DNA of 64,000 nt from positions 192,001 to 256,000 of the IMG/VR virus record IMGVR_UViG_3300050156_000143; one strand, given 5' to 3'. Origin of the DNA: a virus. Its lineage: Duplodnaviria; Caudoviricetes. Positions 1 to 64,000 of the stretch are shown here, one piece after another (positions within the stretch are counted from its first letter, which is position 1; every line of letters begins with the position of its first letter). Below the pieces are notes generated by a model. That model saw only the letters and a program-made list of their open reading frames with translations. It searched no databases and was not told where the DNA came from. The translations under genes and the position numbers were made by a program.

Positions 1-20
1 CCATCGATGACGACGACGAT

Positions 21-341
21 TTGGCTAAGTTCAACCAAATCATGAAGCCCCATCTTGAGGCAACGTTTGGATTCAAGTGGTCGGCCACACCGACAATGCA
101 AGATATTGCGTCAATGTGTTGCTCAGAGATGAATCTGAAAAACACTAACGTTAACGAAGTGCGCGATCTCTGGTCAAAGCACCAGAGTTTTCGTCTATAC
201 TGCAAACGGTGGTTCTCACGGTCATTTCGTCACGGGCATGACGTTCACGTCACCCTAGTGGATGACATGGTTTTTCGAGAGTCGTTCTCCTGGCCCACCA
301 TGCGAATCCAGGGTGAAATTTACAACATAGAGGATATTTGA
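21..341 (+). CDS. hypothetical protein
   Basis: 106-aa ORF in tightly packed + strand run; start uncertain. Confidence 0.6.
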   Translation: MAKFNQIMKPHLEATFGFKWSATPTMQDIASMCCSEMNLKNTNVNEVRDLWSKHQSFRLYCKRWFSRSFRHGHDVHVTLVDDMVFRESFSWPTMRIQGEIYNIEDI

Positions 342-344
342 AAC

Positions 345-686
345 ATGATTTACGTGACTTCCTCGTATTCAAATTGCCAAGATAAGCACCAGTTGATGCG
401 ACATCTTAACAAGGCAATTGCACATTTTGTCGCCACGCGGCCATTGCAGACATACGTCAGTCCGCTGTATATGCACTATGTCTGTATTGAAGACCCGAGT
501 GTTGGCACCGATTACAAATTTTGGGAACAATGTTGCCGAGAAATTTTACGCAAATGCGACAGCATGATTGTGGTTAAGTTTCCTGGATGGGAAGCTAGCA
601 CGGGTGTTAAAGCTGAAATTCAGGATGCCATTCAGAATGGAATTCAGATTGAATACTTTGATCCAACAGTTTTGGGGGCAATGTGA
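345..686 (+). CDS. DUF1937/DUF4406-like protein (nucleoside deoxyribosyltransferase-like fold)
   Basis: IYVTSSYS...YVSPLYMH...CDSMIVVKFPGWEASTGVKAEI matches the family pattern (GWEXSxGVxxEI). Confidence 0.7.
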   Translation: MIYVTSSYSNCQDKHQLMRHLNKAIAHFVATRPLQTYVSPLYMHYVCIEDPSVGTDYKFWEQCCREILRKCDSMIVVKFPGWEASTGVKAEIQDAIQNGIQIEYFDPTVLGAM

Positions 687-946
687 ACATGAAATTGGCA
701 GAAGTTTTGGATAAACTTGGGATAACATTCCCAATGCGGAAAATCCGCACGGGTAAAACACTTTATGCGCCTGATGGTTTCGCATCCCCGCCGTTATTTG
801 TAGTCCTACATGATTACTCGTGGTTCGGTGATGGGGGTTTGCGCCAACTATGCACCGAGCTATACAATGATTCACTAACCGGCAAACTTGCGGCAAAATC
901 TGCAATCAATGAGCTTATGGTTCTGACAACTTTTCTTTTAACATGA
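683..946 (+). CDS. hypothetical protein
   Basis: 87-aa ORF, 4-nt overlaps with both neighbours. Confidence 0.65.
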   Translation: MNMKLAEVLDKLGITFPMRKIRTGKTLYAPDGFASPPLFVVLHDYSWFGDGGLRQLCTELYNDSLTGKLAAKSAINELMVLTTFLLT

Positions 947-1635
947 GGAACAAAATGGAAACACTTTCTCTACCACGGTTCTTGCAACTTTGCGATCATA
1001 ACATCGTTGAATGTCACAACGATCCAGATCACCCGTTTACTACCCTGACGTGTCAATTCTCCGACGCGGTATTTGTTACCGCTGATTTTGACAAGTTGAC
1101 AAAAGACTGCATGGTGGTCAATCTGTTCGACGGCGACGATGAATACCAATGGGTTGACTATCGACAACAGAATGTTCATCAACCTGACGAACATACTGGC
1201 GCAACAGTGTGCGACAACTTGTCAGACATGGTGGACAAAATTGAAACGCTGTTTTCTGGCAAGTGCTTGGATGGTAGTTCACTTCATCCCCTCGATCTCC
1301 CTCCACACATGCTATACTCATTGCTGATGGACGCACATCACCACGATGTGCCGTTTAATCAATACTTGTCACAGCAACTTCTCTCTCACATCACTCAACC
1401 GGAGCCTTTTACCATGAACAAACCCGAACTCATTTCTTCACTTTCTTCCAACACTTTAACCATCACTTTTGCTAAGAAGGATGGCAGTCAGCGTGTCATG
1501 AAGTGTACGCTTCAGGCTGATAAGCTGCCAGGCGAAGCTCTTCAGCCTACCAAAGACACTGTGATCACGGTGTACGATGTGACCGAGGAAGATTGGCGAT
1601 CAATTGACCTTACCCGGATTGTTTCCGTGGCCTAA
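943..1635 (+). CDS. composite protein with C-terminal WYL_2/DUF2693-like SH3 domain
   Basis: C-terminal ITFAKKDGSQRVMKCTL...VYDVTEEDWRSIDL is typical of T4-like WYL_2 proteins. Confidence 0.65.
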   Translation: MRNKMETLSLPRFLQLCDHNIVECHNDPDHPFTTLTCQFSDAVFVTADFDKLTKDCMVVNLFDGDDEYQWVDYRQQNVHQPDEHTGATVCDNLSDMVDKIETLFSGKCLDGSSLHPLDLPPHMLYSLLMDAHHHDVPFNQYLSQQLLSHITQPEPFTMNKPELISSLSSNTLTITFAKKDGSQRVMKCTLQADKLPGEALQPTKDTVITVYDVTEEDWRSIDLTRIVSVA

Positions 1636-1652
1636 ACGGCCTGAATCAACAT

Positions 1653-1680
1653 AATAGCCCCTCGGGGCTGTTTCATTTTG
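1653..1680 (+). terminator. intrinsic terminator
   Basis: ATAGCCCCTCGGGGCTGT hairpin followed by T-rich tract, just after the 1635 stop. Confidence 0.7.
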
Positions 1681-1722
1681 TGAGCACGGTTTGCAACAAT
1701 GGGCAACACGTTTGTTTTGAAT

Positions 1723-1992
1723 ATGTTTAATCCACTCCACCGTGATTTATTTTTGATAGAAAACGAAATCTGACAGGAGTACACAGAGTTACTCGGTGCT
1801 CAACATTACTTGCGCAGGCATACACTATACTATAACTCGCTGGAATGCTGTGCCAGGCATTACACCATGTTAGAAACAGGTGCTTTATACGGGTATTCAA
1901 TTTGGATTGACCTTGAAATAGGATTATCCAGCGCCATCGTGACCATAACAGATGACGTAAAATTTTATGCAACATTACTTCGTTTAAGTTGA
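1723..1992 (+). pseudogene. hypothetical protein interrupted by in-frame TGA at 1771-1773
   Basis: ATG 1723 is in frame with ORF 1810-1992; a single TGA intervenes (ENEI*QEYTE). Confidence 0.45.
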
Positions 1993-1995
1993 TCA

Positions 1996-2451
1996 ATGCG
2001 CAAACAAACAAAGATATTTGATCCATTGGCTCCCTGGTCAAGTGAATTACGGGATGCGTGGGATAATATGATCGATTGGTCTGCGATTCGTGTGCCAACA
2101 GAAAACTTTGATGAGCGCCTTGATTGGGCACAAAAAGAATCGGGTGGTGACTATGGGTTTTACTTTGAATATGACTTGCGGGATCAAGTGAAATGGCGCA
2201 CTCCAGGGCGTCTGGTGGTGGTTGATGAGAACAAACTCATCGAATATGTGCTGTCAATTGTGTGCTTCTGGGTAGAGGAAACTGATGGTATTCATCTTGG
2301 GGTGTTCCAAATGTTAGACTCAACATTTGATACAGTTGAGCAAACACGAGCGCACTGTGATACACACTTTGGTTATCATCTTGACCACCATGCTCAAATC
2401 GTGGTAACGGATATGACAATGTATGCCGCATTTTGTTTGCGCATTAGTTGA
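1996..2451 (+). CDS. hypothetical protein (C-terminal AxFxL motif family)
   Basis: 151-aa ORF ending DMTMYAAFCLRIS. Confidence 0.7.
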   Translation: MRKQTKIFDPLAPWSSELRDAWDNMIDWSAIRVPTENFDERLDWAQKESGGDYGFYFEYDLRDQVKWRTPGRLVVVDENKLIEYVLSIVCFWVEETDGIHLGVFQMLDSTFDTVEQTRAHCDTHFGYHLDHHAQIVVTDMTMYAAFCLRIS

Positions 2452-2524
2452 CTGCCACAGTCAACTTTGGTGGGCCAACTCTAGGAAACAGTTATACTGC
2501 ACTCAATGATTCACGGGGCAAGAC

Positions 2525-3850
2525 ATGACTTTTTCAAATTGGATGTTGCTTAACGCGGTGCTACTCAGTCTGATTTCAGGGTGGTTCAGTGTGGACGGCA
2601 TGATGGCCATCTTTCCCGGCAATGAGTGGGCGATTGCCACCGCTGGGATGATTATGGAAATCAGCAAGTTGACCATGATTTCTTGGATCAAGTTGAATTT
2701 GAATGGTAAAAAGAGTCACCTCTTTGTTGCCATTGTGATTGCCACGGGGCTGGCCATTTTGACCTCATGCGGGGTTTATGGTTTTTTCGCAAAGCAACAC
2801 GCTAGCGCAGATTCCACAATGGGCGAAACCGGGGCCACCATTGACGAACTTAAATCCAATATTGCTATCAAAACCTCCCAGGTTGCTCGAAAAGTGGAGC
2901 AATTGGCAACATTAGACGCACAAGTGACTGCGTTCACGAATGCAAGTAAAAGTGGCTCCAAAGATGCCCTGTATGCTAGCAACCGTGCAACCAACGTTAG
3001 AAACGCACAGCAAGGCGAGAGAATTCAACTCAATACTGATATTGCCATGCTGGAAGCGGACATTGCCAGGTTGAATGCAACGTTGTCCACGGTGGCAAAG
3101 CATGATCGCAACCTTGCGGCTGACCTTGGGCCAGTGAAATATGCGGCATCCTTGATTTATGGGGCAAATCCAAATCATGCCCAAATCACCACCGTGACGA
3201 CTGGGTGGATTCTTATGATTGTGATGCTTTTTGACCCAACCGCGATCGTGATGTTGTTTTTCGCAACTAAGGCCAAAATCGAACAACCGGTGGAAACCAG
3301 CATTCCCGTGGCGGAAACCCCCAACGTAGAACCCACGATTGAGCCACAGATTGAACAACCTGTTTCTCAGCCTGAACCTCAAGATGTGGTGGAAGAACCG
3401 GTGAAGGAACGGCGCCCGCTTACGTTGAAATTCCACGTTGCTGATCCAGAATCTGAGATCATCACAGTGGGGCAAACAGTTGAGATTTACCGTGACGAGT
3501 CGATGTATTTCCACATTAACGGAAAACGGGTTCATCGTGACGTGGTGAGGTCATCAGTCCCTCAAATGTTTTTGTCTGATCTTGAGCGCACGCTGCCCGT
3601 CGAGACCTTTGGGGTCACTTTTCCCAAGAAAGCAGCCAAAGATGAATACTTCGTGCGCGTGGATGTGACACCTCATCGGCCTTATAAATTTGATGGAGTG
3701 GAGTGGAAACAAATGGGCAAAAACGCTAGTCGTCATGTGACGCCAGAGTATCTCTCATTTTTGGAACAACAGATTCAAGATGGGTTGTATGATGAAGCCA
3801 ACTTGACATCCGCTGAGAAATCCGTGATCGCCACAATGAAGCAAAAATGA
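2525..3850 (+). CDS. membrane-anchored coiled-coil protein (DUF4407-like)
   Basis: three N-terminal hydrophobic helices, long coiled coil, DLGPVKY followed by TM with FDPTAIV, Pro/Glu-rich linker. Confidence 0.7.
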   Translation: MTFSNWMLLNAVLLSLISGWFSVDGMMAIFPGNEWAIATAGMIMEISKLTMISWIKLNLNGKKSHLFVAIVIATGLAILTSCGVYGFFAKQHASADSTMGETGATIDELKSNIAIKTSQVARKVEQLATLDAQVTAFTNASKSGSKDALYASNRATNVRNAQQGERIQLNTDIAMLEADIARLNATLSTVAKHDRNLAADLGPVKYAASLIYGANPNHAQITTVTTGWILMIVMLFDPTAIVMLFFATKAKIEQPVETSIPVAETPNVEPTIEPQIEQPVSQPEPQDVVEEPVKERRPLTLKFHVADPESEIITVGQTVEIYRDESMYFHINGKRVHRDVVRSSVPQMFLSDLERTLPVETFGVTFPKKAAKDEYFVRVDVTPHRPYKFDGVEWKQMGKNASRHVTPEYLSFLEQQIQDGLYDEANLTSAEKSVIATMKQK

Positions 3851-4131
3851 ACACCAGAATGTTTATCACTATGCTTCCAGACAGTGCGTTGCGTGATGGA
3901 TATAGCGCTCTGAGCGAAACAATTGCTGATGATGTGTATCACCTATTTCAAGATGTGTATGAAGGCGATAACTGGGCAGTGATTGGTGCTATGCTTCATT
4001 ATGTGTCCTTGGAATTGCAACGCCAAACGGGACTTCGACGAAGGAAAAGACGACTTAATGGTCAACCTGTGAAATATTGGTGTGAAATTGTGGATCACGC
4101 TAGATTCACCGCTTGGGCGATGGGTTTATGA
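3847..4131 (+). CDS. hypothetical protein
   Basis: ATGA-coupled 94-aa ORF. Confidence 0.65.
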   Translation: MNTRMFITMLPDSALRDGYSALSETIADDVYHLFQDVYEGDNWAVIGAMLHYVSLELQRQTGLRRRKRRLNGQPVKYWCEIVDHARFTAWAMGL

Positions 4132-4442
4132 CGTTGAATTCAACAGTGATTCGCACGGTGATGATGCCGCTTGAACCCGTCATTGACGCTATGTCCACTG
4201 CTATTGCGCAAATATATGAAACTGTGATATATCCGACGTTTCCCCGGTCATATATTCGGAAACCACTGTCGCTATCTGAATCTTCCGGTATGGCGGGGGT
4301 GTACCAGCATTATGTGCTTTTGGAATTTGCCAAACTGTATGGAGTCAGACAGCCTGATTCTGGTTTTTACGCCGGGCCAGGTGTCATCAACCTTGACATC
4401 GTTGATGAAGAATTGTTCGCTGCGTTTCTGCTAGGGTGTTGA
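4128..4442 (+). CDS. hypothetical protein (C-terminal AxFxL motif family)
   Basis: ATGA overlap at 4128; ends DEELFAAFLLGC. Confidence 0.65.
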   Translation: MTLNSTVIRTVMMPLEPVIDAMSTAIAQIYETVIYPTFPRSYIRKPLSLSESSGMAGVYQHYVLLEFAKLYGVRQPDSGFYAGPGVINLDIVDEELFAAFLLGC

Positions 4443-4467
4443 CAACGTTCTGAAAATTTGTGATAAT
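4439..4467 (+). promoter_or_regulatory. sigma70-type promoter of hsp20-clpS
   Basis: TTGACA (4439-4444), 17-nt spacer, GATAAT (4462-4467). Confidence 0.7.
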
Positions 4468-4533
4468 TCCCCCACGTTGACGGCTCACCCTGGGAGTCAA
4501 CGTTAACCTCGCTAATTTTACAGGAGAAATATT

Positions 4534-4974
4534 ATGCGACATTTTGAAATTCCGACATGGTTTGCACACATGAGTTCTGGCAACGTGGAACGATCCGCGA
4601 TCGATGCACTGTTTGCCGATCTGGAACGTGCAACCCGCACAGCAATCGATTCCCGCAAGTATCCGCCCACCAACATCATCAAAACGTTGGATGACGCCCG
4701 TGTCGTTGAAATGGCGGTGGCAGGTTTTGAAAAGGATGACTTGTCTGTTGTGACAGACCGAAAGCAACTGATTATCACTGGGAAACTTCCGAAACCATCG
4801 GATGTGGAATACATGACACGTGGCATCGCCCGTCGAAACTTTGAAACCACTGTGGAGCTACGTGATTATGAAGAAGTGCGCAACATCATCTTGAAAAATG
4901 GTATGCTACGCATTGAACTGGTGCTCAACGTGCCAGAACAAGCCAAACCAGTAACCCATAACATCGTTTCCTGA
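4534..4974 (+). CDS. small heat-shock protein Hsp20/IbpA family
   Basis: YPPTNII...VEMAVAGF...YMTRGIARRNF...LKNGMLRIEL; SD AGGAG 4522-4526. Confidence 0.92.
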   Translation: MRHFEIPTWFAHMSSGNVERSAIDALFADLERATRTAIDSRKYPPTNIIKTLDDARVVEMAVAGFEKDDLSVVTDRKQLIITGKLPKPSDVEYMTRGIARRNFETTVELRDYEEVRNIILKNGMLRIELVLNVPEQAKPVTHNIVS

Positions 4975-4988
4975 AAGGATTTCCCATC

Positions 4989-5285
4989 ATGGCTACTCAA
5001 AATGCCGTCAAGCCGAACAAACAACTGCAAGCACCCAAGTTTTGGAACGTGATTTTTCACGATGGTGTGAAGACGACTCATGAACATATCGTAAGTTGCC
5101 TAGAGGCATTTCTCCGGTATGAGTCTCATGCTGCCACTGATAAGGCCTATGAAGTTTCTGATGATGGTAATGCTGTGGTGGCCACATTGCCGTATGAGAT
5201 CGCAGAAGAAAAGGTGGCTGCTATCAACGGATGCTCTGACATGACGGGCAACGTGTTGAAGGTCACGATGGAAATGTCCACCTAA
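4989..5285 (+). CDS. clpS: ClpS-like adaptor protein (divergent)
   Basis: P-x-x-W-N-V-I-F-H-D...G-N-A-V-V...EIAEEKV aligns along E. coli ClpS. Confidence 0.8.
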   Translation: MATQNAVKPNKQLQAPKFWNVIFHDGVKTTHEHIVSCLEAFLRYESHAATDKAYEVSDDGNAVVATLPYEIAEEKVAAINGCSDMTGNVLKVTMEMST

Positions 5286-5941
5286 TCTATGAAGCAACAT
5301 TCGGCATAATAGACTGAGTGTTGCTTTGGATTACTAACCAACTCTACGCCACCACTCGTGGCGTTTTTCTTATGTGCGGTTCCACCGTATGCCCAAATTT
5401 TGACCTTACTGTGTTGATCTGATACTAGCACAGTGATGGGGGAAATTAGGGACAGGTTGCTGGGCACGGTGTCTAACAGTTCTTTGGCAGGTGGGGTGGA
5501 AGTGACTACCACGATAGATTCAACGTCACAGGCAGCGTTTAGTTCCTTGATGGTTTCATGTAAAAAAGCAACGTCTTCATACATGGCATCGATCTCAGTC
5601 GAATTTCCATACCATCCGTTCGCGCCAATGATAGCCACCTTGTCGGATATGGCATAATCATCGTGCAGATACACGATGTTGTCACGTGTTTCAGAAAATT
5701 GAGTGAAAACTTCTACTACTTGCGAGTTTGGTGTTCTAGAATTTTCCAAAGGGCCGTCGATGAAAAACACGCACTCATAATGTTCCCCAAGATGGTCTAA
5801 CACTTTCTTACACGTTTCCAAATCGTGGCTTATGTTTCCGGCCACCACGCACACATCACTTGTTGCTCGCAATTCCCAATCAAACGATTCATCGACTTGC
5901 AAATTTAAGTCGCTAATCAAATCAAATGTGTGCCCAGACAT
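5282..5941 (-). CDS. calcineurin-like metallophosphoesterase, degenerate motifs
   Basis: FDLISDLNL / VVAGNIS / FIDGPLE / IGANGWY / WAYGGTAH follow the family motif order; TAAATA upstream (5963-5968, minus). Confidence 0.7.
   Translation of the reverse strand: MSGHTFDLISDLNLQVDESFDWELRATSDVCVVAGNISHDLETCKKVLDHLGEHYECVFFIDGPLENSRTPNSQVVEVFTQFSETRDNIVYLHDDYAISDKVAIIGANGWYGNSTEIDAMYEDVAFLHETIKELNAACDVESIVVVTSTPPAKELLDTVPSNLSLISPITVLVSDQHSKVKIWAYGGTAHKKNATSGGVELVSNPKQHSVYYAECCFID
5346..5368 (+). terminator. intrinsic terminator after clpS
   Basis: ACGCCAC-cactc-GTGGCGT followed by TTTT. Confidence 0.6.
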
Positions 5942-5973
5942 CTTATAACCCCTTTGTTCTGATATTTACCGCC

Positions 5974-6393
5974 ATGAATATTGCACAAATGAGCTTGAGC
6001 GACATGTTGACTCAACCTGATGCTCCACTTTGGAAACAAAAGAGGTGTCCGGTGCGCCCATCATTGCAAGAGTTGCACCACATTCATAGCAAGCTGAATG
6101 CCGCCTTGGGGCTGAAAGTGACCACGCCAAAACTCAGCATCAAGCGGATGAGGATGATTTATGGATTGTGTGTTGCGACCAATCCAGTAGAAATAATTTG
6201 TATACCAAATTGGCCAACATTGAGATTCCTTTTATCAATCATGGCTCATGAAATGTGCCATCAATATCAAGTAGAAAATAACCATCCAATGGATCACGAC
6301 GAATTTTTTTACAGTTTTTCACCCCGACTGCATTCACTTGGATTGCCACTGTGTGAAGTGTATGAGTTTCCGTTGCAGGTGATTAATGGCTAA
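5974..6393 (+). CDS. SprT-like zinc metalloprotease
   Basis: IMAHEMCHQYQ...HDEFF (HExxH plus downstream His); start set at ATG 5974. Confidence 0.8.
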   Translation: MNIAQMSLSDMLTQPDAPLWKQKRCPVRPSLQELHHIHSKLNAALGLKVTTPKLSIKRMRMIYGLCVATNPVEIICIPNWPTLRFLLSIMAHEMCHQYQVENNHPMDHDEFFYSFSPRLHSLGLPLCEVYEFPLQVING

Positions 6394-7675
6394 TGGATTA
6401 ACAGGCAGAAAGCCTGGGGACATCTTTAAAAACCAAAATGGGGATATTATTCGATTTGATTCCTTAAAGTTTTACCCAGCGTCTGGCAATCTTAAACTCC
6501 AGGAGTTGAATTCATACCTTGATTCACACAATGTTTACTATGAGAATTCCCCGAGTTCATATTGTGGGGTCTCATTGGCGAAATTTGATGGCTCTGACCA
6601 ACTGAGTTGTCGGTTTTTCCGCAACGTGAATCAAGACCATAGAAGAAACTTTATCCCCAATATCGTTTATGGTGATTACAAACTTAGCTCAAAGCCAAGT
6701 GAAAAAACACGCTCCGGTATAACTCCACAAGACCTGATAGAAGGGTCTGAATTATCACCGGATGATGTTGTGAGACAGCTTGGTGAAAAATTGGGCCTAA
6801 ACCATGCTCTCACCACTATGACAAAAATGGTGGCAAACAATGATCCCTATCCTTATATTATCAAACCACCAAACAACATCGAGTTTGAACCATTTCGGGA
6901 TTATTTTTGTGAAGTGGTTCACCCCATTGCGTTAATGGTGGGGAATCATAGTGGCAATGGTGATGAAGCAGCCTCCAAGTTTTTGGGGACGGGGTTTTCA
7001 AATTGTAAAATTACTTACGGCAATTCCCAGAACACTCAATTTTCAGACAGCACATTGTCATTCCGGGGTAAAGTGGTTCACGTTTCGTCAAAATGTGGAA
7101 ACGGTGCGGCCACCTCTAGCGTCAGTAATTTACAATCGTATTTGGCGGGTGTGAAAGCCGATGCGCTATGGGTGGTGGAAGATATCGTTAATAATGGCCA
7201 GCACGATGCGCCCCTGATAATGGGGCAAAAGTTGGGGATTATTGATGAAAATGATGCCACCATCATCAAAAGTTATAGAAACCGGTTTCTGGTAGATTCT
7301 GAGAACATTTTAGATGGCCTGACTGGCAATCTTCTCGACTTGGCAAAAAACCGTGATTTTGTGGTTACTGAGGTCAGTATGTACAATCACTTGTTGGCAG
7401 CAGTGGCCAGAAAAGTGGCCGACACCGTGAACGCAGACGGAAAGTTTTCCATAGCGTGTGGTGAAATCTTGAACAACACGCCGTTGGTGCAAATGTACTC
7501 AAACGTAACGGTCAACGATGGGATGTGGATAGTAGACGGTTTTACTTCACTAATGCCCACTAGCGCAGTTTCTGATGTTAAACTCGTGGCCAAGAAGAGC
7601 TACTACAGCTCTGGGGTGAAGGGGAAGTACACCTTTCGCATCGTTCAAAAACCTCTCTCGGGGAAATCATCGTGA
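6386..7675 (+). CDS. hypothetical protein, possible PD-(D/E)xK nuclease fold
   Basis: 429-aa ORF; FRDYFCEVVHP and FSDS...VSSK resemble restriction-endonuclease-like motifs. Confidence 0.5.
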   Translation: MANGLTGRKPGDIFKNQNGDIIRFDSLKFYPASGNLKLQELNSYLDSHNVYYENSPSSYCGVSLAKFDGSDQLSCRFFRNVNQDHRRNFIPNIVYGDYKLSSKPSEKTRSGITPQDLIEGSELSPDDVVRQLGEKLGLNHALTTMTKMVANNDPYPYIIKPPNNIEFEPFRDYFCEVVHPIALMVGNHSGNGDEAASKFLGTGFSNCKITYGNSQNTQFSDSTLSFRGKVVHVSSKCGNGAATSSVSNLQSYLAGVKADALWVVEDIVNNGQHDAPLIMGQKLGIIDENDATIIKSYRNRFLVDSENILDGLTGNLLDLAKNRDFVVTEVSMYNHLLAAVARKVADTVNADGKFSIACGEILNNTPLVQMYSNVTVNDGMWIVDGFTSLMPTSAVSDVKLVAKKSYYSSGVKGKYTFRIVQKPLSGKSS

Positions 7676-7836
7676 AAATTGGCACCGGAATAGCGATCGT
7701 GGGGACATGGGTGTGTGCTATGACGACCCTGTGGTTCGTCGATGATGTGGGCGGCTTTTTCTGCCTGATTGCCGTGATCGTGGCTTACAAATTGACTGGT
7801 ATGTTTTTGGAACATGAGTTGCGTAATGGCGGTTGA
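7672..7836 (+). CDS. small membrane protein
   Basis: 54-aa GTG-start ORF overlapping previous stop, two hydrophobic segments; below ORF-track cutoff. Confidence 0.5.
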   Translation: MKIGTGIAIVGTWVCAMTTLWFVDDVGGFFCLIAVIVAYKLTGMFLEHELRNGG

Positions 7837-7863
7837 CTGTTCTACCCACCTTGGAGTTTCATC

Positions 7864-8187
7864 ATGACGACACTTTCTTTGCTACCTTGGTACACACCTT
7901 GGCATCCATCTGATAATCATGATCCATTGTTGCCACCGCCTGGCGTTGCTTTGACGGATAGGGTTGGCATCATTCGCCGCGATGGAGTTGAAGAACATGC
8001 AGTGGCAAATGATGTATGCTGGGATTGGGATAACCAATGGTGTGGTGGCCCTGACGACATCATCGCATTTTTTGTCAAAAATGCTGCCAGCTTGAATCTA
8101 CAATCTGAGTATTATGCTGCGGTCAAGCAGTCTTATTGCTGCCTACTAGGAGTTCATTGTGACGACCAAATTTGTTTATGCTGGTGA
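7864..8187 (+). CDS. hypothetical protein (W..P...DG...W.W..DI module)
   Basis: GGAG SD; VGIIRRDG...CWDWD...DDIIAF. Confidence 0.65.
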   Translation: MTTLSLLPWYTPWHPSDNHDPLLPPPGVALTDRVGIIRRDGVEEHAVANDVCWDWDNQWCGGPDDIIAFFVKNAASLNLQSEYYAAVKQSYCCLLGVHCDDQICLCW

Positions 8188-8542
8188 TATGATAGAAGCC
8201 AATGGGAAATCTGTCAGAGAAAATAACCAAATGCTACAACATACGATCCCGTGTGGTGCAATCGTGCGAGAGGTCAATTCTGGCCTGGTTTGCTATGTGG
8301 CTACTCAGGATCGAGATTGCGATGGCACGCCAGTGTATGGTCTGACTATTAGACCAGAAATGGTCAATGCGACTGAACCACTTCATCCTGCTGGTGATGA
8401 TCCTTTTTTGAAAATGATGTATCAGATTGCGCGAGGCCAGTGGCAAATGGGGATCGACAGGGGATATGCCGAGGGAGATTTGGTTGTAGAACGAAACCCG
8501 ACGCCGCACGAGATTGCTAAATTTGGGGAATTCAACCAATGA
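8159..8542 (+). CDS. hypothetical protein
   Basis: 127-aa ORF with QHTIPCG...RDCDGTPVYGL, a recurrent phage motif. Confidence 0.7.
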   Translation: MTTKFVYAGDMIEANGKSVRENNQMLQHTIPCGAIVREVNSGLVCYVATQDRDCDGTPVYGLTIRPEMVNATEPLHPAGDDPFLKMMYQIARGQWQMGIDRGYAEGDLVVERNPTPHEIAKFGEFNQ

Positions 8543-8892
8543 CGACTAATTTAATCGACGCCTTCAATCAAGCCCAGCAGGCCGTCTACGACCATGTGGG
8601 ATATGTTGAAGGATATGTTGAAGAATGGTGCGTGATACCAATTGATGATCAAACCAATCGGTTCTGGAAAATTGTCGGAACGGAATCAGATGGTGTGGTC
8701 AGATTTGCCAGCACAGTTGCAATCTTGCAAGACGATGAAGCAGAGATGTACTATGAATATGTGATTTACACTCAACGGTTTTTGCCAAAATGGGTCTACC
8801 GTGGGGCAACTTATACCATGATCGTGTCTGACACCAGAACGGACGGCAACAAGGTGCTAGCCATTTTCTCAAACAACAGAGAAGTTAAGTAA
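8539..8892 (+). CDS. hypothetical protein
   Basis: ATGA-coupled; IVSDTRTDGNKVLAIF recurrent phage motif. Confidence 0.7.
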   Translation: MTTNLIDAFNQAQQAVYDHVGYVEGYVEEWCVIPIDDQTNRFWKIVGTESDGVVRFASTVAILQDDEAEMYYEYVIYTQRFLPKWVYRGATYTMIVSDTRTDGNKVLAIFSNNREVK

Positions 8893-8909
8893 CCAACAAA
8901 GGGGTTAAC

Positions 8910-9104
8910 GTGACACTCAAACTGACTCCACAAAAGACGGTGAACGGTGATGTTGAATATGTTTCCGGTGAATTCACTTTGCGCCGAGAGTTTGTGGAAG
9001 GGCACCGGATGTCCGTTGTTTGGGTGCTGCGTAAAAACCTGAAACGAATCGATTATTCAGCAGAATTGTCTGCTATTTTGGCCAGAAACGGTCTAACAAC
9101 TTGA
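8910..9104 (+). CDS. hypothetical protein
   Basis: 64-aa GTG-start ORF with AAAGGGG SD. Confidence 0.55.
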   Translation: MTLKLTPQKTVNGDVEYVSGEFTLRREFVEGHRMSVVWVLRKNLKRIDYSAELSAILARNGLTT

Positions 9105-9236
9105 AAGGAAATGATGATGAAAACTGTTGAAAAAACTGACGAACAACTTGACGCGATGATTTACAGGGTGATGGCGGGCGTGGTGGTGTTTGGGGTGTCA
9201 GTAGTTATTTGGTTCCATCATTTTGGCTAAGTTGTT

Positions 9237-9413
9237 ATGAAGCCCATCCCCCCATCAAGCGAATATTTGAAAGAAGAGAGTGGTCTTGGCGTATTGGTCT
9301 GCTTGTTGATTGCTTTCTTTCTCGGATTGATCGCCGTTGGCGCCATCATGTTAACAACCCCTGAACAGGCTGTGTGCCCTGCGCGCAATTCGGCATCGCC
9401 ACCTTGGTTGTGA
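9237..9413 (+). CDS. small membrane protein
   Basis: 58-aa ORF with one hydrophobic helix (LGVLVCLLIAFFLGLIAVGAIML). Confidence 0.45.
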   Translation: MKPIPPSSEYLKEESGLGVLVCLLIAFFLGLIAVGAIMLTTPEQAVCPARNSASPPWL

Positions 9414-9518
9414 ACATTGACCTGACAGAGAGGTTGTTACACAAATGGCACCTCTTTTGTTTACACTTGTGTCACAATGTTCGTATCGACCACACCCAAT
9501 CCGACCATTGCGCCCCAT

Positions 9519-10721
9519 ATGATCAAAACAAGCAAGCACGCGATCAAATTTGCAAATCCCGGTAAACAACTAAAGTTACAGGAATTCTTGCGTGTTTATA
9601 ATTTGGCACTCCAATTTTACATTGATTATTTCTGGGAAACGCGGATACAGTGGGGAAAGACGGTTATGGACATCAAGCGCAACAAACTAGATGTTCCACC
9701 GTTTATTAGTACCGCATTATTACCAAAACCGTATCCTGACCTTAGTGCTAGGGTAATCGGGATCATTGCGTCCGAAGCATTGGGCGTCATTAAGACACAA
9801 ACAGAACGCCGCAAAAAACAGCTTTATGTGTTGGCCACTAAAATGCGAGTTGGCGACGCCCAATCAATCAAACGGTTACAGTCCAGAATAGATTCGGCGA
9901 CGTTGATGAAACCAGACCGATCTGGCTGTGCGACTGCGACTCTGAATATCAACTGCTGTGAATTTGTGAAAACTGACACCCATTTTGATGGGTTTTTGAA
10001 GTTGAAGAGTATTGGCAAATCTTTTGGGACAATTTGTATCCCGGTTGTATTTACCAAGCACACCAATTCGTTGATTTCTAAAAACTACCGTCAAATGACG
10101 ACTTGGCGAGTATCGTCTGATTTTGTCGTGAGCACATGTTTATCTCTGTCAGACGGGCAGTCCACACAAAAATGTCCACACGGGCATGATTTGGCATCGA
10201 TTTTGGATAAAATGGCCCGCAAGAGGCGCGGCAGCTTGGCAGCCAAGCGGTGCCAGGATCATCGCAAGAATTACATCAACTACTCAATAAACCGACTTAA
10301 TTTACATAATGTATCAGAGCTGCGTTTGGAGAAATTGCGTCAAATGCGGGCTGGACACCGAACCAGTACGGCGTTAACTCACTGGACTTACACCCAAATA
10401 AATGCACAGATAACTAGCCGTTGCGCAGAGCTGGGTGTCCCAGTTATTGAACAATCGGCGACTTATCGTAGTCAACGGTGCAGTAGTTGTGGGTGGACAC
10501 AAAAATCCAACCGGAAGAGAAAGGAGTTTGTGTGTAAATCGTGTGGTCAAATACACGACGCAGATACAAATGGCGCTCTTAACCATGAAGCTGACATATA
10601 TCGGCTCCCGTTTGGTTTCTACAAATTTAAGCACAATATCAGAGGATTCTTTTGGACAGCTTCTGGCGTTTGCGACGAATTTGGTCGGGCACTTACAGTT
10701 CCCGACGTGCAAAATGAGTGA
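9519..10721 (+). mobile_element. tnpB: TnpB (IS200/IS605-family RNA-guided endonuclease), RuvC-I motif non-canonical, no TnpA nearby
   Basis: LRLEKL (RuvC-II), TYRSQRCSSCG...FVCKSCG zinc finger, DADTNGA (RuvC-III); start set at MIKTSKH. Confidence 0.88.
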
Positions 10722-10859
10722 GTCACGTAGCAACGAGGCGAACTTGAACTGTAGCTGTAGCATGTGCAATCTGATAATTCCCATGTAATCACATTGGGTT
10801 TACACGTTCATCGTGGTGCGTGATACGATAGGGACACATCACCAAATGGAGCTAAGATC

Positions 10860-11160
10860 ATGGAAATCATTGTTAAAAAAGTTAAGCTGTCTGTTTGGAT
10901 GATCAAACAATTTCAGCATGCAACTTTTGAACAACTGGAGACCGCCAAGGTATTGGGGTTTGTGTGCAACATCGTTAAGGGTGAGTATAAGGCCATGCTG
11001 TTGGAGCAAAATGGTCAGTATTTTCGTATAGAAATGCGATCCATTTAGCTTGCATTCCAGGACAACTACCAAAACGTTGTCCTCGACTACGCCAGCAATC
11101 GAGTGGTTACAGGCATATAATAGTGCCCGTGAAAAGTGTGTGGAACAATTGTTTGTTTAA
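10860..11160 (+). pseudogene. hypothetical protein with apparent +1 frameshift near 11032-11034
   Basis: frame 1 stops at 11048; the shifted frame continues CDPFSL...EWLQAYNSAREKCVEQLFV to 11160. Confidence 0.45.
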
Positions 11161-11180
11161 TTTTAGAAAGTGTGGATAAC

Positions 11181-11384
11181 ATCATGGAAAATACTATTTC
11201 GTTTATTTTTTGCGCGGCGATTGCAATGGAATGTGTTGTGGCTACGATTCAGCACAATAGCTCATCAAATACGCCAAAATTTGAACTATCGCCGACTTGC
11301 CTGCGTCGGGTGCAGTTGGCATCATATTTGTTGCTTGCTAAGTGGATTTTGACTTCAATTTTGGGTGTAATCGGTGCATTGTGA
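11181..11384 (+). CDS. small membrane protein
   Basis: two hydrophobic segments; 67 aa from ATG 11181. Confidence 0.45.
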   Translation: MMENTISFIFCAAIAMECVVATIQHNSSSNTPKFELSPTCLRRVQLASYLLLAKWILTSILGVIGAL

Positions 11385-11824
11385 GTATGCCGCTAATAGC
11401 AAATGACACAAAACATCCGTTTCGTTTGGTTCGAGTGTGGGTCGAGGAGATATTATCATGTTCAAAGTGCCCTTCGTTTATCGTAAGTGGCAATAGCGCG
11501 ATATGCGACGATGCCATGTTCGCCAAAATCACGGGCAGTAACACATTGAGCGAGAGCTTTGGTTCTAGCATTGACCTAAATTGTCCATTTAGAACGGATG
11601 TGAAAGAACAATTTTGCCAAAGTGAGTTCACTCGTTTACTCAACTTGATTTCCAATATTGAACTAACACCAGCCCAACAGCTTGACGTGAAATATTCCAA
11701 GTTTGGCAAGACCAATGACTGTACGGGTTTTTGGCAATGGGACAACGAAACCTTGCTCAACACATTCGATGACATCAAAAAACTAGAACGCTTTTATCAA
11801 CATCTAACCACGAAAGACTCCTAA
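11381..11824 (+). CDS. Cys-containing hypothetical protein, paralogue of 11826-12260
   Basis: CSKCP...CPFR...WQWD; GTGA overlap start. Confidence 0.65.
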   Translation: MSMPLIANDTKHPFRLVRVWVEEILSCSKCPSFIVSGNSAICDDAMFAKITGSNTLSESFGSSIDLNCPFRTDVKEQFCQSEFTRLLNLISNIELTPAQQLDVKYSKFGKTNDCTGFWQWDNETLLNTFDDIKKLERFYQHLTTKDS

Positions 11825-11825
11825 C

Positions 11826-12260
11826 ATGGCTTTCAAATTTGACCACAAGGTCGAGATCACTTCTTGTATGCGGTGCCCCAATCATTCAAACAGCACTCAA
11901 GAACACGATTGCGCCTTCACCTCTGCCCCATATCCATCTACTGACTATTGCAACCACGGTCTTTACCGCACCATGTATGGCACACGGATTCTCCATGAAA
12001 CCAACCTGTATTCAACGATTAGCGAAAAGTGCCCAGAACGCCCTGAAGTAATCGAGTACCACAATAAGCGCCAATTTATCAACACTGACCTGATTAAATT
12101 GACACCAACCATTCAGCAGCTCTCCAATGTCAAAATTGCAGCGTATGGTGAGCTGGATAGTAAAACCAAAGAGTGGCAATGGGATACAGCAAAGTTGATG
12201 CGCCATTTTAATTACTACGAGTTAGTCGATTTTTATAATTACGTATGTCGAAATGAATGA
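11826..12260 (+). CDS. Cys-containing hypothetical protein, paralogue of 11381-11824
   Basis: CMRCP...CPER...WQWD. Confidence 0.7.
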   Translation: MAFKFDHKVEITSCMRCPNHSNSTQEHDCAFTSAPYPSTDYCNHGLYRTMYGTRILHETNLYSTISEKCPERPEVIEYHNKRQFINTDLIKLTPTIQQLSNVKIAAYGELDSKTKEWQWDTAKLMRHFNYYELVDFYNYVCRNE

Positions 12261-12501
12261 ACACAAACGCCCCACTTCAAAGACCCCACAACTGGTTAGC
12301 ATTCGTGTCAACCCTCCAAAAAACGGTGATAAACTACTTGCTCTGAGCAAAGGTGGTAGACTGTTAGAGACAGTGTGGGGCCAAAATAGTCACCACACTT
12401 TCATCGCCACCATGCCTTACCCTGATTTGTCAGATGATCTGAAACACGAACTGTATCTGGCTTATCTCTCACCCCCCACTGTTACTCCACATATTTCCTG
12501 A
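12253..12501 (+). CDS. hypothetical protein
   Basis: 82-aa coupled ORF. Confidence 0.6.
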   Translation: MNEHKRPTSKTPQLVSIRVNPPKNGDKLLALSKGGRLLETVWGQNSHHTFIATMPYPDLSDDLKHELYLAYLSPPTVTPHIS

Positions 12502-12512
12502 AAGGAACGACC

Positions 12513-13100
12513 ATGCTGATTCCAACCGTTATCGAGCAATCTGGCAATTCTGAACGCGGTTTTGACATCTTTAGTCGCATGTTGCGCGACCGGGTAGTGT
12601 TTTGCAACGGGCAAGTAACACAAGAGCTTGCAAACGTTGTGGTGGCACAATTGCTCTACCTTGAGAGCGAAAGTTCAACCAAAGACGTTACGTTGGTTGT
12701 TGCTGGCCCAGGTGGCAGTATTGATGCTGGCATGCAAATTGTTGACACCATGAATTTCATTTCGTGTGATGTTTCGACCCATGCGATGGGTATGGTGGCG
12801 TCAATGAGTTCGTTTATCGCGGCGAGTGGTGCCAAAGGTAAGCGCTATATCATGCCTAATACGCGCCACATGATTCATCAGCCACTTGGCGGCGCAGAAG
12901 GTCAAGCCACCGATATCGCCATCACTGCGAAAGAAATTTTGCGCATTAAGGAAAACATGAACCGACTATACGCGCAATATACCAACCAACCTTATGACAC
13001 AATTTGTCAAGATACCGAGCGAGACTTTTATATGTCGGCCCAACAATCCGTGGAGTACGGCCTGGCTGACCAAATTATCAGCAAACGGGGCCAACAATGA
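12513..13100 (+). CDS. clpP: ATP-dependent Clp protease proteolytic subunit
   Basis: LIPTVIEQ...FDIFSRMLRDRVVF...GPGGS...VASMSS (Ser)...MIHQP (His)...TERDFYM (Asp). Confidence 0.97.
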   Translation: MLIPTVIEQSGNSERGFDIFSRMLRDRVVFCNGQVTQELANVVVAQLLYLESESSTKDVTLVVAGPGGSIDAGMQIVDTMNFISCDVSTHAMGMVASMSSFIAASGAKGKRYIMPNTRHMIHQPLGGAEGQATDIAITAKEILRIKENMNRLYAQYTNQPYDTICQDTERDFYMSAQQSVEYGLADQIISKRGQQ

Positions 13101-13225
13101 AAACCATGATCGCAATTGTGTGTATCACGTTGTCAGCATGTGCAACCCATCGCGCTGATGATGTTTCGGTACAGTGCAACAAATTTCACACGCAGTATGA
13201 CTGCTATCGCGCCATTAACAAATGA
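13097..13225 (+). CDS. small lipoprotein
   Basis: 42 aa, MKTMIAIVCITLSAC lipobox; ATGA-coupled at both ends. Confidence 0.6.
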   Translation: MKTMIAIVCITLSACATHRADDVSVQCNKFHTQYDCYRAINK

Positions 13226-13947
13226 AAACCATGCTCAAAACTACCAAAGACGTTGAACAAGAGATTGGTAAAGTTAAACTTGCTTTGACCAAAACTCTGC
13301 AAACGGAAAAACTACCTGACTTCAAAATTGAGGTCAAAATGGCGGCAGACGTAAGCGGCAGTTTTGCTGATGAGTATGCCAACAAATTGGTTGATCCGTT
13401 TTTTGACGCTGCTATTAGCATCGCTCAAGTTGTTGACCCCGACAAATTGGTTCAAATTGTTGCGTTTAGTAGCGAGGCATTTGATACCGGCGATTATGGC
13501 GTAGATGATGCGAAGGACGTGAAAACAGAATTTTTGCGACGGGTTCCCGCCAGTATGTTATGGCGTGGCACAAACTATGGGCGTGCGTTAGAGGCCTTCA
13601 ACGTTGATGCCCCAAAGTCCACAGGTTTGTTCAGCGGGTTGTTTGGTGCCAAGAAAACTGTCGTCAATTCGCCGACGATTTTGCTGTTCTTGACTGACGG
13701 CGAAGATGGTGGAAACGAGGCAACTTTTTTGCGCAATTTGTCTCTCATGGTGGCCAGCAATTACTTCATTGTGCTAATCGGTGCCAACAATGATTCCCGC
13801 CAAGATTTCGCCACCTTGGTCAAAGCTGATGAACAAATTGAGGGCGTATCGTTTCACAAATTGTCAGATTTGAAGTCACTGTCCACCGACAAACTGTACC
13901 AACAGATTTTTAACCAGGAGTTCACTAAATGGTTCACCAAGAACTGA
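13222..13947 (+). CDS. vWA domain protein (Ter-cluster associated)
   Basis: MIDAS DVSGSF, GTNY, LFLTDGE. Confidence 0.88.
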   Translation: MKTMLKTTKDVEQEIGKVKLALTKTLQTEKLPDFKIEVKMAADVSGSFADEYANKLVDPFFDAAISIAQVVDPDKLVQIVAFSSEAFDTGDYGVDDAKDVKTEFLRRVPASMLWRGTNYGRALEAFNVDAPKSTGLFSGLFGAKKTVVNSPTILLFLTDGEDGGNEATFLRNLSLMVASNYFIVLIGANNDSRQDFATLVKADEQIEGVSFHKLSDLKSLSTDKLYQQIFNQEFTKWFTKN

Positions 13948-14150
13948 AATCAATTGCGGACTATATTGCTGAACAAATTCTGGCCAATGGTGGCGAAGAA
14001 GGTGTCCACTGGCGTAATGCCCTAGTGAAAATCATGGCGGACAAATTGGGGATATCGACTGAACATGTTGACCAAACCTTAGACGACCAGATTGACGGAG
14101 CGTTGGCTATCAATCTTGGGTTGATGGAGGAAAATACTGATGGAATGTGA
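13929..14150 (+). CDS. hypothetical protein
   Basis: 73-aa ORF within operon; start uncertain. Confidence 0.55.
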   Translation: MVHQELKSIADYIAEQILANGGEEGVHWRNALVKIMADKLGISTEHVDQTLDDQIDGALAINLGLMEENTDGM

Positions 14151-14358
14151 CCGCATTGAAGTGGAATCGATGGCAGCTTTTTCTCAGTATAACTGTGGAT
14201 CGTATCCTGGTTTATGGAGTGGACGACTGGTAAAAACCACGATCAATGGCGTTCGATATTTAGTAACTATGCCAATATATTGCAAGGGAGTAAATGTCCC
14301 AGTGACCGTTACGTGTAACGATGGTGTCTATGTTGTTGTGAATAAGGAATCACTATGA
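14140..14358 (+). CDS. hypothetical protein
   Basis: 72-aa ORF with GGAGG SD, coupled to next gene. Confidence 0.6.
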   Translation: MECDRIEVESMAAFSQYNCGSYPGLWSGRLVKTTINGVRYLVTMPIYCKGVNVPVTVTCNDGVYVVVNKESL

Positions 14359-15368
14359 AAAGCAATTTGGATTATTTTAAGGGCAGCATCGCATTTGCCG
14401 TGCTCACCCTAATTTTGGTGGCGTCATACGGCGCATCTATTAGTTTGGCAGCAGCCGTGAGCTTCACGGTGTCTGCCATGATTTTGGCCATTTTGGAGAC
14501 CACAGTGTCTCTAGATAACGCCATTTTGAACGCCACGGTGTTGAAACACATGAGCGCATTTTGGCGAAAAATGTTCCTCACCGTGGGCATATTCATCGCG
14601 GTATTTGCTGTGCGAATGGTGTTGCCCATCATGATTGTCAAATTCACTGGCAATGTGACTTTCATGGATGCGATCACAATTCCATTCAATGATCCGGCGC
14701 GATATGCGCAAATCATGCACGATGCTCACATTTCTATTCTTGGGTTTGGTGCGACATTTTTGTTGATGGTAGTGGCGACTTATTTCTTCAACATTGACAA
14801 ATCCCACCACTGGATTCACCACGTTGAATCGAAGTTGACACAACTCCCAGTTACGCCAGTGGTGTTGATGGTAGTGGTGGTGATTGGGTATTTTGTCGAG
14901 TTGGACAAACTTGGTGCATATTTTATCAGTTCAGCAATTGGTTACGGTGTATACCAAACTATGCACCTTATCAAGGCATGGCTGGGGGGCAAAGACTTGT
15001 CCACCGCTGTTGCAAAAAATGGCCTAATCGGGTTCGCATACCTTGAACTGTTAGACGCTAGTTTCAGCCTTGACGGCGTGGTGGCAGCGTTTGCAATCAC
15101 CAATATGTTCATCATCATTGCAGCGGGCCTTGGAATTGGGGCTATGTTTGTGCGATCAATGACTGTGTATTTGGTGGACAAAGAAACGCTGGAACAGTAT
15201 GAATTCCTGGAGCATGCGGCATATTGGGCCATTGCGGCGTTGGTTGTGATCATGTATCTGGGTATTTTGCACATCGAAGTGGGCGAAATTGTTGCAGGGT
15301 TAACCTCCGCAGCAATTATCGCTGCTGGGGTGTGGTCATCTATTCGCAAAAACCGTATTTCAAACTGA
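14355..15368 (+). CDS. TerC-like integral membrane protein (DUF475)
   Basis: LETTVSLDNAILNA...YLELLDASFSLDGVVAAFA...GLGIGAMFVRSMT...LEHAAYWAI. Confidence 0.9.
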   Translation: MKSNLDYFKGSIAFAVLTLILVASYGASISLAAAVSFTVSAMILAILETTVSLDNAILNATVLKHMSAFWRKMFLTVGIFIAVFAVRMVLPIMIVKFTGNVTFMDAITIPFNDPARYAQIMHDAHISILGFGATFLLMVVATYFFNIDKSHHWIHHVESKLTQLPVTPVVLMVVVVIGYFVELDKLGAYFISSAIGYGVYQTMHLIKAWLGGKDLSTAVAKNGLIGFAYLELLDASFSLDGVVAAFAITNMFIIIAAGLGIGAMFVRSMTVYLVDKETLEQYEFLEHAAYWAIAALVVIMYLGILHIEVGEIVAGLTSAAIIAAGVWSSIRKNRISN

Positions 15369-15378
15369 AAGGAATATC

Positions 15379-15978
15379 ATGTTAAAAATCACAAAAGATC
15401 AAAAACTACCATTGGTGAAAGGTGGCGCTAAATTGACCAAAATTCGGTTGGAACTATCTTGGAGTCCACCGACTATCAATACGACCGGATACGCCTATGA
15501 TTTTGATATCAGCGCCTTATTGACCGACTCCTCAAAAACTGGGAATTGCGACATGGGCGTGAGCATTGGCAATCAATGGATATGTTACTGGGGACAACAA
15601 AATACCCCATACGCAAACCATATCAAGGGCGATAACCGCAATGGTGTTGGTGTTGGTGCTGATGAAATTGTGGAAATCGATTTCGCACAAATTCCGCAAA
15701 ATGCTGACCGAGTGCCATGTGTTATCACTATTGACAAAGCGATTGCTCAAAACCAATGCTTCGATCATTGTGGTGATGCGACCGCTGTGGTGTTTGATTC
15801 AGCGTCGAATACCCCAATTGCCACCATTGTGTTGAGCAAGTTGGACAAAGGTTCCACCAGCGCCTTGTTGGGGTGTTTCAAACGAGACAGCGGTGGCTGG
15901 ACATTTGAGAACGCATCGACTGGATTTGTGGATAAGGAATTGGTTGACTTTTTTATGTTGTTTGGATGTGAACTATGA
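15379..15978 (+). CDS. TerD/TerZ family protein
   Basis: LELSW...YDFDISA...GDNRNG...DEIVEIDF...GCFKRDSGGWTF. Confidence 0.88.
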   Translation: MLKITKDQKLPLVKGGAKLTKIRLELSWSPPTINTTGYAYDFDISALLTDSSKTGNCDMGVSIGNQWICYWGQQNTPYANHIKGDNRNGVGVGADEIVEIDFAQIPQNADRVPCVITIDKAIAQNQCFDHCGDATAVVFDSASNTPIATIVLSKLDKGSTSALLGCFKRDSGGWTFENASTGFVDKELVDFFMLFGCEL

Positions 15979-16532
15979 ACTTGTATCTAGACTGTGAATT
16001 CAACGAGTTCAAGGGTGAACTCATATCGATGGCGCTAGTGTCAAATTCTGGACATGAATGGTACGAAGTGTTGGAATGCAACCGTCCGAAACCTTGGGTC
16101 AAACAGCATGTCATTCCAGTGCTGAATAAGGATGCAGTCACGATTGACAAATTTCAACAAAGTTTGCGGAACTTTCTGGGTCAATTTTCTACCATTCATG
16201 TGGTCGCAGACTGGCCAGAAGATATTGCTCATTTTTGCAACGCCTTGATTACTGGCCCTGGTGAACGAATGAATACCCCGCCGTTAACTATGGAAGTCAA
16301 GCGGGTAGATTGTGCCAGCAAAATCCCTCATAATGCGCTAAGTGATGCTCGTGGCATCCGTGATGAGTTATGTAAGCCAACCGAATTGACCAAACAATAT
16401 GACACCGGAAACGGTTGGCCAGTCAGAGTTGTGGCCGATTTGTCGGGATACACCTTGCATTTTGCTGACCACACATCATCGACAAAAGAGCATAATGCAA
16501 CGATGGACGAGAGGGGGTTGCTGAAATTATGA
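15975..16532 (+). CDS. DEDD-family 3'-5' exonuclease
   Basis: LYLDCEF...ELISMALV...ADWPEDI...HNALSDA. Confidence 0.85.
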   Translation: MNLYLDCEFNEFKGELISMALVSNSGHEWYEVLECNRPKPWVKQHVIPVLNKDAVTIDKFQQSLRNFLGQFSTIHVVADWPEDIAHFCNALITGPGERMNTPPLTMEVKRVDCASKIPHNALSDARGIRDELCKPTELTKQYDTGNGWPVRVVADLSGYTLHFADHTSSTKEHNATMDERGLLKL

Positions 16533-16643
16533 GCATCTTTCCGGGTGCTGTGGAGTTCAAGCGCAAAAAGCGTTAACCCCACTCGTTGGTCAGGAATTGA
16601 CAATGACTTCTGACGGTGTGCTATGATGAACACCATCAACACG

Positions 16644-16649
16644 TAAATA
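16644..16649 (+). promoter_or_regulatory. putative late promoter TAAATA, 4 nt before ATG 16654
   Basis: same motif and spacing at 8 starts in the window; resembles T4 late promoter TATAAATA. Confidence 0.7.
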
Positions 16650-16653
16650 CATC

Positions 16654-16839
16654 ATGAAAACTTCAGAAGTCACCCAACCCTCTCTCAAAATTTTGGCCGA
16701 AACCTTTGATCAAACTCAGTCTGGATTCTTGACGGAAGACCTGATCAATGTCACTCAAGTGGTGAAATGGTCTGCACCAATGTCTAGCGACGATTTGGAT
16801 TGCTTTTTGCAACAATGTGGGGTCAATCTTGAAGGTTGA
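16654..16839 (+). CDS. small acidic protein upstream of RelE-like gene (possible antitoxin or head-targeted peptide)
   Basis: 61 aa, MKTSEV N-terminus, overlaps the next ORF. Confidence 0.65.
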   Translation: MKTSEVTQPSLKILAETFDQTQSGFLTEDLINVTQVVKWSAPMSSDDLDCFLQQCGVNLEG

Positions 16840-17170
16840 ATTCCAAGTTTGTGACCTGTTTGTAAAAACGCTGAAAGCAAACCCGCAAGTTGTAAAAACG
16901 TTTATGCAATTCAAGGCGGCAAAAGCAACAAATCCTACCGCAGCATTTGGATCAAGTGATTACCCTTTCAGGCATTCTTTTCTGAAGGGGTATATTCACG
17001 CCAAATTGACATTCGATGTGTCTATCATATACAGCATTTCCGGCGGTGATTCAAAGGTGATAAAACTTTATGGGATTTTTAGCCACGATGATTCTGGAAC
17101 GGGTCAACCGCCTAATCTCAATCGTCAACAATCCCTTGGTAAAAAACTTGGAAATCAGCAGTTCACATGA
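16817..17170 (+). CDS. RelE/YafQ-like mRNA interferase
   Basis: DYPF.HSFLKGYIHAKLTFDVSIIYSI...KLYGIFSH resembles YafQ/RelE core; start GTG 16817 or TTG 16829. Confidence 0.65.
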   Translation: MGSILKVEFQVCDLFVKTLKANPQVVKTFMQFKAAKATNPTAAFGSSDYPFRHSFLKGYIHAKLTFDVSIIYSISGGDSKVIKLYGIFSHDDSGTGQPPNLNRQQSLGKKLGNQQFT

Positions 17171-17721
17171 TGCAATATGCAGCCCTACGCAATTTACGAA
17201 AAACCAATATGGTGAACGATGGCACTCGAACGCTGTCTGAATCGATTGTTGTGTGGGAAGTCGGCGTGGCTTTTGATGATTTTGTGAAAGCCACCAAGGA
17301 TGAACATTTCGTATTGATCGGTGGGTTGGCGTTGAGCTTTTACGTTAAACCGAGAACGACCACCGATGTTGATGTCTTGTTTTTATCGGACGGTGATATT
17401 CCAGCGTCATTGGATAAATTTAACCACCACAGTGGTGCGTTTGAGCATAAGATGACTGGTGTTGAGGTTGAAGTTCTATCTCCAACGGCAATCAATCTGC
17501 CTCAACACATTGCAGAACACATTTTTGCAACTGCGCGAAAAGTTGACGGAGTTAAAATTGCCTCACCTGCTGGCCTAGTGGTGTCAAAACTCGGGCGCTT
17601 CAATCGGCAAGATCAAGCAGACATTGAATCACTGTTGAAATATGAGAAGTTCAACATTGACGAATATCATGTGCCCCCATTGTGGGAAGAACGGTTTCGG
17701 TCAATTGAGGCAACATTATGA
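17167..17721 (+). CDS. nucleotidyltransferase, AbiEii/MenT-like (DUF6036-type)
   Basis: VLIGGLALSFYVKPRTTTDVDVLF...SKLGRFNRQDQADI. Confidence 0.8.
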   Translation: MMQYAALRNLRKTNMVNDGTRTLSESIVVWEVGVAFDDFVKATKDEHFVLIGGLALSFYVKPRTTTDVDVLFLSDGDIPASLDKFNHHSGAFEHKMTGVEVEVLSPTAINLPQHIAEHIFATARKVDGVKIASPAGLVVSKLGRFNRQDQADIESLLKYEKFNIDEYHVPPLWEERFRSIEATL

Positions 17722-18146
17722 GCAATTTGATGGAATCTGCCAGGTCATTGATGTTACTGGCTCACAAGGGCCAACGGGATCGGGGCGGAAAACCGTATCA
17801 CCTTCATCCCGAACATGTTGCGAATAGCTTATGCACTGATGATGAAGAATTGTTTTGTATCGCATTACTGCACGATGCCAAAGAAGATGGTGGGATCACT
17901 GATGAAATGATGTCAGCTCACGGTATGACTCCCCGTGTGGTGGCCGGGGTAAACGCATTGACTAAAATCCCCGGACAGTCGTTGGAAGAATATAAAACCA
18001 CTGTGATGAGTAATGCCGATGCGACCATAGTTAAACGCGCCGACTTGACGCACAACATGGATTTGACCAGACTGAAAAAAATTACCCAAAAAGATATTGA
18101 CAGAAATGTGCAGTATCAAAGTTTCTTAAACCAGCTCAACCAATAG
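17718..18146 (+). CDS. stand-alone HD-domain (p)ppGpp hydrolase-like (SAH/Mesh1 family)
   Basis: AHKGQRDRGGKPYHLHP...ALLHDAKED...VKRADLTHN. Confidence 0.88.
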   Translation: MSNLMESARSLMLLAHKGQRDRGGKPYHLHPEHVANSLCTDDEELFCIALLHDAKEDGGITDEMMSAHGMTPRVVAGVNALTKIPGQSLEEYKTTVMSNADATIVKRADLTHNMDLTRLKKITQKDIDRNVQYQSFLNQLNQ

Positions 18147-18156
18147 GAGAGCAATT

Positions 18157-18921
18157 GTGGACTATGCTGATCGCTTAAAATCACTCGATCTTAAATACAA
18201 AATTGGTATCGGGGTCGCCCTCATCGTGCTGGCACCAGCACTTATCCTGTTATTGAAGTCGTTGATTGCCACCATCGCCATTGGTGCAGTGTGTCTAGCA
18301 ACGATCAATTTTGCACCAGTTTTCTCGCAGAAACTGGCAAATTGGAAGTTGGCGGCAACCATTGATGAAGCGCGTAAACGTCCAATCATCGATGCGACCA
18401 GCGTGTTGGATAAAAAGCAACGCGAATTCGATGAATCGGTCATCAAGGTAAAAGCCGCAACGGGCGCACGTGATACTTTTATCGAAAAATGTCGTGAATT
18501 CTCCAAACAATACCCCCACCGGGCAGATGAGTTTCACAAACGTGCGGAACAATTTGCAATTCGGGTGGAGAAGCTGAAAGTTAAATTGGCTGAGTTCAAA
18601 GTCACCATTGACAATGGTCGCAAGGTGGTGCAGGAAATGAGCGCCTATTATGAAATGACCAAGGCACTGGATGCAGCGAATGCCGCTATCAATATGGGTG
18701 AAATGAACTCAAGCGACCAGATTCGTCTGGATACTGCTTGGAACAGTGTGTTGCAACAAATGAATAGCTCGTTTGCTGATTTGGAGATTGCGGAGGCTCT
18801 GGCAAAAGACCCGGAAGCACCACTTCCAGCTCAACCTACGTCACCAAAGATGCCGCAACTTGAACAGCCACAGGTGAACCCTGCTGCCGGACTGTTTGCC
18901 AAAATGAAACAATCTCGGTAA
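18157..18921 (+). CDS. membrane-anchored coiled-coil protein (PspA/IM30-like)
   Basis: two N-terminal TM helices then ~180-aa helical coiled coil; AGGAG SD. Confidence 0.6.
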   Translation: MDYADRLKSLDLKYKIGIGVALIVLAPALILLLKSLIATIAIGAVCLATINFAPVFSQKLANWKLAATIDEARKRPIIDATSVLDKKQREFDESVIKVKAATGARDTFIEKCREFSKQYPHRADEFHKRAEQFAIRVEKLKVKLAEFKVTIDNGRKVVQEMSAYYEMTKALDAANAAINMGEMNSSDQIRLDTAWNSVLQQMNSSFADLEIAEALAKDPEAPLPAQPTSPKMPQLEQPQVNPAAGLFAKMKQSR

Positions 18922-18947
18922 AACAGTCGGGTATAGCTTGAGCGTCG

Positions 18948-19277
18948 ATGTTTGAGCTATACTTGTCTCAACTTTTGGAGAGCACCTTGTTTCAGCACCG
19001 TTTTGCCCATGATGATGTTCCTGCGATGCGTTTCATGCGTTTGGTGGAAAGAGTGTGTCATAAACATGATTTGAGCGTGTTGGAACTGATAAACGCACAT
19101 TCTCAGGAAACTTGTTACGACACGCTGATTCGATTTTGTGACCAACAATCGCTCACCCGTTTCAAAACAATGGCCCAAACCGATTTGTCACCCGTGAGTG
19201 ACATTGACGTGATGAAAACCATCGAACTGGTGTTCGCCCAAGAGATCGGTGAATTTGGTCGGCCACAATCTCTTTGA
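18948..19277 (+). CDS. hypothetical protein
   Basis: 109-aa ORF. Confidence 0.6.
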   Translation: MFELYLSQLLESTLFQHRFAHDDVPAMRFMRLVERVCHKHDLSVLELINAHSQETCYDTLIRFCDQQSLTRFKTMAQTDLSPVSDIDVMKTIELVFAQEIGEFGRPQSL

Positions 19278-19290
19278 ATTTCACTGATTA

Positions 19291-19719
19291 CTAGGCAGCC
19301 GATTGACCAGTGCTGCCAATTCGTTTGATTGCACCGTCGATTGTTGCCATGCTGTCATCAAAATCGTCGTCGTTGTCTTTGATACGATCTAGAGCGGTGT
19401 TGATGGATGAGATGCCGTCGTCAAACCCATCAGCAACATTATCTGCCATCAATTGTTTTTCAATGCGTTTGAGCGCACCACGAACTTTGTTCATGTTGAC
19501 CATAGTAGCTGACCGCCATTTTTTTCGGTCTGCTGGGTCTTTGAATTTGTTCACAATGGCAAGTGCTTTCTTGCAGTGAGTCATGCGTTTGATTGCGTCA
19601 TCGATGTCGGAAATCTGGGAGGCATCAACAACTTCCTGGAGTTGTTCAAGACCATGAGAGTAACTCTCATCGAGACGGCGCACATTGGCAAGTTTTAAGA
19701 GTTGAGTAAGTTCATCCAT
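19291..19719 (-). CDS. hypothetical late protein
   Basis: TAAATA (19724-19729, minus) 4 nt before ATG; RLDES motif near N-terminus. Confidence 0.75.
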   Translation of the reverse strand: MDELTQLLKLANVRRLDESYSHGLEQLQEVVDASQISDIDDAIKRMTHCKKALAIVNKFKDPADRKKWRSATMVNMNKVRGALKRIEKQLMADNVADGFDDGISSINTALDRIKDNDDDFDDSMATIDGAIKRIGSTGQSAA

Positions 19720-19855
19720 TTGTTATTTAGGATAGGAGCGAATATATGTTATATCGGGTAGTTTTCAGTGTGCTTATCATGGTGACAATTGGTGCCACCG
19801 TAGCATTCCAACAGGGTGTTGACCTCGTGGGTATCGTCAAAACTGTAATTTCACA

Positions 19856-20194
19856 ATGAGGAAAACGTCAATGGACACGATTGAAACGATTGGCCGTCAA
19901 GATGCCGTGGGTTATTTTTTACTGGTGGCTGTCAGTGCCCAGCAACACAGTGACGGAAAAACCATCGACCGGATTGGGCAAGCACCGTATTCAGCACAAT
20001 TGCTGGTGAACGGGGTGGAAGTCCCATTCGTCGAAACGGTCGTTGAAATTTTCAAACGAATGAATGCCAATATTGACGACAAAGTGGACGCACGGATTGC
20101 TGAGTTTGTCGCCTCAAAATTCGGCAAACTGCAAACGGCAATTGACGAAGCCACCAATCTGATCACCAACGCAGCTAACACACTGAAGGAATGA
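19856..20194 (+). CDS. hypothetical protein
   Basis: 112-aa ORF. Confidence 0.65.
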   Translation: MRKTSMDTIETIGRQDAVGYFLLVAVSAQQHSDGKTIDRIGQAPYSAQLLVNGVEVPFVETVVEIFKRMNANIDDKVDARIAEFVASKFGKLQTAIDEATNLITNAANTLKE

Positions 20195-21936
20195 ATATGT
20201 CTGATTTTACCAAGTATGTGGCCACGATTCAGGCCCGTGTTGAATCCATTTTGGGACAAGGTACTCCAATTTTCACTACCGATGTTCAAAACTTGTGGGA
20301 AATTTACCTAGACGGTTTTGCCACCCTAGAACAACGGCAATACCACAACTGCAATTGCTGCAAGTCGTTTATCCGCAAGTACGGGCACCTCGCGTATGTT
20401 GATAATGGACAATTGGTGCCGTTATTTTGGGATGAAGCAGAAGCAATCGATCGCTACAAGGCAACCGTCAGCGGCATGGTCAGCGTATTGAAGAACGCTA
20501 GCATCACGGGTGTGTTTGTATCGTCGGATAAACAATGGGGTCGCGTGTTTGAAGGCGGGTGGGATCATTTTGGATTCACTCAGCCAATCCCATATGTGGA
20601 ATCCCCGACCAAAGCCGCTCATCAAGCGATCGCTGAGTTTTCTGAAAACCACAAGATGGTGATGCACGCGCATGCCACCATTAACCAAAATGACGTCAAA
20701 ACTGCGATCACATTGCTGGAAAGCGGGTCATTGGACTATGGTGACAAATATGCCAAGTCGCTGAAGTGGTTTTATTCCACTTACCGCGCATCAAATAATA
20801 ATTTGTGGCAACTGGTGGCCAGCGCCAAACCAGGCTATTACAATCCTGCCAACGGTATGACGGGTGCATTGTTGGAAATGATTGCTGCCAAAACGGATAT
20901 TACCAAATTGACCGCATCATGGAATGACATGGTTTCCCCCATGCGTTACATGCGTGCGACCGTTGACCCCAGTGATGGAAACTTGGCGCAAGCTGAACAA
21001 ATCATTGCCAAACATGGGCTGGTGAAATCTTTGGCTCGGCGTTATGCCACATTGGATGACATCCAAACGTTCTGGAAATCAAATGATACAAAGAAGGTGG
21101 TCTCTGGCCCCGTATTTGGTCATTTGACCCCCAAGGTGAAAAAACAAGTGATCCCAGATTTGAATCTACCTGCGTCTACCATGACTTGGGAAAATCGCAA
21201 CGACCTTGATTTGCATATGATTACCCCACGTGGGGAACACATTTATTTTGCCGATATGAAATCCCGGTGTGGTGGATGGTTGGATATTGACATGAACCGT
21301 TCCGGGGAAACTGTTACCCCGGTGGAAAACATTCGCTGGGACAAGGGTGCTGCACCGTCTGGCACATATCGAGTCCACATTAATAATTATCGGTTCCATG
21401 AACCATCGCGCCAACCTACCCCGTTCAAGGTGGAGATTGAAGCTGATGGAAAAATTTATCAGTTTGGCGGGACATGTCATGGTCAGGGGACGAGCGGCAA
21501 CGTACAAATCGCCACAATTGTTTGGCAACCTGGGCGAACAATTGTCACCGGTAGTACAAATGTCACCTCGACCGTGAGTGGCGGAAATTGGGGCGTGCGC
21601 CCTGGTCAGTGGGTGAAAGTGAATGCGTTGGCGAAATCTCCAAACTCGTGGGACTCCGATGAGGTTCGCTCAAATCATCACATCATGTTCATTTTACAAG
21701 GGTGCAAAGATGCGGCAAATGGTGTTGGGCGAAGTTTTTTTACCGAGATGCTCAAATCTGAGTTGCACCCGATTCGTTCAACCTTGGAAGCATTTGCCAA
21801 GAACGCTGTGATCGAAGACGCCGAGTCCAACAGCGCATGCGGACTAGGGTTTACTCCACAAGTTGACTGGAATTTGCGTCTAAAAGTCATGACCCGAGAC
21901 TCGGTGCGGGAAATTCTGATCGACCGTTTCGACTAA
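20191..21936 (+). CDS. conserved phage protein with internal YfaP/DUF2135-like domain
   Basis: N-terminal RQYHNCNCCKSFI; internal NDLDLHMITP...GGWLDIDMN...PVENIRW. Confidence 0.75.
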   Translation: MNMSDFTKYVATIQARVESILGQGTPIFTTDVQNLWEIYLDGFATLEQRQYHNCNCCKSFIRKYGHLAYVDNGQLVPLFWDEAEAIDRYKATVSGMVSVLKNASITGVFVSSDKQWGRVFEGGWDHFGFTQPIPYVESPTKAAHQAIAEFSENHKMVMHAHATINQNDVKTAITLLESGSLDYGDKYAKSLKWFYSTYRASNNNLWQLVASAKPGYYNPANGMTGALLEMIAAKTDITKLTASWNDMVSPMRYMRATVDPSDGNLAQAEQIIAKHGLVKSLARRYATLDDIQTFWKSNDTKKVVSGPVFGHLTPKVKKQVIPDLNLPASTMTWENRNDLDLHMITPRGEHIYFADMKSRCGGWLDIDMNRSGETVTPVENIRWDKGAAPSGTYRVHINNYRFHEPSRQPTPFKVEIEADGKIYQFGGTCHGQGTSGNVQIATIVWQPGRTIVTGSTNVTSTVSGGNWGVRPGQWVKVNALAKSPNSWDSDEVRSNHHIMFILQGCKDAANGVGRSFFTEMLKSELHPIRSTLEAFAKNAVIEDAESNSACGLGFTPQVDWNLRLKVMTRDSVREILIDRFD

Positions 21937-21965
21937 ATCCTGACCAAAATGGTGGGCAATGGTAC

Positions 21966-22208
21966 ATGCCAATGTTTTCTGCTATAGTTCACCACATCGC
22001 AACACACCTTGAAGGACATTTTATGGAATACGTCTACATCGCATGGGGCATTGGCGCATGGTTCACCTTGGGGGCGCTATTAGAGATGTTCCCCACTGCG
22101 CCATTCCTTGGAAAAATCCTGGTCGCGCTGATTGTTTGGCCATTTGCACTGGGAAAGATTGTGGGTTACATTGGTTCGCACGTTACTGGGAAAATTGATC
22201 TGAAATGA
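21966..22208 (+). CDS. small membrane protein
   Basis: two TM segments ending IVWPFALG; true start probably ATG 22023. Confidence 0.6.
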   Translation: MPMFSAIVHHIATHLEGHFMEYVYIAWGIGAWFTLGALLEMFPTAPFLGKILVALIVWPFALGKIVGYIGSHVTGKIDLK

Positions 22209-22231
22209 TGGTCAACGGTGTTTCACCACGG

Positions 22232-22251
22232 GGGGCTTCGGCCCCTTTTTT
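22232..22251 (+). terminator. intrinsic terminator
   Basis: GGGGC-TTCG-GCCCC-TTTTTT. Confidence 0.88.
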
Positions 22252-22382
22252 CATTGTGGACAGCAAAATAATCCCCACAGTTGCCGTCAGGTTTTACACA
22301 CGGGTTGCGTTAGACATTCGTTTCGGTTAAAGTTCACTACATGGACGGCGCACAATGTGCCAACAACCAAGAGGACACAATC

Positions 22383-22766
22383 ATGACTACTATTGACCAT
22401 CTGATCCAAATTGCCACCACAAAACTGAAAAACGCTACCGAAAAAATCACAAAAACGGGCGAGCAATTTTCCGCCGATCCGTTTGAAGCATTGTTGTGGG
22501 GCGATGGTGTGGTGAAAGCTGCCGCTGACCAATTGGTGTGGAAGCGTTTTCTGAATGCTGCTAAAAACACCCATCACGATCCCCAGACATTTTGCGTGGA
22601 ATATGTCTCCAACTTGATGCGGACAACCATGCTCGCTGTGATGGATGGGAACAATAGCTCCAGCCCGATGGCGAACATCATGCGGTCTGCCGAAAGTGCT
22701 GCACGAGTTAGTTTGATCGACGAATTGGTGAGTCGTGGGCTTGTTGACCACGTTTTGCTTCGCTGA
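22383..22766 (+). CDS. hypothetical protein, paralogue of 22774-23139
   Basis: GAGGA SD; DPFEALLW...FCVEYVSNL. Confidence 0.7.
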   Translation: MTTIDHLIQIATTKLKNATEKITKTGEQFSADPFEALLWGDGVVKAAADQLVWKRFLNAAKNTHHDPQTFCVEYVSNLMRTTMLAVMDGNNSSSPMANIMRSAESAARVSLIDELVSRGLVDHVLLR

Positions 22767-22773
22767 AGATCAA

Positions 22774-23139
22774 ATGAAACGCAAGTGCAAATTTAATCCC
22801 AAAATGGTGGCAAAAAATGCGTTGAAACGGATTCAAGCCACCATTTTTCGATGCGAAACCTCGATGTCCGAATGCCCGAATGAGGCGATGGAGTGGCAAG
22901 ATGAATTGGCATACGCAATTGCTGAAAAGAAAGTGTGGTCTGACGTCTCAGACGCCATGACATCTGCGAATGATTTTACCAGCAAATTTTGCATAAAGTA
23001 TGTTGCCAACCTTGAACGCACGGTGAACGCCAGGGTGGAATTCAATGGTGGGGTGGCAGACAATTTGGATATGGCTGCCTCACGAATGATTGATCGCATC
23101 AATTTAACCATGAACCGCAAACGTCGGAGAACACAATGA
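22774..23139 (+). CDS. hypothetical protein, paralogue of 22383-22766
   Basis: CPNEAMEW...FCIKYVANL. Confidence 0.7.
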   Translation: MKRKCKFNPKMVAKNALKRIQATIFRCETSMSECPNEAMEWQDELAYAIAEKKVWSDVSDAMTSANDFTSKFCIKYVANLERTVNARVEFNGGVADNLDMAASRMIDRINLTMNRKRRRTQ

Positions 23140-23432
23140 GCAAAACTGTGGTAGATTCTGGTGCGTTAATGATGGCGATCAACGTTCTTCGCCGGAATGG
23201 AAAATCCGAAGTGGCGGACGAATTGTTGAGCACCGCAGTCAGAACCAATGGCGGGTGGATTGATGTTGAGCTGGCCCCAAAAGACGGGAGTGCGATCGAT
23301 TTATTGGCCGAAACGTTTCGGCTACCGGATTGCGGGTGGGATGGCGACAAGTGGGTCTGTGAATGGTACACAGATGGAATTATCCCGCCGGAGTTATACG
23401 CACGTATCACACATTTCAGACATATTGAATAA
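23136..23432 (+). CDS. hypothetical protein (DUF551-like C-terminus)
   Basis: WIDVELAPKDG...ITHFRHI. Confidence 0.7.
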   Translation: MSKTVVDSGALMMAINVLRRNGKSEVADELLSTAVRTNGGWIDVELAPKDGSAIDLLAETFRLPDCGWDGDKWVCEWYTDGIIPPELYARITHFRHIE

Positions 23433-23471
23433 CTTGGAGATCATTGTGTTTAATATTTCAGGATGGGCAGA

Positions 23472-23798
23472 ATGACTGACTTCACCGTGCAAAACATGTC
23501 CGCCAGGTATCAACGCCGGGTGCAAAAAATGGAATACCCAAATTCCAGTTTACAGTGGGAGTGCATGAACGCAATCACGGATGCTGTGGATAACCGATGT
23601 GCCCGTACACTGTTCATAAAACGTTACTACACAACATTGGAATTATCTGAACTGCACAAAATGCGCAAACTGTTGAAAGACCGTGGGTTTCATTGTGTTG
23701 AACACCCTAATGTCCACGCTGATCGCACACTGTGGGACATTTTGCGTAGACGGACGCCGATGATCTATCAACTTGAGATAAGCGGATGGGCATCGTGA
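23472..23798 (+). CDS. hypothetical protein ending LEISGWAS
   Basis: 108 aa from ATG 23472. Confidence 0.65.
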   Translation: MTDFTVQNMSARYQRRVQKMEYPNSSLQWECMNAITDAVDNRCARTLFIKRYYTTLELSELHKMRKLLKDRGFHCVEHPNVHADRTLWDILRRRTPMIYQLEISGWAS

Positions 23799-24055
23799 AA
23801 TACTCTCTGAGCGACGCTATCTTAGACTTCCATCCAATTTTGGCCAAGTCCTGGCGGGACACTTTAGTCAACATCCAGACCGCAGTACACACTGGTTTGG
23901 ATGTTTGTGTGCTAACATTCCCACCAGAGTTCGACGCTCGTCTACTCAACGACATCCGACACCGACTGATCGCCGATTGCTACATTGTGACTGCCCCGTC
24001 AAAACACAATGGCAACTGGGCGATTGAAGTGAGTGGGTGGGCAATTTTATCGTAA
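23795..24055 (+). CDS. hypothetical protein ending IEVSGWAILS
   Basis: GTGA-coupled to previous gene. Confidence 0.6.
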   Translation: MKYSLSDAILDFHPILAKSWRDTLVNIQTAVHTGLDVCVLTFPPEFDARLLNDIRHRLIADCYIVTAPSKHNGNWAIEVSGWAILS

Positions 24056-24075
24056 CCTTAGTAAAAGGACAAACC

Positions 24076-26271
24076 GTGGAAAACAAAGAATTGAAACTGG
24101 TCATTGACTATGCGACGAAAACTGCAAAAGAAAATAAAGCAGAATATTGCACCAGCGAGCACTTTTTGCTCGCATTGTGTGCTTTTGATCCGTTTCTGAA
24201 AAAGGCGCTCGAATTTGGTGCGGATGTATCCAACATGGTGACGGAAATCTCTGAGCACCTGAAATGCCTCCCCACGGTTGAAAAGCGTAGTGAGGCCGGT
24301 ATCGCCACTGCTGGTTTCACACGGGTGGCGCAACGCGCCTATGTGCAAGCAAACGCTCAAACCCGTGAAGTGGGCGTGGCTGACATGTTTATCGCCATCG
24401 TGGGCGAAAAGGATTCTCACGCTGCCTATTTCTGCAACAAATATGGGCTGACGCACGCAGAATTCTACCCGTTCTTGACTGGTGTATCGACTACAAGTTC
24501 CCCTGCCGATGTCGCAAAGGCATCCAAAGTGTTGGAGCAATATTGCGAGAATTTGACCGCAAAGGCAGCTACTGGGGGTATTGAGCCAGTGATTGGCCGA
24601 GAAACCGAGATTGACACGATTTTCCATGTGTTGGCTAAGAAATACAAACCCAATGTGTTGTTGGTGGGCGACCCTGGCGTGGGCAAAACGAAGATCGCTG
24701 AGGGGATTGCACTCAAGATTCATGAAAAAACGGTGCCGACTTTCATTGAAAATCGTGAAGTTTGGACACTGGACATCGGTTCATTGCTCGCTGGCACCAA
24801 ATACCGGGGTGAGTTTGAAGAAAAGGTGAAAGAGATTCTGACGGCATTGCAGGATAAGGGCAATGTCATTTTGTTCATCGATGAGGCGCACTCCATGCGT
24901 GGGGCGGGTAGTTCGTCCGGTGGCGGCCCTGATATGTCCAACATGTTCAAACCTGCTTTGGCCAGCGGCAAGATCATGGTGATCGCCAGCACTACCTGGG
25001 ATGAGTTCTATCAGTCGTTTGAGAAAGACCATGCACTGATGCGCCGTTTCGAGCGGGTGTCGGTGGATGAACCTGGCCGAGAATCTGCTATCAAAATTGT
25101 TTCCGGCGTCGCGCCCCGTTTGGAAGAGTTTCACGGCGTTGTGATTCCCGATGAAGTGGTGGTGTCGGCAGTGGACAACGCAATTCGGTATTTGCCAACT
25201 ACAAAAAACCCGGATAAGTCCATCGGATTGCTTGACGCAGTTTGCACCCGATACCGCGTAGCTGGCGAAAAGGGTACTGTCACTGTGCAAGACGTGATCG
25301 CTCAAATTGAGAAACAAACTGGTATCGCTGCTGATAAGTTGAGCGGCGACAATGTGGAGCGAATGGCCAATCTGGAAAACAACTTGAAGGGCAAACTGTT
25401 TGGACAGGATGCCGCCATCGGGAAAATTGTTGACCGAGTTTGCCTGGCATTCAGTGGCATGGGTTCCCAGAAAAAGCCTATGGCCAGCTTTTTGTTTACC
25501 GGGCCAAGCGGTTGTGGCAAAACTGAATTGTGCAAGCAACTGAGCGAAATGTTGGCAATGCCGCTCATCCGATACGACATGAGCGAGTTCAGCGAGCGCC
25601 ACACTCTGAGTGCGCTGATTGGATCACCTCCTGGGTATGTTGGTTATGGTGAAGGTGCAGCCGGGAATGGCAGGTTGATCACGGATGTTCGCAAACGGCC
25701 ATATTCCATCTTGCTGTTTGATGAGTTCGAGAAAGGCCACCCAGACATTTACAACATTTTTCTGCAAATGTTGGACGAGGGAACTGTCACCTCATCCGCA
25801 GGAATGAAAGTTGATGTCAGCAATTGCATCATCGTGATGACCACCAACCTGGGCGCGGCGGACAACGAGCGTGCAGTTATCGGGTTTGCAAATCAGGCAC
25901 GTAACGCTGAAGACAAGGCGCTGAAAGACTTCATGCGCCCAGAGTTGCGAAATCGATTAGATGAAATTGTGAAGTTTAATAAACTTTCCCCAGAATCGGT
26001 TAAAGAAGTAGTTCGCAAGTTTCTGGGCATCTTGCAGAAACAAGTGGTGGACACGGGCATCACTTTGTCATACACGGACAATGTGGTTGACATGATTGCG
26101 GAAAAGGGGTTTGACCCAGTGTTAGGAGCACGTCCGATTAGTCGCAAAATTGATGAACTCGTGCGGGTGCCGTTGAGCCGCAAGGTGATGTTTGAACGGT
26201 TGCGAAACGCTGAAGTGCATGTTTCTGTCAGTGACGGTAAATTTGAGTTCAACGTGACGCAAAAGGTGTAA
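24076..26271 (+). CDS. clpA: ClpA-type AAA+ unfoldase
   Basis: N-domain EHFLLAL; GDPGVGKT, LFIDEAH, GTKYRGEFE; GPSGCGKT, PPGYVGY, LLFDEFEK; IGF loop; no middle domain. Confidence 0.95.
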   Translation: MENKELKLVIDYATKTAKENKAEYCTSEHFLLALCAFDPFLKKALEFGADVSNMVTEISEHLKCLPTVEKRSEAGIATAGFTRVAQRAYVQANAQTREVGVADMFIAIVGEKDSHAAYFCNKYGLTHAEFYPFLTGVSTTSSPADVAKASKVLEQYCENLTAKAATGGIEPVIGRETEIDTIFHVLAKKYKPNVLLVGDPGVGKTKIAEGIALKIHEKTVPTFIENREVWTLDIGSLLAGTKYRGEFEEKVKEILTALQDKGNVILFIDEAHSMRGAGSSSGGGPDMSNMFKPALASGKIMVIASTTWDEFYQSFEKDHALMRRFERVSVDEPGRESAIKIVSGVAPRLEEFHGVVIPDEVVVSAVDNAIRYLPTTKNPDKSIGLLDAVCTRYRVAGEKGTVTVQDVIAQIEKQTGIAADKLSGDNVERMANLENNLKGKLFGQDAAIGKIVDRVCLAFSGMGSQKKPMASFLFTGPSGCGKTELCKQLSEMLAMPLIRYDMSEFSERHTLSALIGSPPGYVGYGEGAAGNGRLITDVRKRPYSILLFDEFEKGHPDIYNIFLQMLDEGTVTSSAGMKVDVSNCIIVMTTNLGAADNERAVIGFANQARNAEDKALKDFMRPELRNRLDEIVKFNKLSPESVKEVVRKFLGILQKQVVDTGITLSYTDNVVDMIAEKGFDPVLGARPISRKIDELVRVPLSRKVMFERLRNAEVHVSVSDGKFEFNVTQKV

Positions 26272-26276
26272 TCAAC

Positions 26277-26906
26277 ATGAGGGGCAAATCGCCCCTCCAC
26301 TTTTATATGGACATTGTAAAAAAACAGACCCTGTATTACGGGAAATACCAATACCGTGTTGATCTGGGGGCAATCAACGGATCAAAATCAGTACGTATTT
26401 CTAAATTCCGAAAATTGTATAACGAATATACCAAAGATTTGTGCGTTTGGTACGACAGTCACAAAAATGTTGCAAGAACCATGACGTTCAGGGATTACGC
26501 ACTATCACATGACACGGTGATATTATTTGTGCAAAATGATGCCACATTGAACGACCTACTAACAATATGCAATCGCCACAGTCAAACTCCTACGTCAATC
26601 ACAAAATGTGAACAATCCGGTGTCCCCAATGTGATTTATCATGTTGCCCCCACGTTCGCACACCGGATTTATCTCATTTTACCCAAGAGCGATGATGATA
26701 CGTACTATGAATTGCTGAAGTGGGCGAGTATGATGGGGGCCAATATTCGATGTGATCACCAGGATTGTTGGCGTGGGCACACCGGACGGACAGTTCGCAC
26801 TATGAAATGGATCGACGTAAAAACAGATGAGGATAAGACTGCGTTTTTGCTAACATTCGGCAGTAATGTGAGCGAATCGGTGGAAATACGAAAGAGGCCG
26901 TGGTGA
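26277..26906 (+). CDS. hypothetical protein (C-terminal AxFxL motif family)
   Basis: 209 aa, ends DKTAFLLTFGSNV... Confidence 0.7.
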   Translation: MRGKSPLHFYMDIVKKQTLYYGKYQYRVDLGAINGSKSVRISKFRKLYNEYTKDLCVWYDSHKNVARTMTFRDYALSHDTVILFVQNDATLNDLLTICNRHSQTPTSITKCEQSGVPNVIYHVAPTFAHRIYLILPKSDDDTYYELLKWASMMGANIRCDHQDCWRGHTGRTVRTMKWIDVKTDEDKTAFLLTFGSNVSESVEIRKRPW

Positions 26907-26939
26907 GCTAAATATCGCAAAGGATATCGATCACCCCCT

Positions 26940-27530
26940 ATGAAAATCTCAGAATTATTGTCAGAAGCTCGCAATCCAAAATGGACGTATACTCCCACCA
27001 AAGTCCAAGGAGTGTTGGATCGTGTGACTATCAAGTTGAACGAATCTGAATCTCCACAATTGACCAAATTGGCGCACCGGATTGCTCAACTACGGGAAAC
27101 CACCGAGCGCATGGAGCTTTTGGAACGAGAGTTGACTGCCACAGTCAAGGATGAGATGCGCGAAGTTTTTGATGCAGAAGATATTGCACTTACTCGGGTA
27201 GTGGAAACTGCAAAGTTCGTTTTGACTCTGAGTAAAGAAGAAACTGCTGCAATGAAGTCCCCAACATCAAAAACCAATTATGAATCGGTAGTAAAAGATT
27301 TGGTCAAAATGATGCCAGAGTTGCAAGAAAAGTTGGACGAACTGATTAAACTGCATACCAAGATCGAACAACCCAAGGATACGGTGGCAAAATTGTCGGT
27401 CAAGCCGGTTAAACTTGACGAGAACATTGGAGTAACTCTGATGCGGCTGATTTCCCAAACATATAAGAAAATTGTGTCATGGGCGCAAACTTATGACAAT
27501 AGGTTAGAAGCATTGAAAGCACGCATTTAA
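26940..27530 (+). CDS. hypothetical late/virion protein
   Basis: TAAATA at 26909-26914; N-terminus MKISELLSEA. Confidence 0.75.
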   Translation: MKISELLSEARNPKWTYTPTKVQGVLDRVTIKLNESESPQLTKLAHRIAQLRETTERMELLERELTATVKDEMREVFDAEDIALTRVVETAKFVLTLSKEETAAMKSPTSKTNYESVVKDLVKMMPELQEKLDELIKLHTKIEQPKDTVAKLSVKPVKLDENIGVTLMRLISQTYKKIVSWAQTYDNRLEALKARI

Positions 27531-27549
27531 CCTTATTTTCTCCAACCTG

Positions 27550-27575
27550 AAAAAAGTGGCCTAGGCCACTTTTTT
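27550..27575. terminator. palindromic intrinsic terminator
   Basis: AAAAAAGTGGCCTAGGCCACTTTTTT. Confidence 0.85.
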
Positions 27576-27591
27576 GCATTAGAATCCCATC

Positions 27592-27909
27592 ATGATATTC
27601 AAACTAGCATCGCCAATAGAAACTACCTGGGACAATCTGCCCGATTTGCTTGAACATTCAGTCAAAGACATGGTTCCACCACTTTGGGACACAATAGTTC
27701 AAAACGGGTGGGAAAATAGAGTAAAAATACACGACGTGTCGATGGCTCCGTCGGTGCAATTTTACACTCTCCCGCATCCCACTATTAGTGCGGCATTCAT
27801 GATGCAGACCAAGTCGGTGTATATCAAGCGTGTTGTTTCCATCAAAGTCGATGGTGTTACCGAAAATGATCCAGCGGCAATTCATTTTTTACTAACGTAT
27901 TGCACATAA
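27592..27909 (+). CDS. hypothetical protein (C-terminal AxFxL motif family)
   Basis: ends DPAAIHFLLTYCT. Confidence 0.65.
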   Translation: MIFKLASPIETTWDNLPDLLEHSVKDMVPPLWDTIVQNGWENRVKIHDVSMAPSVQFYTLPHPTISAAFMMQTKSVYIKRVVSIKVDGVTENDPAAIHFLLTYCT

Positions 27910-28175
27910 TGATCGCCAAACTGAATAAACCATGTTCTGGGCTGTTTCATCGGGAATTGTTCAATCACGAGATCGAAATATTGTTGTCGAAAATATATCA
28001 AGAATTGGTGAAATATGATCTGGTAAATCACGTGCGTGCGTCCCATCCGTGGCTATTTTATGTTTCACATATTCCACATAAAACTCTGTATTATGAAACA
28101 ACTGAAATCGACATTGACGACTCGGTTTTGCATTTGCCTAATACCATTGCATTCTTACTGCTTCATTGCTCATGA
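27900..28175 (+). CDS. hypothetical protein (C-terminal AxFxL motif family)
   Basis: ends NTIAFLLLHCS. Confidence 0.6.
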   Translation: MHIMIAKLNKPCSGLFHRELFNHEIEILLSKIYQELVKYDLVNHVRASHPWLFYVSHIPHKTLYYETTEIDIDDSVLHLPNTIAFLLLHCS

Positions 28176-28768
28176 AAAATAGTGGCGACATCGACATTGA
28201 TGTGGGAAATAGAGACCAATTACTTGCATTAATCGACCATAATCCAGCCAAAATTTGCACACAAGATGGGGACAGGCGGCATGGATCGGGAATATACGTT
28301 ACCGACATTCCATATGATTTTGTGAATGAAATTGCGACCATCGATTACCAAAGTGCGGAAACACGCGGTTACTTCAAGTTGGATATATTGAACGTGTCTC
28401 TATACTCAGAAATAACAAACACGGATGAGCTAGAATCGCTGATGGTTCCACCAAAATGGGAGTCACTGGGTTCACGAGAATTTGTCGAACAGTTGACACA
28501 TCTTGGTCAACACTATGATCTCTTACAAGAACTCCCCCCGATAACTTCCATAGTGGAACTGGCAATGGCTCTAGCCATCATTCGCCCCGCTAAACGCCAT
28601 CTTGCTGGAAAACCTTGGGAAATCGTGAAAAAAACGATTTGGCAAACTACTCCAGGTCAATATGCCTTCAAAAAGGCGCATGCGATAGCTTACGCTCATT
28701 TGGTAGTAGTCAATATGAATATGGCGTCAAGGAATTTTGCGAACCATTATGACCCCTTTTCTCTTTGA
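28172..28768 (+). CDS. minimal DNA polymerase III alpha (DnaE, family C) catalytic core
   Basis: GDIDIDV, HGSGIY, GYFKLDIL, LAIIRP, YAFKKAHAIAYA are DnaE signature motifs, in only ~198 aa. Confidence 0.85.
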   Translation: MKNSGDIDIDVGNRDQLLALIDHNPAKICTQDGDRRHGSGIYVTDIPYDFVNEIATIDYQSAETRGYFKLDILNVSLYSEITNTDELESLMVPPKWESLGSREFVEQLTHLGQHYDLLQELPPITSIVELAMALAIIRPAKRHLAGKPWEIVKKTIWQTTPGQYAFKKAHAIAYAHLVVVNMNMASRNFANHYDPFSL

Positions 28769-29104
28769 TTTTTTTACACCAAGAGCATGGATGCTGCATA
28801 TCGGCCCGTGAAGTATGGTCAGATTTTTGGTGACAAACGTTTTCAAAAATGGCTTGAATTCGTGCCATTCATGGCGTAAAAACAAGTGAATTGGCACAAT
28901 TCGGTTACTTCCCCACCACCACGCATCACCAAGTTCTAGAAACCGTTTCCTGGCGTCTGAGTTGGTAATGGCCGAATAATCATAAAGTGACGTGACGGAT
29001 GTATCCTGGTTTTGTACAATTCCCACATAATCAACACCAGCGTATGTGCAAATTGTGATAAAGGGGTAATGTTCAGCTAGTGTTGTTAAGTAGTTTTCTT
29101 GCAT
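28727..29104 (-). CDS. conserved hypothetical protein
   Basis: YPFIT...YVGIVQN...FLELGDAWWW.SNR.VPI.LFL; TAAATA 9 nt upstream. Confidence 0.75.
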   Translation of the reverse strand: MQENYLTTLAEHYPFITICTYAGVDYVGIVQNQDTSVTSLYDYSAITNSDARKRFLELGDAWWWGSNRIVPIHLFLRHEWHEFKPFLKTFVTKNLTILHGPICSIHALGVKKSKRKGVIMVRKIP

Positions 29105-29145
29105 TTGTGCGGTTATTTAGGTGGCATCTGTCGGTTAAATACCTT

Positions 29146-29865
29146 ATGTATGCAACAACCGTCTATATTTACAAACCTCGTCAGCAGGTGATTGTATATT
29201 CTGGTAACAGTCCTAGGAAATTTCAGCAAATGTACGCAAATAATCTCAAACTGCATCGCGGCGTTGATAACAAAATTCAATTCCGATTTCTGAACCAAGA
29301 GCAAAAACCTATTGATGTGTCAGATAGAGAAATCACTTGTCGAATATTGGATTCAACCAATTCTCAGGTCATATTGCAAAAAACGTTGTCAGGATTCTTG
29401 CCAGTCACGGGCATCATGGAGTTGGAGGTGTTGTCCTCCGATTTGGTTGATATAAAACCACAGAATTGCTTTTATTCACTTAGTTTCGCCGATGGCGACG
29501 GTGTGTACCCAGTATTTGTGGATACGTTGGGTGGATCAAAAGGTAAGATTGAGATAATGGATGACATATTGCCCACACATGTTGAATCCAACCTTGTTGG
29601 CATACCGTCTACCTCGGGTGCGATTTATTATTCCAGTGAATTTTCACCAGACAAATTTTCTACTACGATTCAAGTCGTTTTGACTGGATATTCTGGCTAC
29701 ATTGTCGTAGAAGGGTCAGTTAATTCGACCACATGGTACACAGTCACGCAGGTCTCGTTGGTTGCCAGTGATGGTGCTATAATTTCAATCGATGGGTTCC
29801 ACCCCAAAGTCAGAGTCAAATTTCAACCCACACAAGGCGAACCTACCCGCATTCTGTATCGATGA
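29146..29865 (+). CDS. hypothetical late (probably structural) protein
   Basis: TAAATA 29136-29141, 4 nt before ATG 29146; LHRGVDNKIQFRFLNQEQKPID. Confidence 0.7.
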   Translation: MYATTVYIYKPRQQVIVYSGNSPRKFQQMYANNLKLHRGVDNKIQFRFLNQEQKPIDVSDREITCRILDSTNSQVILQKTLSGFLPVTGIMELEVLSSDLVDIKPQNCFYSLSFADGDGVYPVFVDTLGGSKGKIEIMDDILPTHVESNLVGIPSTSGAIYYSSEFSPDKFSTTIQVVLTGYSGYIVVEGSVNSTTWYTVTQVSLVASDGAIISIDGFHPKVRVKFQPTQGEPTRILYR

Positions 29866-29898
29866 ATGTTGGGGCGTCTTGGATTCTAAAATCACAAG

Positions 29899-30873
29899 AT
29901 GTACAACATTCTCACCATTATTCCAGGGCAAGTAAAAACAACTAAAAGTGGGTGGCATTCGTTTAATGCAGTTTGCTGCCACAATCGTGGACACCGGGTT
30001 GACACGAGATTTCGAGGCGGGCTGAAAATTGATGGAAACAATTGGCTCTACCATTGCTTCAATTGTCAATACACATGTTCTTTTGAATATGGTAGGTTCA
30101 TAGATGACAAAACGTCTGAAATGCTCAAATGGTGTGGAATGGAGCAATCGGATATCAATCGATGGTCTTTCGATAGTCGCAGTCATCGGCACATTTTGGA
30201 TTTAATCCCAAAAGCGGTAGTTGAAGATGAGATCACGTTCCCACCAATATCACTACCAAATAACTCAGAGTTCATTGATAAAGCAAATCCCAAGCATGCC
30301 AGATACATTGAATATCTAGAATCAAGAAAGATTGATCCGTTAAAGTACCCATTTTGTGTAACGCCTTATGAGAAAGGTAGAAACAACAATAGAATCATTG
30401 TGCCCTACACGTACAAAAATGAAATAGTTGGACACACTTCCAGGTTCATGGACAACAGACTACCCAAATATCTAAATGACCAATCTCCTGGGTATGTTTT
30501 TGGATACGATTTACAACATCCTGAGTGGCAAGTTTGTATATTGATGGAGGGCATTTTTGATGCTCTGAGCATAGATGGTTGTGCCACAATGCACGAGACC
30601 ATTTCCCCATCACAGGCCAAACTGTTAGCCACACTCAAACGTAAAATCATCGTGGTTCCAGATTATGACAAATCTGGTTTGTCCATGATCTCCAAGGCGC
30701 AAGAATATGGCTATTCAATAAGTTTACCAAATTGGGGAGAAGGTGTAAAAGACGTGAACGACGCTGTTGTGAGGTACGGTAAATTGCCAACTGTTTTGGC
30801 AATTTTGGAAGCCGCTACCACTAGTAAAATTTTAATAGAAATGAAAAGGCAACGCATTGCTGCAAGAATTTAA
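29899..30873 (+). CDS. DNA primase (T4 gp61/DnaG-like)
   Basis: N-terminal CC...YHCFNC zinc domain; Toprim EGIFDAL, VPDYDKSG, KDVNDA. Confidence 0.9.
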   Translation: MYNILTIIPGQVKTTKSGWHSFNAVCCHNRGHRVDTRFRGGLKIDGNNWLYHCFNCQYTCSFEYGRFIDDKTSEMLKWCGMEQSDINRWSFDSRSHRHILDLIPKAVVEDEITFPPISLPNNSEFIDKANPKHARYIEYLESRKIDPLKYPFCVTPYEKGRNNNRIIVPYTYKNEIVGHTSRFMDNRLPKYLNDQSPGYVFGYDLQHPEWQVCILMEGIFDALSIDGCATMHETISPSQAKLLATLKRKIIVVPDYDKSGLSMISKAQEYGYSISLPNWGEGVKDVNDAVVRYGKLPTVLAILEAATTSKILIEMKRQRIAARI

Positions 30874-32254
30874 CCATGAAGTCCAAGAAATATTCTTGCG
30901 GCTTATGGTCACAAACCCGGAATTGTATACTAGAACATTAAACATCTATAACCCGGAGAATTTTGATAAAAAATTCAGAGCTGCTGCACGGCTCATTCGA
31001 GAACACGCTGACAAATACCGGGCATTGCCATCGTCGCTTCAAATTAAGGCCACCTGTGGCGTATCAATTGATCCGGTTGAAGATTACCAAGACGCGGATG
31101 GGCAATGGTTCTTAGACAACTTTGAAGCGTTCACCAAACGCCAAGAACTTGAACGGGCCATTTTGGAATCAGCCAAACTGCTAGAAAAGGGGGAGTTTGG
31201 GACAGTAGAAACCCTTATTAAAAAAGCGGTGCAAATATCTTTGCAGAAGGATATGGGCACTGATTATTTTGCCGATCCTCGTGCTCGGCTTTTGGCATTG
31301 AAATCCACCAACGCACAGTTATCAACCGGGTGGGTAGTTTTAGATGACTTGCTCAATGGTGGGTTTAACCGTGGGGAACTACAGTTATTCACGGGTGGGT
31401 CAGGTGCGGGTAAGAGTTTGTTTATGCAAAATCTTGCAGTCAATTATGTTACCACGGGGTATAACGTAATTTATATCACCTTGGAACTAAACGAAGGACT
31501 ATGTGCAGCACGTATAGATTCCATGATGGCAGACGTTGGCTCAAAAGAGTTGTATCAACGTTTGGATGATGTGGTTTCACGGGTTGCAGAAATTGGAAAA
31601 ACTGCTGGGTCATTTCAACTAAAATACGTACCAGCACAAAGTACCATCAACGATATTCGTGCATATTGCAAAGAGTGGCAGATTCAATCAAAGAAAAAGA
31701 TAGATGTTATCTGTCTTGATTATTTGGACTTGTTGATGCCCTATGGGGCAAAAGTCAGTGCAAGTGATTTGTTTGTTAAAGACAAATATGTGGCAGAAGA
31801 GGCTCGCAATCTTGCAAAAGAATTGAACGTCATTATGATTACTGCCAGCCAATTGAATCGCAGCGCAGTAGAGGAAACCGAATTTGACCACAGTCATATC
31901 TCGGGTGGCATCTCCAAAATCATGACAGCCGACAACATGTTTGGCATTTTTACATCCAGGTCAATGAAAGAGCGTGGCAAATATCAATTGCAGATGATGA
32001 AAACTCGTAGTAGCGACGGTGTGGGTAAAAAATGTGATTTACTTTACAACAACAAGACGCTCAGGATTTTGTCACCGGCCTCAGACAAATTTGGATCAGG
32101 TGGAAGCGGATCATTGATCGATCAAATGGTGGGCAAGATACGCAATGGTGAAGTGCAAGGCGATAGCGGTGAGATCACAGAGGTGCCAAAAGTGAAGGGT
32201 GACATCCAAAGTGCAAAATTAAAGCAAATGCTAGCCGCACGTAAAACCACCTAA
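30857..32254 (+). CDS. replicative helicase (T4 gp41/DnaB family)
   Basis: GGSGAGKS, YITLEL, LDYLDL, TASQLNR, SGGISK. Confidence 0.93.
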   Translation: MLQEFNHEVQEIFLRLMVTNPELYTRTLNIYNPENFDKKFRAAARLIREHADKYRALPSSLQIKATCGVSIDPVEDYQDADGQWFLDNFEAFTKRQELERAILESAKLLEKGEFGTVETLIKKAVQISLQKDMGTDYFADPRARLLALKSTNAQLSTGWVVLDDLLNGGFNRGELQLFTGGSGAGKSLFMQNLAVNYVTTGYNVIYITLELNEGLCAARIDSMMADVGSKELYQRLDDVVSRVAEIGKTAGSFQLKYVPAQSTINDIRAYCKEWQIQSKKKIDVICLDYLDLLMPYGAKVSASDLFVKDKYVAEEARNLAKELNVIMITASQLNRSAVEETEFDHSHISGGISKIMTADNMFGIFTSRSMKERGKYQLQMMKTRSSDGVGKKCDLLYNNKTLRILSPASDKFGSGGSGSLIDQMVGKIRNGEVQGDSGEITEVPKVKGDIQSAKLKQMLAARKTT

Positions 32255-32268
32255 ATAAATCATCAAAT

Positions 32269-32523
32269 ATGTCCATGACACCCAACACCAAAAGTTTACT
32301 CCAGGAACTAACTGCACTTGGAGACTTGCGAGATAAACGCCACATGATTGCCACTCGTGCGAACAACGTGATATCTAGTGCAGTGCATTTACTAGAAATC
32401 ATCGCATCTTCATATGGGAGTGAACAAGCGGATATGTTGGAGAAAAAGTTGATGAACGCGATAAAAAACCGTGACCCAGCAAAGTTCACAAACCACATTA
32501 GGAAAATAAATGAAAGCAAATGA
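32269..32523 (+). CDS. conserved hypothetical late protein
   Basis: TAAATA at 32252-32257; KSLLQEL...LEKKLMNAIK.RDPAKF. Confidence 0.75.
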   Translation: MSMTPNTKSLLQELTALGDLRDKRHMIATRANNVISSAVHLLEIIASSYGSEQADMLEKKLMNAIKNRDPAKFTNHIRKINESK

Positions 32524-33235
32524 TATAGATGAGGCATGGAATCCAACTTCGCTCGTGGGTGCTGGGGTCAAATCGTTGTTCACGGGGCAGAATGCAACGG
32601 ATATAGCAGTTAGTAACAAGTTTATTGAAAACTTTTATTCACGGATTGTCACCGATTTGAATGCCGCGATTCGAGGTGGAATGGTTGATATTAAAAATCC
32701 AGCAATTCCAACATTGGGGCAGCCACCCCAAAGTATAGATACCGCTCCAGAATCCCCTCCATCGTTATCTGAACAGTTCCACAAGTTGATGGAATCGTCT
32801 GGGCAAAGTATCAGTCAATGGCTGTATGATTATGTCAATAATTACACCAACGGTGCGATACACGGGAGTGAGCCACGAGTAGTTAGATTGTGTGTAGCAG
32901 TGCAAACCGTGTGGGGGCAAAAGTTACAAAAAGAGGCACTCACTCGGTTAGGTAGTTTGATTTATTCAGTAGTCAGACAAACTGCTGGCAAACAACACGC
33001 TCAGGATGCTGCTCCCTCGGGTGTACCAAAGGCAGATAAACCGACTAAAGAAGATCCAGTGTTCCCAAAATCTGAATACATTTCCAGAGCTATTGTCGGA
33101 TTAAAGTCAGTTGATCCAAAAGATTATCAAAAGGTGATGCTGACTGCTGCAAAACAGATGAATAAACTTGATCGACATTCGTTGGAAGTGTTTTTGAAAG
33201 AATTGCAGAAAAAGCTGACCGACAATCATGACTAA
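32510..33235 (+). CDS. hypothetical protein
   Basis: 241 aa, N-terminus MKANDIDEA. Confidence 0.7.
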   Translation: MKANDIDEAWNPTSLVGAGVKSLFTGQNATDIAVSNKFIENFYSRIVTDLNAAIRGGMVDIKNPAIPTLGQPPQSIDTAPESPPSLSEQFHKLMESSGQSISQWLYDYVNNYTNGAIHGSEPRVVRLCVAVQTVWGQKLQKEALTRLGSLIYSVVRQTAGKQHAQDAAPSGVPKADKPTKEDPVFPKSEYISRAIVGLKSVDPKDYQKVMLTAAKQMNKLDRHSLEVFLKELQKKLTDNHD

Positions 33236-34268
33236 CGGGCATTTAACGCACCCAGAAGATTTGTTACTGTCAGGTGGCGCCCCTGGGGGGATTTTGGCGA
33301 TTGAACTGCTGCGAAAGATGACGAAAACTCCCTCCGAGTTAACGATAAAGTATGATGGCTACCCGGCCTTGATCTTCGGGAGAAATCTTGATGGCCAGTT
33401 TGGCATCATGGACAAACATATGTTCAACAAACGTGATGGCACGGGTAGAAAAATATTCTCCCCTAGGATGTTCGTTGAATATGACCTCCACCGTGGTGCC
33501 AATCGTCAATCATTGTGGGAAACGGTGGAAAACATTTGGGATTCACTGGAATATCAATTTGGAAACAATGTCGGGTATGTTTGGGGGGATTTACTGTTCT
33601 CAAAGCCGTTGGATGCCCAAAACGGGATATTTCGATTCCGGGCAAATCCCAATGGCATGGTGTATGAAATCAAAGAGCACTCCAGTTTGGGAAAAGCAGT
33701 GGCCAACAAACTGGCTGGTATTGTGGTGCATCAATCCATACCAGCATCGGCCGTTAGTGTGGACGAGGCCAACCCCGTTTCATCAAAATTGAAACAAGGT
33801 GACGTACTTATACTGTCGCCAAATTTGCCGATTGTTCCGAAAGTGGGAAACATTGAGCCAGTGTTGACACAATTAAAGGCACATTGTGGTAAATTGTCAT
33901 CCATCACACTGTTCAACGATGCTCCCACCGGTTTCGCACAGTTTCTCATGGGATTTGCCAACTACGTGGTGAAAACCGGGGATTTGGAAAAGTTGATGGA
34001 AAAATTGCACCAATATGCGACAATGAAGGCAGTTACGTATATTGACATGTTGGATCAAGCCGAGCTGTCATCGGTTCTAACATTATGGGCACAGTTAATG
34101 ACCGTGAAAAACATATTGGTTAACCAAATTGATAAACAGATGGTGAACTCCCCGATTGTAGCAAAACTCGACAATGGCAAAATTGCACATGAGGGGTATG
34201 TCGGGTTTGGTGTGAAGTTTGTTAACCGGTTTGGTTTTAGTAAGCAGAATTTTGCTGGCAATAGTTGA
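33228..34268 (+). CDS. DUF6267-like protein, ligase/capping nucleotidyltransferase superfamily
   Basis: HLTHPEDL...TIKYDGYPALIFG (KxDG)...WGDLLF...HEGYV...VKFVNR..FS. Confidence 0.7.
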   Translation: MTNGHLTHPEDLLLSGGAPGGILAIELLRKMTKTPSELTIKYDGYPALIFGRNLDGQFGIMDKHMFNKRDGTGRKIFSPRMFVEYDLHRGANRQSLWETVENIWDSLEYQFGNNVGYVWGDLLFSKPLDAQNGIFRFRANPNGMVYEIKEHSSLGKAVANKLAGIVVHQSIPASAVSVDEANPVSSKLKQGDVLILSPNLPIVPKVGNIEPVLTQLKAHCGKLSSITLFNDAPTGFAQFLMGFANYVVKTGDLEKLMEKLHQYATMKAVTYIDMLDQAELSSVLTLWAQLMTVKNILVNQIDKQMVNSPIVAKLDNGKIAHEGYVGFGVKFVNRFGFSKQNFAGNS

Positions 34269-34330
34269 ATAATATTGGCTTGGCATAAATACCTGTAGAG
34301 CGATGCTCAACAACTTTAAAGGATTATTTT

Positions 34331-34741
34331 ATGTCTATCGTGACTCGTGTAAATGGTGATGTTCAACCCGTCTTTGCATATGATGTGCAAAATGGTAAGC
34401 AAACTGGCACTATCAGTGCCGATGCCCTGGTGCAATTTGAAGGTGGTCGGCTAGATTTCTTCAAAATTATGGCCAACGATGGTTCTGCCGCCGTTGATCT
34501 GCGTGCGCAGCTTGGTGCGGGTGGTGCCGTTGAAGCTATCTTCAAAACCATCAACCAACTTGGTGGTGTGCGTATGTATCAAGTTGAGGGTGACTCCACT
34601 GGACAAATTTCGGTGGGCGTCTATCCCGCTGGCGCATGGACTGCTACCACACTGCAAGCCGCTATTCGTGCCCTGGGCACAGTGAACGGTGCTGATCTGG
34701 ACACTACCGCTGTAACGGCTCCTGGCCTGCAACTTGCCTAA
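34331..34741 (+). CDS. probable abundant virion structural protein
   Basis: TAAATA 34286-34291, SD AAAGGA, own terminator, strongly biased codons, Ala/Gly/Thr-rich. Confidence 0.6.
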   Translation: MSIVTRVNGDVQPVFAYDVQNGKQTGTISADALVQFEGGRLDFFKIMANDGSAAVDLRAQLGAGGAVEAIFKTINQLGGVRMYQVEGDSTGQISVGVYPAGAWTATTLQAAIRALGTVNGADLDTTAVTAPGLQLA

Positions 34742-34764
34742 CTGAACACCCAGCTAACGTGTTC

Positions 34765-34788
34765 AAGCCACCTTCGGGTGGCTTTTTT
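34765..34788 (+). terminator. intrinsic terminator
   Basis: AAGCCACC-TTCG-GGTGGCTT-TTTT. Confidence 0.9.
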
Positions 34789-34836
34789 ATTCCCGACTGT
34801 TTCACACGGGCTTTGTCATTGTTGGGAATATTGATG

Positions 34837-34865
34837 TACACTGCATTCACTGCACTGACGCAGAC
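34837..34865 (+). promoter_or_regulatory. repeated early-promoter/leader module, copy 1
   Basis: TACACTGCATTCACTGCA exact at 34837, 54837 and 58119. Confidence 0.7.
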
Positions 34866-34885
34866 ATTTCGACCGGAGTTCCACC

Positions 34886-35128
34886 ATGTTGCCGCTCTCT
34901 ACGATTCCCAAAAACATTGAATATCGAATCCACAACGTGAACATCTGGGTAACACGCCCAGTTGGCGACAACGCGCCTTCAAGTGGGGAGCTTTTGAGCC
35001 GTGGTCGGGTACATGGGCGAAATTCTGAATATTTGACAAACGCCAGCACAAAACAATGTTGGATTTGTTCTCGTGATGAATTTGCCCGTCTGATAACGGA
35101 CGGAACATTCATCATAGCGAAAAAATGA
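34886..35128 (+). CDS. hypothetical protein
   Basis: GGAG SD, first gene after repeat module. Confidence 0.6.
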   Translation: MLPLSTIPKNIEYRIHNVNIWVTRPVGDNAPSSGELLSRGRVHGRNSEYLTNASTKQCWICSRDEFARLITDGTFIIAKK

Positions 35129-35132
35129 TGCT

Positions 35133-35357
35133 ATGTACTACTCCAACAAAGACGTATACCTCCAACGCAATCTCAGTCGCATCACATGTGGGGTGTTGCA
35201 TCTGACCCGTGAATTGAAATCATTCGAGAGAATGCGAGAACGCGGGTGCCCGGACAGAGTAAACACCATGTTTTATCAGATCGCAAAAGATAAACTATCC
35301 GATCTGTTGGCCATTCAAACCAGGTTATCCCGTGAAGCACGTCTTCCGTCTTTCTAA
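35133..35357 (+). CDS. hypothetical protein
   Basis: 74-aa ORF. Confidence 0.55.
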   Translation: MYYSNKDVYLQRNLSRITCGVLHLTRELKSFERMRERGCPDRVNTMFYQIAKDKLSDLLAIQTRLSREARLPSF

Positions 35358-35805
35358 ATTTGTGGTAAACCGTGACATCCAAGGTGCTCGCCGAGGTGAC
35401 CACATTGTGGTAATCACTGATCCGGGCATGCCATATTTGCGCTATCGCGTCAACGACACTGTTGTTGTTAAAATTTCCGCAGCAGAGTTCGACCACGCTA
35501 TAGCAAATGGTGACATATCCGAGATTCATCCACTGGCGGTGAAAATTAAGAGGCGCAAAGCGCATGAAGGATGGCAAGAATCGGGGTTGCTCAAAGTGGC
35601 CGACAAATTTGGGGAACAGGCTGGGGAGCACGGTGCTTGGTATTTTTGGATGACGCTTCCCGACGATGAACGGGGGCAAGAAATCATAACGGACGAACTT
35701 ACCCGTCGAGGCCACGAATATGAAGTAGTCTTGTTGGAAGATATGACAATTGGATATAACGCCGTACACCAAATCGTGATCTTGAAAAATCGGACAAAGT
35801 CATGA
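35332..35805 (+). CDS. hypothetical protein
   Basis: 157-aa ORF; start uncertain. Confidence 0.55.
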   Translation: MKHVFRLSKFVVNRDIQGARRGDHIVVITDPGMPYLRYRVNDTVVVKISAAEFDHAIANGDISEIHPLAVKIKRRKAHEGWQESGLLKVADKFGEQAGEHGAWYFWMTLPDDERGQEIITDELTRRGHEYEVVLLEDMTIGYNAVHQIVILKNRTKS

Positions 35806-36026
35806 AAATTGCCAATACCATCGCCATTTCATCCACCGATGCCTGTATTGGGCGAACCGTGGTGAAACGTTCCGGGAAACCGTTCAAAAGCGGTCAGTTT
35901 ACCGCAGTAGTCAGCACAGTGACCACCAATCCGCAACACAACCATCGTCCAGCATTCACTTTTATCGATTGTGATGGCGTGGTCGATGTTACTCAATTGT
36001 TACTTTTACCATCCACAACGGCTTAA
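35802..36026 (+). CDS. hypothetical protein
   Basis: IGRTVVKRSGKPFKSG recurrent small phage protein motif. Confidence 0.7.
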   Translation: MKIANTIAISSTDACIGRTVVKRSGKPFKSGQFTAVVSTVTTNPQHNHRPAFTFIDCDGVVDVTQLLLLPSTTA

Positions 36027-36042
36027 CGCCAGAAGATACACC

Positions 36043-36447
36043 ATGAACCAAACTATGAAATACATCGGTGGCGCCATTGTCGCTGGCACCGCCATCACGT
36101 TGGCCCTTCACGCTGCTGGCGTTTTTACCACTGTCGCCACTGCACCGGGACGAATCGTGAATCGCACCATGTCCACCGTCAATATCATCCAGAATTACGA
36201 ATGGTTCTATGATGCCAACGGACAGATTAACGCCCGTGTTGGTCAAATTGCCGCACACGCTAAGCTCATCGCAGCCGAAACTGATAAACGAGAACGTGCT
36301 CAGTTGAACATTGAATTGGCCGGTATGCAACAAAGTTGCCGAGAATTGGTGGAAAAGTATAACGCCAATTCTGAAAAGGCCAACCATTCCATTTTCAAAT
36401 CCAACAATCTTCCCGATTCGTTCAACCCGTCTATTTGCGGAGCCTAA
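36043..36447 (+). CDS. membrane-anchored hypothetical protein
   Basis: N-terminal TM; NIIQNYEWFYD...YNANSEKAN.SIFK. Confidence 0.75.
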   Translation: MNQTMKYIGGAIVAGTAITLALHAAGVFTTVATAPGRIVNRTMSTVNIIQNYEWFYDANGQINARVGQIAAHAKLIAAETDKRERAQLNIELAGMQQSCRELVEKYNANSEKANHSIFKSNNLPDSFNPSICGA

Positions 36448-36450
36448 ATC

Positions 36451-36942
36451 ATGAAAACCACCATCACCACCATTGTTTGCGCATGTTTGTTTGTATTAGC
36501 TGGCTGCAAAGACGACTCACCGCAGGCCAAGAATGTGCAGGCAAATAAAGCACGCGAAGCAGCAAATTCGATCAACTTTGCCGAAAATGCAGAAATCGAC
36601 AATATCAAAAAACGTCTTGAATTAACTGCAAATCCAGGTTTGCTTGGGTTCGTGGTGCTACTCAATGAATCGGGCCAGCCTGTCATGAATTTGGCAGTCA
36701 AGGGTAAGATCACCTCTGGGGCAAAGCGGTTGACGCGCCCAGATCGTGTTACTGCTGAAGGCCCAGGCACTAACAATGTAGTGGCACAATCCCCTAGCGA
36801 TGAGGGCACTTATGGTCACAGTGGTGAATATGTCTTTTTCTGGACTACTTCTGGTCAATATATCCAGTGGAACGGCAAATATCTGTATTCCGACAAACCA
36901 TTTCGCTTGAACATCCAACCCATTGTTGTGTCTCAGCAGTAA
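36451..36942 (+). CDS. lipoprotein
   Basis: LFVLAGC lipobox; PSDEGTYGHSGEYVFFWT. Confidence 0.8.
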   Translation: MKTTITTIVCACLFVLAGCKDDSPQAKNVQANKAREAANSINFAENAEIDNIKKRLELTANPGLLGFVVLLNESGQPVMNLAVKGKITSGAKRLTRPDRVTAEGPGTNNVVAQSPSDEGTYGHSGEYVFFWTTSGQYIQWNGKYLYSDKPFRLNIQPIVVSQQ

Positions 36943-36954
36943 TTTGGAGTTTCC

Positions 36955-38061
36955 ATGACACTAGCTTCGCAAACATATACCGAATTGATGGCATTGTGTG
37001 GTTCAGATGATGCTTTCTTTTTCAAAGATTGTGAGAAAGACGGGATCAGCTATCGAATCTTCAATTACCGACTCGTTAGCTACACTCAGTTTCAAAAGCC
37101 GTCTGCCCTGAATTGTCGGGGGATTATGTATGATGTGACTGATCCAACTGCACCACGGTTAGTCAGTTTGCCAATGCAGAAGTTCTTCAATTACGAGGAA
37201 GGTGGCGTTGACCATTCTGCGCACCAAATTGGCTGTATTATGGAAAAGATGGATGGGTCACTGATTTCAACCTATATCCATCAGGGTGAGCTAGCGTTTA
37301 AGTCCAAGGGGTCGCTGACATCATCACAGGCCATTTCGGCCACAAAATACGTGAATGATCGCCCCGCCCTGAAAGATGCGATTTTGGATGGTGTTAGCAA
37401 AGGATTCACCTTAAACTTTGAATACACTTCCCCTGAAAACCGAGTGGTGGTGCCATATCAAGACGAACGGCTGACGCTGTTGTCAGCACGGTGCAACAGC
37501 ACGTTTGAAAACTATTTTGGGTCAGCGTTGACTCGGTTTCAAGGCCTAGTTCCGTACATCGTTGAACCCCAAGATGGTTGCACTATTTCCCACCGTGAGT
37601 TAGTGGAATCGGTGCGAGCACGCACCGAGGGCGAAGGTGTGGTGGTTGAAATCGGTGAACGACTGGTGAAAATCAAGTCAGATCGGTATCTGTTGCTGCA
37701 CCAAACCAAAGATTCGGTCAATTCCAGCAAGCGATTATTTGAAGCCATCATCGAGGAAGCCACCGACGATTTGCGCTCATTGTTTGCCGACGATCCCTAT
37801 GTATTGGCCAAAATTGCAGCGATGGAGGCAAAGGTTCAACCCATCTTTAATCACATTGTTAACACAGTGGAGACATTTTATGAAACCAATAAGTCACTGA
37901 CTCGAAAAGACTTTGCGATCAAGGTACAGGCCGAGTTCCCGCAATTCATGGGGATGATTATGGGCTTGTTCACTGGCCGAACACCAGATTACAAAACATT
38001 TGCCAAAAAATACCGTGTTGAAATTTTTGGCATTTGTGACGACCAACCTGAAACTGAATAA
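36955..38061 (+). CDS. RNA ligase 1 (T4 RnlA family)
   Basis: IFNYRL...NCRG...PMQKFFN...EKMDGSLI...FEYTSPENRVV...GEGVV...VKIK. Confidence 0.93.
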   Translation: MTLASQTYTELMALCGSDDAFFFKDCEKDGISYRIFNYRLVSYTQFQKPSALNCRGIMYDVTDPTAPRLVSLPMQKFFNYEEGGVDHSAHQIGCIMEKMDGSLISTYIHQGELAFKSKGSLTSSQAISATKYVNDRPALKDAILDGVSKGFTLNFEYTSPENRVVVPYQDERLTLLSARCNSTFENYFGSALTRFQGLVPYIVEPQDGCTISHRELVESVRARTEGEGVVVEIGERLVKIKSDRYLLLHQTKDSVNSSKRLFEAIIEEATDDLRSLFADDPYVLAKIAAMEAKVQPIFNHIVNTVETFYETNKSLTRKDFAIKVQAEFPQFMGMIMGLFTGRTPDYKTFAKKYRVEIFGICDDQPETE

Positions 38062-38072
38062 AGGAGCATATC

Positions 38073-39068
38073 TTGCAACATTACAAATTTCCCAGTATTG
38101 AACAATTTCGCCACGCTGTGAAAACGGTGCGCGACCACTGCGCTTATTACAGCCTACCGTTGCCCAGCGTGGATTTCATTGGCACCGTCAAGTTGCACGG
38201 CACGAATGCCAGTGTGGTTTATGATGCGAAAACGGGTGACACCCAGCCCCAATCTCGTGAGCGTATCATCACCATCGGCAACGACAATGCTGGTTTCGCA
38301 TTATCTGCTGCGACCCATGCGGAAAAGTTCTCGACCATGTTTTCCACCTTGCAGCAAAGTGGTCAGCATGATGTGATCGCTATCTACGGGGAATGGTGCG
38401 GACAAGGCATTCAAAAGGGCGTTGCTGTCAGCCAAGTGCAAAAAATGTTTGTTGTCTTTGGGATCAAAATGATTACCAATGGTGACGAAACCTGGATGCC
38501 GATTGATCAAATCAACGAGATCGTGGGAGATTACCCTGGCATTTATTCGATTGGGTCATTCAAGACATACCACCTGACCATCGACTTCTCAAATCCAGAA
38601 CTGTCTCAAAATGAGTTAGTCCGCCTGACCAACGATGTGGAGCAAGAGTGCCCAGTGGGTAAACATTTTGGGGTGTCGGGTGTTGGCGAAGGGATCGTGT
38701 GGTCTTCGACCAATTTCACCAAAAAGCTGGTGTTCAAAGTCAAAGGTGAAAAACACAGTGATAGCAAGGTGAAAACTCTGGCGGAAGTCGATGTGGAGAA
38801 GATGCAATCGATACAGGCATACGCTAATACAGTGGTGACTGACCACCGTCTTGAAAAAATGCTCGCCACACTAATCGAAACGGGTGGGCAAGCCGAACAG
38901 CAGTTCACGAGCGATTTCATCAGGCTGGTATTTGCTGATGTGATCAAAGAAGAATCCGATCGTTTGATTGAAAGCGGCTTCACTTGGAAGCAAGTGTCGC
39001 CAAAAGTGGCAACCAATGCTCGGAACTGGTGGATGAAACGATTGGATGAATTGGCTCGCGCCGCGTAA
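38073..39068 (+). CDS. RNA ligase 2-like protein
   Basis: GTVKLHGTN...YGEWCGQGIQK...GEGIVW...FKVKG; AAGGAG SD, TTG start. Confidence 0.88.
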   Translation: MQHYKFPSIEQFRHAVKTVRDHCAYYSLPLPSVDFIGTVKLHGTNASVVYDAKTGDTQPQSRERIITIGNDNAGFALSAATHAEKFSTMFSTLQQSGQHDVIAIYGEWCGQGIQKGVAVSQVQKMFVVFGIKMITNGDETWMPIDQINEIVGDYPGIYSIGSFKTYHLTIDFSNPELSQNELVRLTNDVEQECPVGKHFGVSGVGEGIVWSSTNFTKKLVFKVKGEKHSDSKVKTLAEVDVEKMQSIQAYANTVVTDHRLEKMLATLIETGGQAEQQFTSDFIRLVFADVIKEESDRLIESGFTWKQVSPKVATNARNWWMKRLDELARAA

Positions 39069-39075
39069 ACCCCTT

Positions 39076-39112
39076 AGTCGCAGTATGGTATTTCACTATG
39101 CTGCGACTTTTT
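39076..39112 (+). terminator. intrinsic terminator after the ligases
   Basis: AGTCGCAGTAT...ATGCTGCGACT followed by TTTT. Confidence 0.7.
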
Positions 39113-39153
39113 GCATATACTTGCGCCATTCGATATCCACCTTGAAAACCACC

Positions 39154-39378
39154 ATGCAAATTTACTATCTGTCATGTTCTGTTGTCAATCCACCAGATTT
39201 TGGTGGGTTTTATTTTTTTGTAAAATCTGGTGGCAATTTTGACGCACAGGAATATGCCGAAGTGTATGGGATTGATCCAGTAGATATTGATGAATCGACC
39301 ATTGGGGCGGTGCGAAACTGGGTTAAGCGCCTGGGTGAAAACGAATGGTTGGCAATTTCTCACCAGTCCCACCAATAA
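39154..39378 (+). CDS. hypothetical protein
   Basis: 74 aa from ATG 39154. Confidence 0.55.
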   Translation: MQIYYLSCSVVNPPDFGGFYFFVKSGGNFDAQEYAEVYGIDPVDIDESTIGAVRNWVKRLGENEWLAISHQSHQ

Positions 39379-39386
39379 TTGGAGAA

Positions 39387-39836
39387 ATGATGTCAAGATT
39401 CTATCGAAAAGATTGTTTGGATAACAATAAACAACACCATCTTTACAAGACTGTTCGCAAGATGGAATATCAGTTGTTGTGTGCTCGGGGTGATGTGTTA
39501 CGAGCACGAAAAGACTTGCGACGACAACTGGAGGCAACATTGGAATGGCACAATCTGCTACAATCCAGCGACTTGACTGCCAACACACAGTTGCATATCA
39601 CAAATAAACGCACGGAACTTGAAAGTTCTACCCGAGCGTTGGTCGAACAATTTGGTCAACTACTGGCTATGGTTAGTGATCTGATGAACACAAATCACCC
39701 GTCCGGGGCATTGTGTTGCCAAATCCGTTCTCTCACTAGTCCCATCAAAGTGCGAGAGGCCTATGATGAAAACATGATCCCAAAACGTGGGCGAACATTT
39801 ACGGACATTTTGTTTTCACCCGGTTTCACCATTTAA
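39387..39836 (+). CDS. hypothetical protein
   Basis: GGAG SD before ATG 39387. Confidence 0.6.
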   Translation: MMSRFYRKDCLDNNKQHHLYKTVRKMEYQLLCARGDVLRARKDLRRQLEATLEWHNLLQSSDLTANTQLHITNKRTELESSTRALVEQFGQLLAMVSDLMNTNHPSGALCCQIRSLTSPIKVREAYDENMIPKRGRTFTDILFSPGFTI

Positions 39837-40363
39837 TGAGAACCATCATGAAATTCATTGTTACTAAATCTGTGTGCGATAGTGAATCTGGCGCAGAATA
39901 CGCCGATATGACGGTGGTTCACACGTTTGATACACGCGTAGAAGCAGAAGCATTTGCCACATCGATGAGAGAATTGGTAGAGCAACTAAGAAAACTGTCA
40001 TGGGACTATGCGTCACTACTGCGAACCTGGCACAGCAAGCCGCAAATCTGGCTCGTTCACCCACCTTGTCCCATTCGCAATGGAGCACTCCGGTCACATC
40101 TAACGGATATTGAACGTGCCGAACACAATGCGTGGCTAGACAAAGTAGCTGCTGCCGAAAAGTCACAACAAAACGGCGCCCATGAGTGGGTAATATCTCA
40201 GTCACCGTTCTCCACATTGGAGCCAATTATGTTGCAGTTTTTCGGCAACAGTGGTGACGTGAAACACGCACTCGACGTAACCTTTCGTGTTACGGAACTA
40301 GACCCACCATCGACGTTAACGTTGGATGACATGTTGTATATGTTGAGGGACAATTATGCTTGA
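39836..40363 (+). CDS. hypothetical protein
   Basis: 175-aa coupled ORF. Confidence 0.6.
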   Translation: MRTIMKFIVTKSVCDSESGAEYADMTVVHTFDTRVEAEAFATSMRELVEQLRKLSWDYASLLRTWHSKPQIWLVHPPCPIRNGALRSHLTDIERAEHNAWLDKVAAAEKSQQNGAHEWVISQSPFSTLEPIMLQFFGNSGDVKHALDVTFRVTELDPPSTLTLDDMLYMLRDNYA

Positions 40364-40577
40364 AAATGAGGTGCAGTTGGTGATGCGGGTTGATTCATCC
40401 CAGACTGACAGTTGCGGATGCGATGAACGGGTAGTTAGCATCCATTCTGACTCATCCGTTGCCAACAGTTTGGTGGAATTTTATAACCACAATTGCAAAA
40501 CCCGTGGAATACATTTTTATGTCAAGGTGATGACATTTGATAAACAATTGTCTATGCGGCAAGCACTGGCCACTTGA
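40356..40577 (+). CDS. hypothetical protein
   Basis: 73-aa coupled ORF. Confidence 0.55.
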   Translation: MLENEVQLVMRVDSSQTDSCGCDERVVSIHSDSSVANSLVEFYNHNCKTRGIHFYVKVMTFDKQLSMRQALAT

Positions 40578-40849
40578 AAGCTGTTGATATGACAAAACAA
40601 GAATTGCTGTATCTTCGTGCAACGTTTAGTTGGGATTTTGGGCAGTTACTGTTCATAGAGACCCAGGTGGGGAATTTTGTCTGGTCTGATCCAGACTACT
40701 ATGGGGACAACACTATTCACCCCACCAGCATGTCTGCTGAACAATTTTGTCGTTATAGTGGCGTGCCATATTTGCGTCACAAGGGCAAATCCACCGTTGC
40801 TGCAAAATGTGGCAACACTTTTATCTACATCGATGAGGAGTTTGTATGA
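40574..40849 (+). CDS. hypothetical protein
   Basis: FIETQVGNFVWSDPDY.GDNTI recurrent phage motif. Confidence 0.7.
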   Translation: MKAVDMTKQELLYLRATFSWDFGQLLFIETQVGNFVWSDPDYYGDNTIHPTSMSAEQFCRYSGVPYLRHKGKSTVAAKCGNTFIYIDEEFV

Positions 40850-41373
40850 GTGTTATCCCGGCAGGTTACCGTATGTTGGTTGTGTCGTGGGAAAACGATG
40901 GCGATCATTATTTGACTCGTACCTTGGAAGGTTTGCGCAAAGATGAAGTCCATTTTTATCTAGATTTGTGCAAACTGTTTAAGTCAGAGAATCAAGTGAA
41001 TGGGACGTTTGGGAATATGTATTGCCCATCAACCTATGAACGCGCTGAAGCAATAAACGCGATGTTCGAGGTCATGCGACAACACAAAAGTTGCGTTCCA
41101 TCCGACTTATATGGCCACCTCATCGATCTCGGAAAAGACGACGATGAATTTGATCCGGTTGAACGAATCGCTGGTGCCTTGGATCACGATGAAGACGGCC
41201 TAGTTCATGAATACAGCATGATCACCGAATGTGATAATTATGCGAGTGACATTGTATTCAAGTTGATTGGCACCAGTGAAGACTATGCCTACCGTGTGTT
41301 TGAACGAGCAACTGTGGAATATTGTCCCGTCCAAGTTGAACTCCAGGATGTAACACACGAGTTCATCAAGTAA
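40846..41373 (+). CDS. hypothetical protein
   Basis: IPAGY...VSWENDGDHY recurrent phage motif. Confidence 0.7.
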   Translation: MSVIPAGYRMLVVSWENDGDHYLTRTLEGLRKDEVHFYLDLCKLFKSENQVNGTFGNMYCPSTYERAEAINAMFEVMRQHKSCVPSDLYGHLIDLGKDDDEFDPVERIAGALDHDEDGLVHEYSMITECDNYASDIVFKLIGTSEDYAYRVFERATVEYCPVQVELQDVTHEFIK

Positions 41374-41391
41374 TTGCATCTTAAATAGCGG

Positions 41392-41781
41392 ATGAAATAT
41401 CGCTGCTATTCACTATACGACATAACCGTCACGGGGGTGAATAATAGGCGGCTACCGCCTCACATCCCAGCGGATCAACTTAGTGGGTGGTATCATTTGC
41501 GCAACACTCAATGCAATTTTGATACCATCGTTCAAGTGTTGGGGTTAAGAACCCAGGTTGAGGTGCTGGGTGATCCAATCAAACTGGATTTTTCCATATT
41601 GGGAAACCCGTGTTGGTCAGTTTTGTTTCAAACTTATCACGAAGGGGTGTACGACACCGATGCTGGAAAATTGACAGCATTGTATTCAGATTGCGAAAAT
41701 GTTCCAATGTTAAAAACTCCGGAAACGGCACATTTAAGTGGATTTCTTTCAACTTCATCCATATTCTTTGAGGAAATATGA
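41392..41781 (+). CDS. conserved hypothetical late protein
   Basis: TAAATA 4 nt upstream; YSLYDITVTGV...RNTQCNFDTIVQVLGLR. Confidence 0.75.
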   Translation: MKYRCYSLYDITVTGVNNRRLPPHIPADQLSGWYHLRNTQCNFDTIVQVLGLRTQVEVLGDPIKLDFSILGNPCWSVLFQTYHEGVYDTDAGKLTALYSDCENVPMLKTPETAHLSGFLSTSSIFFEEI

Positions 41782-42092
41782 CTTTTCATTACACTGAGAC
41801 CGAAAACGGTACTGTACTGCGTGGGCACAATTTGGAAATTACCTTTTCCAACAAGCGGCTGGCTGACATTTGGGTCAATTTAACGAACTCTGGCAAATTT
41901 GCTGAGGCAGATTGTTTTCGCACAGTGGAACGACTGGTGACAGGGTACAAAAATGATGTGGCGATTCAGACATACTTACTAAACAAGACCAATAAGTCTA
42001 TTCATGAAATAAAGTTGGCAGAGTCTGAAAGCAAATACGAAATGAATAGAACACGGTTAGATCAACTAATCGCAAAATACCACCACAACTAA
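41778..42092 (+). CDS. hypothetical protein
   Basis: 104-aa coupled ORF. Confidence 0.65.
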   Translation: MTFHYTETENGTVLRGHNLEITFSNKRLADIWVNLTNSGKFAEADCFRTVERLVTGYKNDVAIQTYLLNKTNKSIHEIKLAESESKYEMNRTRLDQLIAKYHHN

Positions 42093-42099
42093 ATACAAA

Positions 42100-42744
42100 A
42101 TGAAACTTACTGACATGAATTTACCCGCTAAACAAGCTGGGATAAAAACCTTGAGAGAAAATTTTGGAATGGAGTTTGATCCATCGCGCTTGTCCAAGTC
42201 GCAGACAAAGCGTTATTTGACTCAAATTGAGGGCATGATTTCAGAAGCCAAATCTACCCAATCTGTCAACCGTGAAACTAACCCGACTTATCTGAAATTG
42301 AAGGTGATGGAATCGGTGTTATTGGCTCAATTGCGTGAGAAAATTAGTGAACCATATCCAGACATTATCATCGAATCTGATTCGCGTGAATACATCGGAA
42401 AAGCACAAACGGTCATGGCCGTTCAAGATGTATTGGACGAATTGCAGGGCATGATCGTGGATATATCAGATATTACCGTGAAAAAACTGCCGTCCATCGT
42501 TGACACCGCAAAAATGCAAATTGGTGGCACCGAGAGTAACGAGTTCAATACGCAAGCCACTGCTGCGATGCGTACATTGGCTGATGCACTAACCCAAGCA
42601 AAAAGTGATATGCAAGCTGCACTAGACGTCTTGACTGGACAATCACAGCCAGAATTTGATCTCCCCGATGAAGGCCCGGATGATGATTTTGAGGAACCAG
42701 GGCCACCGAAGATGACCAATCCATTGGGGCGAGGCCGCCGATAA
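42100..42744 (+). CDS. probable prohead core/scaffold-type protein
   Basis: TAAATA 4 nt upstream; helical, acidic C-tail ending LGRGRR; IIIES motif. Confidence 0.55.
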   Translation: MKLTDMNLPAKQAGIKTLRENFGMEFDPSRLSKSQTKRYLTQIEGMISEAKSTQSVNRETNPTYLKLKVMESVLLAQLREKISEPYPDIIIESDSREYIGKAQTVMAVQDVLDELQGMIVDISDITVKKLPSIVDTAKMQIGGTESNEFNTQATAAMRTLADALTQAKSDMQAALDVLTGQSQPEFDLPDEGPDDDFEEPGPPKMTNPLGRGRR

Positions 42745-43211
42745 TGCTGCTGCGTGAATTCATCGACAACGATCCGTTGAGGGTAAAACTCATCGCAGTT
42801 GTTAGTCACATCAAGGCAAGAATCGAAGACACTGGTGCAGATGACACCATGAGCGTCGAATCTTTTTTACAACTGTTGCGCAAGCATGGAGTAGCAATCG
42901 ACAAAACCGATTTACGCGATTTAGTTGAAAAGCCACCATTATCGAATATTGTTGGGTCGATTGATGACAACAATATCAGATTTTCTGAAAACGGTGAAGA
43001 CACATTTGATGACTTGACTGACAATATGATGGGCATAAACGACGACGATGAACAAAACTTGGAAGAACCGGGTGAGGACACTTTGGACGACCCGTTGAGC
43101 CAGGATTTGGACATCGATCAATCGCAATATGACCCATCTCAAACTGTCGGTGACTTCAACACCAAAACAGTGGATCAAATGGCCAAACGAGCGGTGAATA
43201 AACGAATTTGA
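42744..43211 (+). CDS. acidic hypothetical late protein
   Basis: MLLREFI N-terminus; ends VDQMAKRA. Confidence 0.7.
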   Translation: MLLREFIDNDPLRVKLIAVVSHIKARIEDTGADDTMSVESFLQLLRKHGVAIDKTDLRDLVEKPPLSNIVGSIDDNNIRFSENGEDTFDDLTDNMMGINDDDEQNLEEPGEDTLDDPLSQDLDIDQSQYDPSQTVGDFNTKTVDQMAKRAVNKRI

Positions 43212-43879
43212 ACTATCTGCCCAATACTTTCAAGTATGAGCCTCTAAGCCGCGAACCCATCAATGGTCAGCGGCTTTATCTTTTGCCTGATGGCTCAAAA
43301 CTCCCTTCCGTGACCACCATTTTAGACAAAACCAAATCACATGATGCCAAACGTAAATTAGAAAATTGGATTACCAAGGTGGGAACAGATCAAGCAGATT
43401 GCATCAAACGTGATGCCAGCGATCGCGGAACCTTGATGCACCGTTATTTGGAACATTATGTCGAGCACGGTGTTATGTACGGTTGCGACCTTAGCCACAA
43501 AATGGCCGAAACAATTGTTCAGAATGGATTTCACCAGATAAGCACTGTGTTTGGACAAGAAGTTCCATTATATTTTCCAGGAATATATGCGGGAACATCG
43601 GACTTGGTGTGTGAGCATGACGGTGAAATCATCATCGGAGACTATAAACAGTCAAATAAACCAAAGAAGCGAGAATGGATTGGCGACTATTTTATGCAAA
43701 TTGCTGCATACGCTGAAGCCCACAACGAAATACATGGCACGAACATATCTCGCGGGGTAATATTTATGTGTACCCCATCGTTGGAATATCAAGAATTCAT
43801 CTTGGAAGGTCGCGGCTTCATCAAATTCAGGAACATGTGGTGGGATAGAGTTACCCGGTACTACCAGAATTTTGCCTAA
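43208..43879 (+). CDS. PD-(D/E)xK exonuclease (Cas4/lambda-exo-like)
   Basis: LPSVTTIL...RGTLMH...YAGTSDLV...IGDYKQS...QIAAYA. Confidence 0.9.
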   Translation: MNYLPNTFKYEPLSREPINGQRLYLLPDGSKLPSVTTILDKTKSHDAKRKLENWITKVGTDQADCIKRDASDRGTLMHRYLEHYVEHGVMYGCDLSHKMAETIVQNGFHQISTVFGQEVPLYFPGIYAGTSDLVCEHDGEIIIGDYKQSNKPKKREWIGDYFMQIAAYAEAHNEIHGTNISRGVIFMCTPSLEYQEFILEGRGFIKFRNMWWDRVTRYYQNFA

Positions 43880-43898
43880 ATAATCCACAGGAATTATT

Positions 43899-46037
43899 AT
43901 GGCCATTGTACAGATTTCAAGAATTCAGCATCGAACTGGGGAGCAAGCCTCGTTGCCACAATTGGCAGTCGGGGAAATAGGGTTTGCCACCGACACCCAG
44001 CGTGTTTTTATTGGGGATGATTTGAGTTTGCACCCACCGGGGTCTGAGCCAGGCAACACAGAGATTTTGACAGAACATTCTGGGGTGGCTTTTAGTCAAA
44101 TTGCTGGAAGTGACAACGACCTATCAATCTCCGACCCAGAAGATGGGCAGATTTTGGCATATGACGCAGCAGACTCGCTATGGAAAAATCAAGGCGGAAC
44201 TGCAACTGGAAATATACACTTAGGCAATATCGCAAATGTGAAATTACTGGGTGGAACGGGCGGAATGATTCCGACCACTGATGGTGATGGTAATTTATCG
44301 TTTACCACAAAAGGTTATGTCGTGAACGATATAACCAATATATCAATCGGTGCTTCCACGGTGGTCACCACGGTGAGAGACCATTTTATGTTGAATGGCT
44401 CTCCCATAACTTTTAGTAATATTGGCGGTGTGGTCGCCACTGGTGATTTGGTAGTCGGCACTGGCACTATCACTACGTCAACCTCCAGCGCGATTGTGGT
44501 TGGGTCGGGAACTTCATTTAGCTCTGACCTGATAGCAAAAACGCTAGTCAATTCGTCGAACACCATCATCGGGATCGTGGTGGCAGTCACTGACGCAACA
44601 CACTTAACGTTAGCGTCCTACGCCTCTTTGGTGGTGTCTGGGGGGGCATTCAAAACCGCACCTTCCACTTTGAATGGCAATTCATATTACGCCAAGGTGG
44701 AAACCAACAACACGTTTGCGATCTACTCTGATAGTGGGTTATCTATACCTTTTGACAGCACTGGCACGTTGAGTTATTTCAGTGGTGGCAGAGTGGTAGC
44801 AAACGTGTTACCAAACAGTTCTGGCACCAGTGCTGGCGGAACTGATAAGCAAGTACAGTTCAATCAAAGTGGAGTTTTGGCAGGTGCGTCTGGCTTCTCG
44901 TACTCCACCTCCGCACAAACACTTTCTGCCCCCAAATTTTCAGGAAACGGTGCTGCCATCACTGGCGTACAGGCAACCAATTTGGTTGGCACTGTTCCCG
45001 CTGCAAGATTGTCAGGTACTTATGCCATCAACATCAATGGAAACGCAACCAACGCGAATGCGGTTTCCTTGACCAACACAGATGAAGTCAATTTGGGTTA
45101 TGGGTATAGTGGCGGATCGTTGCAGGTGAATTACCGGGGTGCCAATGGAGCCATCACAGAGTACGGGTTTTTCAATGGGTTAAACAGTGGCACTTACGCT
45201 AACATCAGAGCGTTAACTTTCACTGGGTCTGGTTCGGGGCTAACCAATCTTCCTGCCACGAGTTTAACCGGAACAATCAATTCCGCAAGACTGTCTGGCA
45301 CATACACGATTAACATATCAGGTAGTGCAACAACTGCTGGATCATCCACCACTGCCACCACGGCTGGCACAGTGACCACCGCAGCTCAACCTAATATCAC
45401 GTCTGTTGGGACATTATCCAGTTTAACGGTTGGTGGCTCGGTAAGTGCATCATCTTTTGCTGGAAATGGAGCCAATCTGACGAATATCACTGGCGTAAAT
45501 GTGGTGGGCGCAGTTCCACTAGCAAGTCAATTGGCATCAAATCGCACCATAAATGGAGTAGTGTTTAACAATACTGCCAACATAGATGTAACCGATTCCA
45601 CCAAGGTGGCGAAAACGGGTGATTCCATGAGTGGGTTTTTGACGTTGTTGTCGTCAAATCCAACCGCAAATTACCACGCCGTACCAAAAATATACAGTGA
45701 CTCCACATTGGTTTCAGCAATTGCAGCAATAAAAGCAAACACCGCATTCAGTGCAACGTCGCCAGGTTACGTGAAGTTGCCATCATGGCTTGGAGGATTC
45801 ATCGTACAATGGGGAACCGTGACTGACACCTATATTGGCACTAAACAATATTTTCCGCTACCATACACGTCCGGGGTGTATTCTTTCATGACGTCAAATA
45901 CCACCGCACAAGGGGGCGGGGTCGATAACGCATATGGATATTCGGATGGGCTAGATGGATTTAGAGTTGGCACTAAAGGCAACAATGGAGACATCGATTC
46001 AAACTACCCAGTGACATGGTTAGCAATCGGTGTTTAA
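43899..46037 (+). CDS. tail fibre / receptor-binding protein
   Basis: N-terminal ISRIQHRTG...LPQLAVGEIGFATDTQRVFIG; G/S/T-rich repeats; C-terminal GYVKLP..GFIVQWG...WLAIG. Confidence 0.88.
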   Translation: MAIVQISRIQHRTGEQASLPQLAVGEIGFATDTQRVFIGDDLSLHPPGSEPGNTEILTEHSGVAFSQIAGSDNDLSISDPEDGQILAYDAADSLWKNQGGTATGNIHLGNIANVKLLGGTGGMIPTTDGDGNLSFTTKGYVVNDITNISIGASTVVTTVRDHFMLNGSPITFSNIGGVVATGDLVVGTGTITTSTSSAIVVGSGTSFSSDLIAKTLVNSSNTIIGIVVAVTDATHLTLASYASLVVSGGAFKTAPSTLNGNSYYAKVETNNTFAIYSDSGLSIPFDSTGTLSYFSGGRVVANVLPNSSGTSAGGTDKQVQFNQSGVLAGASGFSYSTSAQTLSAPKFSGNGAAITGVQATNLVGTVPAARLSGTYAININGNATNANAVSLTNTDEVNLGYGYSGGSLQVNYRGANGAITEYGFFNGLNSGTYANIRALTFTGSGSGLTNLPATSLTGTINSARLSGTYTINISGSATTAGSSTTATTAGTVTTAAQPNITSVGTLSSLTVGGSVSASSFAGNGANLTNITGVNVVGAVPLASQLASNRTINGVVFNNTANIDVTDSTKVAKTGDSMSGFLTLLSSNPTANYHAVPKIYSDSTLVSAIAAIKANTAFSATSPGYVKLPSWLGGFIVQWGTVTDTYIGTKQYFPLPYTSGVYSFMTSNTTAQGGGVDNAYGYSDGLDGFRVGTKGNNGDIDSNYPVTWLAIGV

Positions 46038-46101
46038 AGTGCGATTCCCTAAATACCCATGATCGCATTCGTTGCGTGACCTAGAACGTCAGGAGAATAT
46101 T

Positions 46102-46524
46102 ATGGGTCGTCCGTTAAAAATCGCAAAAGCTGGAACCATCGATTATGGGTACAGTAACGTATATGGTGTAGTTGGTGGAGATACTGGGTTAACCTCGGCC
46201 ACCATTCAATGTCGTGTCAAAATTGGAAGCAAGTCTGAAGCAAATGGGTTTATCGTGAAGCAAAAGGGTAAACGCAAATTTTTGGTCAGTGATGGCACCA
46301 ACACTGGGGTGTGTTTGCTGTCAGATTTGGCAAACTCTGCATTGACCGCTGACACCATGACAGTGACCGCCACATTGGTGGACACTTCTACTGTGCGCTT
46401 GGCGCATTTCACCAACACGCATGGCACCGATTTCTCAAATGTGCGTTATATTCTGACTTTCGGTGTTGCAAGTGCTGCCCCAGCAGGTTCTGGCTACGCT
46501 GTTGCAACCGTGACGTCAGCATAA
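46102..46524 (+). CDS. probable virion structural protein
   Basis: TAAATA 46050-46055, AGGAG SD; MGRPLK...FIVKQKGKRKFLV. Confidence 0.65.
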   Translation: MGRPLKIAKAGTIDYGYSNVYGVVGGDTGLTSATIQCRVKIGSKSEANGFIVKQKGKRKFLVSDGTNTGVCLLSDLANSALTADTMTVTATLVDTSTVRLAHFTNTHGTDFSNVRYILTFGVASAAPAGSGYAVATVTSA

Positions 46525-46923
46525 TGAAACGAGTGCAGCCATCTTGGTCTGCACGGTTTCTAGGTTTAGCGTAGAAAACAAACCTGGATGCAATGGGGAT
46601 GGATATACATCATGTTGCATCCAACAATACGCACAGTGTTCATTGTTCAATTTGGGCACAAATTCCGCGTCTACTGGGTGAAATAAGGTGTGGTACGTGA
46701 AGTCAGAATTGGTAAATTTTTGTATGGGGATAAGTTTGCCCTCTAATTTTATCCCAAGTTCTTCGTTACATTCCCGCTTGATCGCATCCGATAGTGTTTC
46801 ACCTTGTTCAAATTTGCCCCCAGGGATGCCCCAAGTGCCAGCAGTGCGAGCTTCAGTACGCATCACATAAAGTATGCGTTTAGTCTGCTTTGAAAAGATA
46901 AAAACACCCACCGAAACTCTCAT
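46516..46923 (-). CDS. NUDIX hydrolase
   Basis: GGKFEQGETLSDAIKRECNEELG Nudix box; PKLNNEH. Confidence 0.92.
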   Translation of the reverse strand: MRVSVGVFIFSKQTKRILYVMRTEARTAGTWGIPGGKFEQGETLSDAIKRECNEELGIKLEGKLIPIQKFTNSDFTYHTLFHPVDAEFVPKLNNEHCAYCWMQHDVYPSPLHPGLFSTLNLETVQTKMAALVSLC

Positions 46924-48263
46924 AGCACAATACTATAGCTCCCCTCTGGATAATATCCCTCCCACGCTTTAGTCCATTCACTGTTATAGTAACGGTATTG
47001 AACACCTGATGTAAGGTTGGTGACATATTGCGCAGACGTTGCAGCCACACTATCGAAGGCCACGCTCCAAGCTGAACCATTGTATTGAATAACATCATTC
47101 ACGTTGGCTAAAATATTTCCCCAAACCGGGTTTTCGCCCATGTCGCTCAAAATGAGATACCGCTGTCCTGTAACTGGTGCTGGAAGACCATGTCCTGGCC
47201 ATTTGACCATAGGATCAATTATCATATTGATCGCCGTCAATGTGTTTTGTGGCAGAGTGTCGGTGTCTATCGTGTAAGTCAATAGTCGCTCGTCCGCATC
47301 ATCAAAATCTATAGTTCCAACGATCTCACTCCCAGTGTGTGGATTTTCTATCCAAATTTGCGAAATACCGGGACGAACCACTCCATACTCGATCAATACC
47401 TGACGCCAATCCACGTTAGAATTATTTTGGGATGGCAAGTCCAACGATTCGGCAGTTGGCATCTGTTGTGGTATTAACTGTAGACTATCTCCCAATAACA
47501 ATATTTTATACCCATATGGAGTAATCTTTTGGCGAGTGCCCAACAGCAAATCATCGTCTTGCATATCAGAGAAAGTATTTCCATCGAAAATACTAGCCAC
47601 GATCTTGTGAATAATTCCCAGCTTTTTCAATTTTGCTGGTGACGATATCCAAATCGGCATATAAAATTTCCATGACATGATGTCGATATTATTGCCGTTA
47701 CCTTGTGGAATCGATCTGGAAGTATAGGTTATCCCGTCTTGATAAACCACAGACAATGAAGTCCAGTCAAAGTAATTATCGGAAGACTGTATTTCCAAGC
47801 TGGGGTTAAACAGGACACCAAGTTGTTCGATTAGTTGGAGTTTTTGCTCCGTGTTTGAAGTCCAAATATCCACTGAAATTCTCAGTGTATACGGCACAGG
47901 CATGATTCGTTCTAACGTGAACGCATCACCCTGAGCTTGCTCATATTCTCCAGTGATGGAATTGTATTTGCGTTGACGTATTGTTTTCACATCTACGAAA
48001 TACGGGTCTTGTGTGCGTTTTTGATCATATTCCAGCCCATTGATGTAATAGGTAATCATTGGGGCCGAGTTCATGGATGAGGCAGAATTGTTATTCAACG
48101 CTGCTAAACCTTGGCGAGAAACGTCGCTATATTGTACCGGAACCCTGACTAAAATGTCATTGCCAGCTTGGTCAACGCCCTTGACCACTTGCCAATTAGA
48201 AAATATTTTGGCAAATTGAATCAAAAATCTGCGAATTTGCTTGTCGTAAAAAAATGCTGCCAT
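46920..48263 (-). CDS. tail sheath stabiliser/completion protein (T4 gp15-like)
   Basis: FFYDKQIRRFLIQF...RIMPVPY.L...KLQLIEQL..LFNP. Confidence 0.8.
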   Translation of the reverse strand: MAAFFYDKQIRRFLIQFAKIFSNWQVVKGVDQAGNDILVRVPVQYSDVSRQGLAALNNNSASSMNSAPMITYYINGLEYDQKRTQDPYFVDVKTIRQRKYNSITGEYEQAQGDAFTLERIMPVPYTLRISVDIWTSNTEQKLQLIEQLGVLFNPSLEIQSSDNYFDWTSLSVVYQDGITYTSRSIPQGNGNNIDIMSWKFYMPIWISSPAKLKKLGIIHKIVASIFDGNTFSDMQDDDLLLGTRQKITPYGYKILLLGDSLQLIPQQMPTAESLDLPSQNNSNVDWRQVLIEYGVVRPGISQIWIENPHTGSEIVGTIDFDDADERLLTYTIDTDTLPQNTLTAINMIIDPMVKWPGHGLPAPVTGQRYLILSDMGENPVWGNILANVNDVIQYNGSAWSVAFDSVAATSAQYVTNLTSGVQYRYYNSEWTKAWEGYYPEGSYSIVL

Positions 48264-48264
48264 A

Positions 48265-49794
48265 TTAGTCTGGTTGAATCTTTAACAATGTTGAAAGCGC
48301 TTGTCTTTCGGGAATAACTCCGTTTTGTGTGGTTATGGTGGTAGTAGTGTTGATAAAAGTTGATCGCAATGAGGTATCATCCACCGTGAATCCAGTTGAC
48401 GTTCTAATGTCATCCGACTTTGCTACCCACCGTTTTCCATCAAACATGAACAATCTAGCGGGCTTATAATCAGTTCTTACAAACCAGGTGCCACGTGGTT
48501 GATTATCGGGAAATGATGTTCCAGTATCGGCCACCACACCATTCGGGGCGTCTATTGAAGAAGTCATATAGCCATATAATTCACCAAATCCTTCTGCATT
48601 TGCTGTGCTCATTACATACGCAAACCGTGGATCAACCGTGGGGTCAGTCGTTGTAAAATTGCTTGACGCGGTTCCAATCACGGTGGACAACACGCAACTT
48701 TCACCAGCAGTTCTGCCAGAGTTCCCTATCACTTCGGGTGGAATTTCACACAACTCTAACCGCAAAATTTGCGACGGTGATATCACTATTTGGTCGTATT
48801 GAGACAACGATGCGGCAGAAATTCTGATCACTGCACTGGGCGAATAGGTGCTACTGGTGATAATATCCAATCTGCCAGCGATCTGAACCGGAGTTGGAGT
48901 TTGATATAAAGGAGTCCCAGCAGTTTCACTTGGCACAAGGTACAATTGAGTGCGATCGTAACCCGACCTCGGAACATCATTGATGGCTTGCTCAATGAGT
49001 GCATCATTGATTTTAATGTTGTTATTATAGGTTGAAAGGATATCAGTTAAAGACAAGGTAGTATCTAATTGCCAATAATCAGTATCAGTCACCGGAGTAT
49101 TTGCTGGAACATTCTGGGTTGCAATATAGGTCTTATCACCGTAGGTCACTGTGTATCCAGGCCGATAAGTCAAGGTGCTATCCCATTGGCCCAGATAGTT
49201 ATCTTGTTGAACTGGTTTATTCAAAATGGTAGAAAACTCTTGCACGTCACTGAGCGGTTCACATTTGATTCTCCATAAATGTGGATACCACGTTGACGAA
49301 AACCCTTCTGAAGCATAGTTTCCATCAGTGACATGGTAATATCGTCTAAGTCCAATCGGGATTTCCTCATTCAATGGATGATAATCGGTCAAGTGCGGCA
49401 GTTCGATGACGTCACCGACCATCAATTTCCTACCAAGATGGTCAAGCATGTTGTTATAATGCACTGTGATGAAGATGACGTCATTGGTCAAAAACAATCC
49501 AAACTGCGACATATCAAAGTCGAGGTTTTGCACATTGTAGTGACCACGGATTACATAAACGTCGTTATCATATTTTCTATTCCTGTTTTCTAGGAAGAGA
49601 AGATCGCCAACGTTTGTTGGTTTAAGATCGTCATAGGTGGGCTGAGTGGCATCAGTTGTGGTGGAAGTCACTGGCCCAAGATACTTATGCACGAACAAAT
49701 CAGTCCCGCCCACAATGAATTGCTCTTTGACTGTACGGTCAATAAAGCGGTAATCATTGGATTTTTGTTGGCGGTATAGTGAAAGTCTTGGCAT
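48265..49794 (-). CDS. neck/head-closure protein (T4 gp14-like) with extension
   Basis: MPRLSLYR...DLLFLENRNRKYD...GRKLMVGDVIELPHL...YPHLWRIKC; TAAATA 4 nt upstream. Confidence 0.75.
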   Translation of the reverse strand: MPRLSLYRQQKSNDYRFIDRTVKEQFIVGGTDLFVHKYLGPVTSTTTDATQPTYDDLKPTNVGDLLFLENRNRKYDNDVYVIRGHYNVQNLDFDMSQFGLFLTNDVIFITVHYNNMLDHLGRKLMVGDVIELPHLTDYHPLNEEIPIGLRRYYHVTDGNYASEGFSSTWYPHLWRIKCEPLSDVQEFSTILNKPVQQDNYLGQWDSTLTYRPGYTVTYGDKTYIATQNVPANTPVTDTDYWQLDTTLSLTDILSTYNNNIKINDALIEQAINDVPRSGYDRTQLYLVPSETAGTPLYQTPTPVQIAGRLDIITSSTYSPSAVIRISAASLSQYDQIVISPSQILRLELCEIPPEVIGNSGRTAGESCVLSTVIGTASSNFTTTDPTVDPRFAYVMSTANAEGFGELYGYMTSSIDAPNGVVADTGTSFPDNQPRGTWFVRTDYKPARLFMFDGKRWVAKSDDIRTSTGFTVDDTSLRSTFINTTTTITTQNGVIPERQALSTLLKIQPD

Positions 49795-49830
49795 ATCCTA
49801 TTTAGGTATATGAGTTTTAAGGATTGAGTA

Positions 49831-50979
49831 ATGGCAACGCGAAAAGTTAAACCCAAAATTGAGATCACGGGAATTGTCCCGTCCCTTCGCCCTTCCCACG
49901 ATGATGCAAAATATCATGGGGAGGAACCTGATTTTTTAACCGTGACTCACGATAACCGAAAAATATCGGTCATTCGGGCATGCAATTGGTACAGTAAATT
50001 CTTTGACCGCAAAGATGGGAAGGAATTTATCTGTGCATATTTGGAAAAACGTGACCAAACGGTGTTGGCACAGTTTATGAAGGTTTCCGACGCACATGTG
50101 GAAATGTCGATTGCCTGGTTAGCCAGAATGGCAGAACGTGGACTCAAACTAACTGAGGATGAGGAGGCAAAACTTAGTTCCCACGTTGAGTATCTTTTGG
50201 GAACAATGGTTAAAGAAAAGCCCGTCAAAACTGAGGAAACGGCCAAACCAAAAATTCAAGAAACGATGCTTGATAAGGCCAGAGAAGCTGGTGGCGAGTT
50301 AGAAGGCCTGTTTGATGAGTTCTTGAATGATCCAAGGTTATCGCACGGTTTAAAGCCGATCGACGAATTGGCCAAAAAGAACATTCTCCCCCAGCATATT
50401 CCCATGTTGGTGAACAGTTGGAATAAAAAGTTGGCAGAATTCAACGAAGTAGCCGATGGCAAAGATCGTCAATTGACAGAAGCCTATTCCAATCTGAGTA
50501 AAGTACAAGTTCGCCACACTATCAAATATATTGAGCAAGTGATTGCGGACTTGAACAGTTATGTCACAGTCAAAAGGACTGCAAAAGTTCGGATTAAAAA
50601 ACCAGTTTCCCCTGAAAAACAAGCGGCAAATGTCAAGTTTCTGAAAGAGTTTGAACTCGGGAAACAAAAATTTGTTAGCTTACACCCAAGTAAACTTATT
50701 GTATCATGTGAAGCATGGGTATATGACACCGATAAGAGAAAGTTACATCACTATATCGCAGACGAGTATAGTAAAACGTTTACTGTAAAAGGCACCACAT
50801 TGCTTGGATTTGATGGCACAACATCTGAAATGAAAACTTTGCGCAAACCTGAAGAAAGTTTGAAGTCCGTTATGGGCGGAAAACCTGCCGCTCGGAAATT
50901 CTTTAAGGAACTTTCCACCACCCCGTCTGCCCCATCAGGTAGATTTAATGAAAATATGATTATCTTGAAAGCGTTTTAA
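49831..50979 (+). CDS. conserved hypothetical protein of T4-like large phages
   Basis: 382 aa; C-terminal WVYDTDKRKL...KTLRKP...GRFNENMIILKAF. Confidence 0.8.
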   Translation: MATRKVKPKIEITGIVPSLRPSHDDAKYHGEEPDFLTVTHDNRKISVIRACNWYSKFFDRKDGKEFICAYLEKRDQTVLAQFMKVSDAHVEMSIAWLARMAERGLKLTEDEEAKLSSHVEYLLGTMVKEKPVKTEETAKPKIQETMLDKAREAGGELEGLFDEFLNDPRLSHGLKPIDELAKKNILPQHIPMLVNSWNKKLAEFNEVADGKDRQLTEAYSNLSKVQVRHTIKYIEQVIADLNSYVTVKRTAKVRIKKPVSPEKQAANVKFLKEFELGKQKFVSLHPSKLIVSCEAWVYDTDKRKLHHYIADEYSKTFTVKGTTLLGFDGTTSEMKTLRKPEESLKSVMGGKPAARKFFKELSTTPSAPSGRFNENMIILKAF

Positions 50980-50980
50980 T

Positions 50981-51577
50981 ATGAAAAATTTCCATCTTGT
51001 ACAACAGTTTCAGTCAGCATTTAACTGCAATATTGGCACCACACCATCTTTTCCCGACAACAAGGAACGCGCATTGCGGTTGCGCCTGCTGATAGAGGAA
51101 TATGATGAACTTTTGGAAGCAGAAGATGCTGATGATTTTATTGAGGTGTGTGATGCGATTGGCGACCTGAAATACATCATCAACGGCACTTTGGTGTCAT
51201 ACGGTGCGGAATACGTTGCGATCAATAATGCGGTGCATGTTGGAGGAATCCCGGCTTTCCCAACCCATCACACTAGACGCTCGCTGGTGCAATGTGTTAA
51301 ACAAATTGTTGATAACATTCGGGTGGCCGAGTTTGACAATCTGTATATCACAGTGGTGATCATGTTATCCACGTTGGATACCATTTTGGATAACATGAGT
51401 ATTGCATATGGCATTCCGATTCAGGAGATATTTGAGGAAATCCATGCGAGCAATATGAGCAAACTTGACGATAATGGTGAGCCAATCTTTAGAGAAGACG
51501 GTAAGGTGCTAAAAAGTCATAACTTCTTTCAACCAAAGATTGAAGAAATCTTGATTAAACACGGGTGGGTCAAATGA
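50981..51577 (+). CDS. MazG-like/all-alpha NTP pyrophosphohydrolase
   Basis: LLIEEYDELL...CDAIGDLKYI...EIHASNMSK...REDGKVLK. Confidence 0.88.
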   Translation: MKNFHLVQQFQSAFNCNIGTTPSFPDNKERALRLRLLIEEYDELLEAEDADDFIEVCDAIGDLKYIINGTLVSYGAEYVAINNAVHVGGIPAFPTHHTRRSLVQCVKQIVDNIRVAEFDNLYITVVIMLSTLDTILDNMSIAYGIPIQEIFEEIHASNMSKLDDNGEPIFREDGKVLKSHNFFQPKIEEILIKHGWVK

Positions 51578-51764
51578 GTTTATACGCCCCCACTCTCCGA
51601 TCCTTGACCGAGACGGTTTTTGCAGAATGTGTGATGAGAAAATTAACCGTGATGACGCAAAAGTGGTCACGTGGTATTCACATCGTAATCGAGGGATGAC
51701 CATCATTTTGTGCAAACCGTGTATACAAAAGTTAGCAAATATGATCGAAAAGGACAATGAATGA
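51574..51764 (+). pseudogene. small zinc-finger protein split by a frameshift at the C5 run 51587-51591
   Basis: ATGA-coupled start 51574 and ATGA-coupled stop 51764 are in different frames; the second frame has CRMC...CKPC. Confidence 0.55.
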
Positions 51765-52516
51765 ATTTCATCTACAATAGCAACGGATTACCGTTTTTGT
51801 CAGAATCTGACTTAATTCTGAAGGATTATTTTGTTCGCAGTATTGCGCACGATGTTAAACAAATCATGAAAGAGCAAAATAGGGCATGGGATTTTGTTCA
51901 ACTTGAATCGCCGTGTTTGATACCACGTGAACTGATTAACCAAAATTACACCAACGATGATGTTTGGGTACAATCTGGTGACAGCAATTTAGTTCTCAAA
52001 CCAGAAACAACCCCAGCAACATATGCGGCAATGGTTGAGCAAGTTCAGGCCCGTAACGTTGTGCCTCCAATTTGTTTTTGGCAGGTCTCAAAAAGTTTCC
52101 GACGAGAGCAAGATCAGCCGACCAAACACTGTCGCTTCAAAGAGTTTTATCAAATGGAGTTTCAGTGTCTGTATACGGCTGATACAAAAAACAATTATCA
52201 GGAAAACGTGGTGGAAAAGCTGGCCACCATGATTATGAAATTGTTGTCTCTACCGACTCGGCTAGTTTTGTCAGACAGGTTGCCATCATATTCAATGAAA
52301 ACTATTGACATTGAAGTCAACAATTCAGACAAGTGGATGGAAGTTGCTTCTATATCAGTGCGTACTGATTTTCCAGTTATCCCGGTGGTGAGAGGGAAAT
52401 CAAGCGAATGTTTGGTGTTGGAAATTGCGATCGGGGTTGATCGATTGATATACAATTATCATCAGCGTCAACGTGTTATTCCTATCATGATAGTGGAGAA
52501 TTGCGTCCAGCCCTGA
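51761..52516 (+). CDS. class II aminoacyl-tRNA synthetase catalytic core (GlyRS-like), no anticodon-binding domain
   Basis: LKPETT, WQVSKSFRRE (motif 2), RFKEFYQMEFQ, EVASIS.RTDF, EIAIGVDRL (motif 3). Confidence 0.85.
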   Translation: MNFIYNSNGLPFLSESDLILKDYFVRSIAHDVKQIMKEQNRAWDFVQLESPCLIPRELINQNYTNDDVWVQSGDSNLVLKPETTPATYAAMVEQVQARNVVPPICFWQVSKSFRREQDQPTKHCRFKEFYQMEFQCLYTADTKNNYQENVVEKLATMIMKLLSLPTRLVLSDRLPSYSMKTIDIEVNNSDKWMEVASISVRTDFPVIPVVRGKSSECLVLEIAIGVDRLIYNYHQRQRVIPIMIVENCVQP

Positions 52517-52558
52517 CGTGGTGTAAAGAGGGGCGTGGTGAACATCATTAAATAATGG

Positions 52559-53605
52559 ATGCTATGTGAAAAGATCACCACCCCCAACTTACTCCAGTCG
52601 CTTTCGTATGCCATATTACAAACATTGGCTGAGCAATACAAAACTGGAAATTGCAATATAAGGTACGCCACTAATGTCTATGACCGGATCGTCCCATCCG
52701 TCGCTATATCTGACATTCGTCTCCCAATATCAATTCGCGAATCCAGTGACGAGGACTTCCTAACGTTTATAAAAACCAACGAGAATTTGCGAATTAAGAT
52801 GCGAGCGCAAGTAGATACTGGATTTGTTTCAGTTGACGGGGAGTTTTTTGCAAGAACGAATCTCATCGAGTTAAGGGTGACCCCACAGTTCATGGACAAA
52901 TTTGACGAAACCTTTGACCCGCACAAGTTGGGGTCAGTGTTAACCCATGAACTAACCCACGCATATGATAATTGGATTTCAAAAGAAAAATATACACACA
53001 ATAAACTGTCAATGACCGGATTGAGAGCGCAAGGCCATGCGACCGATATGAATTTGTCCCCGGAAGATCGTGTCAAACATATAAAAGCATATCGTGGTTC
53101 ACCCCATGAAATCAATGCCAGATTTTATCAATCTATTCATACAATCCCAACCCCGAATACAGTCAGTTTGCGTGACTTTGTGTTTGATTTTGCACGCACG
53201 TTCGACGGTTTTGAGGATTTGACCAGCGAAGACAGAAAGAGAATTCTATCCAGGGTCGGTGCATATTGGGCAAGCCAAAATCCCACACGTCGGTCAGTCA
53301 ATTTGCAGCCAATTGTTGAACGATTGAATGATAAGTTAAACGGCCTGGCTACTGTTCAACTGAAATCTGCCGGGAGAGTTAGCGTAGAAGTTTCCCTATC
53401 GGCGAGCGACACGGATATGAGTGCTGCAATAAAACGCATTTGTAAATTTGCCGATACTTACCACCAAACTGTCGAAATAGAATCCATCCCTCAAATGATC
53501 GCGCGTGAATTTGACTTCAAGAAAAATGCCGGGAGAACCAAACGATTTGATTTGTCAGTACATACTATTGCGTATCGTGAGCCAAAGCCTAGACAATCGG
53601 TGTGA
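52559..53605 (+). CDS. hypothetical late protein with HExxH zincin motif
   Basis: TAAATA 4 nt upstream; VLTHELTHAYD...PHEINARF. Confidence 0.65.
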   Translation: MLCEKITTPNLLQSLSYAILQTLAEQYKTGNCNIRYATNVYDRIVPSVAISDIRLPISIRESSDEDFLTFIKTNENLRIKMRAQVDTGFVSVDGEFFARTNLIELRVTPQFMDKFDETFDPHKLGSVLTHELTHAYDNWISKEKYTHNKLSMTGLRAQGHATDMNLSPEDRVKHIKAYRGSPHEINARFYQSIHTIPTPNTVSLRDFVFDFARTFDGFEDLTSEDRKRILSRVGAYWASQNPTRRSVNLQPIVERLNDKLNGLATVQLKSAGRVSVEVSLSASDTDMSAAIKRICKFADTYHQTVEIESIPQMIAREFDFKKNAGRTKRFDLSVHTIAYREPKPRQSV

Positions 53606-53638
53606 CGGGTATACTGCGTTAACGATAACGTAACCCAC

Positions 53639-53664
53639 AAAAAAGCGGCCTAGGCCGCTTTTTT
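53639..53664. terminator. bidirectional terminator between convergent genes
   Basis: AAAAAAGCGGCCTAGGCCGCTTTTTT. Confidence 0.9.
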
Positions 53665-53666
53665 CA

Positions 53667-54776
53667 TTAGTGGATGATAAGGTACGTCCCAATGACATCG
53701 TGACGGTTTGCCGAATCGTCACCATCGCCTGGCACCACGATGACATTCCATTTTGGCGTATCACGTTCAGGCAATTCCATCATTTCGCCATAAGTTAAAA
53801 TAGTTGAGTTATCGATGTGATAGGTTGACGCCAACCGAGCTTTGAACTCATCAAATGCAGCATCATCAATGAATTGCATTTTGCCCTCAGCGTTGCGTAT
53901 CAATTTTCTACCAACTTTTTGAATCAGATCGCCAAACATCTTTTCTGGCACCACTCGTGCATGTTTGGTTTTCGTGAAATTGATCTGCTTTTCCTGGGAG
54001 GCTTGCGCTCCTGAGCTAAAATTCATTCTGAAATTTGGCGGACGCTCCGACGTTGCAACTGCCGCAATTTTGGTATATGCGTAAAATCCAACCGTTGGAT
54101 GACGTCTCGCAACTCTGAACGCCATTTCCAAGTATTCTGGACTAAAGAAATCCCCGGCGTCATGCCACCGTACTACAATTTTGCTCCCACGGTTTTTGTG
54201 CTTTTCAATTGCAATTTCAGATGCAATTACTTCCTCGAATCCTTCTGGGTCATTCAACAAAAAGTTCAGCATCTTGGATTGATTCAAGCTGACATTTTTA
54301 AACATGACATAACTACTATCCATTGCGTAGCAAAACGTCTTGCACGCGCCCGCACCTGGACACGTGTCAACTACAACGAATTCGCCAGTGGATTCATTTA
54401 CCGCCAAACCTTTTAAGGCCGGTAACCCCACATTGTAAAAAACCGAGGTGGAACCATCGCTGTGCTGCATTTTTTCATTTTGTTTTAAGATTGTGGTAGG
54501 CTTTGTGGTGATGGCTGCTTTCAATTTTTCCAAATCGTATTTCCTACCTTGGGAATTGACAATTGGTACGTTACTGCTGTGAATATAAGGATACTCGTAT
54601 TTGTCAGTTTTTTCTTTGGATTTGCTCTGGATTCGGCCAACATAGTCATCCAGTTCATCGTGACCAAGTACACGATGTTTTGCGCCCAATAGATCGGCCT
54701 CGGTCAACCCCGAAGAATCATGCACGAATTGTGCCAAACTCACGTAGGTCAAATTGTTTTTAATTTTGTATTTCAT
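53667..54776 (-). CDS. Gp88-like protein
   Basis: TCPGAGACKTFCYA...VRWHDAGDFFS...FYAYTK; start reset to ATG 54776, 4 nt after TAAATA. Confidence 0.8.
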   Translation of the reverse strand: MKYKIKNNLTYVSLAQFVHDSSGLTEADLLGAKHRVLGHDELDDYVGRIQSKSKEKTDKYEYPYIHSSNVPIVNSQGRKYDLEKLKAAITTKPTTILKQNEKMQHSDGSTSVFYNVGLPALKGLAVNESTGEFVVVDTCPGAGACKTFCYAMDSSYVMFKNVSLNQSKMLNFLLNDPEGFEEVIASEIAIEKHKNRGSKIVVRWHDAGDFFSPEYLEMAFRVARRHPTVGFYAYTKIAAVATSERPPNFRMNFSSGAQASQEKQINFTKTKHARVVPEKMFGDLIQKVGRKLIRNAEGKMQFIDDAAFDEFKARLASTYHIDNSTILTYGEMMELPERDTPKWNVIVVPGDGDDSANRHDVIGTYLIIH

Positions 54777-54836
54777 CGTGTATTTAATGTCCCCACACAA
54801 TGGTCAGGTATTGACATTCCGGTGATTCCACAGTGC

Positions 54837-54865
54837 TACACTGCATTCACTGCACTGAAGCAGAC
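54837..54865 (+). promoter_or_regulatory. repeated early-promoter/leader module, copy 2
   Basis: TACACTGCATTCACTGCACTGAAGCAGAC; TTGACA at 54811-54816. Confidence 0.7.
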
Positions 54866-54885
54866 AACCACCAGGACACCAAGTA

Positions 54886-55080
54886 ATGACCACCTTCATT
54901 CTTTACCACAGCGCCAAAGAAGTTCGCAACGTGATTGGAACCGACATTGGCGATGCGGCCAAACAGTGCCCAGAACTGAGTTCTCCAACTTTTGTTGAAC
55001 ATGATGGTAACGTCTTTGCTTATCAATGGGTGGGCGAAAAGGCGTTTGAATTGATCGAGCGCGAATTTTCTCAATATTGA
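54886..55080 (+). CDS. hypothetical protein
   Basis: 64 aa, AGGA SD. Confidence 0.6.
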   Translation: MTTFILYHSAKEVRNVIGTDIGDAAKQCPELSSPTFVEHDGNVFAYQWVGEKAFELIEREFSQY

Positions 55081-55529
55081 TCCCCACCTTGGAGAACATC
55101 ATGAACAACGCCATTTGGGCACCAAAGCCGTTCATGTCTAGCCAAATTTGCGTAAAAATTATGCACCGTGGCTATGAAATTTCCATTGCGTTGGACGATT
55201 CTGCTGGTGCTGCTGACAGCTATGTGCGGACTATGTTGTGCATCTTTGATATCAACGATAACATCGTGACTCACGAATTTTGTGATCACCGTGAGTTATA
55301 CAGTGTCACCAGTCTCGATCTGCAAAAAGTGCTGGAAGCGATTGATCGCAAAAAGGGATATGGTTGGCAAGAATGGCATGGCGTGCGTACTGGGCCAAAC
55401 CTCCCAGACGACACTCAGATTGAAGTAATCATGCGCGACGGTTGGCAAGAACAAATGCGCAAAGATGAATTCTCATGGAGCCATAGTGGAGACCGGTCTG
55501 ACATCATTCGCTACCGGATCGTTGAGTAA
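55077..55529 (+). CDS. two-domain hypothetical protein
   Basis: C-terminal WQEWHG...P...EVIMRDG...FSWSH...DIIRYRIVE module. Confidence 0.7.
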   Translation: MIPTLENIMNNAIWAPKPFMSSQICVKIMHRGYEISIALDDSAGAADSYVRTMLCIFDINDNIVTHEFCDHRELYSVTSLDLQKVLEAIDRKKGYGWQEWHGVRTGPNLPDDTQIEVIMRDGWQEQMRKDEFSWSHSGDRSDIIRYRIVE

Positions 55530-55542
55530 GCTGGGGCGCGTC

Positions 55543-56052
55543 ATGAAAACCAAAGATGGGTATCAAATCAACGACAATGGCCACACAACGTCTAAATTGT
55601 GGCCCCATCAACCCGCCAGCATGTATGAAATCATGTACGCAAAATGGCGGGGAGCCGAAGACCGGGCTGCGCAGTATTACCACCAAATGCAAAATTTATA
55701 TTCCACCCCAAAGTGTCCAAGCAGTCTCAATCACGTGTGGATCGTCCTGGTTAATATTGACGGCGATGCTACGGCCAAAGCATTTCGATCAAAACCAGAC
55801 GCAATGAAATACATCACCAAAGAAAAGGAATGGGCGCAATGCGAAACCACGCTGATTAACCAATATTGGAAAGCGTATAACAAAATTGCACTCAACACTT
55901 TCTGGGACGACACAGATAACGATGACCAGTTCTATGACAAAGTCTGGCAACAGCTTCCGTATGTCGATGACAAAATCAAATGTATGTTGGAAAACTCATT
56001 CGATGAGCAGCCCGGCGTGTCACACACACTGATCAACACTAAGGTGTGGTGA
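55543..56052 (+). CDS. hypothetical protein
   Basis: 169 aa from ATG 55543. Confidence 0.6.
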   Translation: MKTKDGYQINDNGHTTSKLWPHQPASMYEIMYAKWRGAEDRAAQYYHQMQNLYSTPKCPSSLNHVWIVLVNIDGDATAKAFRSKPDAMKYITKEKEWAQCETTLINQYWKAYNKIALNTFWDDTDNDDQFYDKVWQQLPYVDDKIKCMLENSFDEQPGVSHTLINTKVW

Positions 56053-56053
56053 A

Positions 56054-56548
56054 ATGAAAACCGCGATCATCATTGATATTGACAACATCACGTTGGACGA
56101 CCTGGACGTCATTCGGTCATTGCGCCATGACGGCGCCCATTTTTATGCAGTTGGATTGGCTCCCTCCAAATTCAACTACAAAAAGTGTGTTCAACAGTTG
56201 GACTCAAATCGTCCCAAATTTCACCAACTTGTCCGCATCTTTGCTGCAATACCGTCAGATTTGACACTTGTTGCGAACACTGTTGCGTCCCCGGAATCGT
56301 CAGATGTTGCAATTGCCAAGTTAGTTGGGAGCAAGATAGTCGGACATTTTGACCGAGCAGTTTTGGTCAGTAACGACAACAGTATCATGATGGTTGGCAT
56401 CATGTTGAAACAAATCATGCCAACTTGGGTCATGGTGACAAAACACATTAAAAACCATCTCCAAGACACCAACCGGAAAATGCACGGCGTCCCAATAATT
56501 CGCGCAAAACACTGGGGAATTTCAAATCTTTTGGAAAGGTATGTATGA
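56054..56548 (+). CDS. NYN/PIN-like domain protein
   Basis: IIIDIDNI...SSDVAI...VLVSNDN resemble NYN acidic motifs. Confidence 0.6.
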   Translation: MKTAIIIDIDNITLDDLDVIRSLRHDGAHFYAVGLAPSKFNYKKCVQQLDSNRPKFHQLVRIFAAIPSDLTLVANTVASPESSDVAIAKLVGSKIVGHFDRAVLVSNDNSIMMVGIMLKQIMPTWVMVTKHIKNHLQDTNRKMHGVPIIRAKHWGISNLLERYV

Positions 56549-56787
56549 ACGGGTCAATCATTGTGTATAGCAACCCTGCAACACAAGCATTTTGGGAATC
56601 TGGTTTACTCGGGCCATTTAGCCTTGCAATGCTGGTGTTTATCCTGGGTCTCATGTTGGGAGAACGCTGGGTGAATGCACGGTACTCAAAATTCTCGCCC
56701 CAGCGTGACAAAATAACTGGAATCATCTTTGGGGCCATCGTCGTGGCATCGATTGCCACCTTTTACCTAACTTCCAAATATATGTGA
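56545..56787 (+). CDS. small membrane protein
   Basis: two TM helices. Confidence 0.65.
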   Translation: MNGSIIVYSNPATQAFWESGLLGPFSLAMLVFILGLMLGERWVNARYSKFSPQRDKITGIIFGAIVVASIATFYLTSKYM

Positions 56788-56794
56788 GAACATC

Positions 56795-57373
56795 ATGAAA
56801 TTGATCGATTTGCTGAAAAATGTGGACAAATCTGGCGAGTCTTGGAATCGCAATACGATCGACCCGGATGATATGTATCGCGCATTTCGCTTAGGAGACA
56901 TCCCAGACTGGACAAAGTTGAACGCAGGATTGAGCGCATATTGGATCAAAGTGTGGATGTGTACTGATTCACACGTTGGCGTGTGTGCCATTTACCTGCA
57001 TGGTGAACTGGTGGGAATGTCGTCCCAGTCGGGTCGGAAATCATCGGTGGACTACTCGTGGATTTCACCAGAAGCGGCTCAAAAGGTGAAAAATTTTGCA
57101 CTATCTTGCTGCGAAATTTCTGAAGAACTTGGCACCATCTTGACCGAGGATGAACTCAACGAAGACGAAGGGGAACTAACGTCTGTCTCGTATGCGTGTC
57201 AGTTGTTGGACAAAATTGAGGGGTATGTTGATGGCAAGGTTTGCTCCGTTATTGGCGTAAACGAGGGCGCAAACACAGTGTCTGTCAAATTCAGTGATGG
57301 AACCATGCGGGAATCCGTGCCAATTCGGAAATATAAATTTCCATATCGGGTGGTAAAAGGGGGATCATTGTGA
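56795..57373 (+). CDS. hypothetical protein
   Basis: WMCTDSHVG...QSGRKS recurrent phage motif. Confidence 0.75.
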   Translation: MKLIDLLKNVDKSGESWNRNTIDPDDMYRAFRLGDIPDWTKLNAGLSAYWIKVWMCTDSHVGVCAIYLHGELVGMSSQSGRKSSVDYSWISPEAAQKVKNFALSCCEISEELGTILTEDELNEDEGELTSVSYACQLLDKIEGYVDGKVCSVIGVNEGANTVSVKFSDGTMRESVPIRKYKFPYRVVKGGSL

Positions 57374-58077
57374 GTGCGATCGACAGGTTTGATCACGTAC
57401 ACGTCGCCAATTGGTATGGGATCCCCGTCTATTGGCCCCAAGAAGTTTTCATGTCAAGTGACGTGACAGATGAAAAACAAGGTGAGTACCAGATTGATGA
57501 ACACGTATTGGCAGTGGGTGGCGGAAGTGGGGAACATCCTGCGTTGATTTTGGATGTGGACGAATGTGTTCGCCAATGGATGCACACTCTGAAACTAGCG
57601 CTGAACTTCGAGGCTGGACGTGCCGACCTCGGCCCATTTGACCACCCGGATGTTCCATTAGCCACGTTGGACAATTACTTCAACGAGTTCTACGGTCATG
57701 GTCTCCATCGGTGGGGGATGAATTTAAACGAATGGCCACTGGAGACATTCATACGAATCCACGAGGAACGCCAACGTGTCAGACACGGTGATGAAATGTT
57801 GGGTATGCCGTTGGAAAAATACATCATGGTGCAATTTGGGATGTTCATTGCGGAGTTCATGCCACGTGCTTGCATTTCATCGCCAAAGTTGGGAGAAGCA
57901 GTTGATAAAGCGCTGGCAGAAGGTGCAATACGTGAATGCGGCCTTTTGCCACAAGATTTAGAACCACATGGGTTTGTCGGTCTGCTGCCAGGACAAGAGG
58001 GTGGACGAAAAAACATCGGCAATAAAATTCAACACGGATACTCGCTGCACAATTGGCTCCGTGACAACCAAAGTTGA
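57370..58077 (+). CDS. hypothetical protein
   Basis: 235-aa GTGA-coupled ORF. Confidence 0.65.
   Translation: MSAIDRFDHVHVANWYGIPVYWPQEVFMSSDVTDEKQGEYQIDEHVLAVGGGSGEHPALILDVDECVRQWMHTLKLALNFEAGRADLGPFDHPDVPLATLDNYFNEFYGHGLHRWGMNLNEWPLETFIRIHEERQRVRHGDEMLGMPLEKYIMVQFGMFIAEFMPRACISSPKLGEAVDKALAEGAIRECGLLPQDLEPHGFVGLLPGQEGGRKNIGNKIQHGYSLHNWLRDNQS

Positions 58078-64000: not shown

Follow-up and report, generated by a model that had tools for sequence, protein, structure and literature searches.

A T4-like jumbo phage gene string encoding RelE/YafQ-fold, MenT1-like and Aph1-like proteins behind a TAAATA motif

The locus and its TAAATA motif

We analyzed a gene cluster in a 64,000-nt stretch of viral DNA (IMGVR_UViG_3300050156_000143:192001-256000; the window, from whose first letter all positions are counted). 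The cluster belongs to the genome of a T4-like (T4-superfamily) jumbo phage, represented by a 277.5-kb contig with terminal repeats from a leaf litter source. Its portal is of the T4 type and closest to those of Atu_ph07 and PA5oct, and the genome encodes a gp21-type protease (PF03420, 1.2e-29) together with an ORF weakly matching gp55. The cluster consists of five tightly packed ORFs, all on the plus strand. A TAAATA hexamer at 16644-16649 of the same strand, corresponding to the core of a T4-late-type promoter, is followed by CATC and then by the first ATG at 16654, and these coordinates bear out the coupled ORFs 4 nt past the motif that an earlier, sequence-only reading had described. The first gene, pep61 (16654-16839), encodes an acidic peptide of 61 aa with a pI of 4.05. 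It overlaps by 11 nt the gene of a basic RelE/YafQ-like protein (16829-17170; 113 aa, pI 9.68), for which an alignment of homologues favors the TTG start at 16829 over a GTG at 16817. ATGA overlaps of 4 nt connect this gene to that of a MenT1-like nucleotidyltransferase (NTase) from the DUF6036/AbiEii superfamily (17167-17721, 184 aa), and the NTase gene to that of an Aph1-like HD-domain protein, a predicted small alarmone hydrolase (17718-18146, 142 aa). The last gene (18157-18921) begins 10 nt past the HD stop codon with a GTG preceded by GGAG and encodes a basic protein of 254 aa. All peptides quoted in the sequence-only reading were found in these products: pep61 contains MKTSEV, ILAE and FLTE, and RTLSES and NLMES belong to the NTase and the HD protein, respectively.

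We found no plus-strand terminator-like sites and no excess of sigma-70-like promoters within the cluster. A strain variant of ~96% identity from a second leaf-litter sample carries the region 16556-19067 on one contig without insertions or deletions. The cluster DNA had no match among 50,697 phage records in either near or distant search mode, nor in the RNA runs searched, and PADLOC returned AbiEii matches only, all of them weak.

We next consider the TAAATA motif on the scale of the genome, where 25 of its 85 occurrences are followed, at a distance of exactly 4 nt, by the ATG of an ORF of 60 aa or more. For ten control hexamers matched in composition, the number of such cases was 0-4, out of 77-273 sites each. 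TAAATA-N4-ATG is thus a genuine genome-wide signal, with a spacing far beyond chance. It also precedes the portal gene and the genes of four families of virion structural proteins, which makes late expression of the cluster plausible. Together with the gp21-type protease and the weak gp55-like match, these statistics support the late-type promoter proposed earlier, and we think it most likely that a gp55-type TAAATA promoter drives late transcription of the cluster. With the motif only 4 nt before the first ATG, the transcript would be leaderless or nearly so. In T4 late promoters the spacer is longer than 4 nt, so with the shorter distance seen here the hexamer could have a part in starting translation as well. 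As a simple sequence rule, TAAATA-N4-ATG can serve to pick out late and probably leaderless genes in this group of uncultured phages. In the PA5oct paper, TATAATA/TTGAC promoters are described and TAAATA is not given as a late motif.

A RelE/YafQ-fold protein and its acidic partner

The 113-aa protein had been read as a RelE-like RNase. By itself it matched nothing in Pfam, NCBIfam or PHROG, and we therefore relied on its family, which comprises 273 clusters at 50% identity, and on structure prediction. The family profile A1 detected HP0892 at 5e-5 and YafQ at 0.1-0.2, and 8 of 40 family members matched PF15738. An AF2 model of the protein (pLDDT 96.3) retrieved YoeB, YafQ and RelE as the top Foldseek matches, with TM scores of 0.70-0.81. 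The first 19 PDB matches are all RelE-superfamily toxins (YoeB, YafQ, RelE, HP0892) at a probability of 1.00, and Cami1, HigB2 and ParE2 follow further down the list. As modeled, the protein has the microbial RNase-like fold of RelE, YoeB and YafQ, in which two N-terminal helices pack on an antiparallel sheet, and in this respect the earlier assignment holds. The phage protein shares this fold with the toxins of the YafQ-DinJ, HP0892 and YoeB-YefM systems, and with YafQ and HP0892 it has the core motif ..D.P...G..HAHL..D..I.Y......L...G.H.. in common. The only cultured carrier we found is Ralstonia phage RsoM2USA, whose homologue is ~40% identical.

The active site is less easily equated with that of YafQ. 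The catalytic residues of YafQ are H50, H63, D67 and H87. In the phage protein D63 and H86, both conserved, are presumably the equivalents of YafQ D67 and H87, as judged from HMM alignments and the YafQ sequence. YafQ H50 and H63 align with Y45 and K59, the latter position being variable across the family, so RNase activity is not assured. H57, D63, Y68 and H86, on the other hand, are invariant or nearly so among the homologues. We accordingly describe the protein as a putative ribosome-dependent mRNA endonuclease. T4 RegB, a phage endoribonuclease, reportedly has a RelE/YoeB-like fold as well, and is a lytic-phage RNase acting on mRNA, a role that is putative for the protein described here. 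RegB is the product of an early gene and requires ribosomal protein S1, working without a partner protein. No sequence relation to RegB emerged from the searches made with our protein.

The putative RNase does have a conserved companion. Scans of IMG/VR with patterns derived from single proteins retrieved no relatives. Because the sequences in alignment A1 diverge too far to design a pattern from them, we used a closer subset (A3) for YafQ-like loci. Among the 50 viral loci obtained, a pep61 homologue lies directly upstream of the YafQ-like gene in 43 and is fused to it in 3, and many representative proteins of the RNase-like family carry a pep61-type domain fused N-terminally to the RNase-like part. 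Against these 50 viral loci, the 185,579 species genomes searched yielded 3 short contigs, all from MAGs, and most of the carriers checked are jumbo phages that encode a protease of T4 type. The conserved unit is hence pep61 plus the RNase-like protein only; it is phage-specific and almost confined to viral contigs.

pep61 itself matched nothing in Pfam, PHROG or NCBIfam, and no DNA-binding or antitoxin domain could be recognized in it with these collections. Its family consensus reads MK(I/L)NE(V/I)T..LFE..N.TGFLTEDL..WS.PMT.DEL. The acidic peptide and the basic RNase-like protein are complementary in charge, and pep61 is a candidate antitoxin or adaptor that may neutralize its neighbor. The arrangement resembles that of YafQ-DinJ-type pairs, with a small acidic protein encoded immediately upstream and overlapping stop and start codons. 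It differs from them in that the phage family is nearly restricted to viral contigs and ends in ~25 additional, conserved residues (GTGQP.N...Q), in that the partner shows no DNA-binding or antitoxin domain of a known kind and in some cases forms the N-terminal part of a fusion, and in that the gene lies behind a late-type promoter and the equivalents of YafQ H50 and H63 are not conserved.

The nucleotidyltransferase, the HD protein and the 254-aa protein

The NTase matched PF19502 (5.8e-11) and PF08843 (5.2e-7), in both cases above the cutoff, and we collected 65 homologues. A profile of this family (A2) detected MenT1 (8an4) at 1.9e-6, and MenT1 was also the top Foldseek match (8an5/8an4) of a structural model with a pLDDT of 94.3, confirming the AbiEii/MenT-like nucleotidyltransferase named in the earlier reading. 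The catalytic residues of MenT1 are T39, D41, K137 and D152 (PMC11375011). They align with T65, D67, K141 and D152 of the phage protein, of which T65, K141 and D152 are invariant among 36 homologues and D67 nearly so. With MenT1 (Rv0078A, of MenAT1) and AbiEii the phage enzyme shares the motifs GG..x..PR.T.D.D, K..R and D..D, and by this likeness it would add nucleotides to tRNA 3' ends. Unlike those toxins, it begins with ~44 extra residues that are specific to the phage proteins and conserved among them, is carried by lytic-type jumbo phages, and is encoded beside neither a MenA nor an AbiEi antitoxin nor any other conserved neighbor, the flanking genes differing in every context examined. 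A conserved small antitoxin upstream was ruled out, as the ORFs that precede NTase homologues elsewhere are unrelated from one contig to the next. No cultured phage was matched in a tblastn search with the NTase.

Conservation in these two families bears on whether the toxin-like proteins act as enzymes at all. They could instead disarm RelE- or MenT-type abortive infection systems of the host, acting as decoys, as ribosome binders or as sponges for antitoxins. Phages do carry antitoxin mimics, T4 Dmd being an example, and the unconserved equivalents of YafQ H50 and H63 would fit such a role. The near-invariant H57, D63, Y68 and H86 of the RNase-like family and the complete MenT1 catalytic set in the NTase family, however, argue for catalysis, and we regard the non-enzymatic alternative as very unlikely.

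For the HD protein, HD_4 scored 26.6 bits, just below the cutoff of 27.2, whereas phrog_990 (3.9e-43) and TIGR00691 (2e-11) were matched clearly, and homologues occur in 331 phage records. Its best match is Aph1 from Bacteroides caccae (7SMG, E 2.4e-20), with the HP, HD, ED and N motifs in register and D21, N113, D115, R118 and Y133 aligned with Aph1 D24, N114, D116, R119 and Y134. Aph1 specifically hydrolyzes (p)ppApp and has the signature D24, R96, D116, R119, K133 and Y134 (PMC10083569). Four of these six residues are kept in the phage protein (D21, D115, R118 and Y133), which departs from Aph1 at T95 (R96) and Q132 (K133). The equivalents of D24 and R119, identified as specificity determinants by mutagenesis (PMC10083569), are both present. 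With Aph1 as its closest relative, the protein is more likely a (p)ppApp hydrolase than a ppGpp hydrolase, and we describe it as an Aph1-like small alarmone hydrolase with a predicted preference for (p)ppApp. The hydrolase domain of RelA/SpoT type recognized in the sequence-only reading is thus retained, with a shift toward (p)ppApp as the more likely substrate, the (p)ppApp-specific Aph1 matching best. Like Aph1 and PaSpo, a small alarmone hydrolase of Salmonella phage SSU5, the HD protein is compact (~145 aa), and carriage of such proteins by phages is common. PaSpo reportedly neutralizes the toxicity of toxSAS (PMC9712102). In contrast to Aph1, the phage protein differs at two signature residues and has no (p)ppApp synthetase toxin next to it: no RelA_SpoT synthetase domain was found in the cluster, and the adjacent NTase is of the DUF6036/AbiEii type.

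The juxtaposition of NTase and HD genes suggests another possible function. By analogy with the NTase plus HD layout of CCA-adding enzymes, the two might form a tRNA 3'-end repair or counter-defense pair, in which the HD protein would clear 3'-pyrophosphate or toxSAS alarmones and the NTase would rebuild or cap the CCA end. Their genes are coupled by the 4-nt ATGA, and in two other phage contigs genes for a CCA-adding enzyme and for an RNA ligase are found in the vicinity of an NTase homologue, but such nearness may be chance in gene-dense jumbo phages. Moreover, an HD neighbor was found at 0 of 19 NTase loci, and the closest solved relative of the NTase is the toxin MenT1 rather than a repair enzyme. 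We consider the repair pair highly improbable. A toxin-immunity pair of NTase and HD protein was likewise rejected, the HD neighbor being absent from all 19 loci.

The 254-aa protein had been called PspA-like. It has a hydrophobic N-terminal stretch, as read from its sequence, yet no PspA/IM30 match was obtained with Pfam or NCBIfam, where only long coiled-coil proteins such as Rad50 were weakly matched. Its one clear hit is a PHROG of unknown function (phrog_27316, 1.9e-17), and its few relatives are unnamed, so the PspA label is dropped. The gene is probably co-transcribed with the cluster. Homologues are absent from the NTase (n=19) and YafQ-like (n=50) loci, so that it is unlinked to the other cluster genes elsewhere; we read it as an unrelated passenger and a possible membrane protein.

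Linkage of the enzymes and capsid packaging

We then asked which of these genes travel together. Within 5 kb of the 19 viral NTase loci, homologues of pep61, the YafQ-like protein, the HD protein, the 254-aa protein and a 109-aa protein of the window were found in 0 of 19 cases, and the other cluster enzymes were likewise found within 5 kb of YafQ-like genes at 0 of 50 loci. Of five large genomes of jumbo phages that carry the RNase module, none encodes the NTase and one encodes a distant HD protein. The combination is thus not a conserved unit, which counts against it by the criterion that the sequence-only reading itself had named: the only pairing shared with other phages is that of the RNase-like protein and its partner, and a co-evolved injected kit is not supported. 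The tight ATGA linkage of the three enzyme genes, whose products have a functional theme in common, could nonetheless be a sign of cooperation within this one lineage.

Our preferred reading, to which we assign a probability of roughly 0.6, is an accessory gene string made up of three independently mobile modules that all act on the host translation/alarmone machinery. It is built on folds, superfamily-level membership, conservation of catalytic residues, promoter-motif statistics, and linkage or its absence, and from these we infer what each enzyme does, when the genes are expressed and that the partner neutralizes its neighbor. In the first module, the basic RelE/YafQ-fold protein would cleave mRNA on the ribosome, and acidic pep61 would bind it and keep it inactive in the manner of an antitoxin. 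In the second, the MenT1-like NTase, with its active site intact and no cognate antitoxin, would add nucleotides to tRNA 3' ends. In the third, the Aph1-like hydrolase would destroy (p)ppApp, and possibly 3'-pyrophosphorylated tRNA, originating from toxSAS-type defense or from competitor toxins. Toxins of toxin-antitoxin systems are usually discussed as bacterial defenses against phages; here, a jumbo phage of lytic type encodes members of both the RelE/YafQ-type and the MenT-type toxin families, along with an alarmone hydrolase, downstream of a late-type promoter. If active, the enzymes would be phage tools to shut off or reshape host translation and to remove (p)ppApp-based defense signals. 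The RNase-partner module moreover represents a sizeable family, with its 273 clusters, that lacks a Pfam or PHROG model.

The sequence-only reading had gone further, proposing that all four proteins are packaged, trimmed after L-x-E by the gp21-type protease, and co-injected as a translation-takeover or counter-defense kit. The late-type promoter and the protease gene of this phage recall the setting of T4 IPI, IPII, IPIII and Alt, injected effectors that are targeted to the capsid and processed there by a protease. The three enzymes all aim at the translation/alarmone machinery, and T4 provides a precedent for the injection of a varied set of proteins with nothing but a capsid-targeting sequence in common (PMC3012670, PMC9026906). 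Beyond the missing co-occurrence, both within 5 kb and genome-wide, it is the cleavage sites that speak against this proposal. [IL]xE is common in the genome (0.0092 per residue), and among ORFs with 120 aa or more, 24% have one in their first 30 residues. The L-x-E-S of the NTase lies in an N-terminal block conserved in 30 of 36 homologues, and the LME of the HD protein aligns with LLE of bacterial Aph1, so that both sites are family features or chance rather than evidence of processing. The packaged NTase and HD protein would in addition have to survive three and one further [IL]xE sites, respectively. We also tested for avoidance of protease sites in the RNase-like family and found no depletion (0.65 [IL]xE observed versus 0.63 expected). 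Co-injection of all four proteins is therefore extremely improbable.

For pep61 and the RNase-like protein the situation is different. The excess of (I/L)xE sites in the pep61 family and its N-terminus, which resembles the T4 capsid-targeting sequence, make packaging possible for this module alone. In this scenario, pep61 would bring the RNase, bound or fused to it, into the core of the prohead, cuts by the prohead protease at the several (I/L)xE sites of the peptide would arm the RNase, and it would be injected into the next host. pep61-family sequences contain 3.38 [IL]xE sites versus 1.02 expected from composition, a 3.3-fold excess at conserved positions, but these sequences are related and the excess is not independent evidence. 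The family N-terminus MK(T/I/L)x(x)E(F/V/I) is similar to the T4 signal, with the spacing off by one residue; in T4 records, IPII and IPIII start with MKTYQEFIAE and IPI with MKTFKEF. Family members have MK(I/L)xE at residues 1-5, with V or I next in the conserved N-terminus, whereas the copy at our locus reads MKTSE and thus has T-S-E as its first motif, with ILAE following at residues 13-16. An MRLHEI-type N-terminus is also found on a GH19 lysozyme-like protein, and in a study of RsoM2USA ten abundant virion bands were identified, with ORF114/115 not among them. We consider packaging of the module unlikely. A specific form of it, in which the pair represents a new kind of cargo, a toxin-antitoxin-like complex or fused zymogen that the N-terminus of the peptide directs to the prohead, is likewise unlikely. 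In that form, the gp21-type protease would break up the (I/L)xE-rich peptide and so arm the RNase within the capsid, and the RNase would enter the cell together with the DNA and cleave ribosome-bound host mRNA as the next infection begins. Such a cargo would differ from the T4 internal proteins in being a two-protein toxin-partner complex, not known for T4. If the module is packaged, the internal-protein principle of T4 would be extended to a protease-armed toxin, and the fused forms would need cleavage for release. Several features of the carriers are consistent with this: (A)TAAATA is kept 5-7 nt ahead of the pep61-homologue gene in ~17 other viral contigs, and Peptidase_S77 is encoded in all five large carrier genomes, although the latter association may merely reflect phylogeny. 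Finally, a 73-aa ORF located directly past the portal gene has a comparable N-terminus, starting with MKLYEM.

Cluster layout and a putative late promoter

The cluster opens with a TAAATA hexamer (16644-16649, + strand), followed by CATC and the ATG of pep61, a 61-residue ORF at 16654-16839. On the same strand lie a 113-residue RelE-like ORF (TTG 16829 to 17170, its start picked from a homologue alignment), a nucleotidyltransferase (NTase, 17167-17721), an HD-domain protein (17718-18146) and a 254-residue ORF (18157-18921). Successive ORFs overlap by 11, 4 and 4 nt, a 10-nt gap with GGAG precedes the last one, and no terminator-like site was found on the + strand inside the cluster. The sequence confirms the cluster and the TAAATA placed 4 nt before the ATG, and contains every peptide motif quoted in the sequence-only reading. 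A strain variant of ~96% identity carries 16556-19067 on a single contig without indels. Directly 5' of the cluster (14355-16532) are genes for a TerC-like membrane protein (DUF475, 1.9e-81), a TerD-domain protein (7.8e-25) and an RNase H-like protein (phrog_2259). A strain variant from another leaf-litter sample has ~460 extra bases between the latter two genes (near 15975), and other leaf-litter variants have a 10-nt insertion after 16512, close to the RNase H-like ORF end.

The window represents bases 192001-256000 of a viral contig that is 277,516 bp long and has direct repeats at its termini. Near-identical sequence is present in several leaf-litter metagenomes and was absent from RNA runs in the same search. 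The phage is a member of the T4 superfamily: its portal shares 46-48% identity with the portals of Agrobacterium phage Atu_ph07 and Pseudomonas phage PA5oct, and a prohead protease of the gp21 type (PF03420, E 1.2e-29) is encoded in the genome. A 277-residue ORF weakly matches the T4 late sigma factor gp55 (E 6.3e-5, residues 47-115 at 32% identity) at 114831-115031 (+ strand, in coordinates of the whole genome, G000).

The genome contains 85 TAAATA hexamers, counting both strands. In 25 cases exactly 4 nt separate the hexamer from the ATG of an ORF 60 or more residues long, and in six more the spacer is 5 nt. For ten control hexamers matched in composition, with 77-273 sites each, 0-4 such cases were counted. 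In the window, TAAATA-N4-ATG is found at 16644, 29136, 41382, 42090 and 52549 (+ strand) and at 19729, 49804 and 54786 (- strand). No position upstream of TAAATA is conserved, and thus there is no -35 element. The 25 ORFs also lack a Shine-Dalgarno sequence, which suggests that late mRNAs of this phage have no leader or almost none. The portal gene (phrog_213, 7e-96) and virion structural genes (phrog_13484, 12050, 11591 and 14154) stand behind the motif. Together with the motif statistics, this makes the previously proposed late promoter plausible: the arrangement fits a gp55-type promoter yielding leaderless or near-leaderless mRNAs, from which we infer late timing. At G000 130163/130175 a pair of such promoters stands back to back with 12 nt between them, and a 483-residue ORF behind TAAATA with a 5-nt spacer (G000 28335-29786, - strand) matches Amidoligase_2 (PF12224, 1.2e-5).

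Predicted enzymes of the cluster

Searched alone, the 113-residue protein matched no curated model. Clustered at 50% identity, its relatives number 273; a profile built from 40 sequences recovers Helicobacter pylori HP0892 at E 5e-5 and YafQ at E 0.1-0.2, and 8 of the 40 relatives match PF15738 (YafQ_toxin). Its AlphaFold model (pLDDT 96.3) finds YoeB, YafQ and RelE as best PDB matches (TM 0.70-0.81 on target), bearing out the RelE-like label. The family alignment has invariant Lys-32, Asp-44, Tyr-68, His-86 and Gly-90, and near-invariant His-57, Asp-63 and Gln-100. We take Asp-63 and His-86 to correspond to YafQ Asp-67 and His-87, and the unconserved Tyr-45 and Lys-59 presumably replace YafQ His-50 and His-63. 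A C-terminal extension (GTGQP.N...Q) is peculiar to this family.

The NTase matches DUF6036 (5.8e-11) and AbiEii (5.2e-7) and has 65 homologues, several on 140-500 kb contigs. Its family profile matches Mycobacterium tuberculosis MenT1 (8an4, E 1.9e-6), which is also the best structural match of its model (pLDDT 94.3), in line with the earlier AbiEii/MenT-like assignment. Thr-65, Asp-67, Lys-141 and Asp-152, invariant or near-invariant in the family, align with MenT1 Thr-39, Asp-41, Lys-137 and Asp-152, described as highly conserved (PMC11375011); retention of this catalytic set makes an active MenT-like enzyme likely. Toxins of the MenT type lengthen the acceptor ends of tRNAs (PMC10435456). 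No conserved antitoxin-like neighbor was found in the other NTase-bearing contigs examined; one has a TelA gene nearby.

The HD protein matches phrog_990 (3.9e-43) and TIGR00691 (2e-11), scores just below the HD_4 cutoff and has relatives in 331 phage records. Its closest solved relative is Aph1 (7smg, E 2.4e-20), a hydrolase specific for (p)ppApp (PMC10083569). Of the six Aph1 signature residues, the phage protein keeps four (Asp-21, Asp-115, Arg-118, Tyr-133), among them the equivalents of the specificity-setting Aph1 Asp-24 and Arg-119; Thr-95 and Gln-132 deviate. The HD hydrolase assignment thus stands, with the substrate refined from (p)ppGpp: the protein probably hydrolyzes (p)ppApp rather than ppGpp. 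One such phage enzyme, PaSpo of phage SSU5, reportedly neutralizes toxSAS toxins (PMC9712102).

The fourth functional label, PspA-like for the 254-residue protein, fares differently from these three. By eye, this protein has a hydrophobic N-terminal stretch; it has few relatives and matches phrog_27316, which has no assigned function, and otherwise only, weakly, long coiled-coil proteins. Nothing in these matches supports a PspA identity.

Independent modules and a conserved pep61-RNase pair

The sequence-only reading had suggested that these genes may form a virion-packaged, injected kit. Of 19 viral NTase loci, none has an HD, RNase-like, pep61 or 254-residue homologue within 5 kb, and over the same distance the 50 RNase-like loci all lack an NTase, HD or 254-residue homologue. 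Five large genomes carrying the pep61-RNase pair, four with a completeness of 97% or higher, were searched throughout: none encodes the NTase family, and one has an HD relative, remote from the pair. This missing co-occurrence, an outcome that the sequence-only reading had itself named as speaking against the kit, indicates that the three enzymes are independent modules brought together in this lineage. The L-x-E sites taken as processing marks likewise find another explanation: RTLSES of the NTase falls in a block (NDG.R.L.ES) common to 30 of 36 homologues and is thus a family rather than lineage-specific feature, and NLMES of the HD protein aligns with TLLEK of bacterial Aph1, so that its L-x-E is inherited from the fold. 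The injected-kit interpretation is therefore unsupported.

A pep61 homologue lies directly upstream of the RNase-like gene in 43 of 50 IMG/VR loci and is fused to it in three of these; many representative proteins are such fusions. Ralstonia phage RsoM2USA carries the same pair (ORF115/ORF114), followed in its DNA (L001 4776-5492) by a 108-residue ORF and a protein that is SIR2-like by eye. Among 185,579 species genomes, a pattern-limited scan matched only three short MAG contigs. By these surveys, the two genes make up a conserved module that is nearly restricted to viral contigs. Type II toxin-antitoxin pairs have the same layout, and pep61 is acidic (pI 4.05) versus a pI of 9.68 for the RNase-like protein; we infer that pep61 may neutralize it. 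Among pep61 homologues in other viral contigs, ~17 of 43 have (A)TAAATA 5-7 nt upstream, so late-type control seems to be conserved along with the gene pair. What remains of most interest is an undescribed RelE/YafQ-like family, found near-exclusively in viral contigs, with a conserved acidic partner that is sometimes fused and under apparent late-type control.

In this genome, [IL]xE occurs at 0.0092 per residue and within the first 30 residues of 24% of ORFs, and the RNase-like and NTase families show neither excess nor depletion. The pep61 family has 3.38 sites per 62 residues versus 1.02 expected from its own composition, at conserved positions. Its N-terminus, MK(I/L)xE(V/I), is similar to the MKTYQEFIAE and MKTFKEF capsid-targeting sequences of T4 (PMC9026906), and all five large carrier genomes encode a Peptidase_S77. 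Because of these three features we retain packaging with protease arming for the pep61-RNase module only, where we judge it unlikely, at roughly one chance in six.

Several other ORFs of this genome, most behind TAAATA, start with the related sequence M(K/R)LxE(I/L/M/V), ~19-fold over a rough expectation (G000 37491, 123693(-), 129044(-), 130153(-), 143763 and 165035; window 42100). Such an N-terminus might act as a signal for targeting or processing. Three paralogues among these ORFs begin MRLHE(I/L)R(R/K)NPE.N or MKLREMRRNAE, and the group also includes a 73-residue ORF directly 3' of the portal gene and a GH19 lysozyme-like protein.

Follow-up and report, generated by a model that had tools for sequence, protein, structure and literature searches.

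A gp55-type late promoter placed directly before start codons probably gives leaderless late mRNAs in a T4-type giant phage

In the 277,516-bp (277-kb) genome of an uncultured T4-type giant phage, a gp55-type late promoter is probably fused to start codons and gives leaderless late mRNAs. The promoter core would be the hexamer TAAATA, a −10-like element read by the host RNA polymerase with a phage gp55-type sigma factor. Among about 58 promoter-like copies, more than half have their start codon 4 nt (25–28 genes) or 5 nt (six genes) after the hexamer, spacings called N4 and N5 below. Transcription would start on the ATG's A or no more than one or two nucleotides away, and the resulting messages, which have no Shine-Dalgarno sequence (SD), would have to be translated from a terminal AUG in a 5'-end-dependent way. 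The remaining late promoters would lie 9–40 nt upstream, most of them in front of SD-led genes. Such an arrangement had been proposed in a sequence-only reading of a 64,000-nt stretch of this genome (the window). The core of that proposal is supported by the N4 peak, the sigma factor, the promoter placement, the lack of SDs and the exclusive use of ATG; its idea of resistance to a RelE-type or host shut-off is not.

All eight TAAATA-N4-ATG sites reported in the window are present (Table 1), whereas dinucleotide shuffles of the window yield 0.60 ± 0.71 (maximum 3). The genome-wide comparison of TAAATA-to-ATG distances with shuffled sequence, which the same reading had called for, gives a sharp peak at N4. 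Of the 85 copies of TAAATA in the genome, 28 are followed by ATG after exactly 4 nt (3.1 ± 1.8 expected from whole-genome shuffles, maximum 10) and six after 5 nt, while every other spacer from 0 to 40 nt accounts for 0–5 pairs (four at N3, two at N6). ORFs of at least 60 aa are opened by 25 of the 28 N4 sites and by all six N5 sites, but by none of the four N3 sites. Between positions −10 and −5 of gene starts TAAATA is the top hexamer, with 25 occurrences versus 8 for the best SD hexamer, and its one-mismatch variants are not enriched there. Both sets of shuffles rule out chance as the source of the N4 peak. Gene duplication is also ruled out as the source of the N4/N5 count, as clustering of the N4/N5 proteins of 40 aa or more (n = 33) yields 29 unrelated clusters. 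The total number of TAAATA copies is below expectation (85 versus 127 in shuffles), a depletion that is not counted as evidence, since TAATAA and other hexamers that contain a stop are just as scarce.

Table 1. TAAATA copies in the window, first those followed by ATG after 4 nt, then those further upstream of a gene (window coordinates).
Position	Strand	Spacing to ATG	Gene or ORF	Remarks
16644..16656	+	N4	61-aa ORF	Heads operon 16654-18921 (AbiEii-like nucleotidyltransferase, HD-domain protein)
19717..19729	-	N4	142 aa, 19291-19719	Opens single-gene minus-strand unit
29136..29148	+	N4	239-aa gene, start 29146	Back-to-back with minus-strand motif 29114-29119; ATG-ATG gap 41 nt
41382..41394	+	N4	129-aa ORF	
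42090..42102	+	N4	214-aa gene, weak virion structural protein match	Motif TAA is the stop of ORF 41778-42092
49792..49804	-	N4	509-aa virion structural protein	Heads three-gene minus-strand unit 46516-49794
52549..52561	+	N4	348-aa gene (phrog_15811)	
54774..54786	-	N4	369-aa GP88-family protein, start 54776	Longer TTG-started ORF would include the motif
5963..5968	-	21 nt	219-aa phosphoesterase-like gene	SD-like AAGGGG; putative leadered late promoter
26909..26914	+	25 nt	ATG at 26940	AAGGA too distant from ATG for a good SD
29114..29119	-	9 nt	125-aa gene 28727-29104	No SD; short leader; divergent partner of 29136
32252..32257	+	11 nt	84-aa virion structural protein	No SD; N7 in the G001 ortholog
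34286..34291	+	39 nt	ATG at 34331	SD AAAGGA
43877..43882	+	16 nt	712-aa virion protein	SD CAGGA
46050..46055	+		150-aa ORF 46072-46524	Motif upstream of ORF
59611..59616	+	73 nt to next ORF (59690)		Ends a stretch of about 650 nt without a listed ORF

The absence of a recognisable SD, noted for the N4 genes of the window, is supported genome-wide by anti-SD duplex energies. The mean for the motif genes (n = 31) is −0.6 kcal/mol; random sites average −1.8, and other genes range from −3.5 to −5.5. The start codons of the N4/N5 genes are also uniform (31 of 31 ATG, no GTG and no TTG); SD-led genes start with 153 ATG, 35 GTG and 27 TTG, or about 29% GTG/TTG by crude start calls. The N-termini of N4/N5 proteins are conserved in orthologs from residue 1–2, in line with these being the real starts. 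A proposed shift of one start to 29146 is supported by the ortholog in the sister genome G001, the N-terminus of which aligns to this start from residue 4/5, and 54776 is the probable true start of the GP88-family gene. Ortholog comparison suggests that the ORF at 46072-46524 has its real start about 10 codons downstream, behind AGGAG. The positions of the eight upstream copies described as leadered are correct; a well-placed SD accompanies only some of them. A search of the window against Rfam, including the leader at 59611, gave no match.

The placement of TAAATA is that of a promoter and not of a translation signal, because the motif heads minus-strand units (all five in the window, as had been claimed), lies 7 nt before a cluster of five tRNAs and, at two N4 genes, stands 2 and 9 nt behind an intrinsic terminator. 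It also occurs in back-to-back divergent pairs with 31–41 nt between the ATGs. Sequence logos display no conservation further upstream and thus no conserved −35 element. The promoter could be real and the proteins nevertheless be made mainly from read-through transcripts, if ribosomes landed on, or were coupled at, the A/U-rich UAAAUA and initiated internally without an SD or reinitiated after termination. We regard this as very unlikely. Many N4 genes do lie inside co-directional gene arrays, and in 7 of the 33 N4/N5 sites an upstream ORF of 100 codons or more ends, in frame, on the motif's TAA. In the other 26 sites, however, the TAA does not serve as such a stop, which rules out stop-start coupling via this TAA as a general basis. 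Several N4 genes stand first in a strand-switch unit or come after a terminator, out of reach of any upstream transcript, the motif also precedes tRNAs, and copies located 10–40 nt before SD-led genes would be unable to act on initiation.

T4-type phages encode RNA-binding translational repressors and site-specific RNases, and the fixed distance between the motif and the start codon could be that of an RNA-level element, either the operator of a RegA-like translational repressor or a site at which mRNAs are cut back to a leaderless form. This is extremely unlikely. The motif matches the central part of late promoters in the T4 family, and the phage has a gp55 homolog whose DNA-base pockets are conserved. 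Moreover, the divergent pairs and the post-terminator sites demand a promoter at that exact place, and in phage Atu_ph07 CTAAATA is found 28 nt before a portal gene that has a normal SD.

Virion genes are among those served by the putative promoter. N4/N5 genes include the portal, six or seven virion structural proteins and a GH19 lysin; leadered copies serve the sheath, tube, terminase, holin and baseplate hub genes; and a strong SD is retained in front of the major capsid, sheath and tube genes. The minus-strand unit 46516-49794 contains a gp15-like tail completion gene (46920-48263). Judging from this gene content, the TAAATA genes would be expressed late. Searches for sequencing runs with this phage turned up none from RNA.

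The sigma factor was sought in the rest of the genome, as had been suggested, and its gene is found outside the window, at genome positions 114297-115112. The 271-aa product matches phrog_12791 (1.4e-62) and phrog_234, the T4 gp55 family (1.8e-21); T4 gp55 itself matches phrog_234 at 3e-69. As in T4, the sigma gene adjoins a gp47-like gene. In T4 gp55, N13 and T99 form the pockets for A-9 and A-8 (PMC7892883), and the phage sigma keeps both residues as well as F86. It carries an insertion of about 100 aa and is missing the C-terminal clamp-binding tail of the T4 protein. Neither T4 gp45 nor Pfam PF02916 or PF09116 had a match in the phage; with no gp45 clamp found and no clamp-binding tail on the sigma, activation must differ from that in T4, where the gp45 sliding clamp and gp33 act by way of a C-terminal clamp-binding motif on gp55. 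The T4 late promoter TATAAATA spans −13 to −6 (PMC2988020). This full octamer has no occurrence in the window. Conservation in this phage is limited to TAAATA; the two preceding bases are variable, and A is rare directly before the hexamer. The sister phages carry GATAAATA.

Given the −13 to −6 span of the T4 box, N5 places the A of the ATG at +1 and N4 places it at −1. Strict T4 spacing would therefore put the N4 start on the T of the ATG, so that this phage must start 1 nt nearer the motif than T4 does. Together with the post-terminator sites and divergent pairs, the 4–5 nt promoter-ATG distance suggests a 5' end at the start codon, and the N4/N5 messages would be translated from a 5'-terminal AUG. 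A large uncultured clade shares the short-spacer layout, mostly as N5, which is T4's own register (peaks of 20 in G007, 8 in G001, 7 in G006 and 6 in G003). Of 47 sister N5 sites, 40 (85%) have T or C just before the ATG and none has G, compared to 31–56% T or C in SD-led genes; this is the pyrimidine(−1)/purine(+1) signature of a start site. In a third class, N7, spacer position 5 is a purine and position 6 a pyrimidine, which holds for 8 of 8 G001 genes and for 11 of 11 N7 portal loci. The start would thus lie 5–6 nt after the hexamer, where the A falls in N4 and N5, and N7 messages of the sister phages would carry a 3-nt AYN leader.

It is unlikely that the N4 transcripts of the late promoter begin 1–4 nt before the ATG and carry a very short leader. 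The −1 pyrimidine signature is missing from the N4 sites here. G precedes the ATG in 10 of 25 of them and in 7 of 14 N4 sites in relatives, compared to 4–16% of SD-led genes, which makes a purine start plausible; transcription could begin at this G and give a 5'-GAUG end with a 1-nt leader. The N7 class also implies that 3-nt leaders are tolerated. On the other hand, the peak is sharp to one nucleotide, falling from 28 sites at N4 to the ORF-less N3 and the two N6 sites, a pyrimidine precedes the ATG in 11 of the 25 N4 sites, and the pyrimidine before the ATG in the relatives' N5 sites indicates a start on the A itself. We therefore favor a start at the ATG.

The layout of individual genes is not fixed. 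Orthologs in the sister phages alternate between N4, N7 and SD-led forms. In G001, the ortholog of the 29146 gene has TAAATA-N15 plus an SD, that of the ORF at 41382 has TAAATA-N4-GTG immediately after a T-tract, and that of the gene at 42090 is SD-led and has no motif; orthologs of the minus-strand gene at 49792-49804 are N7 in G001 and N21 in G003. The layout is stable only for the portal, mostly with short spacers, and for the sheath and tube, which are always SD-led. The division of late genes into a leaderless and a leadered class thus stands as a description, but not as a fixed partition. Nor is the layout a general T4-family feature: T4 and the closest cultured relatives lack it, and no N4 peak is found in T4, PA5oct, Atu_ph07, CBB or SCTP-2. 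Counts of ATAAATA-N3..8-ATG are flat in these phages, apart from an apparent N5 excess in PA5oct (8), where only one of the five sites checked (EST35_0222) is at an annotated start. The motif was not found at the PA5oct portal gene.

The closest known system is that of T4, with a gp55-family sigma, a −10-like A/T element containing TAAATA, no conserved −35, virion genes on either strand and a start expected 5–6 nt after the element (PMC2988020; PMC7892883). Unlike T4, the phage keeps only the 6-bp core, and its sigma and clamp differ as described above. T4 has no TAAATA-N4-ATG sites, and its late mRNAs carry SD leaders. The Rak2-like jumbo phages CBB and GAP32 have a predicted ATAAATA late promoter and a gp55-like sigma, with no detectable gp33/gp45 (PMC5259590), and Aeh1 has a CTAAATA-type late promoter variant (PMC2988020). 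Like our phage, CBB, GAP32 and Aeh1 are jumbo members of the T4 superfamily in which a gp55-like sigma goes with a shortened motif, containing TAAATA, ahead of structural genes, but CBB, like PA5oct, Atu_ph07 and SCTP-2, has no spacing peak adjoining start codons.

Leaderless phage mRNAs are known from lambda cI, transcribed from PRM, and from middle and late genes of the Thermus phage P23-45. There, too, a −10 element lies just before the start codon, no SD is present and translation begins at a 5'-terminal AUG. These promoters, however, are read by host sigma-70 or sigma-A; lambda has one such gene, and leaderless mRNAs are common in the P23-45 host, Thermus. In the present phage its own gp55-type sigma would serve about 30 genes, and other genes use SDs normally. 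The late promoters of poxviruses, which have a TAAATG initiator and the transcripts of which acquire poly(A) at the 5' end through slippage, also fuse a TAAAT-type late element to the start codon of late genes in a large DNA virus. This is an analogy only, as the polymerase is unrelated and the host is eukaryotic. A full-text literature search on leaderless mRNAs with gp55, late promoters or late genes, P23-45, and T4-like or jumbo phages returned no report of the layout.

Leaderless mRNAs are poorly translated in E. coli-type bacteria, and their heavy use for essential genes is therefore unexpected. A likely consequence of the layout would be that less protein is made from the genes for the portal and for minor virion or cargo proteins. 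The proposal that leaderless translation resists a RelE-type or host shut-off is unsupported: the supposed RelE-like ORF at 16817-17170 has no Pfam match, and about 25 late promoters feed SD-led genes, so SD-dependent initiation must remain active late in infection. No ribosomal protein S21 or IF3-like gene, which could help leaderless translation, was found. It is quite doubtful that the phage clade uses leaderless initiation deliberately, as a second channel of translation, in which the promoter-AUG distance is tuned to the sigma/polymerase geometry of each lineage (N4 here, N5 and N7 in its kin) and sets a low copy number of portal, minor virion and cargo proteins. Such a channel might also be favored late through phage-altered host initiation, so that its messages would go on being read while SD-dependent host translation is depressed.

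In practical terms, the rule of TAAATA plus 4 or 5 nt plus ATG repairs gene starts misplaced by ORF callers in this clade. The spacers N4, N5 and N7 form a natural series across hundreds of related environmental phages, which is useful for understanding how a minimal sigma sets the start site and how well such bacteria can translate AUGs at a 5' end. Should the layout be confirmed, this lineage would be the first of the T4 superfamily to join a gp55-type promoter to start codons and to have more than half of its late units leaderless, the essential portal gene among them, in a phage that otherwise uses Shine-Dalgarno sites normally.

Every one of the eight sites in the window at which the hexamer TAAATA is followed, four nucleotides on, by ATG (TAAATA-N4-ATG; N5, N7 and so on denote other spacer lengths) lies where the sequence-only reading had placed it, against 0.6 expected. 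The observation is confirmed across the whole 277,516-bp source record, which contains 85 copies of TAAATA. ATG follows after 4 nt in 28 of them (3.1 ± 1.8 in dinucleotide shuffles of the whole genome) and after 5 nt in six; all other spacers from 0 to 40 nt occur 0–5 times each. Open reading frames of at least 60 residues are opened by 25 N4 sites and by all six N5 sites, and by none of the four N3 sites in the genome. TAAATA is much the commonest hexamer at positions −10 to −5 of gene starts (25 vs 8 for GGAGAA), and its one-mismatch variants are not enriched there. Copying of a promoter–gene cassette as the source of the count was ruled out, since the 33 N4 and N5 proteins of at least 40 residues fall into 29 sequence clusters.

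The record, of which the window covers bases 192001–256000, comes from leaf-litter metagenomes and has direct terminal repeats and a GC content of 45%. Its tail-completion and portal proteins are 33–48% identical to their counterparts in Agrobacterium phage Atu_ph07 and Pseudomonas phage PA5oct, and by this resemblance the phage is taken to be an uncultured jumbo member of the T4 superfamily. It has captured a brxA gene, the product of which is 87% identical to that of a Rubrivivax MAG and 80% to that of another betaproteobacterial MAG, a weak hint that the host may be a Burkholderiales bacterium.

Coordinates of features in the window and in the whole genome
Frame	Position	Feature	Remark
window	9477-10721	414-aa ORF	matches phage transposase families phrog_12300 and phrog_506
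window	16654-18921	operon behind an N4 promoter	
window	16817-17170	"RelE-like" ORF	
window	17167-17721	AbiEii/DUF6036-type nucleotidyltransferase	in the operon
window	17718-18146	HD_4 domain protein	in the operon
window	24037-26271	744-aa ORF	matches ATP-dependent protease family phrog_4871 (5e-223)
window	41382-41394	N4 site	
window	52549-52561	N4 site	
window	59032-59689	~650 nt without a listed ORF of at least 50 aa	
genome	37491	N4 gene, M-R/K-L-H/R-E start	
genome	114297-115112	gp55-like sigma	L002:967-1782 (locus handle)
genome	123693	N4 gene, M-R/K-L-H/R-E start	five-paralog family
genome	130153	N4 gene, M-R/K-L-H/R-E start	five-paralog family
genome	134992	N4 gene, M-R/K-L-H/R-E start	five-paralog family
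genome	135844-135924	26-aa remnant	
genome	163937-164473	brxA	L061 (locus handle)
genome	165035	N4 gene, M-R/K-L-H/R-E start	
genome	171094-171545	five tRNA genes	

TAAATA is very likely a promoter and not a translation signal. It heads all five minus-strand units of the window, as had been claimed, and lies 7 nt upstream of a dense cluster of five tRNA genes (Pro, Lys, Leu, Thr, Ser) that appears to be under late control. Two further tRNA genes (Met, Arg) follow 2 kb past it. At two N4 genes the hexamer stands 2 and 9 nt after canonical terminators, and back-to-back divergent pairs leave just 31–41 nt between both ATGs. About 25 more copies occur 9–40 nt before genes, most of which bear a Shine-Dalgarno sequence (SD). 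Predictions for phages CBB and GAP32 include a shortened late motif, ATAAATA (PMC5259590), and in Atu_ph07 CTAAATA stands 28 nt before the portal gene, which has a normal SD. A TAAATA also ends the ORF-poor stretch of the window, 73 nt before the next gene; an Rfam search of this stretch found no family.

A sigma factor related to gp55, the late sigma of T4, is encoded elsewhere in the genome, where the sequence-only reading had suggested looking for one. The protein has matches to phrog_12791 (1e-62) and to phrog_234, the family of T4 gp55 (2e-21), and its gene adjoins a gp47-like gene, as in T4. T4 gp55 flips A-12, A-9 and A-8 into pockets (PMC7892883); the A-9/A-8 pocket residues N13 and T99, as well as F86, are conserved in the phage protein. 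The residue that stacks on A-12 in T4, Y97, is replaced by F here but kept as Y in two sister phages; these two have GATAAATA, and the present phage avoids A immediately before TAAATA. The protein carries an insertion of ~100 residues following the N-terminal helix and lacks the C-terminal clamp-binding tail of T4. A search for the gp45 sliding clamp did not find one, and absence of gp45 and the clamp tail has likewise been reported for CBB (PMC5259590).

The N4 and N5 genes lack an SD, with a mean anti-SD energy of −0.6 kcal/mol, compared to −1.8 at random sites and −3.5 to −5.5 at other genes. They start with ATG in 31 of 31 cases, whereas ~29% of SD-led genes use GTG or TTG. Their N-termini are conserved across orthologs from residue 1–2, which marks this ATG as the true start, one that the mRNA has to contain. 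The T4 late box spans −13 to −6 (PMC2988020), which would make the A of ATG +1 in N5 and −1 in N4. The proposal that these late mRNAs are leaderless is likely right, judging from the missing SD, the ATG-only starts and the spacing, but T4 numbering leaves the N4 A one base short. A polymerase starting one base nearer the motif than that of T4 would yield an N4 mRNA that begins with AUG. N4 transcripts may instead have a 5'-GAUG end: G precedes ATG in 10 of the 25 N4 sites here and in 7 of 14 in relatives.

Base patterns in relatives bear on the leaderless reading. A portal profile search of IMG/VR returned at least 579 related stretches, and TAAATA lies within 36 nt of ATG in 63 of 65 distinct portal upstream regions, with spacers N4 (4), N5 (8), N6 (3), N7 (11), N8 (2) and N12–27 (34). 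Among uncultured sister phages, the complete 360-kb genome G007 has 20 N5 and seven N4 sites and no N6 or N7; G006 and G003 have seven and six N5 sites, and G001 has eight N5 and eight N7. N4 is dominant in the present genome only, among those sampled, and in another eight relatives the N4 excess is slight or absent. At the N5 sites of relatives, T or C precedes ATG in 40 of 47 cases (85%) and G in none, compared to 31–56% T or C in SD-led genes. This pyrimidine(−1)/purine(+1) pattern reads as the signature of a transcription start on A. All eight N7 genes of G001, and each of the 11 portal loci with an N7 spacer, carry a purine at spacer position 5 followed by a pyrimidine at position 6; transcription would then begin 5 nt past the hexamer and leave a leader of 3 nt. 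N7 spacers (G001, portal loci L093–L172) usually end in ACT before ATG, and N6 is almost empty. Both patterns thus put the start 5–6 nt past TAAATA, where the N4/N5 A lies; in the sister phages, leaders of either 0 or 3 nt seem to be the two solutions allowed.

The N4 peak was not found in T4, PA5oct, Atu_ph07, CBB or SCTP-2, in which ATAAATA-N3..8-ATG counts are flat. PA5oct shows what looks like an N5 excess, but an annotated start was present at just one of five such sites checked. In full-text literature searches, leaderless late mRNAs did not turn up for T4-like or jumbo phages. Leaderless phage messages as such have precedents in lambda cI and Thermus phage P23-45. The suggestion that leaderless translation resists RelE or host shut-off finds no support: a Pfam search of the "RelE-like" ORF gave no match, and SD-led late genes coexist with the leaderless ones. 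Helper genes for leaderless translation (ribosomal protein S21, IF3-like) were looked for and not found.

Leaderless-type genes encode the portal, six or seven virion structural proteins, a GH19 lysin, a GP88-family protein, many unknowns and a family of five paralogs, MRLHE-type N-termini among them. The starts M-R/K-L-H/R-E of five N4 genes resemble L-x-E prohead-protease sites of T4 capsid-targeted proteins; the two paralogs outside this set are N5 genes with different N-termini. The 26-aa remnant shares the promoter and has a similar start. SD-led genes behind TAAATA include the tail sheath, tail tube, large terminase, holin, baseplate hub and a 4716-aa virion protein, and the major capsid gene is preceded by a strong AAGGAG but lacks a TAAATA of its own. 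The proposed two classes of late genes stand in that both layouts are present (portal vs sheath and tube), but the split is only partly stable. A short spacer is kept before the portal gene in 28 of 65 relatives, and the sheath and tube genes remain behind an SD; the layout changes in other orthologs, from N4 to N7 to N21, from N4 to N15 with an SD, or from N20 with an SD to N7. High-copy proteins keep the SD, and the leaderless layout tends to fall to low-copy ones, a split that fits, without proving, a low-output role for leaderless genes.
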